This document shows positions 1 through 64,000 of a DNA stretch of 64,000 nucleotides, piece by piece; position 1 is the stretch's first letter; each line of letters begins with the position of its first letter. A model generated the notes under the pieces. It searched no databases and was not told where the DNA came from. It saw nothing but the letters and a program-made list of their open reading frames with translations. The DNA comes from Candidatus Babeliales bacterium. GTDB lineage: Bacteria > Babelota > Babeliae > Babelales > JBFXEV01. The translations under genes and the position numbers were made by a program. The stretch lies in assembly GCA_050179755.1 (NCBI GenBank), contig JBFXEV010000001.1, forward strand, positions 297,994 through 361,993, read 5' to 3'.

Positions 1-1
1 T

Positions 2-586
2 ACCGTCAATCCAATCTGCTTCATCAATATCCGCACCGTATTTTAGCGCACATGCAATTTGTTGCTGTGTGCCTTTTTTTAACGTAATGTGAAATACTCG
101 ATCAAATATCTGGCTGTCATGTGCTGCAATATGCGTTGCAAGTATGAGATCACGTATTTCATCACTATTGTTATAATTAAACGCAATCTCTACATCATCT
201 GTTTTTGGCACGCAACCACTATTAAGCAGTGCTTTGCATGCATCCGCTTTCCCGTGTTGTAAGGCAGACCCTAATGGTTTATCTATTGGAAGATCATAAG
301 TCCGTCTCCTTAGGTGCCTCTCCGGATCAACGCCTAAGCCAATAAGGTCTGTTATTTTTTGACCATCATCTTGTTGTATTGCCTGCTCAAGTTCTTTGTA
401 TAATTGGTTGCTCTTCCACCAAAACCATAGAGGAGTGGTTATGTTGGTGCGCATCCATACCTTCACACCACCATCACAACAATATTTTTTATCTCGTTTT
501 GTAACAACCTGATTCTTGGTATTCATGGCTAACGTTAATTGCCCGATACAGAGAAACATCATGATTGCTGCATAAAGTGATCGCAT
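2..586 (-). CDS. Secreted ankyrin-like protein; C-terminus runs off the window start (not in ORF track)
   Basis: Manual translation from ATG at 586: MRSLYAAIMMFLCIGQLTLAMNTK...KPLGSALQHGKADACKALLNSG...ALKYGADID, open to the window edge; degenerate ankyrin-like motifs. Confidence 0.6.
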   Translation of the reverse strand, partial: MRSLYAAIMMFLCIGQLTLAMNTKNQVVTKRDKKYCCDGGVKVWMRTNITTPLWFWWKSNQLYKELEQAIQQDDGQKITDLIGLGVDPERHLRRRTYDLPIDKPLGSALQHGKADACKALLNSGCVPKTDDVEIAFNYNNSDEIRDLILATHIAAHDSQIFDRVFHITLKKGTQQQIACALKYGADIDEADWIDG

Positions 587-654
587 AAAGCCCTTTGTTA
601 TAACATACTATTGCGCACTCAATCACGCTTTTGATAATCTAAAAGTAACAAACT

Positions 655-1131
655 ATGCATAATAAAGATAGCATGCGAAAGAAACCCATGAGAAAATTAA
701 TTCTTATTTTATTGCTTGTGTCCCCTTTGCATGGTGTACCCATTGCTCAATCGCCATTTATACAAGCAGTATATGAAGGCAATAAGCCTCAAATTGAGTT
801 TCTACTTAAAACCGGCAGCAAAGCCGATGAGATAGATCCTCGCACGGGCAAAACTGCCTTAATGATCGCCGCCGAAACAGGGCACGTTGATGTGGTTGAG
901 CTTCTTCTTGCCAATAGAGCCCTCATTAATGCAACTCATCCTATCACAGGTGAATCAGCTTTAACGCTTGCAGTGCGCAAAGGTCATGGTGACGTGGTGG
1001 CAATGCTTCTTGCAAAAGGTGCTAATATAAAATTAACATTAAAAAATAGCCGTGATACAGCTTATGACATTGCCTTTAAAGAAGGGTATCGTGATATTCT
1101 GAATATGCTTGAAAAGCCTGACCGGCAATAG
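655..1131 (+). CDS. Secreted ankyrin repeat protein (start probably 688, MRKLIL)
   Basis: Repeats GKTALMIAAETGHVDVVELLL and GESALTLAVRKGHGDVVAMLL; hydrophobic N-terminus. Confidence 0.9.
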   Translation: MHNKDSMRKKPMRKLILILLLVSPLHGVPIAQSPFIQAVYEGNKPQIEFLLKTGSKADEIDPRTGKTALMIAAETGHVDVVELLLANRALINATHPITGESALTLAVRKGHGDVVAMLLAKGANIKLTLKNSRDTAYDIAFKEGYRDILNMLEKPDRQ

Positions 1132-1263
1132 GCTCCCCTCTTAATCTTTTCAGCCTGAAATAAAACCATTGTTTTACCTATCTTCCTTTTGGTATCCTAA
1201 AAGTAGGTAATGTACCTATGAATTAAGTAATTTACTGCTTTTAGCAAGAAAGATTAAAAAACC

Positions 1264-1710
1264 ATGAAAAAAGCTTTACTATTCACTCTCGCAGTATTAA
1301 CTCTCTACTCCCCATGGCTTAAAGCAGCAAAAGATGAATTTACTATAATTGATGCTGCGGCTGATGGAAACATGGAGCTTCTGAAAGAGTTAGTACGCAG
1401 TGGTAGCAAAGCCAATCAAATGGATCTAGAAACAGGAGAAACTGCTTTAATGGCAGCAGCACAAGAAGGGCAAACTGCAGCAGTAATCTTTTTGCTTGAA
1501 AAAGGCGCCGATCCTAATAAAATCATGTATGAAAATGGCGAAACTGCACTCATGATAGCAGCACGCGAAGGCCACACCGATATTGTGCGGCATTTACTCA
1601 GAAAAGGCGCCAAACGCCATATAAAAAATAATGAAGGCCAAACAGCGCTTAATATTGCAAACAGCGCTGATCACAAAGACATTGTAAATCTTATAGCAGA
1701 AGATCAATAA
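1264..1710 (+). CDS. Secreted ankyrin repeat protein
   Basis: GETALMAAAQEG, GETALMIAAREGH, GQTALNIA repeats; signal peptide MKKALLFTLAVLTLYSPWLKA. Confidence 0.92.
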   Translation: MKKALLFTLAVLTLYSPWLKAAKDEFTIIDAAADGNMELLKELVRSGSKANQMDLETGETALMAAAQEGQTAAVIFLLEKGADPNKIMYENGETALMIAAREGHTDIVRHLLRKGAKRHIKNNEGQTALNIANSADHKDIVNLIAEDQ

Positions 1711-1877
1711 TTAAAAATATATTTGTATTTTAATTAGCTCATAAAAAGCTTATAATTGTCGTCTTTACGTGGCATGATACCCTCAAAACAATGATCTAAT
1801 CATACTCATATTAATGTACAAACATGTTTTTCCTTGGTATAACAAGACAGAATATATTTTACACCAAGGAATGTTCT

Positions 1878-2045
1878 ATGCATCAAAAAAATCTATTCTT
1901 ATGTTTACTTTTTCTGTGCTTCTATTATTCATCAATCACGCTTTGCAAGGATCCTTATAAACAATCTTCTCAATATACTTTTGGCAAATTAGATATAGAA
2001 AATGATTATAAAGTTCCATCCAGCTTATACTGGATAAATCAGTAA
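1878..2045 (+). pseudogene. Short or truncated secreted-protein remnant
   Basis: AAGGA RBS at 1866, ATG 1878, signal-like MHQKNLFLCLLFLCFYYSSITLC, stop after ~55 codons. Confidence 0.35.
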
Positions 2046-2090
2046 AAGAACAAAAGCCCACTGAGTGAACTTTCGTATCAAAAAATTTAA

Positions 2091-3686
2091 TTAAGCCACA
2101 CCCAATGCAGAAACGCACGGCTGCATACCAAGTAATTCATATACCTCTTGCCCAGACATCGTCTCTTTTTCAAGCAATGCTTGTGCAAGCGTATCAAGCA
2201 TAGTTTTATTTTTCGTTAAGAGTTCAGTAGCGCGTTGTAACCCTTGCTCAAGAATAGATTGAATCTCTTGATCAATCAACATTCTCGTGTGTTCAGAATA
2301 AGCATTTGGATTGTTCTGCGTATTATAAATTACTGGCCCAAGTTTTTCTGACATGCCCCAATTGCATACCATAAGGCGTGCCATAGCAGTAGCTTGCGCA
2401 AAATCACTTTCAGCTCCCGCACCAATCATGCCACATGCAAGCGATTCTGCTGCTCTGCCGCCCATGCACATTGCAATAGAGGCAAGACACATCTCTTTAC
2501 TTTGGGAATACTTTTCACGATCTGGTATATGATAGGTAACACCAAGCGCAGGCCCGTGTGGAGCAATAGTCACTTTATACAGCGGATCAATATGCTCATG
2601 CGGCATTAACATACCCACTAAAGCATGCCCTGCTTCATGATACGCGGTTAATTTAAGTTCTTCTTTTGAAGGGAAAATTGTTTTTGATCGTTGGCCAATA
2701 ATAATACGATCACGCGCAGTATCAAGATCTGCCATAGTAACCGCAAGTTTATCTTCTTTGGTTGCAATCATTGCAGCTTCATTAATTAAACCTGCAAGAT
2801 CTGCACCCGACCAACCAGTAGTTCCGTGTGCAATTTTAGAAAAATCCACATCAATGCTCATTTGAACTTTGGCTGCATGAATTTTTAATATCTGTTCTCT
2901 GCTTTTAACATCTGGATATGGCACGTGCACTACTTTGTCAAACCTACCCGGGCGTAATAATGCCTTATCTAAGATATCTGCTCTATTGGTTGCGCCGATA
3001 ACAATAACGCTATTCTCTTTAGTGGAAAAGCCATCCATTTCAGTAAGCAATTGATTAAGCGTTTGTTCACTCTCGCCAGAACTGAAAGGACTATTTGTGC
3101 GAGCTTGGCCCAAAGCATCAAACTCATCAATAAAAATAATGCAAGGAGCATATTGACGAGCTTTTGCAAAAAGAGCGCGAATACGGGCAGCGCCTAAACC
3201 AATATAAACTTCTTCAAAGGCAGAACCACTTATAGCAAAAAACGGAACGCCTGCCTCACCCGCTATTGCTTTTGCAAGAAGCGTTTTACCGTTTCCTGGA
3301 TTACCTTCAAGTAATATGCCGCGATTCATGTGAGCGCCAAGCCTTTTATATTTTTCAGGTTCTTTTAAGAAATTAACGATATCTTGTAATTCATCTTTTG
3401 CTTCATGTGCCCCTGCAACATCTCTAAAAGTAATATTAGGTGAAATGTGCTCAACAATTTCAGCACCTTTTTTTGTTGCGTTCATCTGCTTATCTATCGA
3501 CAATTTTTGAAAAATAGCAGTCATCAACAGTGTGCTTGCAATTAAACACGTTGCAGGATATTTTTCTATAAAATTACCTACTTTTGCAAGTTGATCAGTA
3601 ACAGAAAATGCCTGTGTAGAAACAGGCAAAGCCGCACTTGCTATCAGCAAAGATAAGCAAAACAACGATTTAATTTTTTGTGTCAT
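2091..3686 (-). CDS. ftsH: FtsH-family AAA+ zinc metalloprotease with short N-terminus
   Basis: TFRDVAG, Walker A GNPGNGKT, Walker B IIFIDEFD, SRH ATNRADILDKALLRPGRFD, HEAGH zinc motif. Confidence 0.92.
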   Translation of the reverse strand: MTQKIKSLFCLSLLIASAALPVSTQAFSVTDQLAKVGNFIEKYPATCLIASTLLMTAIFQKLSIDKQMNATKKGAEIVEHISPNITFRDVAGAHEAKDELQDIVNFLKEPEKYKRLGAHMNRGILLEGNPGNGKTLLAKAIAGEAGVPFFAISGSAFEEVYIGLGAARIRALFAKARQYAPCIIFIDEFDALGQARTNSPFSSGESEQTLNQLLTEMDGFSTKENSVIVIGATNRADILDKALLRPGRFDKVVHVPYPDVKSREQILKIHAAKVQMSIDVDFSKIAHGTTGWSGADLAGLINEAAMIATKEDKLAVTMADLDTARDRIIIGQRSKTIFPSKEELKLTAYHEAGHALVGMLMPHEHIDPLYKVTIAPHGPALGVTYHIPDREKYSQSKEMCLASIAMCMGGRAAESLACGMIGAGAESDFAQATAMARLMVCNWGMSEKLGPVIYNTQNNPNAYSEHTRMLIDQEIQSILEQGLQRATELLTKNKTMLDTLAQALLEKETMSGQEVYELLGMQPCVSALGVA

Positions 3687-3747
3687 TAGGATTACTTCCT
3701 TATATTAATTAATTTATTTACTCGAAAATGGGTACTAAAAATATTTC

Positions 3748-4374
3748 TTACCAAGCGTGAGTAGATAAAACATCCCACTGGTAAACCCGATTAGCTATTT
3801 CGTTTACTGTGTATGCCATACCTTGCCCTCTTTGGCAAAGCGAATCCAATTTTGCTGTTAAAGGCATTAAAAGAACTTTATCTTCTGAAGAATTGCTCAT
3901 CCGTTGTTGAATATCTTCAGCCATAACTTTGAGCATTGCTAATCTATTTGAGATAAGCTCATGCAGTAGTTCCAAGCTCCAAAAATGATCTATAAATATA
4001 GCATGCAATTCTTTTAATGAGAGATCTTTTTTTTGATCCGCTATCATTTTAGTTATTAACTTACCTGATGGGCAATTGCGTATTTTCTCAAAGGAAGTTT
4101 CAACTTCCAATAAATGTAATTCAATATAGTTGCATAACTCTTTTTGCTCTAAAGACTGAGCATGCTTGCTCTCGTATTTAGTTCGATCCGCAATATCGGC
4201 AAGACCAGCTTCTTGCTTAATTTCATAGCTCTCTTCATCAAAACAAATCTCTTCTTCTAAATAGTTATCTTCTTCATTGGTTTGATCTACCGCAGCGAAT
4301 GCGAGAATTGGTGTCTTAAAACAGAAAATGCTGAGAGCTGCTAACACTAATGACTTAAAATTTGACATTAACAT
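3748..4374 (-). CDS. Secreted helical hypothetical protein
   Basis: 208 aa ORF, signal-like N-terminus, acidic stretch, GGGGA RBS upstream. Confidence 0.7.
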   Translation of the reverse strand: MLMSNFKSLVLAALSIFCFKTPILAFAAVDQTNEEDNYLEEEICFDEESYEIKQEAGLADIADRTKYESKHAQSLEQKELCNYIELHLLEVETSFEKIRNCPSGKLITKMIADQKKDLSLKELHAIFIDHFWSLELLHELISNRLAMLKVMAEDIQQRMSNSSEDKVLLMPLTAKLDSLCQRGQGMAYTVNEIANRVYQWDVLSTHAW

Positions 4375-4390
4375 AGGTTCCCCTTGTGTA

Positions 4391-4422
4391 ATCAGCCGCT
4401 TATATAAAAATAAGCGACTGAT
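4391..4422. terminator. Hairpin, likely terminator (related to hairpin at 6189)
   Basis: atcagccgctta-tataaaaa-taagcgactgat inverted repeat. Confidence 0.5.
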
Positions 4423-4441
4423 ATTTTGTTATTAAACTATT

Positions 4442-5353
4442 TTAAGACTGTACTGTAATTTGTGCACTGCATGCACAGTTAGCGCATTCGCATGCCATTG
4501 CCTTTAAACAATCATGCCCACACGTATGCACGTGTATTTTAACCTGTCGTGTAGGGTTTTGTGCGCGATATTGAGCAACTTTCTCATTGAATTCAGCAGA
4601 TACTTGGCATTCATATCTTGCAGCATATTCGCTCACTATTGAACGCAAAGCTCTAATTTCTACTATGAAAGTTTTAACTTTTTCTCGCTCAGATGCAAAA
4701 TTTGATCTTATCTCATTTTGAGTAATTTCTAATCGACGATTAATATGTGATAAAGCATTTTGAAGCGCAGCTTCTGCTTTGCTTAAATTATACCAATAGT
4801 TTTGCTGTGCAGCAGCACAGAGAAAAGTTAATTCGTTAATAAGTTCTTCACGCACTTCATCTAAAAGTACGTTATGTGTAAGAATACGATTAATTTGAGC
4901 AATACGAGGACCGTCAACTTCATTGACCAATGTTTGAGCCTCTATAACATCAGCGTTAATAAGCTTAAGTAAATCTTCAAAGCTTAATGCATCAATTTGT
5001 GCTTGTGCTTGCGCACGTTCTTTTTCTAGTGCAGCAAAATGGTTATTCAGTTTACGTTGCTGATAGGCATTATCTAATTTGTCTATAATAGCTACAACAG
5101 CGACTACACCAAGCATACCCCCCACTGCAGTGAAATAGCCTGCCGCGAACTGATCTTTTTTTAATGCAGCAACTGCGTTATTCGCTTTTGAATGCACAAA
5201 CGTTACCGATGCCTGAGCCACCTTTTTTGCAGCATCTGCGTATGCAGTTACCGAAAAAGCGTGTACTGATGATTGAGCCATCAATGCTGCAAATATTACA
5301 GCATGAAATGCTTTAGATGTGAAATGCTTAGATTTAAGCATGTGGACCCCCAT
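4442..5353 (-). CDS. Signal peptide + TM + coiled-coil hypothetical with Cys/His-rich tail
   Basis: Signal ending VHA-FSVT, TM segment, helical region, C-terminal HVHTCGHDCLKAMACECANCAC. Confidence 0.7.
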   Translation of the reverse strand: MGVHMLKSKHFTSKAFHAVIFAALMAQSSVHAFSVTAYADAAKKVAQASVTFVHSKANNAVAALKKDQFAAGYFTAVGGMLGVVAVVAIIDKLDNAYQQRKLNNHFAALEKERAQAQAQIDALSFEDLLKLINADVIEAQTLVNEVDGPRIAQINRILTHNVLLDEVREELINELTFLCAAAQQNYWYNLSKAEAALQNALSHINRRLEITQNEIRSNFASEREKVKTFIVEIRALRSIVSEYAARYECQVSAEFNEKVAQYRAQNPTRQVKIHVHTCGHDCLKAMACECANCACSAQITVQS

Positions 5354-5618
5354 AATAATAATTAAAATAGAATATAACCTTGTTCTTACTGTATCTCTTT
5401 TTGTAAAAAAAGCAATTAGATTCTCTCTAAGAAATATGCGTAAAATACAGGTCTATTAGAAACTAGTCAGCCCTATGCTACACCTCTAAAAAACTCTAAG
5501 TATGCCAAATTGTTACAAATAGAAAAAATGCTTGTTTTTAGAGGCTACATTCTGCTACTCTAAGAGTAGAGAGGCGGCGTCAAAAAACTCAATAACTTAA
5601 CCCTTTTAAGGATGTACC

Positions 5619-6143
5619 ATGAAAAAGAATCTGACACTCATTATGATCATGACTTTTGGCTTAATTAACGCAGCGGATATAAATACTGAAGGCACTCAAT
5701 CTAAACCTGTAGAAGTTAATGTCACGGTGAAAGGCGACCCTGCAAAATGGCAGGCTGCTACCAATGACAAGCTCTCTCTATTTGAAGCTGCGCAAATAGG
5801 CGATGTGATCCAGGTTATGAACCTGCTGAATAAAGGTGTAAAAGCTAATGTTATTGATTTTAATTCAGGTAAAAGCCCTTTAATGCTTGCAGCTGAAGGC
5901 GGTTTTTCGGATATAGTGCAACTATTAATTACAAAAGGTGCCGATGTTAATAAAAGAACATTTAGTTCTGGTGCAACTGCTTTAATGCTTGCTGCACATA
6001 ACGGCCATACCGAAGTAGTTAAAATCCTACTCAAAAACAAAGCGGATAAAAACGCACGAACATTCAATGGCAGTCTGACAGCAGCTCAAATAGCAAAAAA
6101 TGCTAACCACTCTGATATTGTTAATTTATTAAACGCTAAGTAA
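5619..6143 (+). CDS. Secreted ankyrin repeat protein
   Basis: GKSPLMLAAEGG, GATALMLAAHNGHTEVVKILL; signal peptide; AAGGA RBS. Confidence 0.92.
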   Translation: MKKNLTLIMIMTFGLINAADINTEGTQSKPVEVNVTVKGDPAKWQAATNDKLSLFEAAQIGDVIQVMNLLNKGVKANVIDFNSGKSPLMLAAEGGFSDIVQLLITKGADVNKRTFSSGATALMLAAHNGHTEVVKILLKNKADKNARTFNGSLTAAQIAKNANHSDIVNLLNAK

Positions 6144-6188
6144 AAAATGATGCAATCAAATAAATTACTAGAAACCTCTTTTAATGCA

Positions 6189-6219
6189 ATCAGCCGCTTA
6201 CACTGGGTAAACGGCTGAT
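6189..6219. terminator. Hairpin between convergent genes
   Basis: atcagccgctta-cactggg-taaacggctgat. Confidence 0.55.
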
Positions 6220-6257
6220 AATTATACGGAGCTAAGAAAGACGCTTGATTACTACTC

Positions 6258-7511
6258 TCAACCCTTTTCCATCGCATCACGCATATACGTAGGCACGTCA
6301 AGATCATTAAGATCAATAATTTCGGGCGCTGCAGATTTAACCGGTTCAACAGCCTTTGGCTGCGCTGCTACCTCTTGATTTACTGGTTCTGCTTCTAAAT
6401 GCATTTGCGGCGAAACTGATTCTTCAAGTTCATCACGCAAAGAAGCCACTACATGCATTTCTTCTACGTGCTTTACGTGCTCTTCTCGTGCCTGCTGCTT
6501 AACAGATTGCTGATAAACAAGCTGATTATATACTGATGATTGTTTGGCTACTTTATCAAAGCCAGTTGCAATCACGGTAACTATCACTTCATCACCAAGC
6601 GAATGGTCAATAACAGAGCCTAATATTATGGTTGCATTTTCATCTGCTTGTTCATAAATAATAGAGGCCGCCTTGCTCATTTCATGCAAGCTTAAACTTG
6701 CACCACCTGAAATATTAAGGAGCACACCACGAGCACCCTCAATAGACATATTTTCAAGAAGCGGTGACGTTATTGCATGAAGCGCAGCTTCTTCTGCTCG
6801 ATCTGGCCCTGATGCTCTACCAGTACCCATTACAGCAAGGCCCATCTCTTTCATGATGGTGCGCACGTCTGCAAAATCAACATTGATGTGACCAGGTTTT
6901 GTAATAATGTCGGCAATACCTTTAACCGACTGACTAAGCACATTATTCATTAATGAAAATGCATCAGTCATAGACATATTTTGGTCAACTTCTTCAAGCA
7001 GCTTTTGATTGGGTAAAATAAGTAACGTATCAACTGCTTGCTTGAGTGTTTCAATGGCTTGTTCTGCAACTGCTGCACGGCGTTTGCCTTCAAATAAAAA
7101 TGGTTTGGTTACCACGGCAATTGTCAAAATGCCCTGCTCGCGCAGAGCGCGCGAAATAACTGGCAATGCGCCAGATCCCGTTCCGCCCCCCATGCCTCCT
7201 GCTAAAAAAACGATATCGGCATCTTGTGTCAGTTCCATTACTTTATCAAGATCTTCCTCGGCAGCTTTTTTGCCCAGTTCAGGATTTGCTCCTGTGCCAA
7301 GACCTTTTGCCGATTTGGCACCTAATTGTATTTTATGATCAGCTTTAGATAAATCGAGTGCTTGCGCATCTGTATTGGCTGCAATAAATTCAATATCTTG
7401 AAATTTTGCTTCTACCATACTATTAATTGTATTACCACCCGCACCACCTATGCCAATCACCTTGATGCAAGCAATCGGTTTTTTGCGCTCATCAAGAGAG
7501 AATTCTAGCAT
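6258..7511 (-). CDS. ftsZ: Cell division protein FtsZ
   Basis: IKVIGIGGAGGN, tubulin signature GGGTGSG, NVDFADV, C-terminal DLDVPTYMR peptide. Confidence 0.98.
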   Translation of the reverse strand: MLEFSLDERKKPIACIKVIGIGGAGGNTINSMVEAKFQDIEFIAANTDAQALDLSKADHKIQLGAKSAKGLGTGANPELGKKAAEEDLDKVMELTQDADIVFLAGGMGGGTGSGALPVISRALREQGILTIAVVTKPFLFEGKRRAAVAEQAIETLKQAVDTLLILPNQKLLEEVDQNMSMTDAFSLMNNVLSQSVKGIADIITKPGHINVDFADVRTIMKEMGLAVMGTGRASGPDRAEEAALHAITSPLLENMSIEGARGVLLNISGGASLSLHEMSKAASIIYEQADENATIILGSVIDHSLGDEVIVTVIATGFDKVAKQSSVYNQLVYQQSVKQQAREEHVKHVEEMHVVASLRDELEESVSPQMHLEAEPVNQEVAAQPKAVEPVKSAAPEIIDLNDLDVPTYMRDAMEKG

Positions 7512-7534
7512 AACCTACCCCTTTATTTAGAACA

Positions 7535-8770
7535 TTAAAAAAAGTCCGCTACCCAGGATTTCATACGACTCATGATGCGCCCGGAAAATCCGCTACTCAT
7601 TTGTCCGTTGTTAGTATCCATTTTTTTAAGCGCAAAACGCAAGAGTCCATACCCGGTTGCATACATAGGATGATCAATAAGCGTAGAAAGCTCGCGTGAC
7701 GTGCGCGGGCTTGCACACCGCACCGGTAAATTAAATATTTCTTGTGCAAGTTGATCTATACCACGCAACATTGAACCACCACCGGTTATCACCAAACCAG
7801 TAGGCATCATGCCTGCTACTTGGTTTTCAACCAAATTATCATGTACTAATGTTAAAAGCTCACGCACGCGAGGCTCTATAATGCGCATGATATGTGAAAG
7901 TTGCACTTGTTGCGTATTCACTCCTTCAACGCGTTGTATGGTGACGCCGCTATCTTCTACAATTTGCGATACTGCCGCATGACCATATTCTTTTTTAATT
8001 CGCTCAGCATCAGCAAGCGTTGTTTTAAGACAAACTGCCACGTCTGCCGTAATACGATTTCCTGCAACAGGCAATACATACGTGTGTTTAATAGCGCCAT
8101 TATTGTATAATGCAAAATCTGATGTGCCGCCACCAATATCAAGCATGCCAACGCCAAGTTGGCGTTCATCATCACTTAATACGGCTTCAGCTGAAGCCAA
8201 TTGCTCAAGCACTACGTCTGCCACTTTTACACCAGCAAGCTCACAACATTTAATAAGATTTTGTACTGAGGCTACCGACCCCGTGATCACATGCACTTGC
8301 GCTTCCAAACGTATACCATGCATACCACGCGGCGTTTGAATTTTATCGGTGCCATCAATAATAAAAAACTGTGGTAATACGTGCAAAATCTGCTGGCCTT
8401 CTGGAAGAGCAATTGCCTTTGCAGAATCTATCACGTTTGCTATATCAGCATCAGTAATTTCACCGCGTTTAATGGGTACAACGCCATGGGAATTATAGGC
8501 GTGAATATGAGAACCTGCAATACCCACGTAGGCAGATTCTATGCTAATACCGCTCATCAACTCAGCTTCACGTACGGCGGTTTTTATTGATTGCACTGTT
8601 TTTGCAATATCAACCACCACACCTTTTGCAAGGCCTTCTGATGGCGCTTTACCAATTCCTATGATATCAACTAATTCAGACCCCACATATTGTGCTATTA
8701 ATACGCAAATTTTAGTAGTTCCTACATCAATTGCTACAATATGACGATCAGCACCGACTAATGATCTCAT
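7535..8770 (-). CDS. ftsA: Cell division protein FtsA
   Basis: AIDVGTTKI, LDIGGGTSD, VITGGGSML, C-terminal amphipathic helix WVADFF; directly upstream of ftsZ. Confidence 0.97.
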   Translation of the reverse strand: MRSLVGADRHIVAIDVGTTKICVLIAQYVGSELVDIIGIGKAPSEGLAKGVVVDIAKTVQSIKTAVREAELMSGISIESAYVGIAGSHIHAYNSHGVVPIKRGEITDADIANVIDSAKAIALPEGQQILHVLPQFFIIDGTDKIQTPRGMHGIRLEAQVHVITGSVASVQNLIKCCELAGVKVADVVLEQLASAEAVLSDDERQLGVGMLDIGGGTSDFALYNNGAIKHTYVLPVAGNRITADVAVCLKTTLADAERIKKEYGHAAVSQIVEDSGVTIQRVEGVNTQQVQLSHIMRIIEPRVRELLTLVHDNLVENQVAGMMPTGLVITGGGSMLRGIDQLAQEIFNLPVRCASPRTSRELSTLIDHPMYATGYGLLRFALKKMDTNNGQMSSGFSGRIMSRMKSWVADFF

Positions 8771-9446
8771 CGCCCCCCCTTTTTTTTACAAGAATAATTT
8801 GCTCATCAAAACGAATATCTGCATTACATTTACTACTTGCAAGTTCCATGCCTTTATCAATTTTTTTACTATTTATAACGGTTTGATTATCAGCAACAAC
8901 CGTATGTCCCGTTACTTTATCTGCAACAATACATTGAGTTGCATCACACCACGAAAAAGCATAATTTTCAAACAAATGGGGTGCCATCATTTGCGCCGAA
9001 TGCACCAGCGCCTTACGTTGTATTCGATCGGTAAACACGCGATCATGCACCTTAAACGCTACCACAGGTTTATCAACATAGTATTCAGCACATACTACCG
9101 AGGCATTGCTCACCAGCACATGATCATTATTCAAAACAGCAAGCGCTTGATGTGGTTCTATACGCACCATCGCATGGCCAATGCGCGAATAGCGAACGGT
9201 GCACGATTTAACCCAAGAAAATTCTTCAACCAATTTTTGAGGCTCAAAGCTCACTTCAGGATGCTGCTTACACCAAGCAGTAAGTTTTTCTACCGCACAA
9301 GGCGCAAGCTGTGAATCACACACCACTTCTAGATGAGGCATGCGTTGCAAGTATCTTTTGATACTTCTGCACACAACAAAAAATCCTAGACAAGAAACAA
9401 GAAGAATGGACCCTACCATGCGCACAGACCATTTTGATGTTTTCAC
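8748..9446 (-). CDS. Divergent FtsQ/DivIB-like protein
   Basis: Single N-terminal TM, POTRA-like WVKSCTVR...VRIEPHQALA, C-terminal ADIRFDEQII, position before ftsA. Confidence 0.6.
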   Translation of the reverse strand: MKTSKWSVRMVGSILLVSCLGFFVVCRSIKRYLQRMPHLEVVCDSQLAPCAVEKLTAWCKQHPEVSFEPQKLVEEFSWVKSCTVRYSRIGHAMVRIEPHQALAVLNNDHVLVSNASVVCAEYYVDKPVVAFKVHDRVFTDRIQRKALVHSAQMMAPHLFENYAFSWCDATQCIVADKVTGHTVVADNQTVINSKKIDKGMELASSKCNADIRFDEQIILVKKRGGDEIISRC

Positions 9447-9565
9447 GAGACCCGCCCTTTACTACCAAATTATCAAGCAAACATCTTTTACTTTTTTTAT
9501 ACTATTTTCTCGTTGCAATAGTCAATAATTGGAGAGAAAAGCGGGGAAGAAATATGATAACTAGG

Positions 9566-10309
9566 TTACTTAAGTAACTGAGTTTTAGTCGCTACCATGA
9601 ATAGAAGAATTCCTGCAGCAACTGAAGCATTATAAGAAACCTCAGGTGATACTTGAGGTAAAAATACAGTTTTGCCTTGCCGTGCAATCTCTGGAGCAAT
9701 GCCAGCACCTTCATTACCAATAACCACGCACAACGGCATAGCATAATCCATCATATGTGCTGGCTGAGCGTTTTTATCAACCATCGCCATATACATGGTA
9801 TAACCTGCTTCTCTTAAAAGTTGCACCGCAGCTTTAGTTGAAGGCGCTTGATAGATGGGCATATGCTCGGCAAGACCAGCAGCAGATTTTAAAGCTGTTG
9901 CGGTAAGCGGCGATGCGGCCTTTTCTACAATAATCACACCTTGCACGCCAGTACAATATGCAGAGCGTATGATAGCGCCTGTGTTACGCGGATCTTGAAT
10001 ACTATCAAGCAAAAGAAGGAATGGTTGTTTTATTGGATCAAAAAATTTTTTGCGATAGACAAATGGTGATGCAAAAGCTACTACCCCTTGATGATCAGTA
10101 GTGCCTGCAAGTTTTGCAAGGACATCACGAGTAACGTACTGAATCTGCGTACCTTTTGGCAGTAGACGAACTATTTGATCCCATGATTTCGGTTCAGGTT
10201 TGGTGGTATATACCACGGTCAGCTTACGCTGCTTTGCCTTTAAAAGTTCTACTATCGGGTGAATCCCAAAAATGAGTTCAGTCTGTTTGTCTTGTTTTTC
10301 TCTTGCCAT
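9566..10309 (-). CDS. rlmB: 23S rRNA Gm2251 methyltransferase (SPOUT, RlmB/TrmH family)
   Basis: IFGIHPI, HQGV, LDSIQDPRNTGAIIRSA, IGNEGAGI, SYNASVA. Confidence 0.9.
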   Translation of the reverse strand: MAREKQDKQTELIFGIHPIVELLKAKQRKLTVVYTTKPEPKSWDQIVRLLPKGTQIQYVTRDVLAKLAGTTDHQGVVAFASPFVYRKKFFDPIKQPFLLLLDSIQDPRNTGAIIRSAYCTGVQGVIIVEKAASPLTATALKSAAGLAEHMPIYQAPSTKAAVQLLREAGYTMYMAMVDKNAQPAHMMDYAMPLCVVIGNEGAGIAPEIARQGKTVFLPQVSPEVSYNASVAAGILLFMVATKTQLLK

Positions 10310-10538
10310 CGCTAGTCTTTCACAAATGTTAATCTTATACGTAGTATAGCAGAAAAACCTGGAATTAATGCGTACTAATGCAACTTTTTATCCATTTTTA
10401 AGAAATTCTTAATATATTTTATGCCTCCCCTGCCGGCGGTCAGAACTTCACCCTACTCAGTTTATATGACTCTTGACTTAGTATTATATAGTATAGTATA
10501 TTAAATAGTAGTACTGGTCTCAAAAATCAAGGCTTTTT

Positions 10539-10856
10539 ATGAAATTATGGCAAATAAGATATTGGACTATAGGTGAGACTAGAGGTCCCGTTGCAAAATG
10601 GCTTGATAAATTACCTAAAGACCATCTTAAATCGGTTGCCAAAGAAATAAGCATACTTGAAGAAACTGGAAATAATCTTAAATTGCCGCACAGCAAAGCC
10701 CTGTCTAAAGGTCTTTTTGAATTAAGAGAACGACAATATGGATATCGAATATATTATTGTTTTAAAGGTGAAATGATAATTATATTGCTAGCCGCTGGTG
10801 ATAAAAAGAGCCAAGAAAAAGACATTAAGACAGCTCGTGAACGATTATTAACATAG
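10539..10856 (+). CDS. RelE/ParE (HigB/Gp49-like) toxin
   Basis: PHSKALSKGLFELR...YRIYY...LLAAGDKKSQEKDIKTA; toxin-first order. Confidence 0.85.
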   Translation: MKLWQIRYWTIGETRGPVAKWLDKLPKDHLKSVAKEISILEETGNNLKLPHSKALSKGLFELRERQYGYRIYYCFKGEMIIILLAAGDKKSQEKDIKTARERLLT

Positions 10857-10873
10857 TAATAAGGAAACAATCT

Positions 10874-11182
10874 ATGAGAACAAAAAGTTTTAATAAGTAT
10901 CTTGAAGAGCGCTTAAACAAAGAAGAGATAGCTGAAATTAAAACACAAGCACATCTTGAAGTAAAAATATTAAGAGCTTTACAAGATAATATCTCAAAGG
11001 CTTTAAATGACTATATGAAAAAAAACAATGTTGGCTTCAATGAGCTTGTTAAACTTTTAAATTCTAGTCCAGCACAGGTCGCAAAGATACAACGAGGTGA
11101 AGCAAACTTAACATTATCTAGCGTAGCACATATATTTGCATTAATGGGTCAAGAACCTGATATACTTAAACTTAAAAAATGA
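10874..11182 (+). CDS. XRE-family HTH antitoxin (HigA-like)
   Basis: HTH with AQVAKIQRGEANLTLSSV; immediately follows the toxin. Confidence 0.8.
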   Translation: MRTKSFNKYLEERLNKEEIAEIKTQAHLEVKILRALQDNISKALNDYMKKNNVGFNELVKLLNSSPAQVAKIQRGEANLTLSSVAHIFALMGQEPDILKLKK

Positions 11183-11398
11183 AGACCTAGAGTGTATTTA
11201 AATAGTTTTATATGTTTGCCTTATTTCTCTTTGCCCCATCGCAGCCTTTCTTTAAAAAATGATAGTTGTTTAATCTTAGCATAAAATACGCCACAATCAG
11301 CTTATTCAAGACACCTTGACAGAGAAAAATATTTTTTGATATTCTAAAAAATGAAAAGGAATTTATCGTAAAACCTCATAACCTTAAAGGAGCACGGT

Positions 11399-11995
11399 AT
11401 GGTTACACATACACGGTTACTCTCTGGCTTACTTGGTCTTATGACAATCACAGGCCAAGCGCGCGCAACTGTTTATTACCTTCAAGATGACGCATGGTTT
11501 AACACTATGCATAAAAACATGCAAGAAATGCATGACCGCATGAGGCAAAGCATGCAAGAAATGCAACAAATGTTTGATGAACGTTGGCAGTCCATGGCAG
11601 AACAATCGAAATCATCTGGCAAAGATGCATTAATGCTAGATGCTACTGATACGCAGGTTATCATTACGCTCAACATCACTGGCGCAGTTTCTGAGAACAT
11701 GAAAGCCGAGCGCAATCTTGATACTATCATAATCGAAATACCCCATGAGGAAGGAACTTCAATTATGAAAGTTTCAAAATACGCTTTAAGCTTACAGCAT
11801 ACTCAAGAAAACAAGAATGCTGATGGGTCTAGTGCAAATCGGCACACGTATTTAGAACGTACACTGCCCCATGAAGTTGATATGAATGATGATATTAACA
11901 TTGAACATGTGGAAGAAAGTAATACTTTGCAGATTACTCTTTCTCGTAAGCATAAAAAGAAATCACCTCAACGGTTGCCTATTACAAAAAAATGA
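11399..11995 (+). CDS. Hsp20/alpha-crystallin-like protein with N-terminal signal peptide
   Basis: Met-rich helical N-region; ERTLPHEVD...NTLQITLSRK and C-terminal RLPI (IxI-like); AAGGAG RBS. Confidence 0.55.
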   Translation: MVTHTRLLSGLLGLMTITGQARATVYYLQDDAWFNTMHKNMQEMHDRMRQSMQEMQQMFDERWQSMAEQSKSSGKDALMLDATDTQVIITLNITGAVSENMKAERNLDTIIIEIPHEEGTSIMKVSKYALSLQHTQENKNADGSSANRHTYLERTLPHEVDMNDDINIEHVEESNTLQITLSRKHKKKSPQRLPITKK

Positions 11996-12135
11996 ATTCT
12001 CAAAGTCGATAAGGACGTATTACGAGGCCTGGCCAACGCGCTTGGCCTCGTTCTCTTTATTAAGCAATAGCCTTCTAAAAATCATGCATTACCGTATACT
12101 AGTATTACCAACAAAAACTTAACCAAGGAATTTGC

Positions 12136-12840
12136 ATGTATATTGTTGAAGGTAACATAGGCGCTGGTAAATCAACGTTTCTCAAACTAATAGCCGAGCA
12201 CATTGCTCATATTAGCGTTGCTTTTGAACCACTCCATAATTGGCAATCGCAGGTCTATGGCCAATCGTTACTTTCTAACTTCTACCAAGATACCACACGC
12301 TGGGCTTTTACCATGGAAACGTTTGCCATGATCTGCCGTGTGCGTGAGCATATGCATGAGCAACAGCAAAATAACCCAAACCGTATCATGGAGCGTTCTA
12401 TTTATTCAGGGCATTACTGCTTTTCGGTCAATGGCTATAAGCAAGGATTCGTTTCTGACTTGGAATGGGGACTTTATATGCAATGGTTCAATTTCCTAAT
12501 CCCTAATAAATGCCAACCGCCACTTGGGTTTATCTATCTAAAAACTAGCCCTGAAATTGCCTATGCCCGACTTAAAAAACGCAATCGCCTTGCAGAAAAG
12601 AAAATTAGCCTAACCTATCTTAAACAGATTCATGAACATCATGAAGCATTCTTAATTCATAAGGAAGGCTTATTGCCTGATCTTAAAACCGTGCCCGTGC
12701 TAGTGCTTGATTGCAATGAAGACTTTGAAGAAAATCCTGTAAAACTTCAGGAATTATTTGAAAAAGTTCAGGATTTTATGCTGCAAACGCAGGTGATTGC
12801 TGCGAAGAATACTCATATCACCCCATTGACATTCAACTAG
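12136..12840 (+). CDS. Deoxynucleoside kinase (dNK family)
   Basis: IVEGNIGAGKST, EP, MERSIYS, RLKKRNR lid. Confidence 0.92.
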   Translation: MYIVEGNIGAGKSTFLKLIAEHIAHISVAFEPLHNWQSQVYGQSLLSNFYQDTTRWAFTMETFAMICRVREHMHEQQQNNPNRIMERSIYSGHYCFSVNGYKQGFVSDLEWGLYMQWFNFLIPNKCQPPLGFIYLKTSPEIAYARLKKRNRLAEKKISLTYLKQIHEHHEAFLIHKEGLLPDLKTVPVLVLDCNEDFEENPVKLQELFEKVQDFMLQTQVIAAKNTHITPLTFN

Positions 12841-12880
12841 TATTATTCTATATTATTTATTATAGTAAATAATTCAATGA

Positions 12881-13336
12881 ATGGGGTTAAAAATGTATTT
12901 TTTCGATATATATTCTTTAGCAAATCAATTAAAAGAAAATACGATGCCAGCCCAAGATGAAACGCTGTATTATGTTGGCGTTTTACTGTGCGGTGCAATT
13001 ATGGGTAAACCGTATTTGTTGACTATAAGTATTGCCATGTATTATTTATATAGAATAAATAAACAAGGGGATGACAAAGATTTCCTTAAACGCTCAATTC
13101 CTCTTATATTTACTACCTCTTTATATTACTTATTGGCTTTTTTCGTACTCCAAATCGCTCTTTTGGCACCCACATTTATAATTGCTGGATTATATGGCGA
13201 AACTAAAGCAGATTTTTTTGTTGTGACAACCTTCCTGCTTTATTTGGGCATATATATTGGCCTGTTTATCTCATATTTATCTTTTATGGGAAAGCAGATG
13301 CGCACAATTTCTCAAAAACCAGTAATTTTAGAATAA
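12881..13336 (+). CDS. Small integral membrane hypothetical protein
   Basis: 3-4 hydrophobic segments; N..GD.KDFL.R motif. Confidence 0.65.
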   Translation: MGLKMYFFDIYSLANQLKENTMPAQDETLYYVGVLLCGAIMGKPYLLTISIAMYYLYRINKQGDDKDFLKRSIPLIFTTSLYYLLAFFVLQIALLAPTFIIAGLYGETKADFFVVTTFLLYLGIYIGLFISYLSFMGKQMRTISQKPVILE

Positions 13337-13343
13337 GTATTAA

Positions 13344-13370
13344 AACCGCCAGAAAGCTTCTCTGGCGGTT
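13344..13370. terminator. Bidirectional hairpin terminator
   Basis: aaccgccaga-aagcttc-tctggcggtt between convergent genes. Confidence 0.7.
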
Positions 13371-13387
13371 ACTCTTTTGATATATCA

Positions 13388-14596
13388 CTATTTAATTTTA
13401 TACACTCTGTGCTTGCCTACTTTTACAAGCATGCCTGATTTCCACGTAATTTCTGCTTTAAAATCAGTAACTGGCTCATTATCAATCTTTACTGCGCCAT
13501 CTTCTATGAGTCTTTTGGCTTCTGATGAATTTTTAACAGCACCTAATTGCTTTAAAAAATCTACAATCCATAGGTTTTTTGGCGTATCTTGCTCCAGCGC
13601 AACTTCAGTACCTTGTGAAAGATCATGATTTTGAAACACTGCTTCAAACTTTTCTTGCGCAGCATCAGCATCTGATTTTGACCAAAATTTCTCCACAATA
13701 TCATGCGCCATTTGCTTTTTTAAAGCCATGGGATGCAAGGTGCCTCCTGCAATGCGTTCTTGTAACACAGAGATTTCATGGTCGGTGGTGCCAAGCAATA
13801 ATTTAAAGTAACGCCACATGAGCGTATCCGATATGGACATTAACTTGCCATATGCTTGATCGGCAGGCTCGGTAAGCCCAATAGCGTTACCCAATGATTT
13901 AGACATTTTCTGCACGCCATCAAGGCCTTCAAGAAGTGGCACTGTTAAAATAACTTGCGGCTCTTTGCCATAATGCTCTTGCAAAAATCTACCAAACAGC
14001 AAATTAAAGGTTTGATCAGTACCACCGAGCTCCACGTCGGCATTAAGCGCTACCGAATCATAACCTTGAAATAAAGGATATAAAAGTTCATGAAAACTAA
14101 TTGGTTGGTTATTTTCAATACGTTGCGTAAAGTCCTCACGCTCGGTCAGACGAGCAAGTGTAGTTTTGGCACATAATTTTACAATATCAATTGGCGTAAG
14201 CGCGCCAAGCCATTCTGAATTATACCGAATAATTGTCTTTTGAGGATCCAGAACACGGGAAACTTGTTCACAATACGTTACTGTATTTCTTCTTATCTCC
14301 TCTTGAGTAAGCGGTATACGTGTTTTAGATTTCCCTGTTGGGTCACCAATAGCCGCCGTAAAATCACCAATCAAAAAGATCACGTCATGACCAAGATCCT
14401 GAAACTCTCTTAATTTAGAAAGCACCACTGCGTGGCCCAAATGCAAATCAGGTGCCGTAGGATCTGCTCCAAATTTTATAACAAGCTTTTTACCTGACTT
14501 TATTTTTTCAAGAAGGCCACCTTCTGGTAGTGATTGTGCTGCGCCTCTTAGTAATTTTTCACACAATGCAGAAGAAGTAGATTTTTCATGTACCAT
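13388..14596 (-). CDS. tyrS: Tyrosine--tRNA ligase
   Basis: KFGADPTAPDLHLGH, IGDPTG, GGTDQTFN, KMSKS, C-terminal S4 domain. Confidence 0.97.
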   Translation of the reverse strand: MVHEKSTSSALCEKLLRGAAQSLPEGGLLEKIKSGKKLVIKFGADPTAPDLHLGHAVVLSKLREFQDLGHDVIFLIGDFTAAIGDPTGKSKTRIPLTQEEIRRNTVTYCEQVSRVLDPQKTIIRYNSEWLGALTPIDIVKLCAKTTLARLTEREDFTQRIENNQPISFHELLYPLFQGYDSVALNADVELGGTDQTFNLLFGRFLQEHYGKEPQVILTVPLLEGLDGVQKMSKSLGNAIGLTEPADQAYGKLMSISDTLMWRYFKLLLGTTDHEISVLQERIAGGTLHPMALKKQMAHDIVEKFWSKSDADAAQEKFEAVFQNHDLSQGTEVALEQDTPKNLWIVDFLKQLGAVKNSSEAKRLIEDGAVKIDNEPVTDFKAEITWKSGMLVKVGKHRVYKIK

Positions 14597-14611
14597 ATAT
14601 GTTTACCAAAG

Positions 14612-15286
14612 TTAAATAAATTTTAAAATCGATGCTATCACAAAGCCCGCGTGTTCAATAAGCGTATTGATAACACCCATCAATTGAGAAAGAAATAGTA
14701 TCATTAATAATAAGGGGCCAAAATTAAGAAAATATTGTGCATCGGGATCGTCTTGCTTTTCAGGGAAAAATAACAATACGCCAAGCTTAAAAAAATTACT
14801 AATTCCTGAAAGCGCGGCAAGCCATACGCTTAACCGAATAAGGGTAACCAAGATAAGCATGCTCACAAAAGCAAAAGCCGTGTATTGTGGATAGGCGCTA
14901 CGCAGTTGTTCAAGGCTTACTTGTGATTGTAATATGCCTGGTCCAAACACAGCAACTAATACCACCAAAGCTACAATGCCGGTAAGAATGTTCATAAATG
15001 TGTCGGCCATATAGGCACAGATTAACTTAGGCTTACTCCCAATATTGCGAGAATCTATAGGAATTCTGCGCCCCCACCCAAACTTGAGAATCAAAAAGAA
15101 AAAAAGACCCAATGGGTCAATATGCATTAAAGGGTTAAGGGTAACAAAGCCCTCTTCTTGCGCAGTATCATCACCGCATAGATAGGCTACCCACGCCTTA
15201 AAAGCACCGCTCGTGGTTACTGCAATCATATAGACTAATAAAAATAAGAGTATACTAAGTAGAAATTGTGCTACATCTAATGTCAT
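14612..15286 (-). CDS. Site-2 protease (M50) homologue lacking the zinc ligands
   Basis: AWVAYLCGDDTA..G.VTLNPLMHIDPLG and FGW motifs of small M50 proteases; HExxH position reads SGAFK. Confidence 0.7.
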   Translation of the reverse strand: MTLDVAQFLLSILLFLLVYMIAVTTSGAFKAWVAYLCGDDTAQEEGFVTLNPLMHIDPLGLFFFLILKFGWGRRIPIDSRNIGSKPKLICAYMADTFMNILTGIVALVVLVAVFGPGILQSQVSLEQLRSAYPQYTAFAFVSMLILVTLIRLSVWLAALSGISNFFKLGVLLFFPEKQDDPDAQYFLNFGPLLLMILFLSQLMGVINTLIEHAGFVIASILKFI

Positions 15287-15611
15287 GAGAATCCTAGTAG
15301 TTAGGTTGTATACCTAAGACTAAAAGAATTTTGCGTGCCGGTCAATGAAATTAACGTAACCGATATAAATTATTTTCTAATGAAACATACCATGCAGAAC
15401 AAGCTCTAGATCGCATCAAACTTATAAAAGCATTACACCTAGAAATGAGGAAGGATTGACAAGCATAATTCAATTGTAGTATAACTACAGTATGAGCTGT
15501 AACAGGTTTAATAATCTAATAAAGAGAAAGGGGAAGTAGCCTTATCTTTGGAAAAATTGGGCAAAAAGTAAAAAGGTTGTGATAAAAATGTTCAATACAT
15601 AAGGATATCTA

Positions 15612-16157
15612 ATGGAACACTTGAAAAAAAGCCTTGCATTATTAATGATGGTGAGCTTCGTTTTCGCTGGCAATGTAATAAAAGCAGATGATGAAGAATG
15701 TGGAAATGAATTAGTTGGTGGCGTAATAGTTGTTAAAGAATTGGTAGGTGCTTGGGTAGTTAATGCAACTACTCTTGTGGAAACAGGAACTGTTGAAACT
15801 GAAGTGCATGCCCTTGGCAACTTTAACTTTATGGTTGATGGAAACTACGTTTCATTCTTAACACCGGCAGCACCAGAAGCAGCCCCTGCGTTTGCCACAC
15901 TCGTAGAAGGCTTAACAGCTGGTAGCGGCGTATGGCATGATGCTGGTCATCATAAATACAAAGGTACAGATGTTCGTTCTGGCTCAAATGCACGCGTAAA
16001 AAATGAAGTAAGAATTCAAATAAGCAAATGTGGCAATAGATTCACTGGCACAATTAATTCTACTTATTACCCATCTGATGCTTTAGAATTTAAGAATGCA
16101 TTACCTTGGTCTCCTGTAAAATGGAAAATTGAAGGTGCACGCGTTCAATCTAAGTAA
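15612..16157 (+). CDS. Secreted beta-rich hypothetical protein
   Basis: Signal peptide ending VIKA; AAGGA RBS; downstream hairpin. Confidence 0.7.
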   Translation: MEHLKKSLALLMMVSFVFAGNVIKADDEECGNELVGGVIVVKELVGAWVVNATTLVETGTVETEVHALGNFNFMVDGNYVSFLTPAAPEAAPAFATLVEGLTAGSGVWHDAGHHKYKGTDVRSGSNARVKNEVRIQISKCGNRFTGTINSTYYPSDALEFKNALPWSPVKWKIEGARVQSK

Positions 16158-16196
16158 CAAATAATAACAAACGTTAAGAATTGTTAAGAAAATATG

Positions 16197-16232
16197 AAAA
16201 TAGGCGCAAGGTTTACTCCGTGCGCCTATTTT
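16197..16232 (+). terminator. Hairpin terminator
   Basis: aaaataggcgca...tgcgcctatttt. Confidence 0.65.
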
Positions 16233-16268
16233 ATTGACCAGTTGTTCCTGCCTTGCTATCCTTAACAC

Positions 16269-18734
16269 ATGGATAAAAGATACGAACATTTGATTGCCCA
16301 AAAAGCTGCTCAGCAAAAATGGGAATCAGAAAACACTTATAGCTGTGAAAATAACCCAGGGCCACTCTATAGCATAGATACGCCACCACCCACCGTTTCG
16401 GGCTCTCTCCATATTGGTCACATATTCTCCTATACACAAACTGATATGCTTGCCCGTTACCAACGCATGAGCGGTAAATCTGTATTCTATCCGTTTGGTT
16501 TTGATGATAACGGCCTGCCTACCGAAAAATATGTGGAGCAAAAATTAGGAGTGCGTGCTCACGAGTTGGGGCGATCAGCATTTATTAAGCTTTGCCTTAC
16601 CGAAACTAAACTTGCGGGCGAACAATTTAAAAGCTTATGGCAACGAATTGGCCTTTCGTGCGATTGGAATCAGGTTTATTCCACAATTTCTGACGACGTA
16701 CGTAAAATTTCACAAGAATCATTTATTAGACTTTTCAAGCAAGGCTCAATTTACCGCAAGTACGAACCGGCGCTTTACTGCACTACGTGTAGAACGTCAG
16801 TGGCGCAAGCCGAGCTTGACGATCTTGAAATGCCTTCTACTTTTAATACCATTATTTTTAAAGCTCAAGATGGCTCTGATCTTAAAGTAGCTACAACGCG
16901 ACCTGAGTTATTGCCCTCATGCGTTGCACTCTTTTATCATCCTGACGATAAACGCTATCAAAAATTACAAGGCACTAAGGCGATAGTTCCGGTATTTGGA
17001 TTTGAAGTCCCTATTTTGCCTGATACTTCAGTTGCGATTGATAAAGGCACAGGCCTTGTAATGTGTTGCACGTTTGGTGATAAAACTGACATTCATTGGT
17101 TTAAACTCCATAAATTGCCATATAAACAATCCATTGGCCTTGATGGTAAATTAACCGAAAGTTCTGGGATTCTTGCAGGATTAAAAGTTAAAGATGCGCG
17201 TGAACGTATTTTAGAAGAGCTCAAAAGCCAAGGTTTACTTGCTGAACAAAAACAAATTACACATTCGGTTAATGTGCATGAACGTTGCAAAAAAGAAATT
17301 GAATATGTAATGCTTTCTCAGTGGTTCTTGAATATATTAGATCATAAACAAAAATTCCTTGATTTTGGCAATCAAATTGAATGGTATCCTGCCTTTATGC
17401 AAACCCGCTACCGTGATTGGGTTGAAAATTTAAGCTGGGATTGGTGTTTATCACGCCAACGCTTTTTTGGTATACCGTTCCCGGTGTGGCATTGCGCTGA
17501 TTGCAATGAAATTATTGTTGCAGATATCAATCAGTTACCAGTTGATCCGCAAGAAGCTAAAGCGCCAACGGCATGCACAAAATGTAAAAGTACAAAGTTA
17601 ACGCCCGATACAGACGTTATGGATACGTGGAACACTTCATCTATAACTCCCTATATTTGTTATGGATTATTCGATCGTACAGCAAAATCTGTATTTGAAG
17701 CTCCAGGAAGAAAACAATTTTTGCCTATGAGCATGCGCGCACAAGCACATGATATTATACGCACGTGGGCATTCTATACTATTATTAAATCAGCACTCCA
17801 CGATAACGATATACCATGGGAAAGCACCGTAATCTCTGGCCACGTATTAAGCGATGCTCAAGAAAAACTTTCAAAATCAAAAAGTAATGCAAAGCTTTCT
17901 CCTGAAAAGTTACTCGAAGACTATCCTGCTGATGCAATACGCTATTGGACTGCATCAGGAAGCCTTGGCCAAGACGTAGCATTTTCTGAAAGCCAAATAA
18001 AAATTGGCATACGATTGATGACTAAGCTTTGGAATGCGTTCTGGTTTACGCGTGAGCATACGGCTCAGGTTAAAAATTTGCAAGATGCGCCCAAAAATCT
18101 TGGTATGTTAAATGAATGGATCTTACATCAAGCCACTAAAACGTTTACCGATTACACCAAATATCTTGATAAGAATGAAATGAGTATTGCCCTGCAACAC
18201 GCAGAACAGTTCTTTTGGAATGATTTTTGTGATAATTACTTGGAGCTTGTGAAAGATCAGTTATTTAACCCAGATAAATATCCACACGAACAAATCACTG
18301 CAACACGTTGGACACTTGGTATTGTTGGATTACGCATATTACAATTATTTGCGCCCTATTTACCATTTATCACCGAAGCGATTTATGAAATTGTGTATGA
18401 GCCACTATTAAAAACAAAATCGCTCCATCAAACTCGTTTTGCAAACGCACAAACACCCTATACGTTTGAAGCAAGTTCTACTGTAATGGCGGACGTACTC
18501 ACGATTATTGGCGCTGTGCGTAAACTAAAATCTGAGCAGCAGCTATCGCTCAAAACTGAATTACGAGAATTAAAAATTGTGGGTGCTGATACTGCGCGAA
18601 CAAACGCGCTGAAAGAGCACGTGCAACTTATTAAAGGCGTTACACAAGCACAGGATATTGTGTTTAGTGCAGAACCAACTGAAACAAAACTTATTCAACA
18701 TGGTGAAGCTGTGAGTGCGATTGTTGCCTTATGA
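16269..18734 (+). CDS. valS: Valine--tRNA ligase, short archaeal-like type
   Basis: DTPPPTVSGSLHIGH, GFDDNGLPTE, GTGLVMCCTFGD, WDWCLSRQR, KLSKS; no long C-terminal coiled coil. Confidence 0.95.
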   Translation: MDKRYEHLIAQKAAQQKWESENTYSCENNPGPLYSIDTPPPTVSGSLHIGHIFSYTQTDMLARYQRMSGKSVFYPFGFDDNGLPTEKYVEQKLGVRAHELGRSAFIKLCLTETKLAGEQFKSLWQRIGLSCDWNQVYSTISDDVRKISQESFIRLFKQGSIYRKYEPALYCTTCRTSVAQAELDDLEMPSTFNTIIFKAQDGSDLKVATTRPELLPSCVALFYHPDDKRYQKLQGTKAIVPVFGFEVPILPDTSVAIDKGTGLVMCCTFGDKTDIHWFKLHKLPYKQSIGLDGKLTESSGILAGLKVKDARERILEELKSQGLLAEQKQITHSVNVHERCKKEIEYVMLSQWFLNILDHKQKFLDFGNQIEWYPAFMQTRYRDWVENLSWDWCLSRQRFFGIPFPVWHCADCNEIIVADINQLPVDPQEAKAPTACTKCKSTKLTPDTDVMDTWNTSSITPYICYGLFDRTAKSVFEAPGRKQFLPMSMRAQAHDIIRTWAFYTIIKSALHDNDIPWESTVISGHVLSDAQEKLSKSKSNAKLSPEKLLEDYPADAIRYWTASGSLGQDVAFSESQIKIGIRLMTKLWNAFWFTREHTAQVKNLQDAPKNLGMLNEWILHQATKTFTDYTKYLDKNEMSIALQHAEQFFWNDFCDNYLELVKDQLFNPDKYPHEQITATRWTLGIVGLRILQLFAPYLPFITEAIYEIVYEPLLKTKSLHQTRFANAQTPYTFEASSTVMADVLTIIGAVRKLKSEQQLSLKTELRELKIVGADTARTNALKEHVQLIKGVTQAQDIVFSAEPTETKLIQHGEAVSAIVAL

Positions 18735-19177
18735 TTTTAATCGAAAATAGTCAAACCGCGATTCCTATCAATACGCAAGAAATTGAGCGCATTGCACAAA
18801 TCCTTTTAAATGCACTTAATTATACTGATTATGATCTTGGTATCCTCATCACTACAAATGAAGAAATGCATGACTATAATAAAGATTATCGCGGTCAAGA
18901 TAAACCTACCGATATTCTTTCATTTCCGTATCACCCTGATCTAAGAGCAGGAGAGCGTATTAACACTCAAACTCAAGATGACAAAAACTTAGGTGATATA
19001 ATTCTTGCACCACAGTATATTATGGACGATTTAGAGCGCTGGGAACAATCTTTTGAGACGCGTATGAAGGTGTTGCTCGTTCATGGCATATGCCATTTAC
19101 TTGGCTATGATCACATTGAAGATGCCGACTATGAGATCATGAAACAAAAAGAAGAAGAATTGTTGGCACTCCTATAA
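18731..19177 (+). CDS. ybeY: rRNA maturation endoribonuclease YbeY
   Basis: N..YRGQDKPTDILSF, LGDI, HGICHLLGYDH; ATGA overlap with valS. Confidence 0.95.
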   Translation: MILIENSQTAIPINTQEIERIAQILLNALNYTDYDLGILITTNEEMHDYNKDYRGQDKPTDILSFPYHPDLRAGERINTQTQDDKNLGDIILAPQYIMDDLERWEQSFETRMKVLLVHGICHLLGYDHIEDADYEIMKQKEEELLALL

Positions 19178-19253
19178 CCCCTTTTGACATATTAAAATTT
19201 TTGGTTCACCCTTTTTATTAATGAAGTTAATTTTTTAAAAAAAAAGGGTTGCA

Positions 19254-21752
19254 ATGCATACAGTACAGAATTATAAAGCACTTATATTTCTTTCCACCTT
19301 TCTATCAATTTCAGCAGCCCCACCGTCTACCACACTTGAAAATACTACCTGCTTGCCATCTTTTGCCTGCAATAACCTTAAGGCTCGTAAAATAATAGGT
19401 GATACCATCACGGCAAACGAGCAATTAACGGTGCAAGGCACCTTAGACTTGCGCAATGTTCATACCGTTACGCAACCACAATCATGCACTGACGAATGCC
19501 ATATACCCCAACAGCCGATCATTCATAAAAGTGCACAAAGAGCTGGTTGCCCAAACCTAGTATGCGCAGATATTATAAAAGCAAACACCATTACGGCAAA
19601 TACAATTATTGCGCGTGATCGGTTGATTGTTCAAAACACATTAGATTTAAGCGGGGTTACCAATATTATTGCACCCGAAACATGCTTTACCTGCAACAGT
19701 ATTCCGTGCATTGACAGCAACGCTTGCTATGTATTCCAACAATTATGCCAACCCATTGATTCAATAACAGGTTGCGCTGCAAGTAGCCAAGCTGTCATTG
19801 ACCTGCGAAATCAATATAGTAATGCAATTCTTGCCATCTCTCCCCAACAGAGTGCGCTCCAATTTTTCACTACCGGCTCCGGCCAATTCATAGTACCACC
19901 ATCTGGTGACATGACGGAAATTGCTCAGTGGCAACAATGGACTCCTGATGCAGTGGCTCAGCAAGTGGCATTAAGTGAAGCGACGCGCCAAGCACTTATC
20001 AATGTAAACATACCTAATATGTTTGAACAAGAGCGCCAAGAACTAATCTCACTTGGTTTTAATTATATTTGGTGGCTTGCAGACCCACGCAGAATGCAAC
20101 ATTCTGCAGCAACGGTGGTAAGCAGCTCGTTTGACAGTATGGGCGGTGCATTTGGAATCTTTTTTAACTTAACAGGCGTCAATCAGTTCTCGCCAGTGTT
20201 TGGTCTTGATTTGACTATTCTATCATGGAATAATTACGCAGAATCTTTGCGTCAGTTCACTGAGTACTTGGAACTTGGACTTGCAAACAATATTGTGTAT
20301 TCAACCGTTGATCTTGAAAATGTGCGGTCTCTTTATGCGCAAAGCACTGAAGAACCAACGCCAATTGTTGATACGATTGCGTTTGAACCATTTTTAATGG
20401 GCACGCCAGAGCAACAAGCTGCTGGTATTGCAGCATTTCAAAACGTGCGTGATGCAACGGCTCCAATTCTTGACCTGCTTGCAGTTGGTGGCGCCTATGA
20501 TACAGCAGTGCAAACTATTCGTAATCCACTTATTGCGCCCGGGCTTTCAGCACCACTTATGCCAGATGAAGTTAAGTTAGTGCAATATCCTTTTGCATTG
20601 AACGTTATAGCAAATACTACGCAAACTCCCGCTCAAATTCAGCAAACTGGCTTTGAACAAGTAGCACTCATTGAGGCGCAAATTGTTGAAGTGGTGCAAA
20701 ATTTTATTGATCCAACGGTAACAGATTGGGATAATTTTATTAATCGCTATCGGTTTGATCCAGCATTTAGAGCGCAGTTTGTCATTGATGTAACGGTGCA
20801 GGAATATTTGGATGAACTTGAAAAAAATGTCTATGATGCGTGGTCAACCGCAATTAAAGCATTTGATCATTTTCCTAGTGCTCCAGTGGAAGTGCAATTG
20901 TTCCCAGGCTTTGGTGCAGCATTCTATACGCCACCCACCATACAGCAAGATGGTACTGCATCAGTAGTACTCACGAACGGTATTTATAATTCACCATCAC
21001 TTTCTGATACCAATCCAATCGACTATAATGAAATTATTACTGTTGATAGATCATTTGACTCTTCTACGGTATTTCATGAAACGATTCCTGGGCATCATTT
21101 ACAAATAGCTATGCTGGTTGAGCTTGCATGCCAACTGGCCACACCATTCAATAATGGTGCATTTGAAGGTTGGGCAGTCTATGCAGAACAAGTTGCAGCC
21201 AACGATATGATGCTGGCACTTCCTGATCAGGAACCATTTAAGCGTCTTGATTTCTTGAGCGCACGATTATTCAGAGCAGCACGCTTGGTTGTTGATACAG
21301 GACTTCATGAATTTGAAATGAGCAGACCAGAAGCAATAGATTATTTCTTCTTTAACTCTCTTGAAGTAGTACCATTTATTGAATCTGAAGTTGATCGTTA
21401 TATAACGTGGCCAGGTCAAGCAGTAGGCTATTTAATAGGCGCTTTAGATCTTGAAAATGAACGTATGCGCGCACAAACTGAACTTGGACCGCTCTTTAAT
21501 TTGCGTGAATGGCATGACGTGTTAATTAGATATTTGGCACCGGTAGAATTACTTATTACACAACTGACAGATTTTTATATCAGCAGAAAAGAAGCTGGCA
21601 CCTTTGCACTCGTATGGCCGCCTATAATTCCACAACCAAGAAGAAGTCCGCTGCTTAATATTACCACGTTACCAGCGTTAAATATAAAAGGTGTGAATAT
21701 AGACAAACTGTTGTCACAACATCCACTTAGATTATTTACGTATCCTGCATAA
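19254..21752 (+). CDS. Secreted DUF885-family (zinc metallopeptidase-like) protein with Cys-rich repeated N-terminus
   Basis: HETIPGHHLQ, FEGWAVYAE, RAARLVVDTGLH, EVDRYITWPGQA. Confidence 0.85.
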   Translation: MHTVQNYKALIFLSTFLSISAAPPSTTLENTTCLPSFACNNLKARKIIGDTITANEQLTVQGTLDLRNVHTVTQPQSCTDECHIPQQPIIHKSAQRAGCPNLVCADIIKANTITANTIIARDRLIVQNTLDLSGVTNIIAPETCFTCNSIPCIDSNACYVFQQLCQPIDSITGCAASSQAVIDLRNQYSNAILAISPQQSALQFFTTGSGQFIVPPSGDMTEIAQWQQWTPDAVAQQVALSEATRQALINVNIPNMFEQERQELISLGFNYIWWLADPRRMQHSAATVVSSSFDSMGGAFGIFFNLTGVNQFSPVFGLDLTILSWNNYAESLRQFTEYLELGLANNIVYSTVDLENVRSLYAQSTEEPTPIVDTIAFEPFLMGTPEQQAAGIAAFQNVRDATAPILDLLAVGGAYDTAVQTIRNPLIAPGLSAPLMPDEVKLVQYPFALNVIANTTQTPAQIQQTGFEQVALIEAQIVEVVQNFIDPTVTDWDNFINRYRFDPAFRAQFVIDVTVQEYLDELEKNVYDAWSTAIKAFDHFPSAPVEVQLFPGFGAAFYTPPTIQQDGTASVVLTNGIYNSPSLSDTNPIDYNEIITVDRSFDSSTVFHETIPGHHLQIAMLVELACQLATPFNNGAFEGWAVYAEQVAANDMMLALPDQEPFKRLDFLSARLFRAARLVVDTGLHEFEMSRPEAIDYFFFNSLEVVPFIESEVDRYITWPGQAVGYLIGALDLENERMRAQTELGPLFNLREWHDVLIRYLAPVELLITQLTDFYISRKEAGTFALVWPPIIPQPRRSPLLNITTLPALNIKGVNIDKLLSQHPLRLFTYPA

Positions 21753-21757
21753 ATTTA

Positions 21758-21794
21758 TAAAGCACAGAAGCTGTTGGCTAGCTTCTGTGCTTTT
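21758..21794. terminator. Bidirectional hairpin terminator
   Basis: aaagcacagaagct...agcttctgtgcttt. Confidence 0.75.
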
Positions 21795-21872
21795 ACTTGT
21801 TACCGCATAAACAAAATTAAGAACATTTAATTTACCCAACAATTTGTGCTTCCTCCTCCGGCGGACAGGCTA

Positions 21873-22577
21873 CTAAGCATTGTCGCTTGTAAATTGTCCT
21901 TCATAAGCAAATGTTTCCACCGGCTTTCTTGTGGATGGCGTTTCCCGTGCACGCATTTCCTCCGGTAAATTTTCAATAGCGCCAGGTTTTCCTAATGCCA
22001 CCATTGCTTCTACCGTATAACCATCCGGTATATTGAGCACTTCTTTTGCTTTTGCATAATCAAAACCACCCATGCCATGTGCAATCAGCCCCATGCTTGC
22101 AGCTTGGAGTGCCAGATTTTGCCATGCAGCACCCGTATCAAATGAATGCGTGCGATTTGGCCGCTGTGAATCCGTTACATCTTTAGAAAGAATAACCATT
22201 AATACTGCAGCATTATGTGACCATTTCTTGTTAAAATCCACGAGCAAATTAAAAAACGTATCCCACGCAGGCGTGCCTCGCTTGGCATACACAAAACGCC
22301 ATGGCTGATTGTTGCTTGACGATGGCGCCCAACGTGCAGCTTCAAATAACTGCATTAGTTCTTGATCAGAAAGTAATTCGCCTGAAAATGCGCGCGGTGA
22401 CCAACGATGCAACAGTAATGATTCAATGGGGTAAGCACATTGCCGCTCAGTAATGCGCAAGGCACTTGGAGCATTTTCAAGAACTTGTTCTTTGTCTTCT
22501 TGCATCTTACCGCATCCGGTAAGCAAAGATACTGAAACTGCACTTATACAAAGCATGTGTACTATTTTTTTAGACAT
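21873..22577 (-). CDS. Nitroreductase family protein with lipoprotein signal
   Basis: RWSPRAF, AARWAPSSSNNQPWRF, FDTGAAWQN; lipobox LLTG-C. Confidence 0.9.
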   Translation of the reverse strand: MSKKIVHMLCISAVSVSLLTGCGKMQEDKEQVLENAPSALRITERQCAYPIESLLLHRWSPRAFSGELLSDQELMQLFEAARWAPSSSNNQPWRFVYAKRGTPAWDTFFNLLVDFNKKWSHNAAVLMVILSKDVTDSQRPNRTHSFDTGAAWQNLALQAASMGLIAHGMGGFDYAKAKEVLNIPDGYTVEAMVALGKPGAIENLPEEMRARETPSTRKPVETFAYEGQFTSDNA

Positions 22578-22655
22578 TCTTTTTTTTCCTTACAGCAAAT
22601 CCATGTTCAAATACTTAGAAAGTGTAACAGTAAGCAAAAAAATATACGAGTATCG

Positions 22656-23228
22656 TTAACTTGAGAACGTTCCTTCAAAAACGAATGACTCAATTGGCTG
22701 TCTATCCGATGGCTCTTCACGCTCTTGCAACTTTTTAGGCAAGTCTTTAACATTACCTGGTTTGCCAATCGCACACATAGCTTCTAAAGAATAGCCCTCA
22801 GGAATATGCAAATCCTTCGTTGCTTTTGCATAATCAAAACCTTCCATGCCATGAGCAACCAACCCCATAGAAAATGCTTGTAATGCCAAATTTTGCCACG
22901 CAGCGCCGGTACAAAATGAATGTGTACGGATGTTATATCCTTCTTTTGTTTTTTCTTGCGAAATCATAATTATAAGTACTGCAGCATTTTTTGCCCATAT
23001 TTTATTTTCATCAACAAGCAAATTATACAAAGTATCCCATGCTTGCGTATCTCGCTTTGCATATATAAATCGCCATGGTTGATTATTATATGATGATGGC
23101 GCCCAACGTGCAGCCTCAAACAATGTCATAAGATCTTGATCAGAAATTGTTTCGCCGGATAGTGCACGCGGCGACCAACGTTTGAGAATTAACGGTAATA
23201 CAGGATATGGTGATGTGCGCTGCTTCAT
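22656..23228 (-). CDS. Nitroreductase family protein (cytoplasmic paralogue)
   Basis: RWSPRA, AARWAPSSYNNQPWRF; no signal; tandem paralogue. Confidence 0.9.
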   Translation of the reverse strand: MKQRTSPYPVLPLILKRWSPRALSGETISDQDLMTLFEAARWAPSSYNNQPWRFIYAKRDTQAWDTLYNLLVDENKIWAKNAAVLIIMISQEKTKEGYNIRTHSFCTGAAWQNLALQAFSMGLVAHGMEGFDYAKATKDLHIPEGYSLEAMCAIGKPGNVKDLPKKLQEREEPSDRQPIESFVFEGTFSS

Positions 23229-23328
23229 GAAATACTCCTCTGAAATATTTTCTTTAAAATTAACGCTTGTAACTCTGCTCTAAATGAAGTATAACTAATT
23301 ACAACACAAAATACATCAAAGGATCAGC

Positions 23329-24051
23329 ATGCACTCTCTACTTCTTCTTGCAATCATTCTTCCTCTCTCATGTTTTTGTTCTACTGTACAGCCCCCCACA
23401 CTAACACAAGCACCAACTATTATTATACATACTTCTGCAGACGCGGTCAGTCATCTGGCCAATGTAAATAAATTACACGTAATTCAAGAATCACATTCCA
23501 CCAATATACAACACCTATTTGCTCAGGCACGTGATACATCACAAGAATATGCATACGGTATACTCAGTTGGGTCAATCAGCATAAAATTAAAACTGCTTG
23601 CTATGGCGCACTGCTTGGTTATGGCTATATCTGGTATAAGTTAGCCTCTCTAAATTATGCTTTAATGCAGGCCACTAACTGGTCAAAATGGCGTGAAACG
23701 CTTTCACTTGAAGAATTGCTGGCAAAGCCGCAACAAGAAATTGCAAAAGACTTATTAACTGCTATTCAAAAGCAGTATACTACTCCAGAACAATTTGATG
23801 ATCTTTTAAGCCCGTTGATTGCTTTTGTGCGTGATGTAGATACAGAACTACAAGAATTGCGACAATTAGTACATCTGCATACGTGGATTGATCGGTTGCA
23901 TATTGCGTTTTTGTTTCCCAAACAATCAAGTTTACTTGCGCAGGCACACGACAATATAAACCGCTTAACCTATTTAAAAAATGTATTGCTTAATTGGATG
24001 AGTCAGCACAAGGTTGCTCGTCTGAACTCGGTGACGACCCCCTTGTTATAG
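23329..24051 (+). CDS. Hypothetical protein (signal + one TM)
   Basis: 240 aa ORF, AAGGA RBS, signal and TM segments. Confidence 0.7.
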   Translation: MHSLLLLAIILPLSCFCSTVQPPTLTQAPTIIIHTSADAVSHLANVNKLHVIQESHSTNIQHLFAQARDTSQEYAYGILSWVNQHKIKTACYGALLGYGYIWYKLASLNYALMQATNWSKWRETLSLEELLAKPQQEIAKDLLTAIQKQYTTPEQFDDLLSPLIAFVRDVDTELQELRQLVHLHTWIDRLHIAFLFPKQSSLLAQAHDNINRLTYLKNVLLNWMSQHKVARLNSVTTPLL

Positions 24052-24658
24052 ATTCACCTGAAGAACTATCAACACCTTCAAGAGAAAGTAATCTTGCCAA
24101 ATTAGTTGGCGGTGGCTCGAAGCTCACTAATAATGCAGCAAACTCCTTAGAGCCTGCTTCTTGCGGGCCTACATCCGGAAGACTCTCACGCGTTATTGGA
24201 GCCACTGTGATAACTGAATTATCATGTTTTACTACAAATGTTGTATCTTCTTTAGGATGCGCAAAGCAGTTTTGTGCTAATGTCTGACTATCGTGAACAT
24301 CTTTAATCAGTAACATATGAGTCACTGCTGGAAATTGAGGCGGCAAAACCGCAATAATTCCTTTATTGGTGCACGGAATATACACTTTACGCTCTTGCCC
24401 ACTATGTTCCTGGGCAGTATCTATGTGCGCAAACACCGGTTGCTTCAAAATATTAACTACCGTAATAAGTCTGGAAGTTCCAGCGCCGCTCTTTGCACAA
24501 TCAGCATGCGCTTGCACCAATGCAACTACGCGCTCATGCAACTCTTGAGCTAGTGCCGCTAATTTTTCACCTTCTGAAAGATCACCTTCCATGGCCACAA
24601 GTGAACCAAAAGACAACAAGAAAATGTAGTAAATAGATCTTTGCATTGCATCCCCCAT
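23990..24658 (-). CDS. Secreted hypothetical protein (start probably 24646)
   Basis: Signal ending LVA-MEG; Ser-rich tail; overlaps the convergent gene by 62 bp. Confidence 0.65.
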   Translation of the reverse strand: MGDAMQRSIYYIFLLSFGSLVAMEGDLSEGEKLAALAQELHERVVALVQAHADCAKSGAGTSRLITVVNILKQPVFAHIDTAQEHSGQERKVYIPCTNKGIIAVLPPQFPAVTHMLLIKDVHDSQTLAQNCFAHPKEDTTFVVKHDNSVITVAPITRESLPDVGPQEAGSKEFAALLVSFEPPPTNLARLLSLEGVDSSSGESITRGSSPSSDEQPCADSSN

Positions 24659-24751
24659 ATAATTTGCTACTAATTTTATATTAGCAAATATTTAGAGAGA
24701 AACTCAATGTTCTAAGAATATGTGTCTTAAATTTGCTTACATATAGGGTTT

Positions 24752-26344
24752 TTATGTATTAATTGCAATACGTGATGCCAAGTATTTAATATCATCATCA
24801 CCAAATCTAACACCCGCACCAAAGAATGCGTTGGCATTATGACGGCTGATAAAGTCATCAGCACCAAAAGTCATATAGATATTATTGAGAATAAAGAGAC
24901 GGTTGATCCATTTTAAGTGAGGTCTGCTATCCTCTATGCGATCACGGCCACGGAAATCAAACGCTTCAAACGTGGTCACCCAACGGAAGTTATCGGTATC
25001 AAACGGTATTTCCACATCAATACCCACACCCACCGAGCTTTCCATTAAACCAAACCGTAACGCGATATCTTTATAAATACGTGCGAATTGCAAGCCAAAT
25101 TTAAATGTATCAAACTTACGCTTGGTGGTGCGAATATTACCAATCAGTTCTGGAATAAACACACCCTTCTCAATCAACTCACTCGTGAGCAATGGTCGCT
25201 CAAGTTCGTCAAACCATTCTTTTTCTACCCATTTACGTGTTAAGTTACCACGCATGGTGCCTACTAACTGCGCAAGATAAAAGTAATCGTCTGTTGGATG
25301 AATACGAATATCTAAATAACCTTTACTATCTTCAAAAGTGGTATATTCTGCAGGGCGGAACATATATTCACCATGCGTATCAAAGACAACGGTCAAAGCA
25401 TCTACTTTGGCAAAATAATTCTTGAGGCCTCGCACCGCAAATTTAATATCATTATACGTTTCCTCTTCATTAACCAATTTGCCAAGAAGACCTTTACCCT
25501 GATCGATTTTCTCTGCAACTGAATTAATATTACGGAATCCGTCACGCGCTTGGAGCGCGGCATCTTCTAGCGATTTGGCAGTTTGCTCTACGTTACCCGC
25601 AACACGGTTAAAGTCGCGATCAAACACACTTGCAATGCGTTCTATGCTTTCTTTGAGCACCGGCACTTGCTCGCGAATATCTCGCGCAAATTCAGAAAAA
25701 TCAGTTATCATACCACTGATAGATTGCTCATTGCCAGATAAAGTACGATCAATCGCTTCGGAGAATGAGGCAAAACGTTCTGCTGCAAGATGAATATTAT
25801 TAATAGTCTCACGCATTTGATGTTTACCATGTTCACCACCCACGCTTTCGGCAAGCGAACCTGTTATTTCTTCTACGTTATCAGCAATAGATTTTACTTT
25901 ATGCAAAAGATCATCAAACGAAACTTGCGATCTACATGGCTTACCCAAAGAGTCACCACCACCTAAACGAGGCAGCGCAGGATCACCCGGCATTACTTCT
26001 AAATATTTGGTGCCCAAGAGGCCCTCTTGCCGCACCGTAGCACACGCATCTTCACGTAATACATATTCTTTTGAAACGCGAATTAATGCGCTTGCTTGCC
26101 TGCCATCGTCTATTAAACCAAGGTCTTCTATCCAGCCAACAGTAACACCTGCTATTTTTACATCGCCTTTTTTTTCAATGCCTGATAAATCAGAAAAATA
26201 GACGGTATACGTATTGTAGTTTGCACTATCAAGACGGAAGACGCCTAATTTAAAACTCATAAAAAAGAAAATACCGAGCGCTACAAGAATAAAAATACCA
26301 ACGCGCGTTTCTGTTTTAATTTGCAACATTAACCCTTTACTCAA
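24752..26344 (-). CDS. MCE/MlaD family protein with long helical region and beta-rich C-terminal domain
   Basis: ETRVGIF TM, SGIEKKGDVKIAGVTVGWI, GLLGTKYLEV.PG, GKGLLGKLV. Confidence 0.88.
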   Translation of the reverse strand: MSKGLMLQIKTETRVGIFILVALGIFFFMSFKLGVFRLDSANYNTYTVYFSDLSGIEKKGDVKIAGVTVGWIEDLGLIDDGRQASALIRVSKEYVLREDACATVRQEGLLGTKYLEVMPGDPALPRLGGGDSLGKPCRSQVSFDDLLHKVKSIADNVEEITGSLAESVGGEHGKHQMRETINNIHLAAERFASFSEAIDRTLSGNEQSISGMITDFSEFARDIREQVPVLKESIERIASVFDRDFNRVAGNVEQTAKSLEDAALQARDGFRNINSVAEKIDQGKGLLGKLVNEEETYNDIKFAVRGLKNYFAKVDALTVVFDTHGEYMFRPAEYTTFEDSKGYLDIRIHPTDDYFYLAQLVGTMRGNLTRKWVEKEWFDELERPLLTSELIEKGVFIPELIGNIRTTKRKFDTFKFGLQFARIYKDIALRFGLMESSVGVGIDVEIPFDTDNFRWVTTFEAFDFRGRDRIEDSRPHLKWINRLFILNNIYMTFGADDFISRHNANAFFGAGVRFGDDDIKYLASRIAINT

Positions 26345-27498
26345 ATCACATAGAGTCGTTTAATAACAAAAGATGTAGAACGATCTCCTTCAGGATCTCG
26401 TCTTTCTATAATAGCAAAAATTTTCTGAGAAATATCGCCTACCGTACCTCTACTAATTACAGAAAAGGTATCCGGCTCAAAAGAAGCGCTTAATAATGGC
26501 TTTAATTCAGTATTAATTGCCGTTAATTCTTTTCCATACAAAAGTTGTGGCCCCTTTGGCCACACAGCATCAAGCGAAGTTATTGATAGCGCTTTCTGCT
26601 CTAATGCTTGCTCGGTCATTTGTTTACGTACTTTAAGATCATCATATGCTACACGATTAAATCCAAACACTGCGCATAGCGCGTCAGAAAGCAACCAAGC
26701 GTTTGCCGTTTCTTGATCAGACCAAATCGTAAATAGATCGGTTAAATACACAACTTGCTTCTTTCCTTTTGGCAAATCTTTTTTAATTTGTAATGGTGGT
26801 TCATAAAATTGGCGCGATGCAAACACGTCTTGAAACTCTTTCACCCGGAGCAATTCTGTGACCTCATGTAACTTAGAGTGCCGTTGTTTTAAAAATTTTT
26901 CAAATACTCCAAACAAATTTTTATCTTTCGTGTAAAGTGATAATTTTGCAAACACTGATTGCATCACCTTACGCATATCACCTTGCGGTTTTCCTTCATT
27001 AATAAATTTTTTTGCTTTAAAGTCGAAAATCTCATTTATATTAATTTTACCCTGCTCTGCACATATACAGATTTCGAGTGTTCCCTTAATGCCATCTACT
27101 GCTTGTGTGAGCGGATATTTTTGCCAATGATTAAGCGTGGGCATAAGCGCTTTAAATAACTTTGTGCGCCTTTGCTCTTCTATACTTGGCCCTTTTTTTT
27201 CTGCCCCTCGATACAAATCGCTAGGCGATTCACTCGGGGTGAGCGGTTGATTAGTTTTCTGATCTTTTTTTTCATCTACATTTGCAGCAAGTTGGCTCAT
27301 GGCAACTTGCACACCACTTAACGCAAGCTGCAGTGCCTTTTCTCGTTTAATAACAATAGCATCAAAAAATATAAACGGCGTTGCACGATTATAAAGCCCT
27401 GTAACAATCACCATAATGAGCGAAAGCATTGAAAGTGCAAGAATAAGTATATAGCCGTGTTTTGAACGTGCATTATTCATTATGTTTGCCCTTAACAA
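26341..27498 (-). CDS. T2SS minor pseudopilin GspK-like
   Basis: G-YILILAL type IV leader lacking E5, ALQLALSGV, EQGKININ motif. Confidence 0.75.
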   Translation of the reverse strand: MLRANIMNNARSKHGYILILALSMLSLIMVIVTGLYNRATPFIFFDAIVIKREKALQLALSGVQVAMSQLAANVDEKKDQKTNQPLTPSESPSDLYRGAEKKGPSIEEQRRTKLFKALMPTLNHWQKYPLTQAVDGIKGTLEICICAEQGKININEIFDFKAKKFINEGKPQGDMRKVMQSVFAKLSLYTKDKNLFGVFEKFLKQRHSKLHEVTELLRVKEFQDVFASRQFYEPPLQIKKDLPKGKKQVVYLTDLFTIWSDQETANAWLLSDALCAVFGFNRVAYDDLKVRKQMTEQALEQKALSITSLDAVWPKGPQLLYGKELTAINTELKPLLSASFEPDTFSVISRGTVGDISQKIFAIIERRDPEGDRSTSFVIKRLYVI

Positions 27499-28648
27499 CC
27501 TTAGTCTCTTTTTTAGAGGTCAAAAATGATTTATTAGTAAGCGCTTTAAAATCAACATCAGGAAGCGTTATTTTAAATACTTGCTCGCCCAATTCTTTTA
27601 ACTTCTGTTCCGTTTTAGGCTTAAACGTAAGTTGCAATTCTGCACGTTTGGTAGTTTGATTTGTTGTTTGGGCATTTGGAAGCATTGGTTTAGGAGGCAA
27701 TTTCTTTTTCTTCTTTTTTTCTTCTAAAGTAAAGCTTGCAATAGGATAATTAAGCGTAAATTCTCTAAAGGATTTACCTGTTGCATCCCACAATTCAAAT
27801 TTTGCAGTAATTATTTGTGGCATTGGTGGTACTCTTTTTTCTTGCGCTTCTTGACTTGTTTTAAATGGCCAGTCTTTACGAGACTCAATTTTTTGAACCT
27901 CCGGCGTTGCTGGCTTAGCTTGATCCGCTGCTGCTGAAGTTTTGGCGGGAGGCAAAGAACCTAGTGCTGGCAAGCCTTCTTTGGGTTGTTCTTTACTTTC
28001 TTCTTTTTTTACTGGATATGAAAAATCAAGCGTCATTTTTTTTATACTAGTTAGGAGCGCATATCCTCTGACAGGTTTTGCAGCTTTTTTCTCTAATGCT
28101 GCCGCATCTAGTTCTTCTGACTCTTGGCGAAACAATGAAAATGAATCTTCTTTATTAGGATCTACAATTAGCCTATACATTACACGCACCATACGTGGCT
28201 TTACCGTAATGTTTGCCGCTTTTTCATACACGCTCACGGGATTAGTAGTAATAAATGTAAACTCTGTTACTTGCCCCGTATCGCCATTTACGCTGTAAAA
28301 TAATTTATCCGGCAGTTTTTGTGCTTTTGCCTGTGCATCGAGCATATTTTTTTCATTCGCTTGCTGAGTGGGAGGCGTTGGCGATGGCTTGGCTTTATCT
28401 AATGCGTTAGGCGCTTGAGGTTTTTCCTGAGTTTGCGTAATTTCAAATTTGTCGGGCATAAAGATGCCAATCGTATCGCGCTCAAATTGATGATGAAAAT
28501 TGGCAACGCGCATATCAAGATCCATAATATCATCGGCAATTTCTGCCGTGATGGTAGTATTGCGTACGCTTTGGAATAATGAAATAGCAAGCAAAGACGC
28601 CAAGAATATGCCAACCATTAGTTCAATAATACTATAACCCTGTTTCAT
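27473..28648 (-). CDS. T2SS minor pseudopilin GspJ-like
   Basis: Prepilin motif QG-YSIIELMVG; FERD; V.YRL; operon position. Confidence 0.75.
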   Translation of the reverse strand: MKQGYSIIELMVGIFLASLLAISLFQSVRNTTITAEIADDIMDLDMRVANFHHQFERDTIGIFMPDKFEITQTQEKPQAPNALDKAKPSPTPPTQQANEKNMLDAQAKAQKLPDKLFYSVNGDTGQVTEFTFITTNPVSVYEKAANITVKPRMVRVMYRLIVDPNKEDSFSLFRQESEELDAAALEKKAAKPVRGYALLTSIKKMTLDFSYPVKKEESKEQPKEGLPALGSLPPAKTSAAADQAKPATPEVQKIESRKDWPFKTSQEAQEKRVPPMPQIITAKFELWDATGKSFREFTLNYPIASFTLEEKKKKKKLPPKPMLPNAQTTNQTTKRAELQLTFKPKTEQKLKELGEQVFKITLPDVDFKALTNKSFLTSKKETKVVKGKHNE

Positions 28649-29046
28649 TTCTTTTCTCTATCCTCTGGCTTTTCGTGTTTATAAAGAAATGAAATCATAG
28701 TTTCTTGATCTTGGCCCCATACAGCTTTTGCACGCTCAATATGCAAGTCTTCTATCTTTGACAAACTTGATTCTTTTTTAGGACGAAAACTTTCATAAGT
28801 TAAAATTAAGCTTCCCTTCTTTTGCTCTGGCGGATGCGTTTTACCAAGCATACGATCTTGCGCGACATGAATAAATAATTCTCTAAGTGCCAAAGTAGAT
28901 CTGAGCGACCGTGACCAACGCCCTAACTGCTCAAGAATAGTTGATTGTGAAACAAAAGCAGAAGATAAAATCATACCCATCATAAAAATGGTAAGCATAA
29001 TTTCTATAAACGTAACGCCTGCCTTATGGCTTTTGGAATGTTTCAT
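28645..29046 (-). CDS. T2SS minor pseudopilin GspI-like
   Basis: Prepilin motif AG-VTFIEIML; 133 aa. Confidence 0.7.
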   Translation of the reverse strand: MKHSKSHKAGVTFIEIMLTIFMMGMILSSAFVSQSTILEQLGRWSRSLRSTLALRELFIHVAQDRMLGKTHPPEQKKGSLILTYESFRPKKESSLSKIEDLHIERAKAVWGQDQETMISFLYKHEKPEDREKK

Positions 29047-29587
29047 ACGTCGCCAATTGCGCGGTAAAAGGGTTAATAACCAAGCTTAATGGCAAACTAG
29101 AATCACCTACCGCCTCTTCTATATTTATAATAACTTCTTGCACCATGCCGTCTGGAACAACATAGAACCAAATGGCATTTGTCTTTCGCCCTCCAGTATT
29201 CAGCCCATTAGTGCCTTGAATGTAAAATTCTTTAAATGTAATAGATTTAGGCCACGTAAAAGACGCAGCGTCATATGCTCTTGTTATTGGCGCAAAGACT
29301 TCTTTATCCTCTTGTGGCTCATTTGTTTGCATTTCAGTTGCCATCACGCGCTTTTCTAAATCAAAATACACTCTATGCACTTTGCCAGTGGAAAGGGCGC
29401 GTTGCCACGCAACAGCAAGTAACGTACGCACATTATCTACAAACTGTTCTTGCTTAAATGCTGGGCGTACGTTACGCAATACCCGCAAACCAAAGGTTGT
29501 CATGAATCCTATAATGAACATGACAACCAGTATTTCGAGTAATGAAAATCCGCTATTTCGACCAAACTGAAATACGCTCACTCGCAT
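29024..29587 (-). CDS. T2SS minor pseudopilin GspH-like
   Basis: Prepilin motif SG-FSLLEILVV; C-terminal F...PDG and INPFT; start moved to ATG 29587. Confidence 0.75.
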   Translation of the reverse strand: MRVSVFQFGRNSGFSLLEILVVMFIIGFMTTFGLRVLRNVRPAFKQEQFVDNVRTLLAVAWQRALSTGKVHRVYFDLEKRVMATEMQTNEPQEDKEVFAPITRAYDAASFTWPKSITFKEFYIQGTNGLNTGGRKTNAIWFYVVPDGMVQEVIINIEEAVGDSSLPLSLVINPFTAQLATYETFQKP

Positions 29588-29936
29588 CACCCCCAGGACC
29601 TTCTGAGCCATATGAATCCAATTCATACGGGTGTTTGCCACCTTCGGTTATTTTATATTTTAAAGCATTACCCCAACCATCTTTAGGTATTTCTTTTAAA
29701 TAACGTGGCTTTAAATCATTAAGGCTTGCAGGATATTCGTCATTACGTGCATGGTAACCATCAATAGCCATCTTAACTATCTGCAGTGCCTGCTCGGTGG
29801 TAGACACATTTGCTCTATGCCGGACCGTACGTATTCCTACAAAAGCTGCCACCATAAGTAAGCCTACAAGAAACGTATATGCCATTAACTCCATCATGGA
29901 GAAGCCCGCCTGGGTATGCCTATTTGCTTGAATCAT
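29553..29936 (-). CDS. gspG: T2SS major pseudopilin GspG
   Basis: AG-FSMMELM leader; YP.SLNDL, PKDGWGN..Y, SYG.EGPGG. Confidence 0.82.
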   Translation of the reverse strand: MIQANRHTQAGFSMMELMAYTFLVGLLMVAAFVGIRTVRHRANVSTTEQALQIVKMAIDGYHARNDEYPASLNDLKPRYLKEIPKDGWGNALKYKITEGGKHPYELDSYGSEGPGGDASERISVWSK

Positions 29937-30050
29937 AAAATTCCTTTCTACTTTTTCATCAATACCAATTTGTCATCTGTCATGACACCCTATCATAACA
30001 TTGCCGCATACTTGCTACTATATACTTATCAATAATCTAATATTTATTTC

Positions 30051-31274
30051 CTACATGTTAGTCATACTTGATTGTGCTCCCGTCATTACTCCCATAATAG
30101 ACAGAACTACAAATCCTACTACTATTGCTACTACTACCATCATTATCGGTTCTAATAAAGCCGTCAAGTTATCTGAATATTCAGAAAGATCTGTTTCATA
30201 ATTTTGCGCAACGAGCAATAACATTTCATCGAGCTTACCCGTTTCTTCACCCGTTTTAATTAAATAAATAGCAATCGGGGGGAAAATACCAGTCTGCTGC
30301 AAATAATCCGCTATACGGCCTTCTTTAATAATTTTTTCTCGTGCTTGCCGCAAGGTATCTGCCAAAACACGGTTATCTACTATGCTTACTACAATATCAA
30401 GTGCTTGCGTTAAATTAACACCACCTGCCAAAAGCATGCCAAGCGTTCTACAAAACTGCACGATTACATTCATGCGAGAAAAATAACCTATGATAGGTAA
30501 TTTTAACTTTAACCTATCAAGAAAGCGAGCGCCTTGAGCAGTGCGCCGCCAATACATAAATGCAGCAACTAGCATTATCAAAAAAGCTATAATATAAAGA
30601 TAATAAGAAGTCACAAACGTAGAAACACTCATCATTAATGCAGTAGAACCAGGCAATTTGCCACCCATTGACTCTACCATTTCTGCAAGTTGCGGCACCA
30701 CAAATACCAAAAGACCGATTACTACCAAAAAAACTACCCCAAGTTGAATAAGCGGCGTTCGCAATGCACCGCGCACTTTTTTAATGATAGCTTCTCGTTG
30801 CTCCATATAATCAACTAAGCGATCAAGCACTTTTTCCAAATTACCGCTTGCCTCTCCTGCACGCACCAACTGTACATAAATAGTATCAAAATCTTTGGGA
30901 TATCTGCTTAAGTTTTCTGCAAGCGATTGACCTTCTTTAACGCCATCTTTAATAGAGATTAACATAGAGCGTAAGCGGCCTTTAAATTGATCAATAAGAA
31001 GTTCAAGAGCTCTGAGTAACGGCACACCAGATCGCAATAACACTGCAAGTTGTTTGGTAAATAATATTTTATCTTTTAAACTAATTGACCTACTAAATAT
31101 GCCCGTGATTCGTTGCCATAAGCTCTGCGTATATTCTGTTGCACGCTCTATAGTAATGGGATAAGCACCTTGCTTGATAAGTTGCTCTTTTACATGCGTG
31201 GCAGAAGGGGCATCTATTGTGCCCGAAATTTTTTTACCATCTTTGGCAAATGCTTGATACGAATATAATGCCAT
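30051..31274 (-). CDS. gspF: T2SS/T4P inner-membrane platform protein GspF/PilC
   Basis: FTKQLAVLLRSGVPL, AGEASGNL, GEETGKLDEML, LLEP. Confidence 0.93.
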   Translation of the reverse strand: MALYSYQAFAKDGKKISGTIDAPSATHVKEQLIKQGAYPITIERATEYTQSLWQRITGIFSRSISLKDKILFTKQLAVLLRSGVPLLRALELLIDQFKGRLRSMLISIKDGVKEGQSLAENLSRYPKDFDTIYVQLVRAGEASGNLEKVLDRLVDYMEQREAIIKKVRGALRTPLIQLGVVFLVVIGLLVFVVPQLAEMVESMGGKLPGSTALMMSVSTFVTSYYLYIIAFLIMLVAAFMYWRRTAQGARFLDRLKLKLPIIGYFSRMNVIVQFCRTLGMLLAGGVNLTQALDIVVSIVDNRVLADTLRQAREKIIKEGRIADYLQQTGIFPPIAIYLIKTGEETGKLDEMLLLVAQNYETDLSEYSDNLTALLEPIMMVVVAIVVGFVVLSIMGVMTGAQSSMTNM

Positions 31275-31314
31275 TCATTTTTTCCTTTAAGACTACTTTT
31301 ATCAAAATTCAAAA

Positions 31315-31393
31315 ACTTCGCCATCAAGCCCATTCATGGGCGCAGTCCGGCGAAACTGGCCGAGTCCGATGACCCGGACCGAGTGTAGACGGG
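31315..31393. repeat. GC-rich multi-hairpin intergenic element
   Basis: ttcgcc...ggcgaa enclosing gccca-ttca-tgggc; gtccg...cggac; shares acttcgcca with the element at 39591. Confidence 0.45.
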
Positions 31394-31457
31394 TTGCTTT
31401 GCGCAATTTTCGTGGTACCCTCAAATATATATATTTCATTTTTTAGGAGTTTCTGCC

Positions 31458-32465
31458 ATGAAATACACATCCTTATTTCTTACTCTCTTTATAAGTTTCT
31501 CTTTTTTTATGGAGAGTGCAAATGCACACCCTGATGACGGGCAAGTGTTTAATGCTGAACAATGGAACATTGAAGAACAAGATCCATTAACATTATTTTG
31601 CTCACCGGTAAAATTTACACGCTCAGGAGTGCGTTGCTTTCTAAAACATGTCTTAAATCGTGCAGAATATTGCCAAGATTTTTATCCTCACAGCTTTTCG
31701 CATGTGATTGAATTTCTTGAATATGGCAATAGAACCGAACAAGATCTAGAATATATTATATCAACTCTTCGTCTTTTTAATAATAAGCTTAAAGGTTCAC
31801 GCTTTGTAACCGCAACTGCTTATTCAACATTTTTAGAACAATTACCTGCAACAATTGCAACATACGCAAAACCTAAAGAAGAAAGCGTATGGGAAAATAT
31901 TCAAAAATCTATAAAGTCAATTTTATATAATTCATTCTTAACTCGATTCTCATTCTTTAAAGAAGAACCAGATACGTTCTTTAATGATATTACCGAACAA
32001 ATCACTCAAGCAGTAAGCCAAGAATTGATTGAAGATAGAATATCGCAAGAACAATTTAAACAAACACTCGTGCGCTTCCTTGAAAATGGACTTAATAAAG
32101 TGGTATGGTGCCCGGTAGCAGAAGAAGACGTATGGAAGTCTGTCAAACAAATTTCTACACAGCTTCATAACCTTTATGAGCAAGAAATTATTAACGAAGA
32201 TGAGCTTGATGATCTTTATAAATCACTTCTTGAACAATTTTGCCATTTCTTAGATTTGTGTGGCTCTGATTTATCAATTGATATCATTAATCAAATTAAA
32301 GAAGACATTGAAGCTGGCGAACTAAACTTCTTGGCTCTTGATGAACAAGAAGAGTATATAGAAACTAAAGCTGAGCGGTTAACAAGAGCTGTGCTGCAAA
32401 CTGAAGCAAAAGCATTTGCTCGTGGGTATGGTATTATGACTGACGTGCTCCCAAAACGTCCATAA
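31458..32465 (+). CDS. Secreted acidic helical hypothetical protein
   Basis: AGGAG RBS, signal ending ANA, 335 aa. Confidence 0.75.
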   Translation: MKYTSLFLTLFISFSFFMESANAHPDDGQVFNAEQWNIEEQDPLTLFCSPVKFTRSGVRCFLKHVLNRAEYCQDFYPHSFSHVIEFLEYGNRTEQDLEYIISTLRLFNNKLKGSRFVTATAYSTFLEQLPATIATYAKPKEESVWENIQKSIKSILYNSFLTRFSFFKEEPDTFFNDITEQITQAVSQELIEDRISQEQFKQTLVRFLENGLNKVVWCPVAEEDVWKSVKQISTQLHNLYEQEIINEDELDDLYKSLLEQFCHFLDLCGSDLSIDIINQIKEDIEAGELNFLALDEQEEYIETKAERLTRAVLQTEAKAFARGYGIMTDVLPKRP

Positions 32466-32500
32466 AACTTGAAACACTCTCTATAATTATTTTGAATATA

Positions 32501-32534
32501 AAAAACGCTTGAGTATATTACCTCAAGCGTTTTT
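32501..32534. terminator. Bidirectional hairpin terminator
   Basis: aaaaacgcttgag...ctcaagcgttttt. Confidence 0.7.
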
Positions 32535-32832
32535 ATCTAAATGATTTTTTATTTGGATGAGCCACAACCGCAACAACAGTTATCTGGCCCTTTAATGGAC
32601 CATAATACCAAAAAACACGATATGCACCAGGGTGCACATATGCCTCAAATACTTTCTGGCCCTCAGGACCTTGTAAATTGTGATACTCATGAGTATTTAG
32701 CGAAGAATGCCTAAGATCTAACGCCATAAAGGCAAGCGTTCTATAAATTCCTCGCACAAGAGGCTTGCAAGACGCATCTTGCTCAAGCTCCTTTAAGTCA
32801 TTATCCGCGCGCTCAGTGAATATTAGATCCAT
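32533..32832 (-). CDS. RelE-like toxin
   Basis: LIFTERA.NDL, RHSSLNTHEY, VFEAYV..GAYRVFWYYGP...I.VVA..AHP. Confidence 0.7.
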   Translation of the reverse strand: MDLIFTERADNDLKELEQDASCKPLVRGIYRTLAFMALDLRHSSLNTHEYHNLQGPEGQKVFEAYVHPGAYRVFWYYGPLKGQITVVAVVAHPNKKSFR

Positions 32833-32834
32833 AG

Positions 32835-33023
32835 CTACTCATCTAAGTATTCAGAAAAAGAGCCACGATCAATGGTTCCTTTTTGCTGTAAACCTTCTTT
32901 TACTTGTGCAAGCAACTCTTTGTTTTCTGGTGCAAATAACCATGTTTGGTCTTGAATATCTTGCGCAGCATCCAAAACGATTGTAGCATCTACCACAGTA
33001 CGTTGTTTGTTTTGCTTTTTCAT
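32835..33023 (-). CDS. Putative antitoxin
   Basis: 62 aa, 2 bp upstream of the toxin; WLF.PENKE.LA.VKEGL...DRGSFSEY. Confidence 0.65.
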   Translation of the reverse strand: MKKQNKQRTVVDATIVLDAAQDIQDQTWLFAPENKELLAQVKEGLQQKGTIDRGSFSEYLDE

Positions 33024-33030
33024 ACCGCTC

Positions 33031-34356
33031 TTAAAAGTTAAAACTCATAACTGCCGTGATAGTATCACACGCAATCACGCGTTTACCTGCCACCGGTAGC
33101 TTATATATTAATTTAAATTGGGGCTTAATGAGTGCATCTGGACTCACATCATAGAGCGTGTCATACTCTGCTGCAAATAAAAGCTGAAACACTTTCCATG
33201 CTTTAAGTGCCTTTGATGAATTTGCGATCAACTCTGAATTATTATTATTAAACAACGTTACATGCGATCTGCTTTGTTTAACAAATTGATAGGTGGCAGA
33301 AAGTGAAAGCCCACGCACAAGATGATGCGTTTCAAGATACAGGTTATATTGCTGTGCAAAACCTGGATCTATAAATGCACGGTCTTTAACCAAGTAAAAT
33401 AAATCTGTTTGAGTTGGTGCTGTTTTAATGCGGCGTTCACGCGTGTTACCAAAAATTTGCCAGAACTGCACATCAAGGCCACCGCGCAATTGATTGATAA
33501 ATGGCAAACAGTTAAACCAATCAAGATCAATCCCTGCGCCAAAAACAAGCGCGGTTGAACCATCACAACCAAAGGGCACCGAAAATAAATCATTTACATC
33601 AGTTTTTATACCAGTAGGAAAGCTTACACCACCGCGTATATTCAGCGATACATTTTTAAGCCATGGTTTTCCCTGTGGAAAATCACGCCACCATTCTACC
33701 ATCACGGCAACATCGCCAATACCTGTTTTTTTCCATCCATCAAGATTTAGTGCAGGATCAAACAAATGTACTACATCAACAAAATTATTAGTAATGAGCT
33801 GACGAACTCTCACATCTTGGGGATCAAAGTTCTCTTGCGATGTTAAATCAACAATGCGCACATTTTTTAGTTTCATTGAGTAAAATGGCACAAATACAGC
33901 AAGCGAAATATTATACGGAAATACATAACGAGCATTAATACCAAAGCCACCCTTATAATCAAAATCACCAGTAAATCGCATATTCCCGCGCAATGGCTCA
34001 GTAAATGCAGTAATGGGAGAAGTAGGTTCATAAGGCGCGAGCATGCCAACTCGCTGCAATAATATTTTTTGCTCTTGATTAATTGGCGTTATGCCACCAA
34101 GCATGGCAACTGCATTATGCGTAAACTGAAACAATTGTAATGGATTAACTTTTTCACCATCGCGGTTATATGCTTTTGTATGTGTGCCAATTTCAGCCCA
34201 TCCGGTAATTTGGATGGGTTCACAGTCCCAGCGATGTGTACGCAAATTAATATCATACGGTCTAAATACATTAATACGAAATAGCGCAAATGACGTGCTA
34301 CATGCACTGAGCATAATAAGCAACATCATGCAGACTATACGTGGAAATTTTATCAT
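33031..34356 (-). CDS. Putative outer-membrane beta-barrel protein
   Basis: Signal peptide, GIGD and G.SFPTG motifs, alternating aromatic strands, terminal Phe (MSFNF). Confidence 0.6.
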   Translation of the reverse strand: MIKFPRIVCMMLLIMLSACSTSFALFRINVFRPYDINLRTHRWDCEPIQITGWAEIGTHTKAYNRDGEKVNPLQLFQFTHNAVAMLGGITPINQEQKILLQRVGMLAPYEPTSPITAFTEPLRGNMRFTGDFDYKGGFGINARYVFPYNISLAVFVPFYSMKLKNVRIVDLTSQENFDPQDVRVRQLITNNFVDVVHLFDPALNLDGWKKTGIGDVAVMVEWWRDFPQGKPWLKNVSLNIRGGVSFPTGIKTDVNDLFSVPFGCDGSTALVFGAGIDLDWFNCLPFINQLRGGLDVQFWQIFGNTRERRIKTAPTQTDLFYLVKDRAFIDPGFAQQYNLYLETHHLVRGLSLSATYQFVKQSRSHVTLFNNNNSELIANSSKALKAWKVFQLLFAAEYDTLYDVSPDALIKPQFKLIYKLPVAGKRVIACDTITAVMSFNF

Positions 34357-34383
34357 AGTTACTATCCTAGATGCTTAAAATTA

Positions 34384-37300
34384 TTATTCATAAATACGCA
34401 CACCATCATCTGCGGTGACAAAAAGTGTTCCTGTGCCAGTGCTACGAATAATACTGTTCACCTGACGTGTCTGTTCGTTAAACGTAAGTTGAGAGGTTCC
34501 TGGATTACGCTTTATTCCAGCTGCTGGCACTCTTGCAAGCTCAACACCTTTATCTTCAAATCGAGCACGTGCAACCAAATGCAACGCACCATCAGTATAA
34601 AAAGTATTAATGCGATGAGCATGATTAATCCATGATCCACAATATTTCTTTTTAACATCGGGAACCAAAACTACTGGCTCTGGTAATGAGCGATCAATAA
34701 ATAATCGATTAACACTTGCGGTTTCATCAAACAATGAACACGCTACCACATATAATTGCCCAACACCGGCAGCATCATAGATGTTGACCGTTGAAGACAC
34801 TGCAACAAGGGCTGATATGTTAGCACTTGCGGATGGTAAATCAATACGCTGCCACGTAATCTGATCTTGATGCAATGCTGCATGATAATCAACTCCAGGA
34901 GCGGTTGCCACAAGGCCACGCGGCGTTGCCACAAAGAGAATACCCTGAACAATACACGCATCATTAAACACGTAACCTTCGCACACGGCGCCAATAGTTT
35001 CTGCTGTTGCTAACGTGCATACATCTTTTTGCTGGCCATTCTTTTTAAAACTATCTTTATGTAAAGGAATACGGTCAATACGATCTTCGGTCACAATGTA
35101 TAAAAATTGATCGTCACTCATAATTTTTCGTACCCACTCATATGAGCCAAACATCGTAAATGCAAGCTCGGGATTAAGCGATGCAAATGCATTACCAAAT
35201 CCTGTGGCGGTAGCTATTCCATGACCATCATTTGTTTGTAATAGTGCAACCCCGCGCGGCCCACCAATACACAACCATTGATCTTTACCATCGGTAGCTA
35301 TATGCATCACATCAATGAATCCAAGCTCATCAAGAGCCCCGCCTTTACATAACATAACATCAGGCTTAGGATCAACCTGTGCACACGCATTAAGTGTGCC
35401 ATCTTCACAGCGTAACATTACGTGATGATCACGTATAAGATTATTGCCATGCGCATCATACACGGGGTTAGTCTGTGCAATGAGAAGTTGCTGATGACCT
35501 GCCGCTATAAGATAAGACGATGCACAGTTACGCGTTGCTGGTACATCGCACAATACTTTTACACCACCAAGATTACTATCAAACTGCGTTGTTAAAAGAT
35601 AGCTTAAAAATTGCGCCGAACTTGCATAGTGGCTCGTATGACCATAACCCAACGCATATCCTGTATTTAGAACACAATTAAAATCAGGCTTTTCTTCTTT
35701 TTTTGAATTTTTCTGTACCACGGGCTCAGCAGGAACGCCGCTATCAGCAGCTTTTTTAAGCGCTTCTTTTTTTGCTTTTTCTTTTTGTTCTTCATTACGT
35801 TTTACTTGAGCTTGCCTTTTTGCAATTTCGGCAGCAGCTTTTGCTTCAAGCACTTCATTTTCTTTTGCAATAGATGGCCCGCGCCAAGCAAATCCATGAA
35901 AACGCAGCCGATCTTTATGCTCGGCACAAAGACTTAGTTTATGAAATGTTGATCCATGCATAAACATACCAATAACCGGATCGGTTGATCCTGCAGTGCG
36001 CTGCCATGGTGACCATGCTGCTATAGCCCCTTTTTCATTAATAATTGCTTGTGAACAAAAAATTCCTGGCAATTCTTGAGTATGACATGCTGCCACCGCC
36101 GCATATATAGTTTCACCAATTGCTTGCATATCAGTAACTGGGCCAGGAAGCGCTCCTGATCCAACAGTAAACGGAGCAGATTGATCATCTTTTTCCATAG
36201 GAATTGCAAGCACAAACGAAGACAGATTCTGTACGCGCTGTGCACCACCTACCGTAATACAATATTTTTTAGCATTATTCAACGTAAAGATAAACAACCC
36301 AGGCTCTTGTTGCCAAGCTGAAATTGGTTCAAATGGACCTTTATAATACATCAGATCTTTGCGCAAGGCACTCAACATACATTTATTTTGAACTACCTTA
36401 CCCATAAGTATTGCATGCTGCTCTTTTTGGAATGGATTCTGAACTTCAAGAAATAAACTGCCATTAGTTATTTGCATGTCAGTAACAGTGTATACACCAA
36501 ATTGCTTAAGCGCTTCAGGCAATAGCGCTTCTAATGATATGCTCTTTGAAACGGCTTCAGCGCCAGTCAGTGGATCAATTCCCACAAAGAGGTATTTTGC
36601 CCTTGGCTTATTTTCTTTAGTCTTTTTTTCTTCCTTTGCATCATCTGCATCTGTATCATTAGTAACAGCTTCTGTTTTTTTCTCAACCTTTTTTGGTGGA
36701 ATAACCTTATTATAAGATTTAATAAAAACAAATGAATCATTGTGCTCTGCCGAATTTGAAGCTACTTGAGCCACTACATATTCAACGCCTTCTATAATAC
36801 CACTTGCAAGGCGCAAAATTTTACCTTGCTTGCCATCTACTGGCATTATTTTATGCACATGAATAATAGCGCCGCCCAGTTTATCAAACCCAGAATAACG
36901 ATAAATGGTATCTGGCTTACTTTCAATAACAACATAAAGCGTATCGTTATAACCAACACTTATATGCTGAACTTTTTGGTTATAAAGCGGATTTAACTGG
37001 TCTACTGCCTTATTCATAAAAACTTTTTTATAAGCAATAGAAACAAAATCTCCATTTGTAGTTAGTTTAGTAAGCGCTGCACTATTATACCCAACTTCGG
37101 GAGCTCCAAAGTAAATGTTTTGATTTGCTTTTATTGCGTATGGGCACGGCATTGCATCAATTATTGCACCACCAAGCTCATATTTGGTTGAGGTAATGCG
37201 AATTTTATCGACATGAGCCGCTTCTTGCACAGCAAGAGCAACTTCATTAGATTCAGGCTCACTAACTACACGTGGTTGATCAATTTGATCATCAATTAAA

Positions 37301-37413
37301 GGTGTATTATCTACTTGATCTAATGATAAAGCATCCTGAGCACATGCTACCCCATTCAGCAAAAAAAGACCCACCATTAGTATGTGGACTGCGTTTTTTA
37401 TATAATTTTTCAT
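34384..37413 (-). CDS. Large secreted hypothetical protein
   Basis: 1009 aa, signal peptide, beta-rich segments separated by K/E-rich linkers. Confidence 0.75.
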   Translation of the reverse strand: MKNYIKNAVHILMVGLFLLNGVACAQDALSLDQVDNTPLIDDQIDQPRVVSEPESNEVALAVQEAAHVDKIRITSTKYELGGAIIDAMPCPYAIKANQNIYFGAPEVGYNSAALTKLTTNGDFVSIAYKKVFMNKAVDQLNPLYNQKVQHISVGYNDTLYVVIESKPDTIYRYSGFDKLGGAIIHVHKIMPVDGKQGKILRLASGIIEGVEYVVAQVASNSAEHNDSFVFIKSYNKVIPPKKVEKKTEAVTNDTDADDAKEEKKTKENKPRAKYLFVGIDPLTGAEAVSKSISLEALLPEALKQFGVYTVTDMQITNGSLFLEVQNPFQKEQHAILMGKVVQNKCMLSALRKDLMYYKGPFEPISAWQQEPGLFIFTLNNAKKYCITVGGAQRVQNLSSFVLAIPMEKDDQSAPFTVGSGALPGPVTDMQAIGETIYAAVAACHTQELPGIFCSQAIINEKGAIAAWSPWQRTAGSTDPVIGMFMHGSTFHKLSLCAEHKDRLRFHGFAWRGPSIAKENEVLEAKAAAEIAKRQAQVKRNEEQKEKAKKEALKKAADSGVPAEPVVQKNSKKEEKPDFNCVLNTGYALGYGHTSHYASSAQFLSYLLTTQFDSNLGGVKVLCDVPATRNCASSYLIAAGHQQLLIAQTNPVYDAHGNNLIRDHHVMLRCEDGTLNACAQVDPKPDVMLCKGGALDELGFIDVMHIATDGKDQWLCIGGPRGVALLQTNDGHGIATATGFGNAFASLNPELAFTMFGSYEWVRKIMSDDQFLYIVTEDRIDRIPLHKDSFKKNGQQKDVCTLATAETIGAVCEGYVFNDACIVQGILFVATPRGLVATAPGVDYHAALHQDQITWQRIDLPSASANISALVAVSSTVNIYDAAGVGQLYVVACSLFDETASVNRLFIDRSLPEPVVLVPDVKKKYCGSWINHAHRINTFYTDGALHLVARARFEDKGVELARVPAAGIKRNPGTSQLTFNEQTRQVNSIIRSTGTGTLFVTADDGVRIYE

Positions 37414-37591
37414 TGATATCCTCGAGTATATAGATCACTAGTTTAAGTCAAATTAGATAAAAAAACTATTGTTGAGAAGCCACTAGTTCATAGGTTGCGA
37501 CAAAACGAAATTATTTACAATTTAATAAAACTATGCTAATTCTAGTATGCCATGATTTTGAAAAATAGTTAGTTAAACAGCAAAGAACGCT

Positions 37592-39133
37592 ATGCACACT
37601 CATATATATTCCGCAACAACCATTGGCGTTTGCGCACACCTTGTGAAAGTTGAAGTTGATCTTTCTTTTGGCATGCTCCAATTCTTTATTGTTGGCTTAC
37701 CTGATACGGCAATTAAAGAAAGCAAGCAACGCATTGCAACCGCTCTTAAAAATAGCGGCATACGCCTGCCAGAACGTAAAATAACCGTTAATCTGGCACC
37801 CGCAGATCTTAAAAAGGAAGGAACACTTTTTGATATGCCCATTGCGGTGGGTATTTTGCAAGCAGCAGGCATTATTGAAGTACAAAAAGATTTTTTAGAA
37901 GAAACACTTTTTTTGGGTGAACTTTCACTTGACGGTACTATAAGCTTTATTAAAGGGGCACTCCCTATTGCCTATGATGCAAAACGATTAGGCAAGAAAC
38001 GTATAATTTTGGCCAGTGCAAATGCGCATGAAGCTGGCCTTATACAAGGCATTGAGGTTATTGGCGTAAAAAGCTTAGTTGAACTTATTGCTTATTTGCG
38101 CAACGAACAGCCAATTATGCCAACCGTATGTGATCTTTCTTCATACAGGCAAAATTCATTGCATGCAATCGATTTTGATCAAGTAAAAGGGCAACAGCAA
38201 GCAAAACGAGCGCTCCAAATTGCAGCAGCTGGCCGACACAATATTCTTTTTATTGGCCCGCCAGGATCTGGCAAAACCATGCTTGCAAAGCGATTGCCTT
38301 CGATAATGCCTCCAATGACGTTTGATGAAATATTACACACCAGTAAGATTTATTCGGTAAGTGGCAAACTTTCAAATGAACCTCTTATCACCAAACGACC
38401 CTTTAGAAATCCACATCACACCATCTCGCAAGCAGGGCTTGTAGGTGGCGGATCGTTCCCGCAGCCCGGAGAAATAAGTTTAACGCATAATGGCATTTTG
38501 TTTTTAGACGAATTAACAGAATTTAAGCGCAGCACTTTAGAAGTACTCAGACAACCACTTGAAAATAAATCGGTATGTATTTCACGCGCAACCCACACAA
38601 TTAGCTTTCCTGCATCTTTTTTATTAGTGGCAGCATTAAATCCATGCCCCTGCGGCTTTTTAGGAGATAAAAAGCGCCCTTGTTTTTGTTCGAAACTCCA
38701 AATTGAAAAATACCTTGAAAAACTTTCAGGACCTATGCTTGACCGCATAGACTTGCAAATTAATGTGCAATCAGTTGAATACGATACTATTAAAGACAAA
38801 GGCTCCTCACCTCAAAGTTCTGCGGTGCTCTACCAAGCAGTAGAAAAAGCAGTAACATGGCAACACGAGCGATTTAATAACACTCATGCATATAATGCCG
38901 ATATGGATACGCACCAAATCGAAAAATTCTGCGTGCTCACCGAACCTGCTGAGGAGCTTATTAAAAAAGCGTTTGAACGTTTGCACTTAAGTATGCGCGG
39001 CTATCATAAAATCCTAAAAGTTGCGCGAACCATTGCAGACTTGTGCCAATCTCACATGATTGACGTACCACATATTCAAGAAGCTATCATGTATCGCTCA
39101 CTTGATAAAACACTGGAACAAATGCGCTCATGA
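37592..39133 (+). CDS. comM: YifB/ComM Mg-chelatase-like AAA+ ATPase
   Basis: VGLPD.AIKES, NLAPADLKKEG, GPPGSGKTM, PFRNPHH, GEISL.HNGILFLDE, NPCPCG. Confidence 0.92.
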   Translation: MHTHIYSATTIGVCAHLVKVEVDLSFGMLQFFIVGLPDTAIKESKQRIATALKNSGIRLPERKITVNLAPADLKKEGTLFDMPIAVGILQAAGIIEVQKDFLEETLFLGELSLDGTISFIKGALPIAYDAKRLGKKRIILASANAHEAGLIQGIEVIGVKSLVELIAYLRNEQPIMPTVCDLSSYRQNSLHAIDFDQVKGQQQAKRALQIAAAGRHNILFIGPPGSGKTMLAKRLPSIMPPMTFDEILHTSKIYSVSGKLSNEPLITKRPFRNPHHTISQAGLVGGGSFPQPGEISLTHNGILFLDELTEFKRSTLEVLRQPLENKSVCISRATHTISFPASFLLVAALNPCPCGFLGDKKRPCFCSKLQIEKYLEKLSGPMLDRIDLQINVQSVEYDTIKDKGSSPQSSAVLYQAVEKAVTWQHERFNNTHAYNADMDTHQIEKFCVLTEPAEELIKKAFERLHLSMRGYHKILKVARTIADLCQSHMIDVPHIQEAIMYRSLDKTLEQMRS

Positions 39134-39540
39134 TCCTTGGCATCGGTATTGATATAGTGGAAACTGAGCGATTTAAGGATTGGCATACAAAACCGATACG
39201 GCAATTACTCCGTATTTTTTCTCAAGATGAAATTGCCTATTGCCAAGAATTGCAAACGAAAAGCTCTGAGCGCTTTGCCGTGCGATATGCTGCCAAAGAA
39301 GCATTTTACAAAGCATATGCTGCTTGGCAACAAAAAACACCCGCGTTGCCGCTCATCACCCTCTGTAGCGCGATACACACTCGCAAAAATAAGTATGGCT
39401 TGCCATACTTAGTAGTGAACTGGCACGTGTTACAAGCCCCCTATGAGCCAACATGCCATATTTCGCTTAGCCATACAGACCGCATGGCAATCGCACAAGT
39501 GATACTAGAAGCACCGCAAACATACAAGGAAATACCATGA
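39130..39540 (+). CDS. acpS: Holo-ACP synthase
   Basis: GIGIDIVE, RYAAKEAFYKA, HISLSHT. Confidence 0.9.
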   Translation: MILGIGIDIVETERFKDWHTKPIRQLLRIFSQDEIAYCQELQTKSSERFAVRYAAKEAFYKAYAAWQQKTPALPLITLCSAIHTRKNKYGLPYLVVNWHVLQAPYEPTCHISLSHTDRMAIAQVILEAPQTYKEIP

Positions 39541-40124
39541 AGTTATTTATTACCTTTTTCGCTAGTTGCAGCCTTGCTGCCATGGATCCGACTTCGCCAA
39601 GGCTACGTCGTGATACCAATCACGCCATCTCGCCACGCTCTAGCTTAGGCGTAGCGGGAGCTCCAGAGGAGCGACGGCGGATGGATGCTCCTAGTACCAT
39701 AAATCCCAAAGCTCACCCACAGGCTTTTTTTTCGGACTTAGATGCAAGAATTCTTGCAACAGTGCAGAATGCTCAAGTAGCCTGCGAACAACACAGTAGA
39801 GACTCAATGCTTAATAATCTGGCAAAACTTTCTGAGTTACTTACACTTGCCCAAACCCATAAAGATGATTTTCTCAGCGGCTATGAAAAAAATCACAGCG
39901 CAGGCACCAAACGAACCCATGAAGTGATGCCAAGCGAAATGGAAAGCCTTAATAACGTAATGGCGTTTAGGCTACAGACGCAAAGCCTTATCACGGCATT
40001 TCAGGAAACGGCTCATGAAGAAATATCTCCCGAAGAGTGGCATCTTATGAGTAAGCTTTTTAAGGCTTTTAACCCTGTAAATGACGCTAAAAAATCACGC
40101 CCCGATTCTCAAGAGAACAAGTAA
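39537..40124 (+). CDS. Secreted hypothetical protein containing an in-frame GC-rich insertion
   Basis: AAGGA RBS, ATGA overlap, signal ending LAA-MD. Confidence 0.7.
   Translation: MKLFITFFASCSLAAMDPTSPRLRRDTNHAISPRSSLGVAGAPEERRRMDAPSTINPKAHPQAFFSDLDARILATVQNAQVACEQHSRDSMLNNLAKLSELLTLAQTHKDDFLSGYEKNHSAGTKRTHEVMPSEMESLNNVMAFRLQTQSLITAFQETAHEEISPEEWHLMSKLFKAFNPVNDAKKSRPDSQENK
39582..39686. repeat. Putative in-frame palindromic element flanked by an ATGGAT direct repeat
   Basis: ATGGAT at 39582 and 39681 (99 bp apart); GC-rich interior with acttcgccaaggctacg and cgct...agcg hairpins. Confidence 0.5.
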
Positions 40125-40182
40125 CCAGGCCCAAATATGCCACTTGGGACCATAACGATAGCAGGCTCCAGGAGCTTATTGC

Positions 40183-40210
40183 TTGACAACCAGCGTAATT
40201 AGCATACACT
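40183..40210 (+). promoter_or_regulatory. Putative sigma70 promoter for the tRNA
   Basis: TTGACA-16 bp-TACACT upstream of tRNA-Met. Confidence 0.45.
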
Positions 40211-40286
40211 TGATGTTATAAAGCAAGATTTCACCTTAAAAGGATACGTTTTGCTCACATTGACTTATATGAAATAAAAATTACGA

Positions 40287-40363
<77 letters not shown>

Positions 40364-40581
40364 AATTGTTTAAGGTACCTTAATTATAAACTTTTCTTTT
40401 TCTGGCTTTTGCCATAAACTTTCTCCACTATATCAACTCAGTTATAACCCCTGTTTTGGCACTATGTCTGCATCTTCTTATAATTCATACTTGAAGATGA
40501 AAGGCGCTGTAAAAGAAATTAATGCAGTGCTCTGCATTACTAACTATATGAATATTAATCCAAACCGAAAGACCATTTTCC

Positions 40582-41124
40582 ATGTCAAATCGTCGTGAAT
40601 TTAACGGCCAACGTAACGAACAACGTGAAGCTACGCTGGACGCGTTAACAGTAGGCCAAGTTCTTAAAGGAACAGTAAAGAACATTACTAATTATGGTGC
40701 ATTCATTGATATTGGAGGTATCGACGGCCTTCTTCATATCACTGACATGGCTTGGAAACGTGTTGGTCACCCAAGCGAAATCATTAATGTTGGCGATAAA
40801 ATAGACGTAAAAGTACTTGCTATCGATAAAGGCAAAGAGCGTATTTCTCTTGGTATCAAACAATTGCTAGACAACCCTTGGGAAAAAACTGTTAAAAGTA
40901 TTATTCCAGGTTCAACTATACGCGGCACAATTTCAAACATTACTGATTACGGTATGTTTGTAACTATCGCAAAAGGTGTTGATGGCCTTGTACACATTTC
41001 TGAAGTTTCTTCAAATGGACGTGTTGACAACTTACATCACATGTTCAATGTTGGCCAAGACGTTAGTGTAAAAGTTCTTGGTATCGACAACGATAAACGT
41101 AGAATTTCATTAAGCATGAAATAA
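40582..41124 (+). CDS. Two-domain S1 RNA-binding protein (resembles RpsA domains 3-4)
   Basis: GTVKNITNYGAFIDIGGIDGLLHITDMAWKRV and GTISNITDYGMFV..GVDGLVHISEV. Confidence 0.9.
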   Translation: MSNRREFNGQRNEQREATLDALTVGQVLKGTVKNITNYGAFIDIGGIDGLLHITDMAWKRVGHPSEIINVGDKIDVKVLAIDKGKERISLGIKQLLDNPWEKTVKSIIPGSTIRGTISNITDYGMFVTIAKGVDGLVHISEVSSNGRVDNLHHMFNVGQDVSVKVLGIDNDKRRISLSMK

Positions 41125-41135
41125 GCTTATAGTTT

Positions 41136-41181
41136 AAAAAGCGAGGACTCCAAACAACCAATTGGAGAGTCCTCGCTTTTT
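41136..41181. terminator. Bidirectional hairpin terminator
   Basis: aaaaagcgaggactc...gagtcctcgcttttt. Confidence 0.8.
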
Positions 41182-41212
41182 GTATTTTTTGCTCCTAATA
41201 TAAAGAAGTTGT

Positions 41213-42130
41213 TTAAACTTGATTTGCCAAGAGCACTTTGAGCAATTGAATAAGTTTATTGGTATTTTCATAGCTATTTCTCGCTATGTGTTTGGCGCGT
41301 GCAATGTAGTGTAAACAACTTAATTGCACATCTTTATTAAAAAAAGGATTGTCTAGAAACCCTGCCAGTGCAGTATATTCATCAAATTTATTACACAATA
41401 CATCGGGAGTATAGAGATTAACTAACTGCACTAATGCCGCTGTATAGCTTTTTAGTCCCTGTAGTTCAGCATCAGTAAATGCAACCGAGTCATCCAAGAA
41501 ATGCTGAACGTTCTGGAATGAAGAAGCACACAAATCTTGATTGAACGAAGATGCCATATCTATGCCATAAAAAATATCAGCCGCCTCATCATAAAAATAA
41601 TTGCTTCTACCACGGCCAGCATTACCTACGAAAGTATCTAAAGCAACAAGTGCTGGTAAATTTTTATGACGCGACATATGATATATTATCTCTCTTGTGA
41701 GACCAAGAACTTTTTCTTTTCCATTTTGACGAAGATTTAACCCTTTATATATCTTACCTTGATACAAATCAAAACGAACGCCTGGTACATATGTATGAAG
41801 TGTTGCAGGACTACCAAGATCTTTACCAATATATGTTATAGCCGCTGGAATAAGACTGGCCTGATTCAAGGAAACAGAAATAGAATGCCCTATATCAAGA
41901 GCTACCATCTCACAGACACAGCGTGCTAAGCGAGCAAAATCATCTGCAAATTTAATTTGTTTTATGAGAAACCAAACACCTGAAGTATCTTGAAAAATAG
42001 TAATTTCACAATAGGGATATTCAACATATTTGCAGGATTCTTTTATTGGCTTAATGTCTCTGTAATCAATACCTTGAACCCTACATGCACTTAGAAGCAG
42101 GAAAACATACATTAAAATAATCTGGCTCAT
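41213..42130 (-). CDS. Secreted HipA/PI3-PI4-kinase-like protein, probable pseudokinase
   Basis: FLIKQ (beta3 Lys), CEMVA (helix C Glu), LDTFVGNAGRGRSN, YGIDMA; signal peptide. Confidence 0.6.
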   Translation of the reverse strand: MSQIILMYVFLLLSACRVQGIDYRDIKPIKESCKYVEYPYCEITIFQDTSGVWFLIKQIKFADDFARLARCVCEMVALDIGHSISVSLNQASLIPAAITYIGKDLGSPATLHTYVPGVRFDLYQGKIYKGLNLRQNGKEKVLGLTREIIYHMSRHKNLPALVALDTFVGNAGRGRSNYFYDEAADIFYGIDMASSFNQDLCASSFQNVQHFLDDSVAFTDAELQGLKSYTAALVQLVNLYTPDVLCNKFDEYTALAGFLDNPFFNKDVQLSCLHYIARAKHIARNSYENTNKLIQLLKVLLANQV

Positions 42131-43083
42131 GATAAAAAGCCTTTTCTTGTCAACAAGCTCTTAAGAAGCCTATCAAGCTCAATTGCATGCTCATAATTTG
42201 CCAACATTATTTGGTTGCACCATGCAAAAAATTTAAAGCAATTTTTCATAGTTTCTTGATCAAAGAATGTTGTATCATAAAAGCCAGACAATCTAATATA
42301 CATTTCAAATTTATCCCATATTGCTCTAGGGGGATAAAGAGTAACCAATCTATGTAACGTTTCATAATATAACAATAATCCTTGAAACTCTTGTTCCGAA
42401 AAATCGACTTGTTCATTAAAAAAAAGAGTATACATATTTTCTGTAGAAAGCGCACATAATTTTCTGTTGAAGGCATCTGCCATATCAATACCTATAAAAG
42501 AATCAGTTGCTAGATCGTAAAAATAATTCCATCTACCCCGATCTCCATTCCCAACAAAAGTATCTAAGGCAACTAGAACAGGCAAATCATTATGGCGAGA
42601 CATGTGATAAATAATTTCTCTGGTTAATCCCGTTATCTTATTTTGAGCATTTCTTTGTCTAATATGTAATCCTTTATACTGCGTTCCTTGATATTTATCA
42701 AAACGAACACCTCGTGCATATGTGTGAAGTGTTGCAGGAAGATCAATAAGTTTACCTATAAATGGCACACCGGCAGGAATAAGCGCTGCATAATTGAGTG
42801 GTGCTTCAATAGAATGCCCTATATCAAGAGCTACCATCTCACAAACCAATTGCGCTGGATCAAATACATTACTATCCCTTAAAAGCTTTATTTGCTTTAC
42901 AACATACTTATTGCCAAATGGATCAATCAGAAATGTAATAGAAGAATGCAGACAATCCATATGACCATAAGATTCTATTTCTGTTACCAAATCTTGGTAA
43001 TTAATATTTTCACCGCCTCTTTGCGGAGTCAACATTAATGGTAAATAGAACGCAAGTCGCTTAGTAATATATAATCCAGACAC
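42127..43083 (-). CDS. HipA/PI3-PI4-kinase-like protein
   Basis: KYVVKQ, CEMVA, LDTFVGNGDRGRWN, IGIDMA; paralogue of the neighbouring gene. Confidence 0.65.
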   Translation of the reverse strand: MSGLYITKRLAFYLPLMLTPQRGGENINYQDLVTEIESYGHMDCLHSSITFLIDPFGNKYVVKQIKLLRDSNVFDPAQLVCEMVALDIGHSIEAPLNYAALIPAGVPFIGKLIDLPATLHTYARGVRFDKYQGTQYKGLHIRQRNAQNKITGLTREIIYHMSRHNDLPVLVALDTFVGNGDRGRWNYFYDLATDSFIGIDMADAFNRKLCALSTENMYTLFFNEQVDFSEQEFQGLLLYYETLHRLVTLYPPRAIWDKFEMYIRLSGFYDTTFFDQETMKNCFKFFAWCNQIMLANYEHAIELDRLLKSLLTRKGFLS

Positions 43084-43115
43084 AGATCGCGTTTTTCATT
43101 CTTAGTCATTCTTTT

Positions 43116-44060
43116 TTATTTTAGCGAGACTCTCAACTTTTTATGTCCTTTTTTCATTGGCTTCTTCCAAAGACCTGAAAAATGATGAATAGCCATAGTC
43201 TCTTGTTGCACCCACTTATATGGTCCATCATTCTTTTTACCCCATGCATAAAAGTAATTTTGTGGGAAAATTACATTAACGCCATCACAACTGGTTAACA
43301 ATTTTTTTACGGTATCACCAAAGTAAAAAACGCCGTTCCTATGAAATTGGTCTTTTTCATGAACATAGTCTTTCATAGTATCAATAAGCGCCTTCAGAAT
43401 GGGATGGCCCGGACGCGAGCCTATCAATGCATTACAACAGGTTAATTTATCACCTTTTTCATGGCCAGAAATCCATTTCAGTTCATGAATACCGGTATAG
43501 AAATCGCACCAATGATGCAACAAATCAAAAGGCTTAAGACATTCAAAATCTACATCAACATATAATCCACCAAATCGATATAAAATTTCATAACGCCAAA
43601 TATTTGCTTTCTCGCCATAATTAACTGCATTCTTAAAAGATTCCTTATTAATCAAATCAAATGCCTCGAGATCTGCTTCAGTCCAAACTTTAAAATCCCA
43701 ATCGGGGTGCAAATCAATCCATGTTTTTTGCAATTTTTTCAATTCTTCAGGCGGACGGCTACCCAACCAAATTTGATGAATCACTTTTGGAATAGTAACT
43801 GTTTCATTATATAGTATGGGCTTCTTATTTTTGGCTATACGAGCAACATGTTTGGTATAATTTTCCTTTAACATTTGCATATCAGCAGAAGTATATGAAT
43901 TATTATTCAGTAATTCAAAATAATAATCTTCAAATGTAGTAAACATTGCCTTATCAAAATCTTCCAAATAGTATAAATCTAAATTTATACAAGAAGTATT
44001 ACAAAAAACTATTAATAGTATGCTCGCACAATATAACTTTTTCATTATCAATACCTCCAC
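43116..44060 (-). CDS. GT32 (Och1/Gly_transf_sug) glycosyltransferase with signal peptide
   Basis: IPKVIHQIWLG, RYEILYRFGGLYVDVDFECLKP, AIHHFSGLW. Confidence 0.9.
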   Translation of the reverse strand: MEVLIMKKLYCASILLIVFCNTSCINLDLYYLEDFDKAMFTTFEDYYFELLNNNSYTSADMQMLKENYTKHVARIAKNKKPILYNETVTIPKVIHQIWLGSRPPEELKKLQKTWIDLHPDWDFKVWTEADLEAFDLINKESFKNAVNYGEKANIWRYEILYRFGGLYVDVDFECLKPFDLLHHWCDFYTGIHELKWISGHEKGDKLTCCNALIGSRPGHPILKALIDTMKDYVHEKDQFHRNGVFYFGDTVKKLLTSCDGVNVIFPQNYFYAWGKKNDGPYKWVQQETMAIHHFSGLWKKPMKKGHKKLRVSLK

Positions 44061-44065
44061 TAAAA

Positions 44066-44469
44066 CTATTTCTTGTTTATAAATTCATAGAGTATTTCTA
44101 TCAATCTCTCATTTTTTTTATTATTAAACAACTTAACAACTTTATCTCTGCCTTCATGTCCCATAACAATCCACAGCTCAGGATGCTCCACCATGTAACG
44201 CATTTTCTTACTTAATTGTGTTGTATCTTTTTCATTGACCAAAAAACCAGTAATGCCATCAACTACTAATGTCGGAATTCCCCTATGATGCGCGCTGATA
44301 ATGGGCAATGCTGTAGCCATTGCCTCCGTCATAGAAATAGAAAAATAACTCACAACTAATAAGATATTCAACGGTTATCGATGCTAGCTGAATATGTTTT
44401 TACTGAAATAAACAATGAACTCACCATACATAAATACAGTACAAACCAACTTGCAACTTTTTTTATCAT
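44066..44469 (-). pseudogene. GT4 (WcaL-like) pseudogene, frameshifted with a large internal deletion
   Basis: Signal-like MIKKVASWFVLYLCMVSSLF from ATG 44469 in one frame, then LNILLVVSYF fused directly to SMTEAMATALPIIS; paralogue 62164-63381 has ~260 residues between these motifs. Confidence 0.8.
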
Positions 44470-44707
44470 GTTCATTCATCGCTCCTTGTAACAAAGAATC
44501 TCCCTACGTTCAAGATATAAAAAAAAAGCATATAATTGCAACATTATACAATCCGTAACAACAATTTTTCAAAAAACACAGAATCTTAATTGCTTAACAA
44601 TGTCAAATCAACATTGTAATTAAAAAAAAGTGGTATGGTTGACATCTCTAATTGTACCCAGCTAAGCTATTTTTAAATAGTAGGTTCAAAAAATGAATGG
44701 ATAATCA

Positions 44708-45577
44708 ATGAATATAAAATATATATATTTCATAACCATGCTGTCCTTGCTCCTTGGCAATCATGAAATGAAGTCAAAAATAGCCAGTGAGGTGCTCACA
44801 ACGTTGGCAAGTGTCATTAATGATGTCATTGAAAAAAATTTTACTGATGAAGAACAAGCTAAAATTAATAATATAACTAAATTGCGAAATGAATTAGAAA
44901 AAGATGAAACAGTAACAGGCTTATTTAGCATGTCTCACATGGTTCGTATTATTAGTATGCCTCACGATCCATGGGGCCTATTACTCGTAAAACTTGCACG
45001 TACGTTTCAGCCTAAAACATCGTTAGAGCTGGGTACTTGTCTTGGTATTTCATGTGCTTATTTGGCCGCCGGCCTAAATGAGGGACAACTTATAACAATG
45101 GAAAGTTTTCAACCATTAGTTCCTTTAGCAACAAGCAACTTTGAAGCTCTAAACATTAATAATATTTCTTTACTCTGTGGCGATGTACCCGATCTGCTCA
45201 AACAAGAATTGCCATTGTTGCCTTCTATAGACTTTGTTTTTGATGATCATTTACATGCTGAAAAGTATGTAATGGAATATCTAAATATTATTAAACCTTA
45301 CCTTTCAGATCAAGCTGTGTATTTATTTGATGATATTCATCGCAATGCAAGTATGGAATCGGCGTGGGAAAAGATTAAAAAAGATGAAGCAGTAAAAATC
45401 ACCATCACTCTTGCAAAAGGAATTTGCTATTGGGACTTCAAACACCCAGTGCCACGCGTTGGAATTTGTATTGTTGATAAAGATATAACTGAAAAAATCC
45501 ACTGTGATATTAACTTAGATGGTTGCAAAAGCGTAAAAGTGGAAAATAATCGTTTAATTGAACAAAGAGATACATAA
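44708..45577 (+). CDS. Class I SAM methyltransferase (Methyltransf_24-like) with signal peptide
   Basis: LELGTCLGIS, IDFVFDD.LH, LFDDIH...MESAW. Confidence 0.85.
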   Translation: MNIKYIYFITMLSLLLGNHEMKSKIASEVLTTLASVINDVIEKNFTDEEQAKINNITKLRNELEKDETVTGLFSMSHMVRIISMPHDPWGLLLVKLARTFQPKTSLELGTCLGISCAYLAAGLNEGQLITMESFQPLVPLATSNFEALNINNISLLCGDVPDLLKQELPLLPSIDFVFDDHLHAEKYVMEYLNIIKPYLSDQAVYLFDDIHRNASMESAWEKIKKDEAVKITITLAKGICYWDFKHPVPRVGICIVDKDITEKIHCDINLDGCKSVKVENNRLIEQRDT

Positions 45578-45649
45578 ATTACTCGATTTTGATCGAAATT
45601 AAAAAATCTCTTTTTCCATAATACATTCTTGAAAAATATCAATCAATCA

Positions 45650-45893
45650 TGCAGTCATTGATATTGGAGGTATCGCAGGTTCAACTATACGCGGCACAAT
45701 TTCAAACATTACTGATTACGGTATGTTTGTAACTATCGCAAAAGGTGTTGATGGCCTTGTACACATTTCTGAAGTTTCTTCAAATGGACGTGTTGACAAC
45801 TTACATCACTTGTTCAATGTTGGCCAAGACGTTAGTGTAAAAGTTCTTGGTATCTACAACGATAAGCGTAGAATTTCATTAAGCATGAAATAG
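45650..45893 (+). pseudogene. Internally deleted duplicate of the S1-domain gene
   Basis: 45655-45675 matches 40703-40723; 45676-45893 matches 40907-41124 with 4 mismatches by my count; no in-frame start upstream. Confidence 0.92.
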
Positions 45894-45912
45894 GCTAAGC
45901 TTATAAAAATAT

Positions 45913-45944
45913 AAAAATGGGATCAAATGCTTGATCCCGTTTTT
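45913..45944. terminator. Hairpin terminator
   Basis: aaaaatgggatcaa...ttgatcccgttttt. Confidence 0.65.
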
Positions 45945-46019
45945 ATTGCTACCATAGCAATTCCAAATTTTTACTCATATGCTTTCAATACGTAAATAAA
46001 AAATCCACTCAACAATAAA

Positions 46020-46946
46020 TCAGCGCCGCCGCCGTTTAAACCGTTTAGGAGGTTTTATCCAAAAAGCTGTATAGTAATGCACAGCCAACGTTTCGGGCTG
46101 CACATATGCCTTGCCGGGTTGAATAGTAAAGCCATAACTTGCAGCCATGGGCCCACTTGGATAAAAAAAATTTGAAGGGAAAATCATATCAAGCGAATCT
46201 GATTCAAGAGGCAAAATATCTTCGATTATCGATGTAAAAAAATCAGGACCAGTTCTATTAGCAACGCCTCTTTTATTAACAAAATGTTTCAACGAATTAA
46301 CAGCATGAGCAAGAATAGGATGCCCTGGACGAGCAGCAATTATGCCATTATTAATGCGCAATCTATTCTTAAATAATAACGGTACTGCATGTATACCAAC
46401 ATAAAAATCACATACTTGATTTAACCAATCGAGCGGTTTAAGACTTTCAAAATCAATGTCTACATACACTCCACCAAAATGATAGAGTATTTCATACCTT
46501 AAAATATCAGCTTTTTCACCCCAATTTACGGCTTTATCAAAATACTTTTTATTTTCAAACACAAAACCCTCAACATCATCATTAGTCCAAAGTTTATACT
46601 CCCAATCTGGATGCATAGTAAGCCAAGACTCCTGCCATGCGCGCGTTTTTTCTGGCAATGGGCGCGGACCTATCCATATTTGATGAATAATTTTAGGAAT
46701 AATATACTCATCAGTATATCGTTCGCGTGCCTTATCCAAAAATTGATAATATTGATCAACAATTTGATTAAGAAGTGCCTTATGTGGTGTTTTTTCAAGG
46801 AATTTATTATATGCTTTCAGATCATCTGGATGACTTATCATTGCTTGACTAAAACTTTCAGGAATATAAATCTCCTGAACTACAGCCACCACATAAAAAC
46901 TTGTAATCAATACAAGCAATATAGATATAAAATATATATTTTTCAT
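46020..46946 (-). CDS. GT32 glycosyltransferase with signal peptide and basic tail
   Basis: IPKIIHQIWIG, ADILRYEILYHFGGVYVDIDFE; start MKNIYF at 46946; ends KPPKRFKRRRR. Confidence 0.9.
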   Translation of the reverse strand: MKNIYFISILLVLITSFYVVAVVQEIYIPESFSQAMISHPDDLKAYNKFLEKTPHKALLNQIVDQYYQFLDKARERYTDEYIIPKIIHQIWIGPRPLPEKTRAWQESWLTMHPDWEYKLWTNDDVEGFVFENKKYFDKAVNWGEKADILRYEILYHFGGVYVDIDFESLKPLDWLNQVCDFYVGIHAVPLLFKNRLRINNGIIAARPGHPILAHAVNSLKHFVNKRGVANRTGPDFFTSIIEDILPLESDSLDMIFPSNFFYPSGPMAASYGFTIQPGKAYVQPETLAVHYYTAFWIKPPKRFKRRRR

Positions 46947-47962
46947 TATCTTACCTTTTGTTGAATTCTTGCCATCCATGCGCATGCTTTTTGACCAAAC
47001 GCACGCACTGGATCTAAATCTAAGGGAGTTCCAAAAGGAACGTTGCCCGTTGCAATGATATCAAGGCATTCTTTTGCAGAAGAAACACAGGTGCCAAAAC
47101 CATAGGTTTCTTGAAAAGAATTGAGCTTATAGTCACCCGGAATCATAATACAAGGAATTCCAAGTCCGTAGGCAATAATTGCGCCATGCAAACGGGAAGT
47201 AATAACTAACGAGCTTTTACAATAATATTCATTAATATAATCTTCTAATCCAAAATTTTTAGCCTGAATATTATTTATGACTTTAAGCTCTTTAATATGT
47301 TGCGATAACATGCTTATAATCTTCTCTGTTTGTTCTTTACCAAGCGAAACACTATGAGAATCATATAATATTAAACCTTCTGCATTCATGTTCCGCTTAA
47401 ATTTTTGTAAGTATATAACGGTTGGACAAAGGGAAATATCTGCATATGATAATTGATAATACTGTGCTGTTAGAAGATCACGAAGATTAACTAAATCGCA
47501 TTTTTTTGCAACAGCTTGCACAATTTCTTTGCTAACGCCTGCTGCAAATTCGCCATGCTTATATGGTAAACAAATACCCAATCCCCACATAATCATAGGA
47601 AGCGTACAATTATCACGTAACTTAATCCAAAAAGGCTCAAAGCAAGAATTCAATAAACCTGCTCCTCCAATAATAGCTCCTTTATAGTGCGTATTAATAA
47701 AATCAAAATCAATATCTTTATCATGCATACACCAAACATCAGTTGAAATGCCAAGCATTTCTTGTATGCCTAAAATCGGCAAAAAATTCCCTATGTTATC
47801 AGAAGAGGAATAAAATTGAATAATAGGAGACTGAGGTTTTCTGAGCTCTTTTTGTACTTTTGACAGATCATGAAATTTACAGCGTCGATCAATCGCACCA
47901 TATACACCATGCGCCACTAACCCAAAACATAGTAATACCCCATATTTTAAATAATTAACCAT
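46946..47962 (-). CDS. Polysaccharide pyruvyl transferase family protein with signal peptide
   Basis: NIGN, IIGGAGL, LRD..T, ITSRLHGAIIA..GIP. Confidence 0.8.
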   Translation of the reverse strand: MVNYLKYGVLLCFGLVAHGVYGAIDRRCKFHDLSKVQKELRKPQSPIIQFYSSSDNIGNFLPILGIQEMLGISTDVWCMHDKDIDFDFINTHYKGAIIGGAGLLNSCFEPFWIKLRDNCTLPMIMWGLGICLPYKHGEFAAGVSKEIVQAVAKKCDLVNLRDLLTAQYYQLSYADISLCPTVIYLQKFKRNMNAEGLILYDSHSVSLGKEQTEKIISMLSQHIKELKVINNIQAKNFGLEDYINEYYCKSSLVITSRLHGAIIAYGLGIPCIMIPGDYKLNSFQETYGFGTCVSSAKECLDIIATGNVPFGTPLDLDPVRAFGQKACAWMARIQQKVR

Positions 47963-48225
47963 ACATTCCTCTTTTCGCTAATAATTATATACATAAACAT
48001 CGCAGTATATGCCAGAAATTATTTTTTCTATAAATACCATTCCTTTAAAGCTCGTCACGAACATAACTACTTAATACATAGCATAGGGAGCCTTTCCAAA
48101 GCAACAGTCGCTCAATCAAATATAAATAAAAATTTTTCTACAGATTTAAAACTTGACATGCCCAGTGCATATAAAATAGGCTATTAAAGAACAATTAAAA
48201 AAAGTATCTTGAGGTAGGAATACAA

Positions 48226-49122
48226 ATGAAGCAAATTTTACACGCCAGCCCTATTCTTCTAGTTTTTATAACAATCTTATCTTTGCATGCAACAACAGAA
48301 CAAAAAGCTCTAATTGCTTTACAACCTAGTCAGGATCATATAGAAAACTACACTCGAATGCAAAAGTCTCCATTTTTCACCATATGTATTTATGCATACA
48401 ATACCGAAAATTGGATTAAAAAAAACTTAGATTCTGTTTTTAGTCAACATTATAAAAATTATCGTATACTCTACATTGATGACGCTTCTTATGACGCAAC
48501 TACAAATACAGTACAAAAATATATATCAACAACATCAGCACAACATATTAAAATAATTACAAATACAGAACATCAAGGCGAACTTAAAACACTCTATTCC
48601 ATTATTAATAATTGCGCTGATGATGAAATTATTATCTTGCTCAATGGTAATGATTGGCTTGCACATAACAAAGTATTAACTGAACTAGGTGCAGCATATA
48701 ATTCAAATGACATTTGGCTCACCTATGGCACATGCACCTCTGCACCTAAAGGCTGCAATATTAGTATTCGAAATGGATCAATACCTCAACACATATTGGA
48801 ACATCGTCTCTATAGAGACATATTCCCTTATATGCCAGTACGCAGCTTCTATGCATGGCTTTTTAAATTAATAAAAAAAGATGATCTGATTGACGCTTCA
48901 ACGGGAGATTTTTTTGAGCATGCAGCCGAATGTTATATTATGTGGCCACTGCTAGAGATGGCGCATAACCATTTTAAAGCAATTTCATCCACTACTTATG
49001 TAATAAACAGCCATGATCCTATCGCACAATTGGAAAAGGATTATCATTTACGCATGGCAATAAACAGCCAAATGGATAAAAATATTCCTATCTATCCTCT
49101 TGCAATAAAACCAAATTGCTAA
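48226..49122 (+). CDS. GT2 glycosyltransferase homologue (DxD degenerate) with signal peptide
   Basis: AYN..WI.KNLDSVFSQ.Y.NY, IDDAS.D, LNGNDWL in place of LDGDDW. Confidence 0.8.
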   Translation: MKQILHASPILLVFITILSLHATTEQKALIALQPSQDHIENYTRMQKSPFFTICIYAYNTENWIKKNLDSVFSQHYKNYRILYIDDASYDATTNTVQKYISTTSAQHIKIITNTEHQGELKTLYSIINNCADDEIIILLNGNDWLAHNKVLTELGAAYNSNDIWLTYGTCTSAPKGCNISIRNGSIPQHILEHRLYRDIFPYMPVRSFYAWLFKLIKKDDLIDASTGDFFEHAAECYIMWPLLEMAHNHFKAISSTTYVINSHDPIAQLEKDYHLRMAINSQMDKNIPIYPLAIKPNC

Positions 49123-49135
49123 AATAATTACTACC

Positions 49136-50137
49136 ATGAAAAGAACAAATCTATATATACTCATTATCTTATTGAGCTCCTATTATACACAGGCCAAAAT
49201 ATTAATCTTTACATTTGCTTATAACAGACCTGATTTTATTGAAATTCAATACCAAACATTTAGCAAATTTTTAAGCGAAGAGTTTGAATTAATTGTATTT
49301 AATGATGCTACTGAACAAACTGCCAAAAAAGGTATCGAACAGATATGCACCGCCTTAAATCTTATATGCGTTACGATTCCTCAAAAAATACATGCGCGGC
49401 CCTATCTTAATCGACCGGACAAAAGCAAGCCACATGCAGCAATAAGAAACTGCAATGTAGTGCAATATGCCATGGATATTATAGGGTTTGATCACAATGA
49501 TATTCTTATGCTAGTTGATTCTGATTTATTCTTAATACGAGAATTTGATATAAGAAATTTTATACAAAACCACCACGCAGCAGCATTTATGCGGCCTTGC
49601 TCAGATGTGCCTGAAAAATACCATAATTGCACTACGTTACACCCTCATGTTTCCGGCATTTCATATTTTTGGATAGGACTTGTTATTCTCAATATGAATT
49701 CGTTACCTCATAAATATGCATTAAATTTTAATAGAGGCACTGTACAAACAGTTTTTGGCCCCTCATTTGTGGATGCTGGCGGATATAGTTACTATAGCAA
49801 AACATGTATACCAAATTTTAAAGCAAAACCTATTATTCGCACCTGTTTTCAAGATATCATCTGTACATCGTGTAAAGAAAAAAATAGTGCTATCTGTACG
49901 CATTCTACGGCTACTTTACAACACCTTGGCGTGCCAAATGATTTAATTAAACTATTACAACAGATACCGCTTGATCCACGTAAAGAACAAGCCGATCGTG
50001 GCATAGAACTTTTTAACGCAGGTACCTTTTTACATTATAGATCAGGGTCGAACTGGAACAAGGCATCTCGTGCTTTTATTGCCAATAAAGATAAGGCGTT
50101 TAATAACTTGATTAAGACTATCTTGGAGCAAGAATGA
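49136..50137 (+). CDS. GT-A-fold putative glycosyltransferase with signal peptide
   Basis: AYNRPDFI, IVFND, LVDSDLF (DxD), D.GG, FLHYRSGSNW. Confidence 0.6.
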   Translation: MKRTNLYILIILLSSYYTQAKILIFTFAYNRPDFIEIQYQTFSKFLSEEFELIVFNDATEQTAKKGIEQICTALNLICVTIPQKIHARPYLNRPDKSKPHAAIRNCNVVQYAMDIIGFDHNDILMLVDSDLFLIREFDIRNFIQNHHAAAFMRPCSDVPEKYHNCTTLHPHVSGISYFWIGLVILNMNSLPHKYALNFNRGTVQTVFGPSFVDAGGYSYYSKTCIPNFKAKPIIRTCFQDIICTSCKEKNSAICTHSTATLQHLGVPNDLIKLLQQIPLDPRKEQADRGIELFNAGTFLHYRSGSNWNKASRAFIANKDKAFNNLIKTILEQE

Positions 50138-51147
50138 TATTTTTTAAAAAATTATATATTAGTTTAAGTTGTGTTATTTTGTTAACGTCAATTAATTATA
50201 TAACAGCCAAAGTTCTTATTTTTACCTTTGTGTATAATCGTCCCGATTTTATTGAACTTCAACAGAAGCTCTTTAAAAAATTTTTAAAAGATGACTACGA
50301 ATTTGTGATTTTTGATGATAGTAAAACAACTGAAATAACAAAAAAAATTAAATTAGTGTGTCAAACATACAACATTACACATATTAAAATTCCACAAAAA
50401 TTACATGATCGGCCCTATCTTAATCGTTATCGTACACCAAAATGGTTTGCGCAGTATAATAATGCGTCATCACGCAATTGCAACGTAGTGCAATACGCAT
50501 TAGATACGCTCGGCTTTGAGCATGATGATCTTGTTATTCTACTCGAATCAGATGTTTTTCTAATAAAAGAATTTAGTTTTTACGACTATATGCAAGGTTA
50601 TGATCTTGCAGGATATGATCGCTCGCCGGAATATAGTGACAACCGTCAGTCGCTTGAATTTCTTTGGATTGGGCTCATTTATCTCAATATGGCAACACTA
50701 ACCAATAAATACAGCTTTAATATAAATTGCGGGCAGATACATGGCGTAAATATAGACTCCGGCGGTTATTCACATTTTTATCTACATCACATTAACGACG
50801 CACGCATTAAGCTTTTTGAAAAAATCAGAATAGAACAATTAATTTGTATGGAATGCACACATGCCAAAAATTACAGATGTTCTCACAATACTAAGCTTCT
50901 TAAAGCCTTAGGTTTTGATATGCCTACTATAGCGTTTATTCAAGACGTTCCTATTGACTGGGGTTCAGGCCATTCAAGAAAAGGCTTAAGCAAAAGAAAC
51001 ATTGAATTTTTACAAAATAATAGTTTTGTGCATTTTTCAGGATCAAGTGGCTATGCTATGTTTTCACCTTATTGCAACATGGAAGAACTGTATAAAGACA
51101 AAGCAGCAGCATTTACAAAATATATTACCTATCTGCTAGATGCTTAG
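50134..51147 (+). CDS. GT-A-fold putative glycosyltransferase (paralogue of the preceding gene) with signal peptide
   Basis: VYNRPDFI, IFDD, LESDVF, DSGG; ATGA overlap. Confidence 0.6.
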   Translation: MIFFKKLYISLSCVILLTSINYITAKVLIFTFVYNRPDFIELQQKLFKKFLKDDYEFVIFDDSKTTEITKKIKLVCQTYNITHIKIPQKLHDRPYLNRYRTPKWFAQYNNASSRNCNVVQYALDTLGFEHDDLVILLESDVFLIKEFSFYDYMQGYDLAGYDRSPEYSDNRQSLEFLWIGLIYLNMATLTNKYSFNINCGQIHGVNIDSGGYSHFYLHHINDARIKLFEKIRIEQLICMECTHAKNYRCSHNTKLLKALGFDMPTIAFIQDVPIDWGSGHSRKGLSKRNIEFLQNNSFVHFSGSSGYAMFSPYCNMEELYKDKAAAFTKYITYLLDA

Positions 51148-51192
51148 ATATCTGGCTTTCAGATTCGGCAAAACTATCCTGTTTACGATGGT

Positions 51193-52302
51193 TTATATTT
51201 TTCTTTTTTCTATGTATTGTTGATAACGGCGTTCTTTTCTATAAGGATCACACAATGGAACCCACAGCTGGCATGTTTTTTCTTTCTTAGCATCTGGTGC
51301 GTCTTGTTTAATTACCTGTGTAGAATCTACAGATAATGAAGATACGTTATGAGCAATCGCCAGCTCCTTTTCTACCGCTTGTTTTGGCTTAGGCTTTACA
51401 ATCCAATACGCAGTATAATAATGCACTGCCATTGTTTCGGGCTGCACATACGCCTCTCCATCTTTTAGCTTATAACCAGGTCCGCCTTTTTCACCACTGG
51501 GATAAAAGAAATTGGATGGAAAAACCAAATCAAGAGAACCAGAAGCAATCGTACTTGGTAAAACATCTTGAATAGTTTGTGTAAAAAAATCAGGGCCAGT
51601 ACGTTGCGCAACACCTTTTTCATGTCTATAAAATGGTATTTGACTAATTGCCCGCTCTAAAATAGGGTGCCCTGGCCTTGCACCAATTAATCCATTATTA
51701 ATTCTTAGCTTATGTTCAAATAATAGTGGCACTGCATGTATACCAGTATAAAAATCACATCTTTCATGCAACCAATCAAATGATTTCAAACACGCAAAGT
51801 CAGCGTCAGCATATAACCCCCCAAATCTATATAAAATTTCATAACGCAAAATATCAGCCTTTTCTCCCCAATTTCTTGCTTGATCAAAGTATATTTTATT
51901 TTCAAAATCAAACTGATCAACATCTTGATTAGTCCATAACTTATATTCCCAATCAGGATGCATCTTAATCCAAGATTCCTGCCATTTTTTAGCTTCTTGA
52001 GGAAATGGATACGGCCCTATCCAGATTTGATGAATAATTTTGGGAATAGAATGCGCTTGTATGTGCTGCTGTTCTGCACCTTGTTTGTTAGAAAATAAAT
52101 AATATTGTTGCATTATTAATGCTAACAATTCCTTATGAGGTGTCTGCTTAAAAAACTCATTATATTGATCTTTATCTTTTTCGTGACTCACCATTGCAGC
52201 ATTAAAATCTGCAGGAAAAATTATATTTTGACCAATCCCAGATGTAAAAACAGAGCATGCTAACATACAAATGATCTGACAAGCGTAGATTAATTTTTTC
52301 AT
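51193..52302 (-). CDS. GT32 glycosyltransferase with signal peptide
   Basis: IPKIIHQIWIG, ADILRYEILYRFGGLYADADF; close paralogue of the 46020 gene. Confidence 0.9.
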   Translation of the reverse strand: MKKLIYACQIICMLACSVFTSGIGQNIIFPADFNAAMVSHEKDKDQYNEFFKQTPHKELLALIMQQYYLFSNKQGAEQQHIQAHSIPKIIHQIWIGPYPFPQEAKKWQESWIKMHPDWEYKLWTNQDVDQFDFENKIYFDQARNWGEKADILRYEILYRFGGLYADADFACLKSFDWLHERCDFYTGIHAVPLLFEHKLRINNGLIGARPGHPILERAISQIPFYRHEKGVAQRTGPDFFTQTIQDVLPSTIASGSLDLVFPSNFFYPSGEKGGPGYKLKDGEAYVQPETMAVHYYTAYWIVKPKPKQAVEKELAIAHNVSSLSVDSTQVIKQDAPDAKKEKTCQLWVPLCDPYRKERRYQQYIEKRKI

Positions 52303-52445
52303 CTGGCCCCTTTTTACTTACTACTTTATTTTCTGCGACTCTATAGATGCAGTCTTCTTTTTACACAATAGCATATTTAAAACATCATTTTCAATAAAAA
52401 GAGAATGCAGCCAAAGAAGAATAACACTCTTCAAGAGCTCACTAC

Positions 52446-53342
52446 TTACTGTGGCATTTGAGTGTAATATTGCCGTACAGTATGTACTAATTGATCTCCC
52501 GATGACAGTTTATAAGCCTCTAAGCAGTTTTGACGCATTTTTTCTTCTTGTTCAAACGAAATACTTCTTACTATTTCATCCACCATTGCTACCTTTTTTT
52601 CTGGTATAAAAACACAACAAGATAACCAATCTATTTCTGCTGGTAACAGAGTGCCGTCTGCCAAAATGACCGGAATAGCGCCTGCTTGTAAACTTTCCCA
52701 AAATCGAATAGTGCTTACACCATAGCCACGAGGGCATAAAGAAAAACGCGAGCGAGAAAGAATGTCACGATATTCTTTATTATGCTCTTTATTTATAGTA
52801 CGAGCTCCCCAAGATGGTCTTTCCATAATTACCACATCTTTTGGACAAGGCAATTCAAAAATAAATGCTCTCACTTTTTGAGCTGATTGCGTGCCAATAA
52901 ATGAATAGAGAATATCTTTTTCTCGTGCAGGGCTCACACCATTTTGAGCAAAATGAGGAAACGGCAATAGAGTAATACCCTCATATATCATGCCCTCTGC
53001 TACATGAGGAGTAAAAAGTACCGTAATGCCTATTCTACGCAATGTAGGAATAATTTTTTCAAATTGAAAGTGCTGACAAATAGTAAAACCACCATCTAAG
53101 TACATATCAGGTATTTTATCCAACATGTTTTTCTTAATTAATATTGTCCACGGCAATGCAAGATAATGCACATCTTGTGGTAGAGGATCTGCCAGAAAGA
53201 TTTTATACGCATTAAACTCGGTAGGAACAGGCTCTTTAAGAAATAAATCAGTAAAATGCGCATGTATTTGCATGGCACCAAAAACAATGCCTTGTACTAG
53301 AAGCATAATACAAAGAAACACCCCATATATTAGTTGTTTCAA
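52446..53342 (-). CDS. Exostosin-family (GT47-like) glycosyltransferase with signal peptide
   Basis: DILYSFIG, LSRSRFSLCPRGYGVSTIRFWESLQAGAIPVIL; TTG start with AGGGG RBS. Confidence 0.85.
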   Translation of the reverse strand: MKQLIYGVFLCIMLLVQGIVFGAMQIHAHFTDLFLKEPVPTEFNAYKIFLADPLPQDVHYLALPWTILIKKNMLDKIPDMYLDGGFTICQHFQFEKIIPTLRRIGITVLFTPHVAEGMIYEGITLLPFPHFAQNGVSPAREKDILYSFIGTQSAQKVRAFIFELPCPKDVVIMERPSWGARTINKEHNKEYRDILSRSRFSLCPRGYGVSTIRFWESLQAGAIPVILADGTLLPAEIDWLSCCVFIPEKKVAMVDEIVRSISFEQEEKMRQNCLEAYKLSSGDQLVHTVRQYYTQMPQ

Positions 53343-53530
53343 ATTTTCCCCTTTATATATAAATAATTCCTACATTACTATTTTTTTTCCCACAATATTT
53401 TATAGTGCAATAATTAACACTATTGGCAGAATAACTTGAATTGCGAAACCTGAAATTGCTAACATTGAAGTAGCTTATATTTAATTTAACAACTTATACT
53501 TGAAACTCAGTTAACCAAAAAGAATAATCT

Positions 53531-54961
53531 ATGAAATCTTTTCGATCATTCACCCTTTTACTCATACTATATACTACCACGTCGCTTTTTAGTTATGAAC
53601 TACCATTTGTTATTGTAACCTGCTCTTACAATAATGCTGCCTATGTGCAAAAAAACCTAGACTCTCTATTTTCTCAAAAATATACTAATTTTCGTCTTAT
53701 TTATATAGACGATGGGTCTTGTGACGGTACTGCAGAATTAGTTGAAGTATACAAGCAAACCTATCATCTTGATAACTTTACTCTCATAAAAAACACACAC
53801 CATTGCTTGAAAGGAGAAAATATTTATAAGGCAGGGTATATGTGCAGCGATGAAGAAATAATAGTAATACTGGACGGTGACGATTGGTTTGCACACGAAT
53901 ATTCACTGGCATATATTAATAATGCCTACCAAAAAACAAATGCTTGGCTTTCATATGGTAAAGTACAATTTTACCCGCAAGGCAATGTAAGCAACGCAAA
54001 AGACTTGCCACTCGATATCATTGAACAACAATCTTTTAGAAAATATACCTGGGTGTACTCGCACCCACGTTCTTTCTATGCATGGCTTTTTAAATTAATT
54101 AAATTAGAAGATCAATTAACTAAAAAAGTTGTCGGCTTTGAAGGTAAATTCTTCCCTAATTACAATGATCGAGCAATACTCTACCCTATGCTTGAAATGG
54201 CCAAAGATCACATTGTTTTTATTAAAGAAGTTGGAGTAATTCAAAACTGTGAAAATCCAATTTCATCACATAATCCCAAAGAAGGGTTCACGCCAATAAA
54301 AAAGCAATGCAGCAAAGAAACGGTGGGGCAGCCAATAATGTATGCACCGATAGAGAATCCAATCCTTAATCGATTATATACTTATAAAAATGCCCATGCC
54401 GACTGCATTATTATTATTGAAGATATTACTAAAGCATCATCTACTCTTTGCAACGTACTTGATTTTGTCCAAAATCTTGATGCCATAATTATCGTATCGG
54501 ACGTGGCGGCAAATTTAGAAATGGCTCTTAAAAATATACCATCTTTCTATAAAATCATCAGCATACGGCCCCAAGAGTTTAATCTTCATGAAATATGCAG
54601 CAATAAACATCTTTTGCTCATGAATGACTCGGTATTATTAACTCATATCATTGATTGCTCCGCTATTATTTATGAACTTGAACGCACTTTTGCATATGCA
54701 TGGTATAACGACTTATCTTTAGAAAGTTGTGCTGCAAAAAAAATTCCAGCCCAACACATTGAAAACGGTTTATACGTCTGGCGATTCTTATACACTACCA
54801 AAAATAATATTCATATTAACAGCTTTAATGGGATGCTCTGTCGCACAAAGCATCTGCGCAAAGCTTTCTCTCATGCGCCCAACACCATACAAGAGTTACA
54901 AACTATATGGAAATCAAAAAAAAGTTCCCTCAATAAAATTGGCCTTTTTCATGAACATTAA
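53531..54961 (+). CDS. GT2 glycosyltransferase with signal peptide and extra C-terminal domain
   Basis: SYNNA.YV.KNLDS, IDDGS.DGT, LDGDDW. Confidence 0.88.
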   Translation: MKSFRSFTLLLILYTTTSLFSYELPFVIVTCSYNNAAYVQKNLDSLFSQKYTNFRLIYIDDGSCDGTAELVEVYKQTYHLDNFTLIKNTHHCLKGENIYKAGYMCSDEEIIVILDGDDWFAHEYSLAYINNAYQKTNAWLSYGKVQFYPQGNVSNAKDLPLDIIEQQSFRKYTWVYSHPRSFYAWLFKLIKLEDQLTKKVVGFEGKFFPNYNDRAILYPMLEMAKDHIVFIKEVGVIQNCENPISSHNPKEGFTPIKKQCSKETVGQPIMYAPIENPILNRLYTYKNAHADCIIIIEDITKASSTLCNVLDFVQNLDAIIIVSDVAANLEMALKNIPSFYKIISIRPQEFNLHEICSNKHLLLMNDSVLLTHIIDCSAIIYELERTFAYAWYNDLSLESCAAKKIPAQHIENGLYVWRFLYTTKNNIHINSFNGMLCRTKHLRKAFSHAPNTIQELQTIWKSKKSSLNKIGLFHEH

Positions 54962-55072
54962 TTATATAATATTGATATTTATTGACTTTACTTCACGCTT
55001 TTTAGCATAGTATTAATGCTAACTTATTGTTAAAAATAAATCTGAAAGGAAATTTTAAACTTATTCAGATCA

Positions 55073-56038
55073 ATGTACAAAATAATCAAGGAGGTAATGA
55101 TGATCAACATTAGTTCTATTTCATTTAACTTACTTTTGCTCACTTGCAGTATTTTAATAAATTTACCAATAACCACGAAAACATTTTTAGTCTTTGGTGG
55201 CAAACAGGGATGGATTGGCGGGCAAATGATTAATATTCTTCAAGACCAAGGCCATGTAGCAATTGCTGCAGAGTCACGCCTTGAAAACCGCATTTCAGTT
55301 GAAAATGAAATAGTGCGCTTAAATCCCGATTGTATTATAAATGCTGCAGGAGTCACGGGTAGACCCAATGTTGATTGGTGTGAAAACAATAAGCAAGCAA
55401 CTATTAAAGCAAACCTTGTAGGAGCCTTAACCTTATTTGACATCGCTCATACTCATAACATACATGTAATTAATTTTGGCACTGGTTGCATTTATGAATA
55501 TAATGATACACACCCCATGTACAGCGGCATTGGCTTTACTGAAGAAGATAAGCCTAACTTCCAAGGGTCTTTTTATTCATTCACCAAAACCATGCTAGAT
55601 CAATTAGTACCATATTATCCTAATGTTCTCAATTTACGCTTGCGTATGCCTATTTCCGACGATCTACACAGCCGAAGCTTTATTACTAAAATCACTAAAT
55701 ATCAAAAAGTAGTAAATATCCCTAATTCTATGAGCGTGCTTCATGATCTATTACCATTAGTTCCTGTAATGGCTGAGCGTATGTTAACGGGGAACTATAA
55801 CTTTGTAAACCCCGGGGTAATTAGCCATAATGAAATTTTAGAATTATATAAAGAATATATTGATCCAGATTTTTGTTATATAAACTTCACCGTGGAAGAA
55901 CAAGCAAAAGTTATTAAAGCTGGTAGATCAAACAACGAATTAGATACCAGTAAGCTTCTTGCTGAATTTCCTTATATAAAACCGATTAAAGAGGCAATAA
56001 TTGGTGTATTTGAACGTATGCAAAAAAATCTTCCCTAA
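55073..56038 (+). CDS. NDP-4-keto-6-deoxyglucose 3,5-epimerase/4-reductase (plant NRS/ER, UER1-type; rhamnose synthesis) with N-terminal signal; start probably 55097/55100
   Basis: GWIGG, NAAGVTGRPNVDWCE, TGCIYEY, GIGFTEED.PNF.GSFYS.TK, LRLRMPIS, NPGVISHNEIL, RSNNELD: the recalled plant NRS/ER motif series. Confidence 0.9.
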   Translation: MYKIIKEVMMINISSISFNLLLLTCSILINLPITTKTFLVFGGKQGWIGGQMINILQDQGHVAIAAESRLENRISVENEIVRLNPDCIINAAGVTGRPNVDWCENNKQATIKANLVGALTLFDIAHTHNIHVINFGTGCIYEYNDTHPMYSGIGFTEEDKPNFQGSFYSFTKTMLDQLVPYYPNVLNLRLRMPISDDLHSRSFITKITKYQKVVNIPNSMSVLHDLLPLVPVMAERMLTGNYNFVNPGVISHNEILELYKEYIDPDFCYINFTVEEQAKVIKAGRSNNELDTSKLLAEFPYIKPIKEAIIGVFERMQKNLP

Positions 56039-56082
56039 AATAATTGACTTATAAATTTGCATTATTGCAAAAGGATTGCTTA

Positions 56083-56245
56083 ATGAATATTTATCACATA
56101 AAAGAAGCATTTCTTTGCTTTTTATTCTCTCAATTTCATTGAACTACAATCAAAAGTATTGATATTCACCTATGCTTATAATCGACCTGATTTTATTGCA
56201 GTACAAGATGCTACTTTTAAGTATTTTATGGAAAACAACCAGTAA
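56083..56245 (+). pseudogene. N-terminal remnant of a 49136/50134-type GT-A gene
   Basis: Frameshifted signal region, then KVLIFTYAYNRPDFIAVQDATFKYF followed by a stop. Confidence 0.75.
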
Positions 56246-56630
56246 TTTACTAAAATAATTCTACATGCCGCTTCAATCCTCTTGTTTAATTCCACTGTCG
56301 TCGCTCTGAATGTAGAGTTCAATTCCAAGTCATTAGTTAGACTCTACACGTGCTAACTGCCATCAACTGGTTAATGCGCACTTAAATTGACTGCCGCATG
56401 CCTTCTCTTGACATTAATTAATACAGTTTGTCATCCTATTAAAGAATAGAGATAGAGAGGCCGTAAAGCAAAAATGCTTTTCCTGCATATTTTGAATTTT
56501 AATAATATCATGCCTATGCTGCGCTTTTTGGTTATCTTGGCTACTATGAAATTTGAAGATTGGGCAAATTAAAACGATGTTGAAAATTGAGAGCTATATG
56601 TAAATTGGTAAAATATTATAAGGAGGGATT

Positions 56631-58022
56631 ATGAAGCATCAACTTATTTTTCTATTACTATTCGCTTCTTTAAAAACATATGCGGATTTTGAACCACAAA
56701 ATATTGCAGTAATTGGTACTGGGTATGTTGGGCTTATTACCGGAGCAGGCCTTGCCGATTTTAATCATCACGTTGTTTGTGCCGATATTGATCAAGAAAA
56801 AATTAAATTGCTCATGAATGGCGTTATTCCGATTTTTGAGCCGGGAGTGGATGAACTTGTTGCAAAAAATGTGGCACTAGGATCTCTCAATTTTACTTCA
56901 GACGTGGGCAGCGCTGTAGAAAAAGCGGATATTATTATTATTGCCGTGGGCACTCCAATGGGTGATAATGGACATGCTGACTTAACGGCATTAAAAGCGG
57001 TAGTAAAAACAATAGCTGACCATTTGAATGGTTACAAAATTATTGTAACTAAAAGTACCGTGCCAATAGGGACCTATAGACTCGTTTATTCAATGATTGA
57101 AAAAGCAAAACCTGATGCACAGTTTTCTGTGATTTCTAATCCAGAATTTTTGCGAGAAGGCTCTGCAATTCGTGATTTTTTTCAATGTAATCCGATAGTA
57201 CTTGGTGGGTATGATCAGAATGCACTTAATAAGATGAAGAATATATATCAACCTTTAATTAATAAAGGTACCAATCTAATTATGACTGATCCATCGAGCT
57301 CAGAAACTATAAAATATGCATGGAATGCATTTTCTGCAACACGTATTATGTATGTCAATGAGTTGGCTCATGTATGTAATGCTGTAGGTGCCAATATATT
57401 TGAAGTGGTAAAAGGTTTAAGTTTTAGTGAAGATTTACTGCCAACAAGTATGTTGCGTCCTGGCCCCGGCCTTGGCGGTTCATGCTTGCCTAAAGATACT
57501 AATGCGCTTGTTGCCATGGCGCAGCTTTATGGCGTTGATCTTAAAATTGTTACTGCAGTCATTGCAGCAAATGAGCGGCACAAAAACTTAATAGTAGAAC
57601 AATTATATCCTTTTTTCCACCGCAAAATGGCTGGTCGAACAGTAGCTATTTTAGGCTTATCATTTAAAGCAAATACAGATGACATCCGTTATTCTGCAGC
57701 AATAACTGCAATAGAGCGATTAACAGCTGACGATGTATTTATAAAAGCATATGATCCGCAAGCAATGGAAAATATGAAGAGGTTGTATCCTAATATTATG
57801 TACTGCCAATCGCTGGAAGAGGCGGTAGCTCAAGCAGATGCAATTCTGCTTCTTACAGAATGGGATGAATTTAAAAATGCAGACTTGGTCAAAATAAAAG
57901 AACTTATGACCAAGCAGACAATGTATCACAAGCCAGTAGTTGTTGATCCGCGGAATCTATGGAATCCAAGTGAACTTAAAGCACTTGGATTTGATTATGC
58001 AAATTTGGGCCGTGTAAAGTAA
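56631..58022 (+). CDS. ugd: UDP-glucose 6-dehydrogenase with N-terminal signal peptide
   Basis: IAVIGTGYVG, AVGTP, KSTVP, NPEFLREG, GGSCLPKD (catalytic Cys), LGLSFKANTDDIR. Confidence 0.93.
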   Translation: MKHQLIFLLLFASLKTYADFEPQNIAVIGTGYVGLITGAGLADFNHHVVCADIDQEKIKLLMNGVIPIFEPGVDELVAKNVALGSLNFTSDVGSAVEKADIIIIAVGTPMGDNGHADLTALKAVVKTIADHLNGYKIIVTKSTVPIGTYRLVYSMIEKAKPDAQFSVISNPEFLREGSAIRDFFQCNPIVLGGYDQNALNKMKNIYQPLINKGTNLIMTDPSSSETIKYAWNAFSATRIMYVNELAHVCNAVGANIFEVVKGLSFSEDLLPTSMLRPGPGLGGSCLPKDTNALVAMAQLYGVDLKIVTAVIAANERHKNLIVEQLYPFFHRKMAGRTVAILGLSFKANTDDIRYSAAITAIERLTADDVFIKAYDPQAMENMKRLYPNIMYCQSLEEAVAQADAILLLTEWDEFKNADLVKIKELMTKQTMYHKPVVVDPRNLWNPSELKALGFDYANLGRVK

Positions 58023-58144
58023 TAATTATTGATACAAACTCTTGATTTTGTCAGCCTAATTTTTATAGCTTATATTTAATAAATAGTGAGATCAATCAAA
58101 AAAGATTTTAAATACAAACTAAAATTATATCCAAAAAGGCTACC

Positions 58145-59149
58145 ATGAAAAAAGGAATAATACGTATTTGCACTATCCTAGCTGCCTTACTTTTTTTTAT
58201 CTTACCTCAAGACTTTCAAGCTAAAGCATCATTATTGGAAAGAATCAAGAAAACGCACAATCAAAGATCTAAATATATTAACAAAAAAGATCAAAAGAGA
58301 AAGAAAAATACGCTTAAAAAAATAAAAAAAAGAGAAGCGGTTATAGTCCCGGATGAGGTAAGTACCTATTCAGAACTACCTTTAGCTGTTGTTATCTGCT
58401 CCTACAATAACGAAGAATGGGCAATACAAAATCTTGACTCTGTACTTACACAAAATTATTCCAATTACCACATTTACTATATCGATGATGGCTCTGTGGA
58501 CGCTACGCCCACAATAGTTAAGGAATACATTGAAGCACATAACCTAAAAAATAAAATAACATTTCTTCGTAACGACACTAATTACTTTAAGCTCTACAAC
58601 ATGTATCATCTAATCCAGACGTTACCCGATCAAGTCATTGTAGTAGAATTAGATGGTGATGATTGGTTCGCATCTCCTGGAGCGTTAAGCTACATAAATA
58701 ATCTGTATCACAATCGCAATATTTGGTTGACTTATGGAAGAAATCAAGAATGGCCTAGTGGTAATATTGGTTGGCATGAAGAATATCCTGAAGACGTAAT
58801 TAAAAATAAAAAGTTTAGAGAATATACCTATCATGCATCACAACCCAGATCATTTTATGCATGGTTGTTTAAACAAATTAAACAACAAGACCTATTCTAT
58901 AAGGGAAATTTTTATCCTGTTGCAACAGATGTGGCCTATATGTTGCCTATGTTTGAAATGGCTGGCCAGCGAAGCGCATATATCGGTGATATACTCTATA
59001 TACGAAATAGAGCTAATGTAATTAATACTGAAAAAAGATGGTCAATGGATGAAATTAAAGCTTTTAAGAAAGACATTCGCGCCAAACATAAATATCCTAC
59101 TCTGAACGCTCCAGTATTAAATGAAGGAGAAATAACGTATGAGAAATAA
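58145..59149 (+). CDS. GT2 glycosyltransferase with signal and highly basic linker
   Basis: SYNNE, IDDGS.D, LDGDDW, SFYAWLFK, TDVA. Confidence 0.88.
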   Translation: MKKGIIRICTILAALLFFILPQDFQAKASLLERIKKTHNQRSKYINKKDQKRKKNTLKKIKKREAVIVPDEVSTYSELPLAVVICSYNNEEWAIQNLDSVLTQNYSNYHIYYIDDGSVDATPTIVKEYIEAHNLKNKITFLRNDTNYFKLYNMYHLIQTLPDQVIVVELDGDDWFASPGALSYINNLYHNRNIWLTYGRNQEWPSGNIGWHEEYPEDVIKNKKFREYTYHASQPRSFYAWLFKQIKQQDLFYKGNFYPVATDVAYMLPMFEMAGQRSAYIGDILYIRNRANVINTEKRWSMDEIKAFKKDIRAKHKYPTLNAPVLNEGEITYEK

Positions 59150-60326
59150 TAAAATATTATTATCTGCTTTCTTACTCCTTCAATTGGGCGACTCTTGCCT
59201 TGCTGTAGCAAAAGAATCCCTCTGTATCTTATTTTTAGTTGATCAATTTCCCAGCCTACCTGAAACCTTTGTATTAAATCAAATTACTGGATTGATAGAT
59301 CGTGGGCATAATGTATATATCCTTGCTCGCTTACCTGAAAATGGCGAAATTGTCCATGCAGATTTCAAAAAATATAAGCTTGAAATGCATACCCACTATC
59401 AATCAAAAAGCTATGAGGACGGAATGCCTCCTTCTTTACAAAACATAGACCCCGATATATTATTTTGCCATTTTGGTTTACAAGGAAACTATGGATTACA
59501 ACTAAAGAAAAAATATTTTTCAAGAGCAAAGCTCATTACCGTTTTTCATGGATATGATATGAGTAGATTGCTTAACGAAAAGCCCGACCTCTATAAAGAG
59601 TTACTGCCTGCCTTAGATTTGGCGCTGCCTATTAGCCAAGCTTGGAGAAAAAAATTAATAAAAATGGGAAGCAATAAAAATAAAACAATAGTACATCACA
59701 TGGGCATTGAATGTAGTCAGTTCACTTTCCAACCACGCCAACTTCATAAGAATGAAACTATTGAATTTATTTCTATAGCGCGCCTTGTTGAAAAAAAAGG
59801 TATTCAGTATGCCTTGCAGGCCTTTGCACAAACAAAACAAGAACATTCAAATATACACTATACTATTATTGGAGACGGCCCATTGCGCAATGAACTGTTA
59901 AAAGAGGCAAAAGAATTAGGTATTAGTAACAACGTCTCCTTTCGTGGTTGGCAGGAAAGTCAACAAGTTGCCATTGCATTGAACAAAGCACATATAATGA
60001 TCGCACCAAGCGTGACAAGCGTAAAAGGTGACATGGAAGGTATTCCTGTTTCCTTAATGGAAGCAATGGCCACTGGACTACCAGTTTTAAGCACTAACCA
60101 CAGTGGTATTCCAGAACTCATTGATCATGGTATCTCCGGTTATTTAAGTCCAGAAAAAGATGTGCAACAGCTAGCTGCCAATATGCAATTTATGATACAA
60201 AACCCCGGACTATGGCCCACTATCGGCTTGGCAGGACGCCAAAAGGTAGAGAATGAGTTTAATATTATAACACTAAATGATCAATTAGAACAAATGTTAT
60301 TCAAACTAATAGAGGATAAAATATGA
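59139..60326 (+). CDS. GT4 glycosyltransferase (WcaL-like) with signal peptide
   Basis: FP.LPETFVLNQITGL, FHGYD, ARLVEKKG, GDMEGIPVSLMEAMA. Confidence 0.92.
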   Translation: MRNNKILLSAFLLLQLGDSCLAVAKESLCILFLVDQFPSLPETFVLNQITGLIDRGHNVYILARLPENGEIVHADFKKYKLEMHTHYQSKSYEDGMPPSLQNIDPDILFCHFGLQGNYGLQLKKKYFSRAKLITVFHGYDMSRLLNEKPDLYKELLPALDLALPISQAWRKKLIKMGSNKNKTIVHHMGIECSQFTFQPRQLHKNETIEFISIARLVEKKGIQYALQAFAQTKQEHSNIHYTIIGDGPLRNELLKEAKELGISNNVSFRGWQESQQVAIALNKAHIMIAPSVTSVKGDMEGIPVSLMEAMATGLPVLSTNHSGIPELIDHGISGYLSPEKDVQQLAANMQFMIQNPGLWPTIGLAGRQKVENEFNIITLNDQLEQMLFKLIEDKI

Positions 60327-61174
60327 ATATTCGTGTTATAGCTATTATTAGCTGCCTATTGCCAATCTGGATGACCGCTCAAACACATACGGAAGATACC
60401 TTACAAAAAATTGCTAATGTCATCAATAGTATAAAAAAGCAGGAATTCACAGCTAATGAGCAAGAAACAATGGATAAGCTTACTGAGTGGCGTACAAAAT
60501 TGAGCAAAGATGAAACAATCATAGGCAATTACAGCATTTCACATATGGCACGAATCATCAGCATTCCTCACAAGCCATGGGGGCAAATTTTATTGAAGCT
60601 CACCAACGAGTTTCAATCTAAAATGATGCTAGAAATTGGTACCTGCATTGGAATGTCTGCTGCATATCTTGCAGCCGGAGCTCCTCAGGGTAAAATGCTT
60701 ACTTATGAAAATTTTGCGCCTATTGTTCCATTAGCTGAAGATACACTCTCATATGCAGGGGTTTCAAACGTTGAAATTTTGCTTGGTGATGTGGCAACAC
60801 TACTTAAAAATACAGTTTCAAAGGTTGACCCAATTGATTTTGTATTTGATGATCATATACATACAGAAAGGCCTGTACTTGAATATTTTAATATTATTTC
60901 ACCTTACTTAGCAGACCAAGCAGTTTATTTATTTGATGATATTATGCGCAATCCGAGCATGGAATCAGCATGGAATAAAATAAAGAATGATCCACGAGTA
61001 TCTATTGGGGTGACTCTGACACAAGGTATTTGCTATCATGATTTTGATCATGCAGTGCCTCGTCTAGGTATTTGCATTATTGATAATAAAATAAAAGAAA
61101 AATACTATATAGACATTAATCTAGATCGCTGTAATAATGTAAGCGTACAAAACAATCAATTAATACTAAATTGA
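60323..61174 (+). CDS. Class I SAM methyltransferase with signal peptide (paralogue of 44708)
   Basis: LEIGTCIGMS, IDFVFDDHIH, LFDDI..N.SMESAW. Confidence 0.85.
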   Translation: MNIRVIAIISCLLPIWMTAQTHTEDTLQKIANVINSIKKQEFTANEQETMDKLTEWRTKLSKDETIIGNYSISHMARIISIPHKPWGQILLKLTNEFQSKMMLEIGTCIGMSAAYLAAGAPQGKMLTYENFAPIVPLAEDTLSYAGVSNVEILLGDVATLLKNTVSKVDPIDFVFDDHIHTERPVLEYFNIISPYLADQAVYLFDDIMRNPSMESAWNKIKNDPRVSIGVTLTQGICYHDFDHAVPRLGICIIDNKIKEKYYIDINLDRCNNVSVQNNQLILN

Positions 61175-61207
61175 ACAAAATTTATTTAAGCACAACAATC
61201 AAAATAC

Positions 61208-61248
61208 TTTAAAATGGGAGTGAATGTATAATTCCTCCCATTTTAAAA
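61208..61248. terminator. Bidirectional hairpin terminator
   Basis: tttaaaatgggag...ctcccattttaaa. Confidence 0.65.
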
Positions 61249-61258
61249 TTTATACTTG

Positions 61259-62143
61259 TTACTTCCATAAAGCTGAAAAATGATGGATTGCCATTGTTTC
61301 TTTTTGCACCCATTTATACGGACCATCAGCCTTTTTACCCCAAGCATAGAAATAATTTTGTGGGAAAATTACATTAATGCCTTCACAATTTGCAAGCATT
61401 CTTTTTATTGTATTACCAAAATAAAATACACCGTTTCTATGAAATTGTTTTTTTTCATGAATAAAATTGTGCATGTCCTCAATAAGTGCCTTCAAAATTG
61501 GATGACCTTTACTAGAACCTATCAAGGCATTACAACAAGTTAATTTATCACCTTTCTCACAATCACGTAACCAGTTAAGCTCATGAATACCAGTGTAGAA
61601 ATCACACCAATGATGTAATAAATCAAATGGCTTAAGACACTCAAAGTCTACGTCAACGTACAATCCACCAAACCGATAGAGAATTTCATAACGCCAAATA
61701 TTTGCTTTTTCACCATAATTGGCTGCATTCTTAAATGATTCCTTGTTAAAGATATCAAAGGCTTCAAGATCCTCGTCAGTCCATAATTTAAATTCCCAAT
61801 CAGGATGCAATTCAATCCATGTCATTTGCAATTTTTTTAACTTTTCAGGCAAAGGGCTCCCTAACCAAATTTGATGAATTATTTTGGGAATTGTAACTTC
61901 TTTGCAACACTTAAATGGCTTTTTATCTTTACTAATGCGATTTACTTGTTGAGTATAAATATGTTTCAATAACTGCATATCATCAGAAGTATATGGATTA
62001 TTATTTAATAAATCATAATAATAATCTTCAAATACCGTAAACATAGCCTGATCAAAATCTTCTAAATAATATAAGTCAAAATTAAAACCATTAACCTCAC
62101 CGCTTAAAATAAACAGCAAGCTTAAAAAAAATTGTTTATTCAT
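61259..62143 (-). CDS. GT32 glycosyltransferase with signal peptide (paralogue of 43116)
   Basis: IPKIIHQIWLG, RYEILYRFGGLYVDVDFECLKP. Confidence 0.9.
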   Translation of the reverse strand: MNKQFFLSLLFILSGEVNGFNFDLYYLEDFDQAMFTVFEDYYYDLLNNNPYTSDDMQLLKHIYTQQVNRISKDKKPFKCCKEVTIPKIIHQIWLGSPLPEKLKKLQMTWIELHPDWEFKLWTDEDLEAFDIFNKESFKNAANYGEKANIWRYEILYRFGGLYVDVDFECLKPFDLLHHWCDFYTGIHELNWLRDCEKGDKLTCCNALIGSSKGHPILKALIEDMHNFIHEKKQFHRNGVFYFGNTIKRMLANCEGINVIFPQNYFYAWGKKADGPYKWVQKETMAIHHFSALWK

Positions 62144-62163
62144 AGCTGCTCCCTTCCTGTGCC

Positions 62164-63381
62164 CTATTTATTTAAAAATTCATAAAATATTTTTACTAAA
62201 TTCTTTGCTTGTTTTTTAGAATTAAAATTTTCAACTATTTGCTTTCGACCAGCTTTGCCCATCTTTGGCCATAATTCTGGATGTAAGATCAGATATTTGA
62301 TCTTTTCTGCAAGTGCAATTACATTTTTTTCTTCTACTAAAAGCCCGGTAATGCCATCTTGCACTAATTCAGGAATACCACTATGGTATGTACTAATTAT
62401 TGGCATGCCAACCGCCATTGCTTCCATCATAGATACTGGAATGCCCTCTTTATCACCATCAGAGCTTGTTACTGAAGGGGCAAGCAAAATGTGGCTGGAT
62501 TGCATCAATTCCCTTACTTCTGCTTGCGTTTTACTACCAAGTAAATGAATTTTGTCTGAAACCTCTAATTTTAAAATTAGCTCTTTCATTAGTGCCATAA
62601 GTGGCCCATCTCCAATAATGTTATATTCAATATTAGTATATTTTTGCGCTATACTTGCAAATGCTTTTATTGCATATTCAATTCCCTTCTTTTCAATAAA
62701 ACGAGCACAGGTTAAAAATTGTATCGTCTCCCCTTCTTTATAATGGCGCTCTTTAAAATCAAATGCTTGGCAGTCAACCCCTAAATAATGCACTCTAATT
62801 TGGTGCGCATCATAACCAAGTCCGACTAATTTTTCTCTCCAATGATTACAAATAGGTAGCGCTAAATCTAGGTAATTAAACAGATTATCATACAGGTGAA
62901 TATCGTTGTCTAAATTACAACTCATATCAACACCATGGAATATAGTAAACAGCGGGGCATTTATGGCGTATTTTTGCTTCAATTCATAGCCTAAATAGCC
63001 GCGATGCCCAAAATGACAGAGTATTATATCAAACGAATACTTTGAAAAAAAATCTTGCTTTTTACTTTTAGAATCATCATGATAGATAACGCGCTCTGCA
63101 AGTTTAAAGTCAACAAATGCATCATGCACTAAATCATCTTCCTTTTTAACTGCATATATACGTACATCATGACCTAATTCAAGTAAATCAATCACTTGAT
63201 TTAATATAAAAGTCTCAGATAATTTAGGAAAATAACTAACTACCATCAAAATTCGTAATGATTGATTGGTCGTTGATGGGGCTGTGATACATCGTGAGTA
63301 GACGCATAAAACCCAAAGCACGCAGCATAAAATTCTTGCAAAATATAGTATAGGCATAACTCTCCGCAGTCGTATACTCAA
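62164..63381 (-). CDS. GT4 glycosyltransferase (WcaL-like) with signal peptide
   Basis: FPKLSETFILNQ, FHGVD, ARFIEKKG, DKEGIPVSMMEAMA. Confidence 0.92.
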   Translation of the reverse strand: MSIRLRRVMPILYFARILCCVLWVLCVYSRCITAPSTTNQSLRILMVVSYFPKLSETFILNQVIDLLELGHDVRIYAVKKEDDLVHDAFVDFKLAERVIYHDDSKSKKQDFFSKYSFDIILCHFGHRGYLGYELKQKYAINAPLFTIFHGVDMSCNLDNDIHLYDNLFNYLDLALPICNHWREKLVGLGYDAHQIRVHYLGVDCQAFDFKERHYKEGETIQFLTCARFIEKKGIEYAIKAFASIAQKYTNIEYNIIGDGPLMALMKELILKLEVSDKIHLLGSKTQAEVRELMQSSHILLAPSVTSSDGDKEGIPVSMMEAMAVGMPIISTYHSGIPELVQDGITGLLVEEKNVIALAEKIKYLILHPELWPKMGKAGRKQIVENFNSKKQAKNLVKIFYEFLNK

Positions 63382-63505
63382 TTATTTCTCATATTCAGAA
63401 TATAATAGAACAAGTTCAAATAACAATGAATTAAAAAAATTATAGAAGTATTCTTTATTTATAACCCCCAGTAATCAACCTTTGTTACGGAAATTTATAT
63501 TATCC

Positions 63506-64000
63506 TTATGTCTTATTTTTTGTAATAAGTGCATATTCAAAAAAATTAATCAATTGCGCATTTTGCTTTTCAAGATTAAATTCTTCTTCTATTCGTGCTC
63601 TGCCTGCCTTGCCCATAACACGCCATAGCTCAGGATGCTCTATCAAATACTCCATCTTTTCACTGAGTGCATTTACATCTTTTTCTGGTACTAAAAAGCC
63701 GGTAATCTTATCTTGCACAAGCTCAGGTATACCACTATGATAGGTGCTAATTACTGGCAAGCCCCTTGCCATTGCTTCCATTATTGAAACTGGTATTCCT
63801 TCTTCATTACCATTTCTAGAAGTAATTGAAGGAGCTAAAAAAATATGCCCTTTACTTGCTAACTCATGTAATTCTTCTTGTGTTTTATTTCCAAGAAAAT
63901 GAATGTTTTGCGTAATATTAAGGGATTTCGCAAGTGCCTCGATACTTGCTTTACAGGGCCCGTCTCCAATTAATATATACTCAATATTGGGATATTTTTT
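63506..64000 (-). CDS. GT4 glycosyltransferase, C-terminal part (gene starts beyond the window)
   Basis: Frame open to the window end: IGDGP...APSITSRNGNEEGIPVSIMEAMARGLPVIST. Confidence 0.9.
   Translation of the reverse strand, partial: KKYPNIEYILIGDGPCKASIEALAKSLNITQNIHFLGNKTQEELHELASKGHIFLAPSITSRNGNEEGIPVSIMEAMARGLPVISTYHSGIPELVQDKITGFLVPEKDVNALSEKMEYLIEHPELWRVMGKAGRARIEEEFNLEKQNAQLINFFEYALITKNKT

Follow-up and report, generated by a model that had tools for sequence, protein, structure and literature searches.

In the eukaryotic Golgi, GT32 and GT47 enzymes are type II membrane proteins, and nucleotide sugars are supplied to the lumen. Glycosyltransferases secreted as toxins or effectors include the large clostridial GT44 toxins, Lgt and SetA of Legionella, and NleB. 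Chlamydia trachomatis reportedly secretes glycogen enzymes into the inclusion lumen, where they use host UDP-glucose (Gehre et al. 2016, eLife 5:e12552, PMC4829429). A high signal-peptide load has already been published for the phylum studied here: the main text of Deeg et al. (2019, PMC6561590) gives Phobius signal peptides for 44% of the CDS and 78% of the ankyrin proteins of Chromulinavorax destructans. That main text does not contain the word stem "glycosyl" and does not describe leader-bearing (tagged) nucleotide-sugar or Leloir enzymes. Our literature search yielded no paper on exported glycosylation enzymes.

The window, i.e., the whole stretch of 64,000 nucleotides analysed here, belongs to the 1.5 Mb genome of a member of the Babeliales (Dependentiae), a bacterium parasitic on protists. 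Coordinates are positions in the window unless marked as genome positions. A glycan island of about 50 kb begins at 41213 and extends beyond the window end to approximately 91078. It comprises 40 ORFs, 19 of them past the window end; 39 of the 40 are intact. The window part is composed as follows.

41213..42130, minus strand: kinase-like, leader; one of five island paralogues; no Pfam match
42127..43083, minus strand: kinase-like paralogue, N-terminus weakly hydrophobic; 48% identity to 41213
43116..44060, minus strand: GT32, leader; Gly_transf_sug 4.7e-15; 75% identity to 61259-62143
44066..44371, minus strand: GT4 C-terminal fragment; Glycos_transf_1 profile positions 105-169 only
44708..45577, plus strand: SAM methyltransferase, leader; Methyltransf_24 2e-10; 52% identity to 60323-61174
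46020..46985, minus strand: GT32, anchor-like 20-aa hydrophobic segment (h-region residues 17-36); Gly_transf_sug 1e-14
46946..47962, minus strand: polysaccharide pyruvyl transferase, leader; PS_pyruv_trans 2.2e-18; GAGG 5' of ATG
48226..49122, plus strand: GT2, leader; Glycos_transf_2 8.8e-15, domain starts at residue 52
49136..50137, plus strand: GT-A-like candidate, leader; no Pfam or NCBIfam match
50134..51147, plus strand: paralogue of 49136 (39% identity), leader; GGAG; ATGA, 4-nt overlap with upstream stop
51193..52302, minus strand: GT32, leader; Gly_transf_sug 8.3e-15
52446..53342, minus strand: GT47 (exostosin-type), leader; Exostosin_GT47 2.6e-19
53531..54961, plus strand: long GT2, leader; Glycos_transf_2 1.2e-17 from residue 28
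55073..56038, plus strand: NRS/ER-type UDP-rhamnose synthase (3,5-epimerase/4-reductase), 36-aa extension; PDB 4qqr 3e-101, 7jid 1e-64
56631..58022, plus strand: UDP-glucose 6-dehydrogenase (Ugd), 22-aa leader; three Ugd domains, the first from residue 24
58145..59149, plus strand: GT2, leader followed by a Lys/Arg-rich linker; Glycos_transf_2 1.4e-16 from residue 82
59139..60326, plus strand: WcaL-like GT4, leader; Glycos_transf_1 2.1e-38; AGGAG 5' of ATG
60323..61174, plus strand: SAM methyltransferase, leader; Methyltransf_24 4.3e-10; ATGA overlap with upstream gene
61259..62143, minus strand: GT32, leader; Gly_transf_sug 6.8e-14; GGAG 5' of ATG
62164..63381, minus strand: GT4, leader; Glycos_transf_1 1.2e-38
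63506..64000, minus strand: GT4 truncated at the end of the window (the complete gene reaches 64690), leader; Glycos_transf_1 1.9e-31

Over its full length, the island encodes 7 GT32 domains, 9 GT2, 3 GT4, 1 GT47 and 2 GT-A-like proteins, together with 2 Ugd, 1 NRS/ER, a pyruvyl transferase, 2 methyltransferases, a GNAT, 5 kinase-like and 4 PP-loop-like proteins. Of these families, GT32, GT47 and NRS/ER occur widely among eukaryotes. The families named in an earlier note on this DNA, made from the letters alone, agree with Pfam at the respective coordinates for GT32 (Gly_transf_sug, four genes), GT2 (three) and GT47, for PS_pyruv_trans, Methyltransf_24 (two), the Epimerase/RmlD protein and Ugd, and for GT4 with two complete genes, one cut by the window end and a 101-aa fragment. 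Its labels "GT-A" (49136, 50134) and "kinase-like" (41213, 42127) remain leads, because these proteins have no Pfam match even at E<=1. The AlphaFold model of 49136..50137 has a pLDDT of 37. The protein of 41213..42130 is placed near HipA_2 and PI3_PI4-kinase clusters (Atlas), and the kinase-like paralogues past the window end match HipA_2 weakly, under the cut-off. No family match was obtained for the C-terminal half of 53531..54961 (Pfam, to E<=1), and the WcaL-like GT4 reaches 7.8e-75 against TIGR04005 wcaL, under the cut-off of that model. The fragment 44066..44371, with 54% identity to the C-terminus of 62164-63381, is a decayed copy that originated by segmental duplication.

The central claim of the earlier note, a leader on nearly every enzyme, holds: its three quoted sequences are present as written, and our heuristic finds a basic-hydrophobic N-terminus in 19 of the 20 intact window genes. 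Leader-class ORFs make up 35 of 40 on the island vs 520 of 1330 elsewhere in the genome (odds ratio 10.9, Fisher p 5.8e-10), and thus the enrichment exceeds chance. The label "multiTM" hides three further island leaders, and in 71881-73563 the leader starts after an internal Met54; including these cases, 38 of 39 intact island genes carry a Sec-type leader, and 42127..43083 is the only one without a clear one. The same heuristic gives 11% in two E. coli control regions. Among the 82 annotated genes of this K-12 control it flags nine (four truly exported or anchored, five false positives) and leaves Ugd, WcaL, WcaK, RfbD, GalF, Gmd and Fcl unflagged. Ten of ten housekeeping genes in the window are leaderless as well (FtsZ, FtsA, SpoU, dNK, TyrS, class I aaRS, YbeY, ComM, ACPS, S1). 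The leader load as such is not special to the island, since the heuristic yields about 39% off-island and Phobius 44% in the published relative, according to the main text cited above.

That the leaders are translated, rather than lying upstream of the true starts, is borne out by strong Shine-Dalgarno motifs upstream of 10 leader start codons and by overlaps with the upstream gene at 11 leader starts, seven of them 4 nt long. Ugd has AGGAGG 5' of its ATG and, up to residue 60, lacks a second in-frame start. For 35 of 38 leaders the n-region has a net charge of +1 or more. Comparison of the two flanks predicts an N-in/C-out topology for 30 of 38, where the N-flank is the more positive one; in 4 it is the less positive. 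In NRS/ER homologues the extension has a median length of 22 aa (IQR 19-24); the residue directly before the first beta-strand is Ala in 36 of 110, and an AXA-like site is found there in 87 of 110, a simple rule too permissive to stand alone. The leaders are probably signal peptides, most of them cleaved; both export and cleavage of the island enzymes are predictions from sequence. The h-region length (median 11 for island leaders, 12 for first helices of polytopic membrane proteins) does not separate the two classes, and at least two island leaders are of anchor length (46020, 68016). For some of the proteins, uncleaved anchors may apply, the alternative offered in the earlier note; judged by charge, the majority of such proteins would nevertheless be outward-facing.

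Along the same line, the assumption that the leaders are lineage-specific additions is sustained by the WcaL-like GT4, of whose best 120 homologues 104 start directly at the conserved N-terminus, while 8 of these 120 have the extension by eye, query and one paralogue included; the E. coli counterparts are unflagged. Extension plus leader occur in 94 of 120 homologues for Ugd and in 101 of 120 for NRS/ER, the named ones being TM6, Dependentiae or Babeliales. GT32 ORFs of other Babeliales genomes have a leader in 27 of 35 cases. In a sister species it is present on 23 of 31 island homologues, and six of the remaining eight are gene fragments. Identity between the two species is 30% in the leaders and 58% in the mature parts. 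The homologues show that these predicted leaders were added within the lineage and are conserved clade-wide, in line with selection for them.

As the earlier note had stated, the window ORFs are free of Wzx, Wzy, Wza/Wzc, ABC-2 and phosphoglycosyltransferase families, and no island gene has three or more predicted membrane spans. Beyond the window, the genome holds components of a conventional pathway, namely three ABC-2 permeases, a leaderless Dpm1-like GT2, a WecA-like transferase and, adjoining a tagged GT2 in a second island, a marginal Wzx-like gene. Bac_transf, Wzy_C and Poly_export have no match in the genome. Given the WecA-like and Wzx-like genes, synthesis may begin on a lipid carrier that is then flipped. 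Export of the whole pathway, as proposed in the earlier note, is only partly supported: GalE, Gmd, Fcl, ManC and one GalU are leaderless elsewhere in the genome; hence, the tag discriminates. An off-island GT32 (genome 577012-577980), whose hydrophobic segment spans 18 aa, lies directly downstream of and co-directional with leaderless gmd and fcl, which suggests that at least some tagged transferases use cytoplasm-made donors.

Since the leaders are real, translated, Sec-type, lineage-added and kept throughout the clade, and since 30 of 38 indicate an N-in/C-out orientation, export of the catalytic domains is the best reading. We consider it fairly probable that they are exported and that an acidic, methylated and pyruvylated glycan is built or decorated outside the cytoplasm with host nucleotide sugars and cofactors. 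In favour of this reading, the same leader type also stands on glutamine synthetase, on GNATs, on NUDIX, HIT and Ham1 enzymes and on a second GalU, as well as on the ankyrin, WD40, LRR, RING and UCH proteins discussed below. Sec-type signal peptides would carry the island enzymes over the inner membrane (the genome encodes SecY, two signal peptidases I and type II secretion components), and exported enzymes would make UDP-glucuronate and UDP-rhamnose; a PF01370 search gave no UDP-glucose 4,6-dehydratase to partner NRS/ER. An acidic heteroglycan would then be assembled and decorated with methyl, pyruvyl and acetyl groups, and possibly also with phosphate or amide. Extracytoplasmic assembly would make a flippase, polymerase or exporter in the cluster unnecessary. 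The tagged enzymes require UDP-sugars, NAD(P), SAM, PEP, acetyl-CoA or ATP, and the host would supply nucleotide sugars and these cofactors. Host nucleotides must already reach the periplasm, because the TLC-type transporters of an energy parasite, three of which are encoded in the genome, require them. The compartment is inferred, be it the periplasm, the cell surface or a site reached through type II secretion, as are the acceptor and the supply of cofactors by the host; the data are at least as compatible with periplasm or cell surface as with the host cytosol, vacuole or nucleus named in the earlier note. If the enzymes are exported, the sugar coat would be put together beyond the cytoplasm of the bacterium, from building blocks that the host provides.

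A reading that shares the export step and differs in site and target is that the enzymes, after Sec, leave by type II secretion or vesicles and work inside the host, in its cytosol or vacuole, either on host molecules or by building a matrix there. The same leader type is found on ankyrin, WD40, LRR, RING and UCH proteins, whose function is plausible only inside a host cell, so that they must reach it; the type II system looks complete (C, two secretins, F, two E ATPases), the host cytosol has all cofactors, the GT32 proteins weakly match the TcdA/TcdB glucosyltransferase domain (Pfam TcdA_TcdB), and the secreted Chlamydia glycogen enzymes reportedly use host UDP-glucose (PMC4829429). Nevertheless, we regard effectors as rather unlikely: more than 20 transferases, two enzymes that make donors, and decoration with methyl, pyruvyl and acetyl groups resemble structural heteroglycan assembly, while known glycosylating effectors work singly on a host protein, and a type II substrate signal is unreadable from sequence. 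Still less likely are uncleaved N-out/C-in anchors that hold cytoplasmic enzymes at the inner membrane face near a lipid-linked acceptor, started and flipped by the WecA-like and Wzx-like proteins encoded elsewhere. These two genes, the tagged GT32 beside gmd and fcl, hydrophobic segments of 18-20 aa in some leaders and the h-length metric are compatible with tethers. Against them stand the charge bias, the NRS/ER extension with its conserved small residue, too short to accommodate a 20-aa span and a linker, the same leaders on evident secreted proteins, and the fact that Ugd, NRS/ER and other soluble enzymes have no known reason to be tethered.

Highly improbable, and already largely refuted, is an origin of the leaders from mis-called starts, or as functionless Golgi anchors brought from eukaryotes by gene transfer. 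Off-island GlmU and ManC leaders may indeed be start mis-calls, with an internal Met at the usual position in each, and GT32, GT47 and NRS/ER suit a eukaryotic donor. However, it is at the leader ATG that Shine-Dalgarno motifs and overlaps with upstream stops are found, Ugd lacks an alternative start, and independent public gene calls include the leader on approximately 200 homologues. The bacterial-type WcaL-like GT4 and TuaD-like Ugd are tagged although their nearest outside relatives have no leader, and the plant NRS/ER (4qqr) aligns to the island protein only from residue 37 of the latter (aligned residues 37-317).

Compared with the known systems, export of the catalytic domains would give the island several partial counterparts. 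With the Golgi it would share N-terminally targeted Leloir transferases in a non-cytosolic compartment, the GT32 and GT47 families, and methyl and other decoration in the same place; in contrast to the stem-plus-anchor segments of Golgi enzymes, the island leaders mostly look short, cleavable and bacterial, and Ugd and NRS/ER, cytosolic in eukaryotes, are tagged here. The secreted toxins and effectors are likewise DXD-type GT-A enzymes working outside their producer with host UDP-sugars, and the island GT32 proteins weakly match the Pfam domain TcdA_TcdB, but each of these toxins and effectors is a single enzyme that modifies one host protein and brings delivery domains of its own or T3SS/T4SS signals, whereas the island resembles a multi-enzyme assembly line with Sec leaders. 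To the E. coli K-12 rfb/wca region, which represents conventional Wzx/Wzy- or ABC-dependent loci, the island is similar in Ugd, WcaL-like GT4, WcaK-like pyruvyl transferase, GT2, acetyltransferase and rhamnose reductase; the E. coli enzymes are leaderless, and their locus has WcaJ, WzxC, WcaD, Wza, Wzb and Wzc, where the island has none of these nor any polytopic membrane protein. The Chlamydia glycogen system reportedly relies on type III secretion signals, few enzymes and one homopolymer; the island, in contrast, has leaders of the Sec type and some 40 genes, among them those for enzymes that modify donors (Ugd, NRS/ER) and for decorating ones. What the two would have in common is an obligate intracellular bacterium with host-fed, sugar-nucleotide-dependent polysaccharide synthesis outside its own cytoplasm.

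The genome carrying the window is a single contig of 1,525,295 bp with 39.1% G+C, of which the window represents positions 297994-361993. The cluster of glycan enzymes that an earlier note placed at 41213..64000 is present, but its end was set too early: the island continues past the window to about window coordinate 91078 (genome ~389071), spans approximately 50 kb and comprises 40 ORFs. Its G+C content of 35.4% is below that of all 296 sliding 50-kb windows of the genome. Pfam agrees with the enzyme families assigned in the earlier note, except that the GT-A-like pair (49136, 50134) and the kinase-like pair (41213, 42127) have no match at E ≤ 1. The label kinase-like is based on weak HipA_2 matches of paralogues and on Atlas neighbours.

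Gene content of the island (GTn, glycosyltransferase family n; NRS/ER, 3,5-epimerase/4-reductase-type UDP-rhamnose synthase; Ugd, UDP-glucose 6-dehydrogenase)
GT32: 7 domains, one fused to GT2; 4 inside the window
GT2: 9; 3 inside the window
GT4: 3 plus a fragment; in the window 2 complete, one cut by the window end, and the 101-aa fragment
GT47: 1; polysaccharide pyruvyl transferase: 1
Methyltransferases (Methyltransf_24): 2, both inside the window
NRS/ER: 1; Ugd: 2; GNAT: 1
Kinase-like proteins: 5
450-aa paralogue family, past the window: four genes, L001:12531-18982 (+), leaders on 4/4
GT-A-like proteins: 2; further unknowns: 2
Flank at the island end: MurJ, ABC ATPase, TnpB-like gene, Lon

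Eight paralogue families take in 36 of the 40 island genes, with the closest pairs being 45-75% identical. The segment 43116-45577 (GT32, GT4 remnant, methyltransferase) mirrors 60323-63381 as an inverted segmental duplication, whose GT4 copy at 44066-44371 (-) has decayed to a fragment of 101 aa; the sister species harbors at least six fragments of island families. Such fast duplication, divergence and decay in both species fits a surface exposed to host recognition. Just beyond the MurJ end lies a TnpB/Cas12f-like gene with OrfB_IS605 and TNB domains (L002:10865-11980 (-), genome ~391864-392979). Elsewhere in the window, a Gp49-like (HigB-type) small gene and its 102-aa partner (10539-11182 (+)) form a probable toxin-antitoxin pair.

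Ten island proteins and two GT2 C-terminal halves gave nothing useful in Pfam at E ≤ 1. Mean AlphaFold2 pLDDT was low for the 450-aa family (39.9) and the GT-A-like pair (37.3), and profiles of both yielded no match below E 0.08 against PDB sequences. The 450-aa family has 1457 representative relatives at E ≤ 0.001, many of them lacking the leader part. An alignment of 45 reveals a PP-loop-like SGGLDS consensus and a Cys cluster, QueC matches in 2 of the 45 (E 0.004), and fusions to RXYLT1_C in two sequences and to PIG-L in one. In the Atlas, the family is positioned near clusters named DUF6395/QueC. Functions read from such neighbours by transitivity are leads only.

By leader we denote a basic-hydrophobic, Sec-type N-terminal extension ahead of the catalytic domain, scored as an uncharged run with a strongly hydrophobic 8-residue core beginning within the first 35 residues. 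This rule replaced a first hydropathy heuristic, which was dropped since it flagged 51% of all ORFs. Under the stricter rule 35 of the 40 island ORFs fall into the leader class, compared to 520 of 1330 elsewhere (odds ratio 10.9, p 5.8e-10). Three further leaders were hidden under the label 'multiTM' (Ugd 56631, ORFs 76037 and 81160), and in ORF 71881-73563 the leader follows internal Met54, where the overlap with the upstream gene ends. The call on the GT4 fragment is spurious because the flagged ORF is a gene fragment. Hence, leaders are present in 38 of 39 intact island genes, 42127-43083 being the only doubtful case.

The comparison with housekeeping genes proposed in the earlier note turned out as expected, with 10 of 10 such genes in the window being leader-negative by this rule-based heuristic. 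Among 82 annotated genes of E. coli K-12, including the rfb and wca glycan loci, nine were flagged. Four of them are truly exported or anchored (Wza, AsmA, YaaX, YaaI), and the other five are false positives, with a hydrophobic first strand that begins at residue 1-8 (Gnd, WbbK, WcaE, Wzb, FixC); Ugd, WcaL, WcaK, RfbD, GalF, Gmd and Fcl of E. coli were all negative. Likewise, five false positives (TIM, PadR, glyoxalase, photolyase, PolA) were evident among 136 flagged proteins (120 aa or longer) encoded in a further 385 kb of the same genome. The leaders are real and enriched in the island.

Of the 40 leader start codons, 10 are preceded by a strong Shine-Dalgarno motif (AGGAGG, AGGAG, GGAG or GAGG) and another 10 by a weaker one. 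At eleven leader starts the preceding gene has not yet ended, the overlap being 4 nt in seven cases. In Ugd 56631, no in-frame ATG, GTG or TTG occurs between residues 1 and 60, a stretch that extends past the Rossmann motif. These start-site features indicate that the leaders are translated; RNA runs containing window 55000-60400 are not listed, and three DNA runs, all of one study, may represent the source sample.

For Ugd, NRS/ER and the WcaL-like GT4 we inspected the best 120 listed homologues each. Source names on the Ugd and NRS/ER homologues include candidate division TM6, Candidatus Dependentiae, Babeliales and Babeliaceae, in line with a place of this genome in Babeliales. Among the Ugd homologues, the heuristic finds a leader on the extension in 94 and misses the extension in nine, 16 have none (the canonical 438-aa form), and one lacks the motif. 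The corresponding numbers for NRS/ER are 101, 14 (five of them long or fragmentary forms), four and one. As to the WcaL-like GT4, the lineage-specific addition supposed in the earlier note is borne out: 104 of the best 120, with names including cyanobacteria and Chloroflexota, begin directly at the conserved N-terminus. Six have an extension with leader, five an extension only, and five lack the motif; by eye, eight of the 120 show leaders, including the query and its paralogue.

GT32 is present in 28 of 81 sampled Babeliales genomes, and in the loci retrieved from them the heuristic assigns a leader to 27 of 35 homologous ORFs, with four more showing a visible one. The syntenic island of the sister species contains 31 ORFs with an island homologue, of which 23 have a leader, two are full-length with a visible leader missed by the heuristic, and six are fragments. 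Across 13 orthologue pairs, identity amounts to 30% in leader columns (297) and 58% in mature columns (5517). Leader sequence drifts while its character is kept, as expected for signal peptides. Taken from these comparisons, the leaders appear firmly as additions kept by selection.

Leaders are not confined to the island. The same type occurs on ankyrin, WD40, LRR, RING, UCH and Skp1-POZ proteins of this genome, and on normally cytoplasmic enzymes: glutamine synthetase, class I GATase, three GNATs, two NUDIX, Ham1-MazG, HIT, CYTH, a thioredoxin reductase-thioredoxin fusion, an SDR and a GalU paralogue. A high leader background was already known, as Deeg et al. (PMC6561590) report signal peptides on 44% of CDS and 78% of ankyrin proteins of C. 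destructans.

Features outside the island (L003, L004, L012, L019 and L055 are loci of the same genome outside the window)
Window 2091-3686 (-): FtsH-like protein (AAA ATPase and M41 peptidase), signal-peptide-like N-terminus, no other predicted span
Window 21873-22577 (-) and 22656-23228 (-): adjacent nitroreductase paralogues, one with a lipoprotein-like leader ending in Cys, the other with none
Window 26341-31274 (-), ~10 kb upstream of the island: T2SS F, four ORFs with prepilin-like hydrophobic N-termini, MlaD-domain protein
Window ~105839-114719, genome ~403832-412712 (L003): five tandem 545-607 aa paralogues with near-identical leaders
L004:5451-6908 (+), genome ~419850-421307: glutamine synthetase, ~60-aa N-terminal extension with a signal-peptide-like segment
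L012:9013-12094 (-), genome 577012-580093: leaderless gmd and fcl (GDP-fucose synthesis), then GT32 17 nt downstream
Genome 541703-542773: Legionella-type porin
L019:1201-2217 (-) and L055:404-1321 (-), genome 703600-704616 and 1119903-1120820: two GalU-like UTP-glucose-1-phosphate uridylyltransferases, one with a 28-aa leader extension, the other with none

The two scanned members of the tandem paralogues are WD40 beta-propeller proteins. Judged by its N-terminus, the FtsH-like ATP-dependent protease looks exported, and the nitroreductase pair looks like one serving two compartments.

Three rival readings have to be weighed. That the leaders are an artefact or a relic is hardly credible for extensions that carry start signals and are retained across species. 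Inward-facing membrane tethers would leave the catalytic domains in the cytoplasm. At least two island leaders (46020, 68016) are of anchor length, and median h-length is 11 for island leaders versus 12 for the first helices of polytopic proteins, a metric that does not discriminate. On the other side, the n-region has a net charge of at least +1 in 35 of 38 leaders, and all 38 have a hydrophobic core. The extension is short in NRS/ER (median 22 aa, IQR 19-24, n=111) and Ugd (median 26 aa). In 36 of 110 NRS/ER homologues, the residue preceding the conserved Lys-Thr-Phe-Leu strand is Ala, and an AXA-like site lies within 3 residues of that position in 87 of 110, the AXA rule alone being permissive; neither this rule nor h-region length was accepted as stand-alone evidence of cleavage. 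Furthermore, positive charge is higher on the N-flank than on the C-flank in 30 of 38 leaders (lower in four, equal in four), which by the positive-inside rule places the catalytic domain outside. Several of these features favour cleavable signal peptides, others are neutral or contrary, and we hold tethers to be decidedly unlikely. Two further types of signal were considered: Tat was rejected on reading the leaders, paired arginines occurring in a single one (62164), and a lipobox-like motif was flagged in only four island leaders.

The third alternative, delivery of the enzymes to the host via a T2SS, could draw on machinery encoded in this genome. Besides SecY (5.3e-103) and signal peptidase I (two Peptidase_S26 genes), we found T2SS C, two secretins and two T2SS E ATPases in addition to the T2SS F locus, whose four neighbouring ORFs are, by eye only, pseudopilin-like. 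Yeoh et al. (PMC4776705) describe a T2SS with two gspD copies across TM6 and the lack of most LPS genes in Babeliales. Delivery to the host is in our view unlikely. Three TLC-type nucleotide transporter genes imply that host nucleotides reach the periplasm.

We consider it reasonably probable that the enzymes leave the cytoplasm by Sec and act beyond it on UDP-sugars and cofactors supplied by the host. The analysis demonstrates the enzyme families, the leaders and how these evolved, from which we infer export and cleavage as well as the compartment, the acceptor and the origin of the cofactors. The enzymes would build and decorate an acidic heteroglycan that contains glucuronate and rhamnose and bears methyl, pyruvyl and acetyl groups. 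Assembly outside the cytoplasm would explain why a 50-kb glycan locus has no flippase, polymerase or exporter. The SDR at 55073-56038 is, by similarity, an NRS/ER-type UDP-rhamnose synthase: residues 37-317 align to PDB 4qqr (E 3e-101), PDB 7jid matches at E 1e-64, and the N-terminal GxxGxxG motif comes after the leader. A UDP-glucose 4,6-dehydratase partner was not found genome-wide with PF01370, whose six matches are Gmd, Fcl, GalE, a TviC/GalE-like SDR, NRS/ER and one other SDR.

The leader tag discriminates within glycan metabolism. Genome-wide, 9 of 9 GT32 and 11 of 13 GT2 matches are tagged, and a second glycan island also contains tagged GT2 and GT32 genes. Leaderless are three GT4 outside the island, a Dpm1-like GT2, ManC, Gmd, Fcl, GalE, the TviC/GalE-like SDR and one GalU. 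Export of the whole pathway, as suggested in the earlier note, is consequently in accordance with the 38 tagged genes of the island, but not with ManC, Gmd, Fcl, GalE and the untagged GalU. The GT32 downstream of gmd-fcl has an 18-aa hydrophobic N-terminus, and a 493-aa polytopic protein adjoins. This arrangement and the leaderless donor enzymes are the main points against the favoured reading: they suggest that some donors are made inside the cell, and the locus bears against a purely host-fed model.

Conventional export parts, reported as missing from the window in the earlier note (Wzx, Wzy, Wza/Wzc, ABC exporter, initiating transferase), are likewise missing from the rest of the island: none of the 40 island ORFs encodes a flippase, ABC-2 transporter, polymerase or Wza/Wzc component, and none has three or more predicted membrane spans. 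Across the genome such parts are sparse. Profile searches revealed no Bac_transf, Wzy_C, PMT_2 or Poly_export match. A marginal Wzx-like gene, at the family cut-off, adjoins a tagged GT2 in the second island, three ABC-2 permease genes are all located outside the island, and apart from MraY a single WecA-like gene was found, ~127 kb beyond the end of the island. Given these WecA-like and Wzx-like genes, a primer could first be made on a lipid carrier and then be extended outside.

More tentatively, and with less confidence than in export as such, Dependentiae may possess a bacterial equivalent of the Golgi, i.e., a full Leloir line in the periplasm or on the cell surface. Such a line would interconvert donors, employ more than 20 transferases, and decorate its products with methyl, pyruvyl, acetyl and phosphate groups. 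UDP-sugars, NAD(P), SAM, PEP, acetyl-CoA and ATP would be drawn from the host cytosol through the outer membrane, and glycans would be built without lipid-carrier flipping. It could belong to a broader strategy that places ~40% of the proteome beyond the inner membrane, ATP-dependent enzymes such as glutamine synthetase and the FtsH-like protease being part of the exported set. In all bacterial glycan pathways described to our knowledge, nucleotide sugars are used on the cytoplasmic side, and the lipid-linked or polymeric product is then flipped or exported. If true, an entire Leloir pathway outside the cytoplasm would constitute a novel mode of bacterial glycan assembly, and a new form of host dependence because activated sugars and cofactors are taken without import. 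It could explain the many transferases in Babeliales despite the lack of most lipopolysaccharide genes reported in PMC4776705, and help to explain signal tags on nearly half of a Dependentiae proteome. Export is directly testable since, according to PMC6561590, three phylum members are in culture with protist hosts, namely Chromulinavorax destructans plus two amoeba-infecting isolates obtained earlier; tagged sequences of Ugd and NRS/ER that could serve in fusion and activity assays number in the hundreds.

Open-access papers and preprints yielded no report of tagged glycosylation or nucleotide-sugar enzymes in Dependentiae/Babeliales, nor of periplasmic Leloir enzymes. A conventional Wzx/Wzy- or ABC-dependent locus has an initiating phosphoglycosyltransferase in or near it, whereas the island has none. 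Transferases and donor enzymes of conventional loci are leaderless, as are the E. coli counterparts, in contrast to the leaders on nearly all intact island genes. In combining a WcaL-like GT4 and a WcaK-like pyruvyl transferase, the island recalls colanic-acid chemistry. Glycosylating toxins and effectors of the GT44, Lgt and NleB type consist of one transferase each, equipped with its own delivery domain or T3SS/T4SS signal and directed at a host protein, while the island is a multi-enzyme cluster with Sec-type leaders; TcdA_TcdB matches in the window are weak (best E 7.5e-8), and the proteins concerned are 290-370 aa long and without delivery domains. The closest precedent is given by the secreted glycogen enzymes of Chlamydia (PMC4829429).
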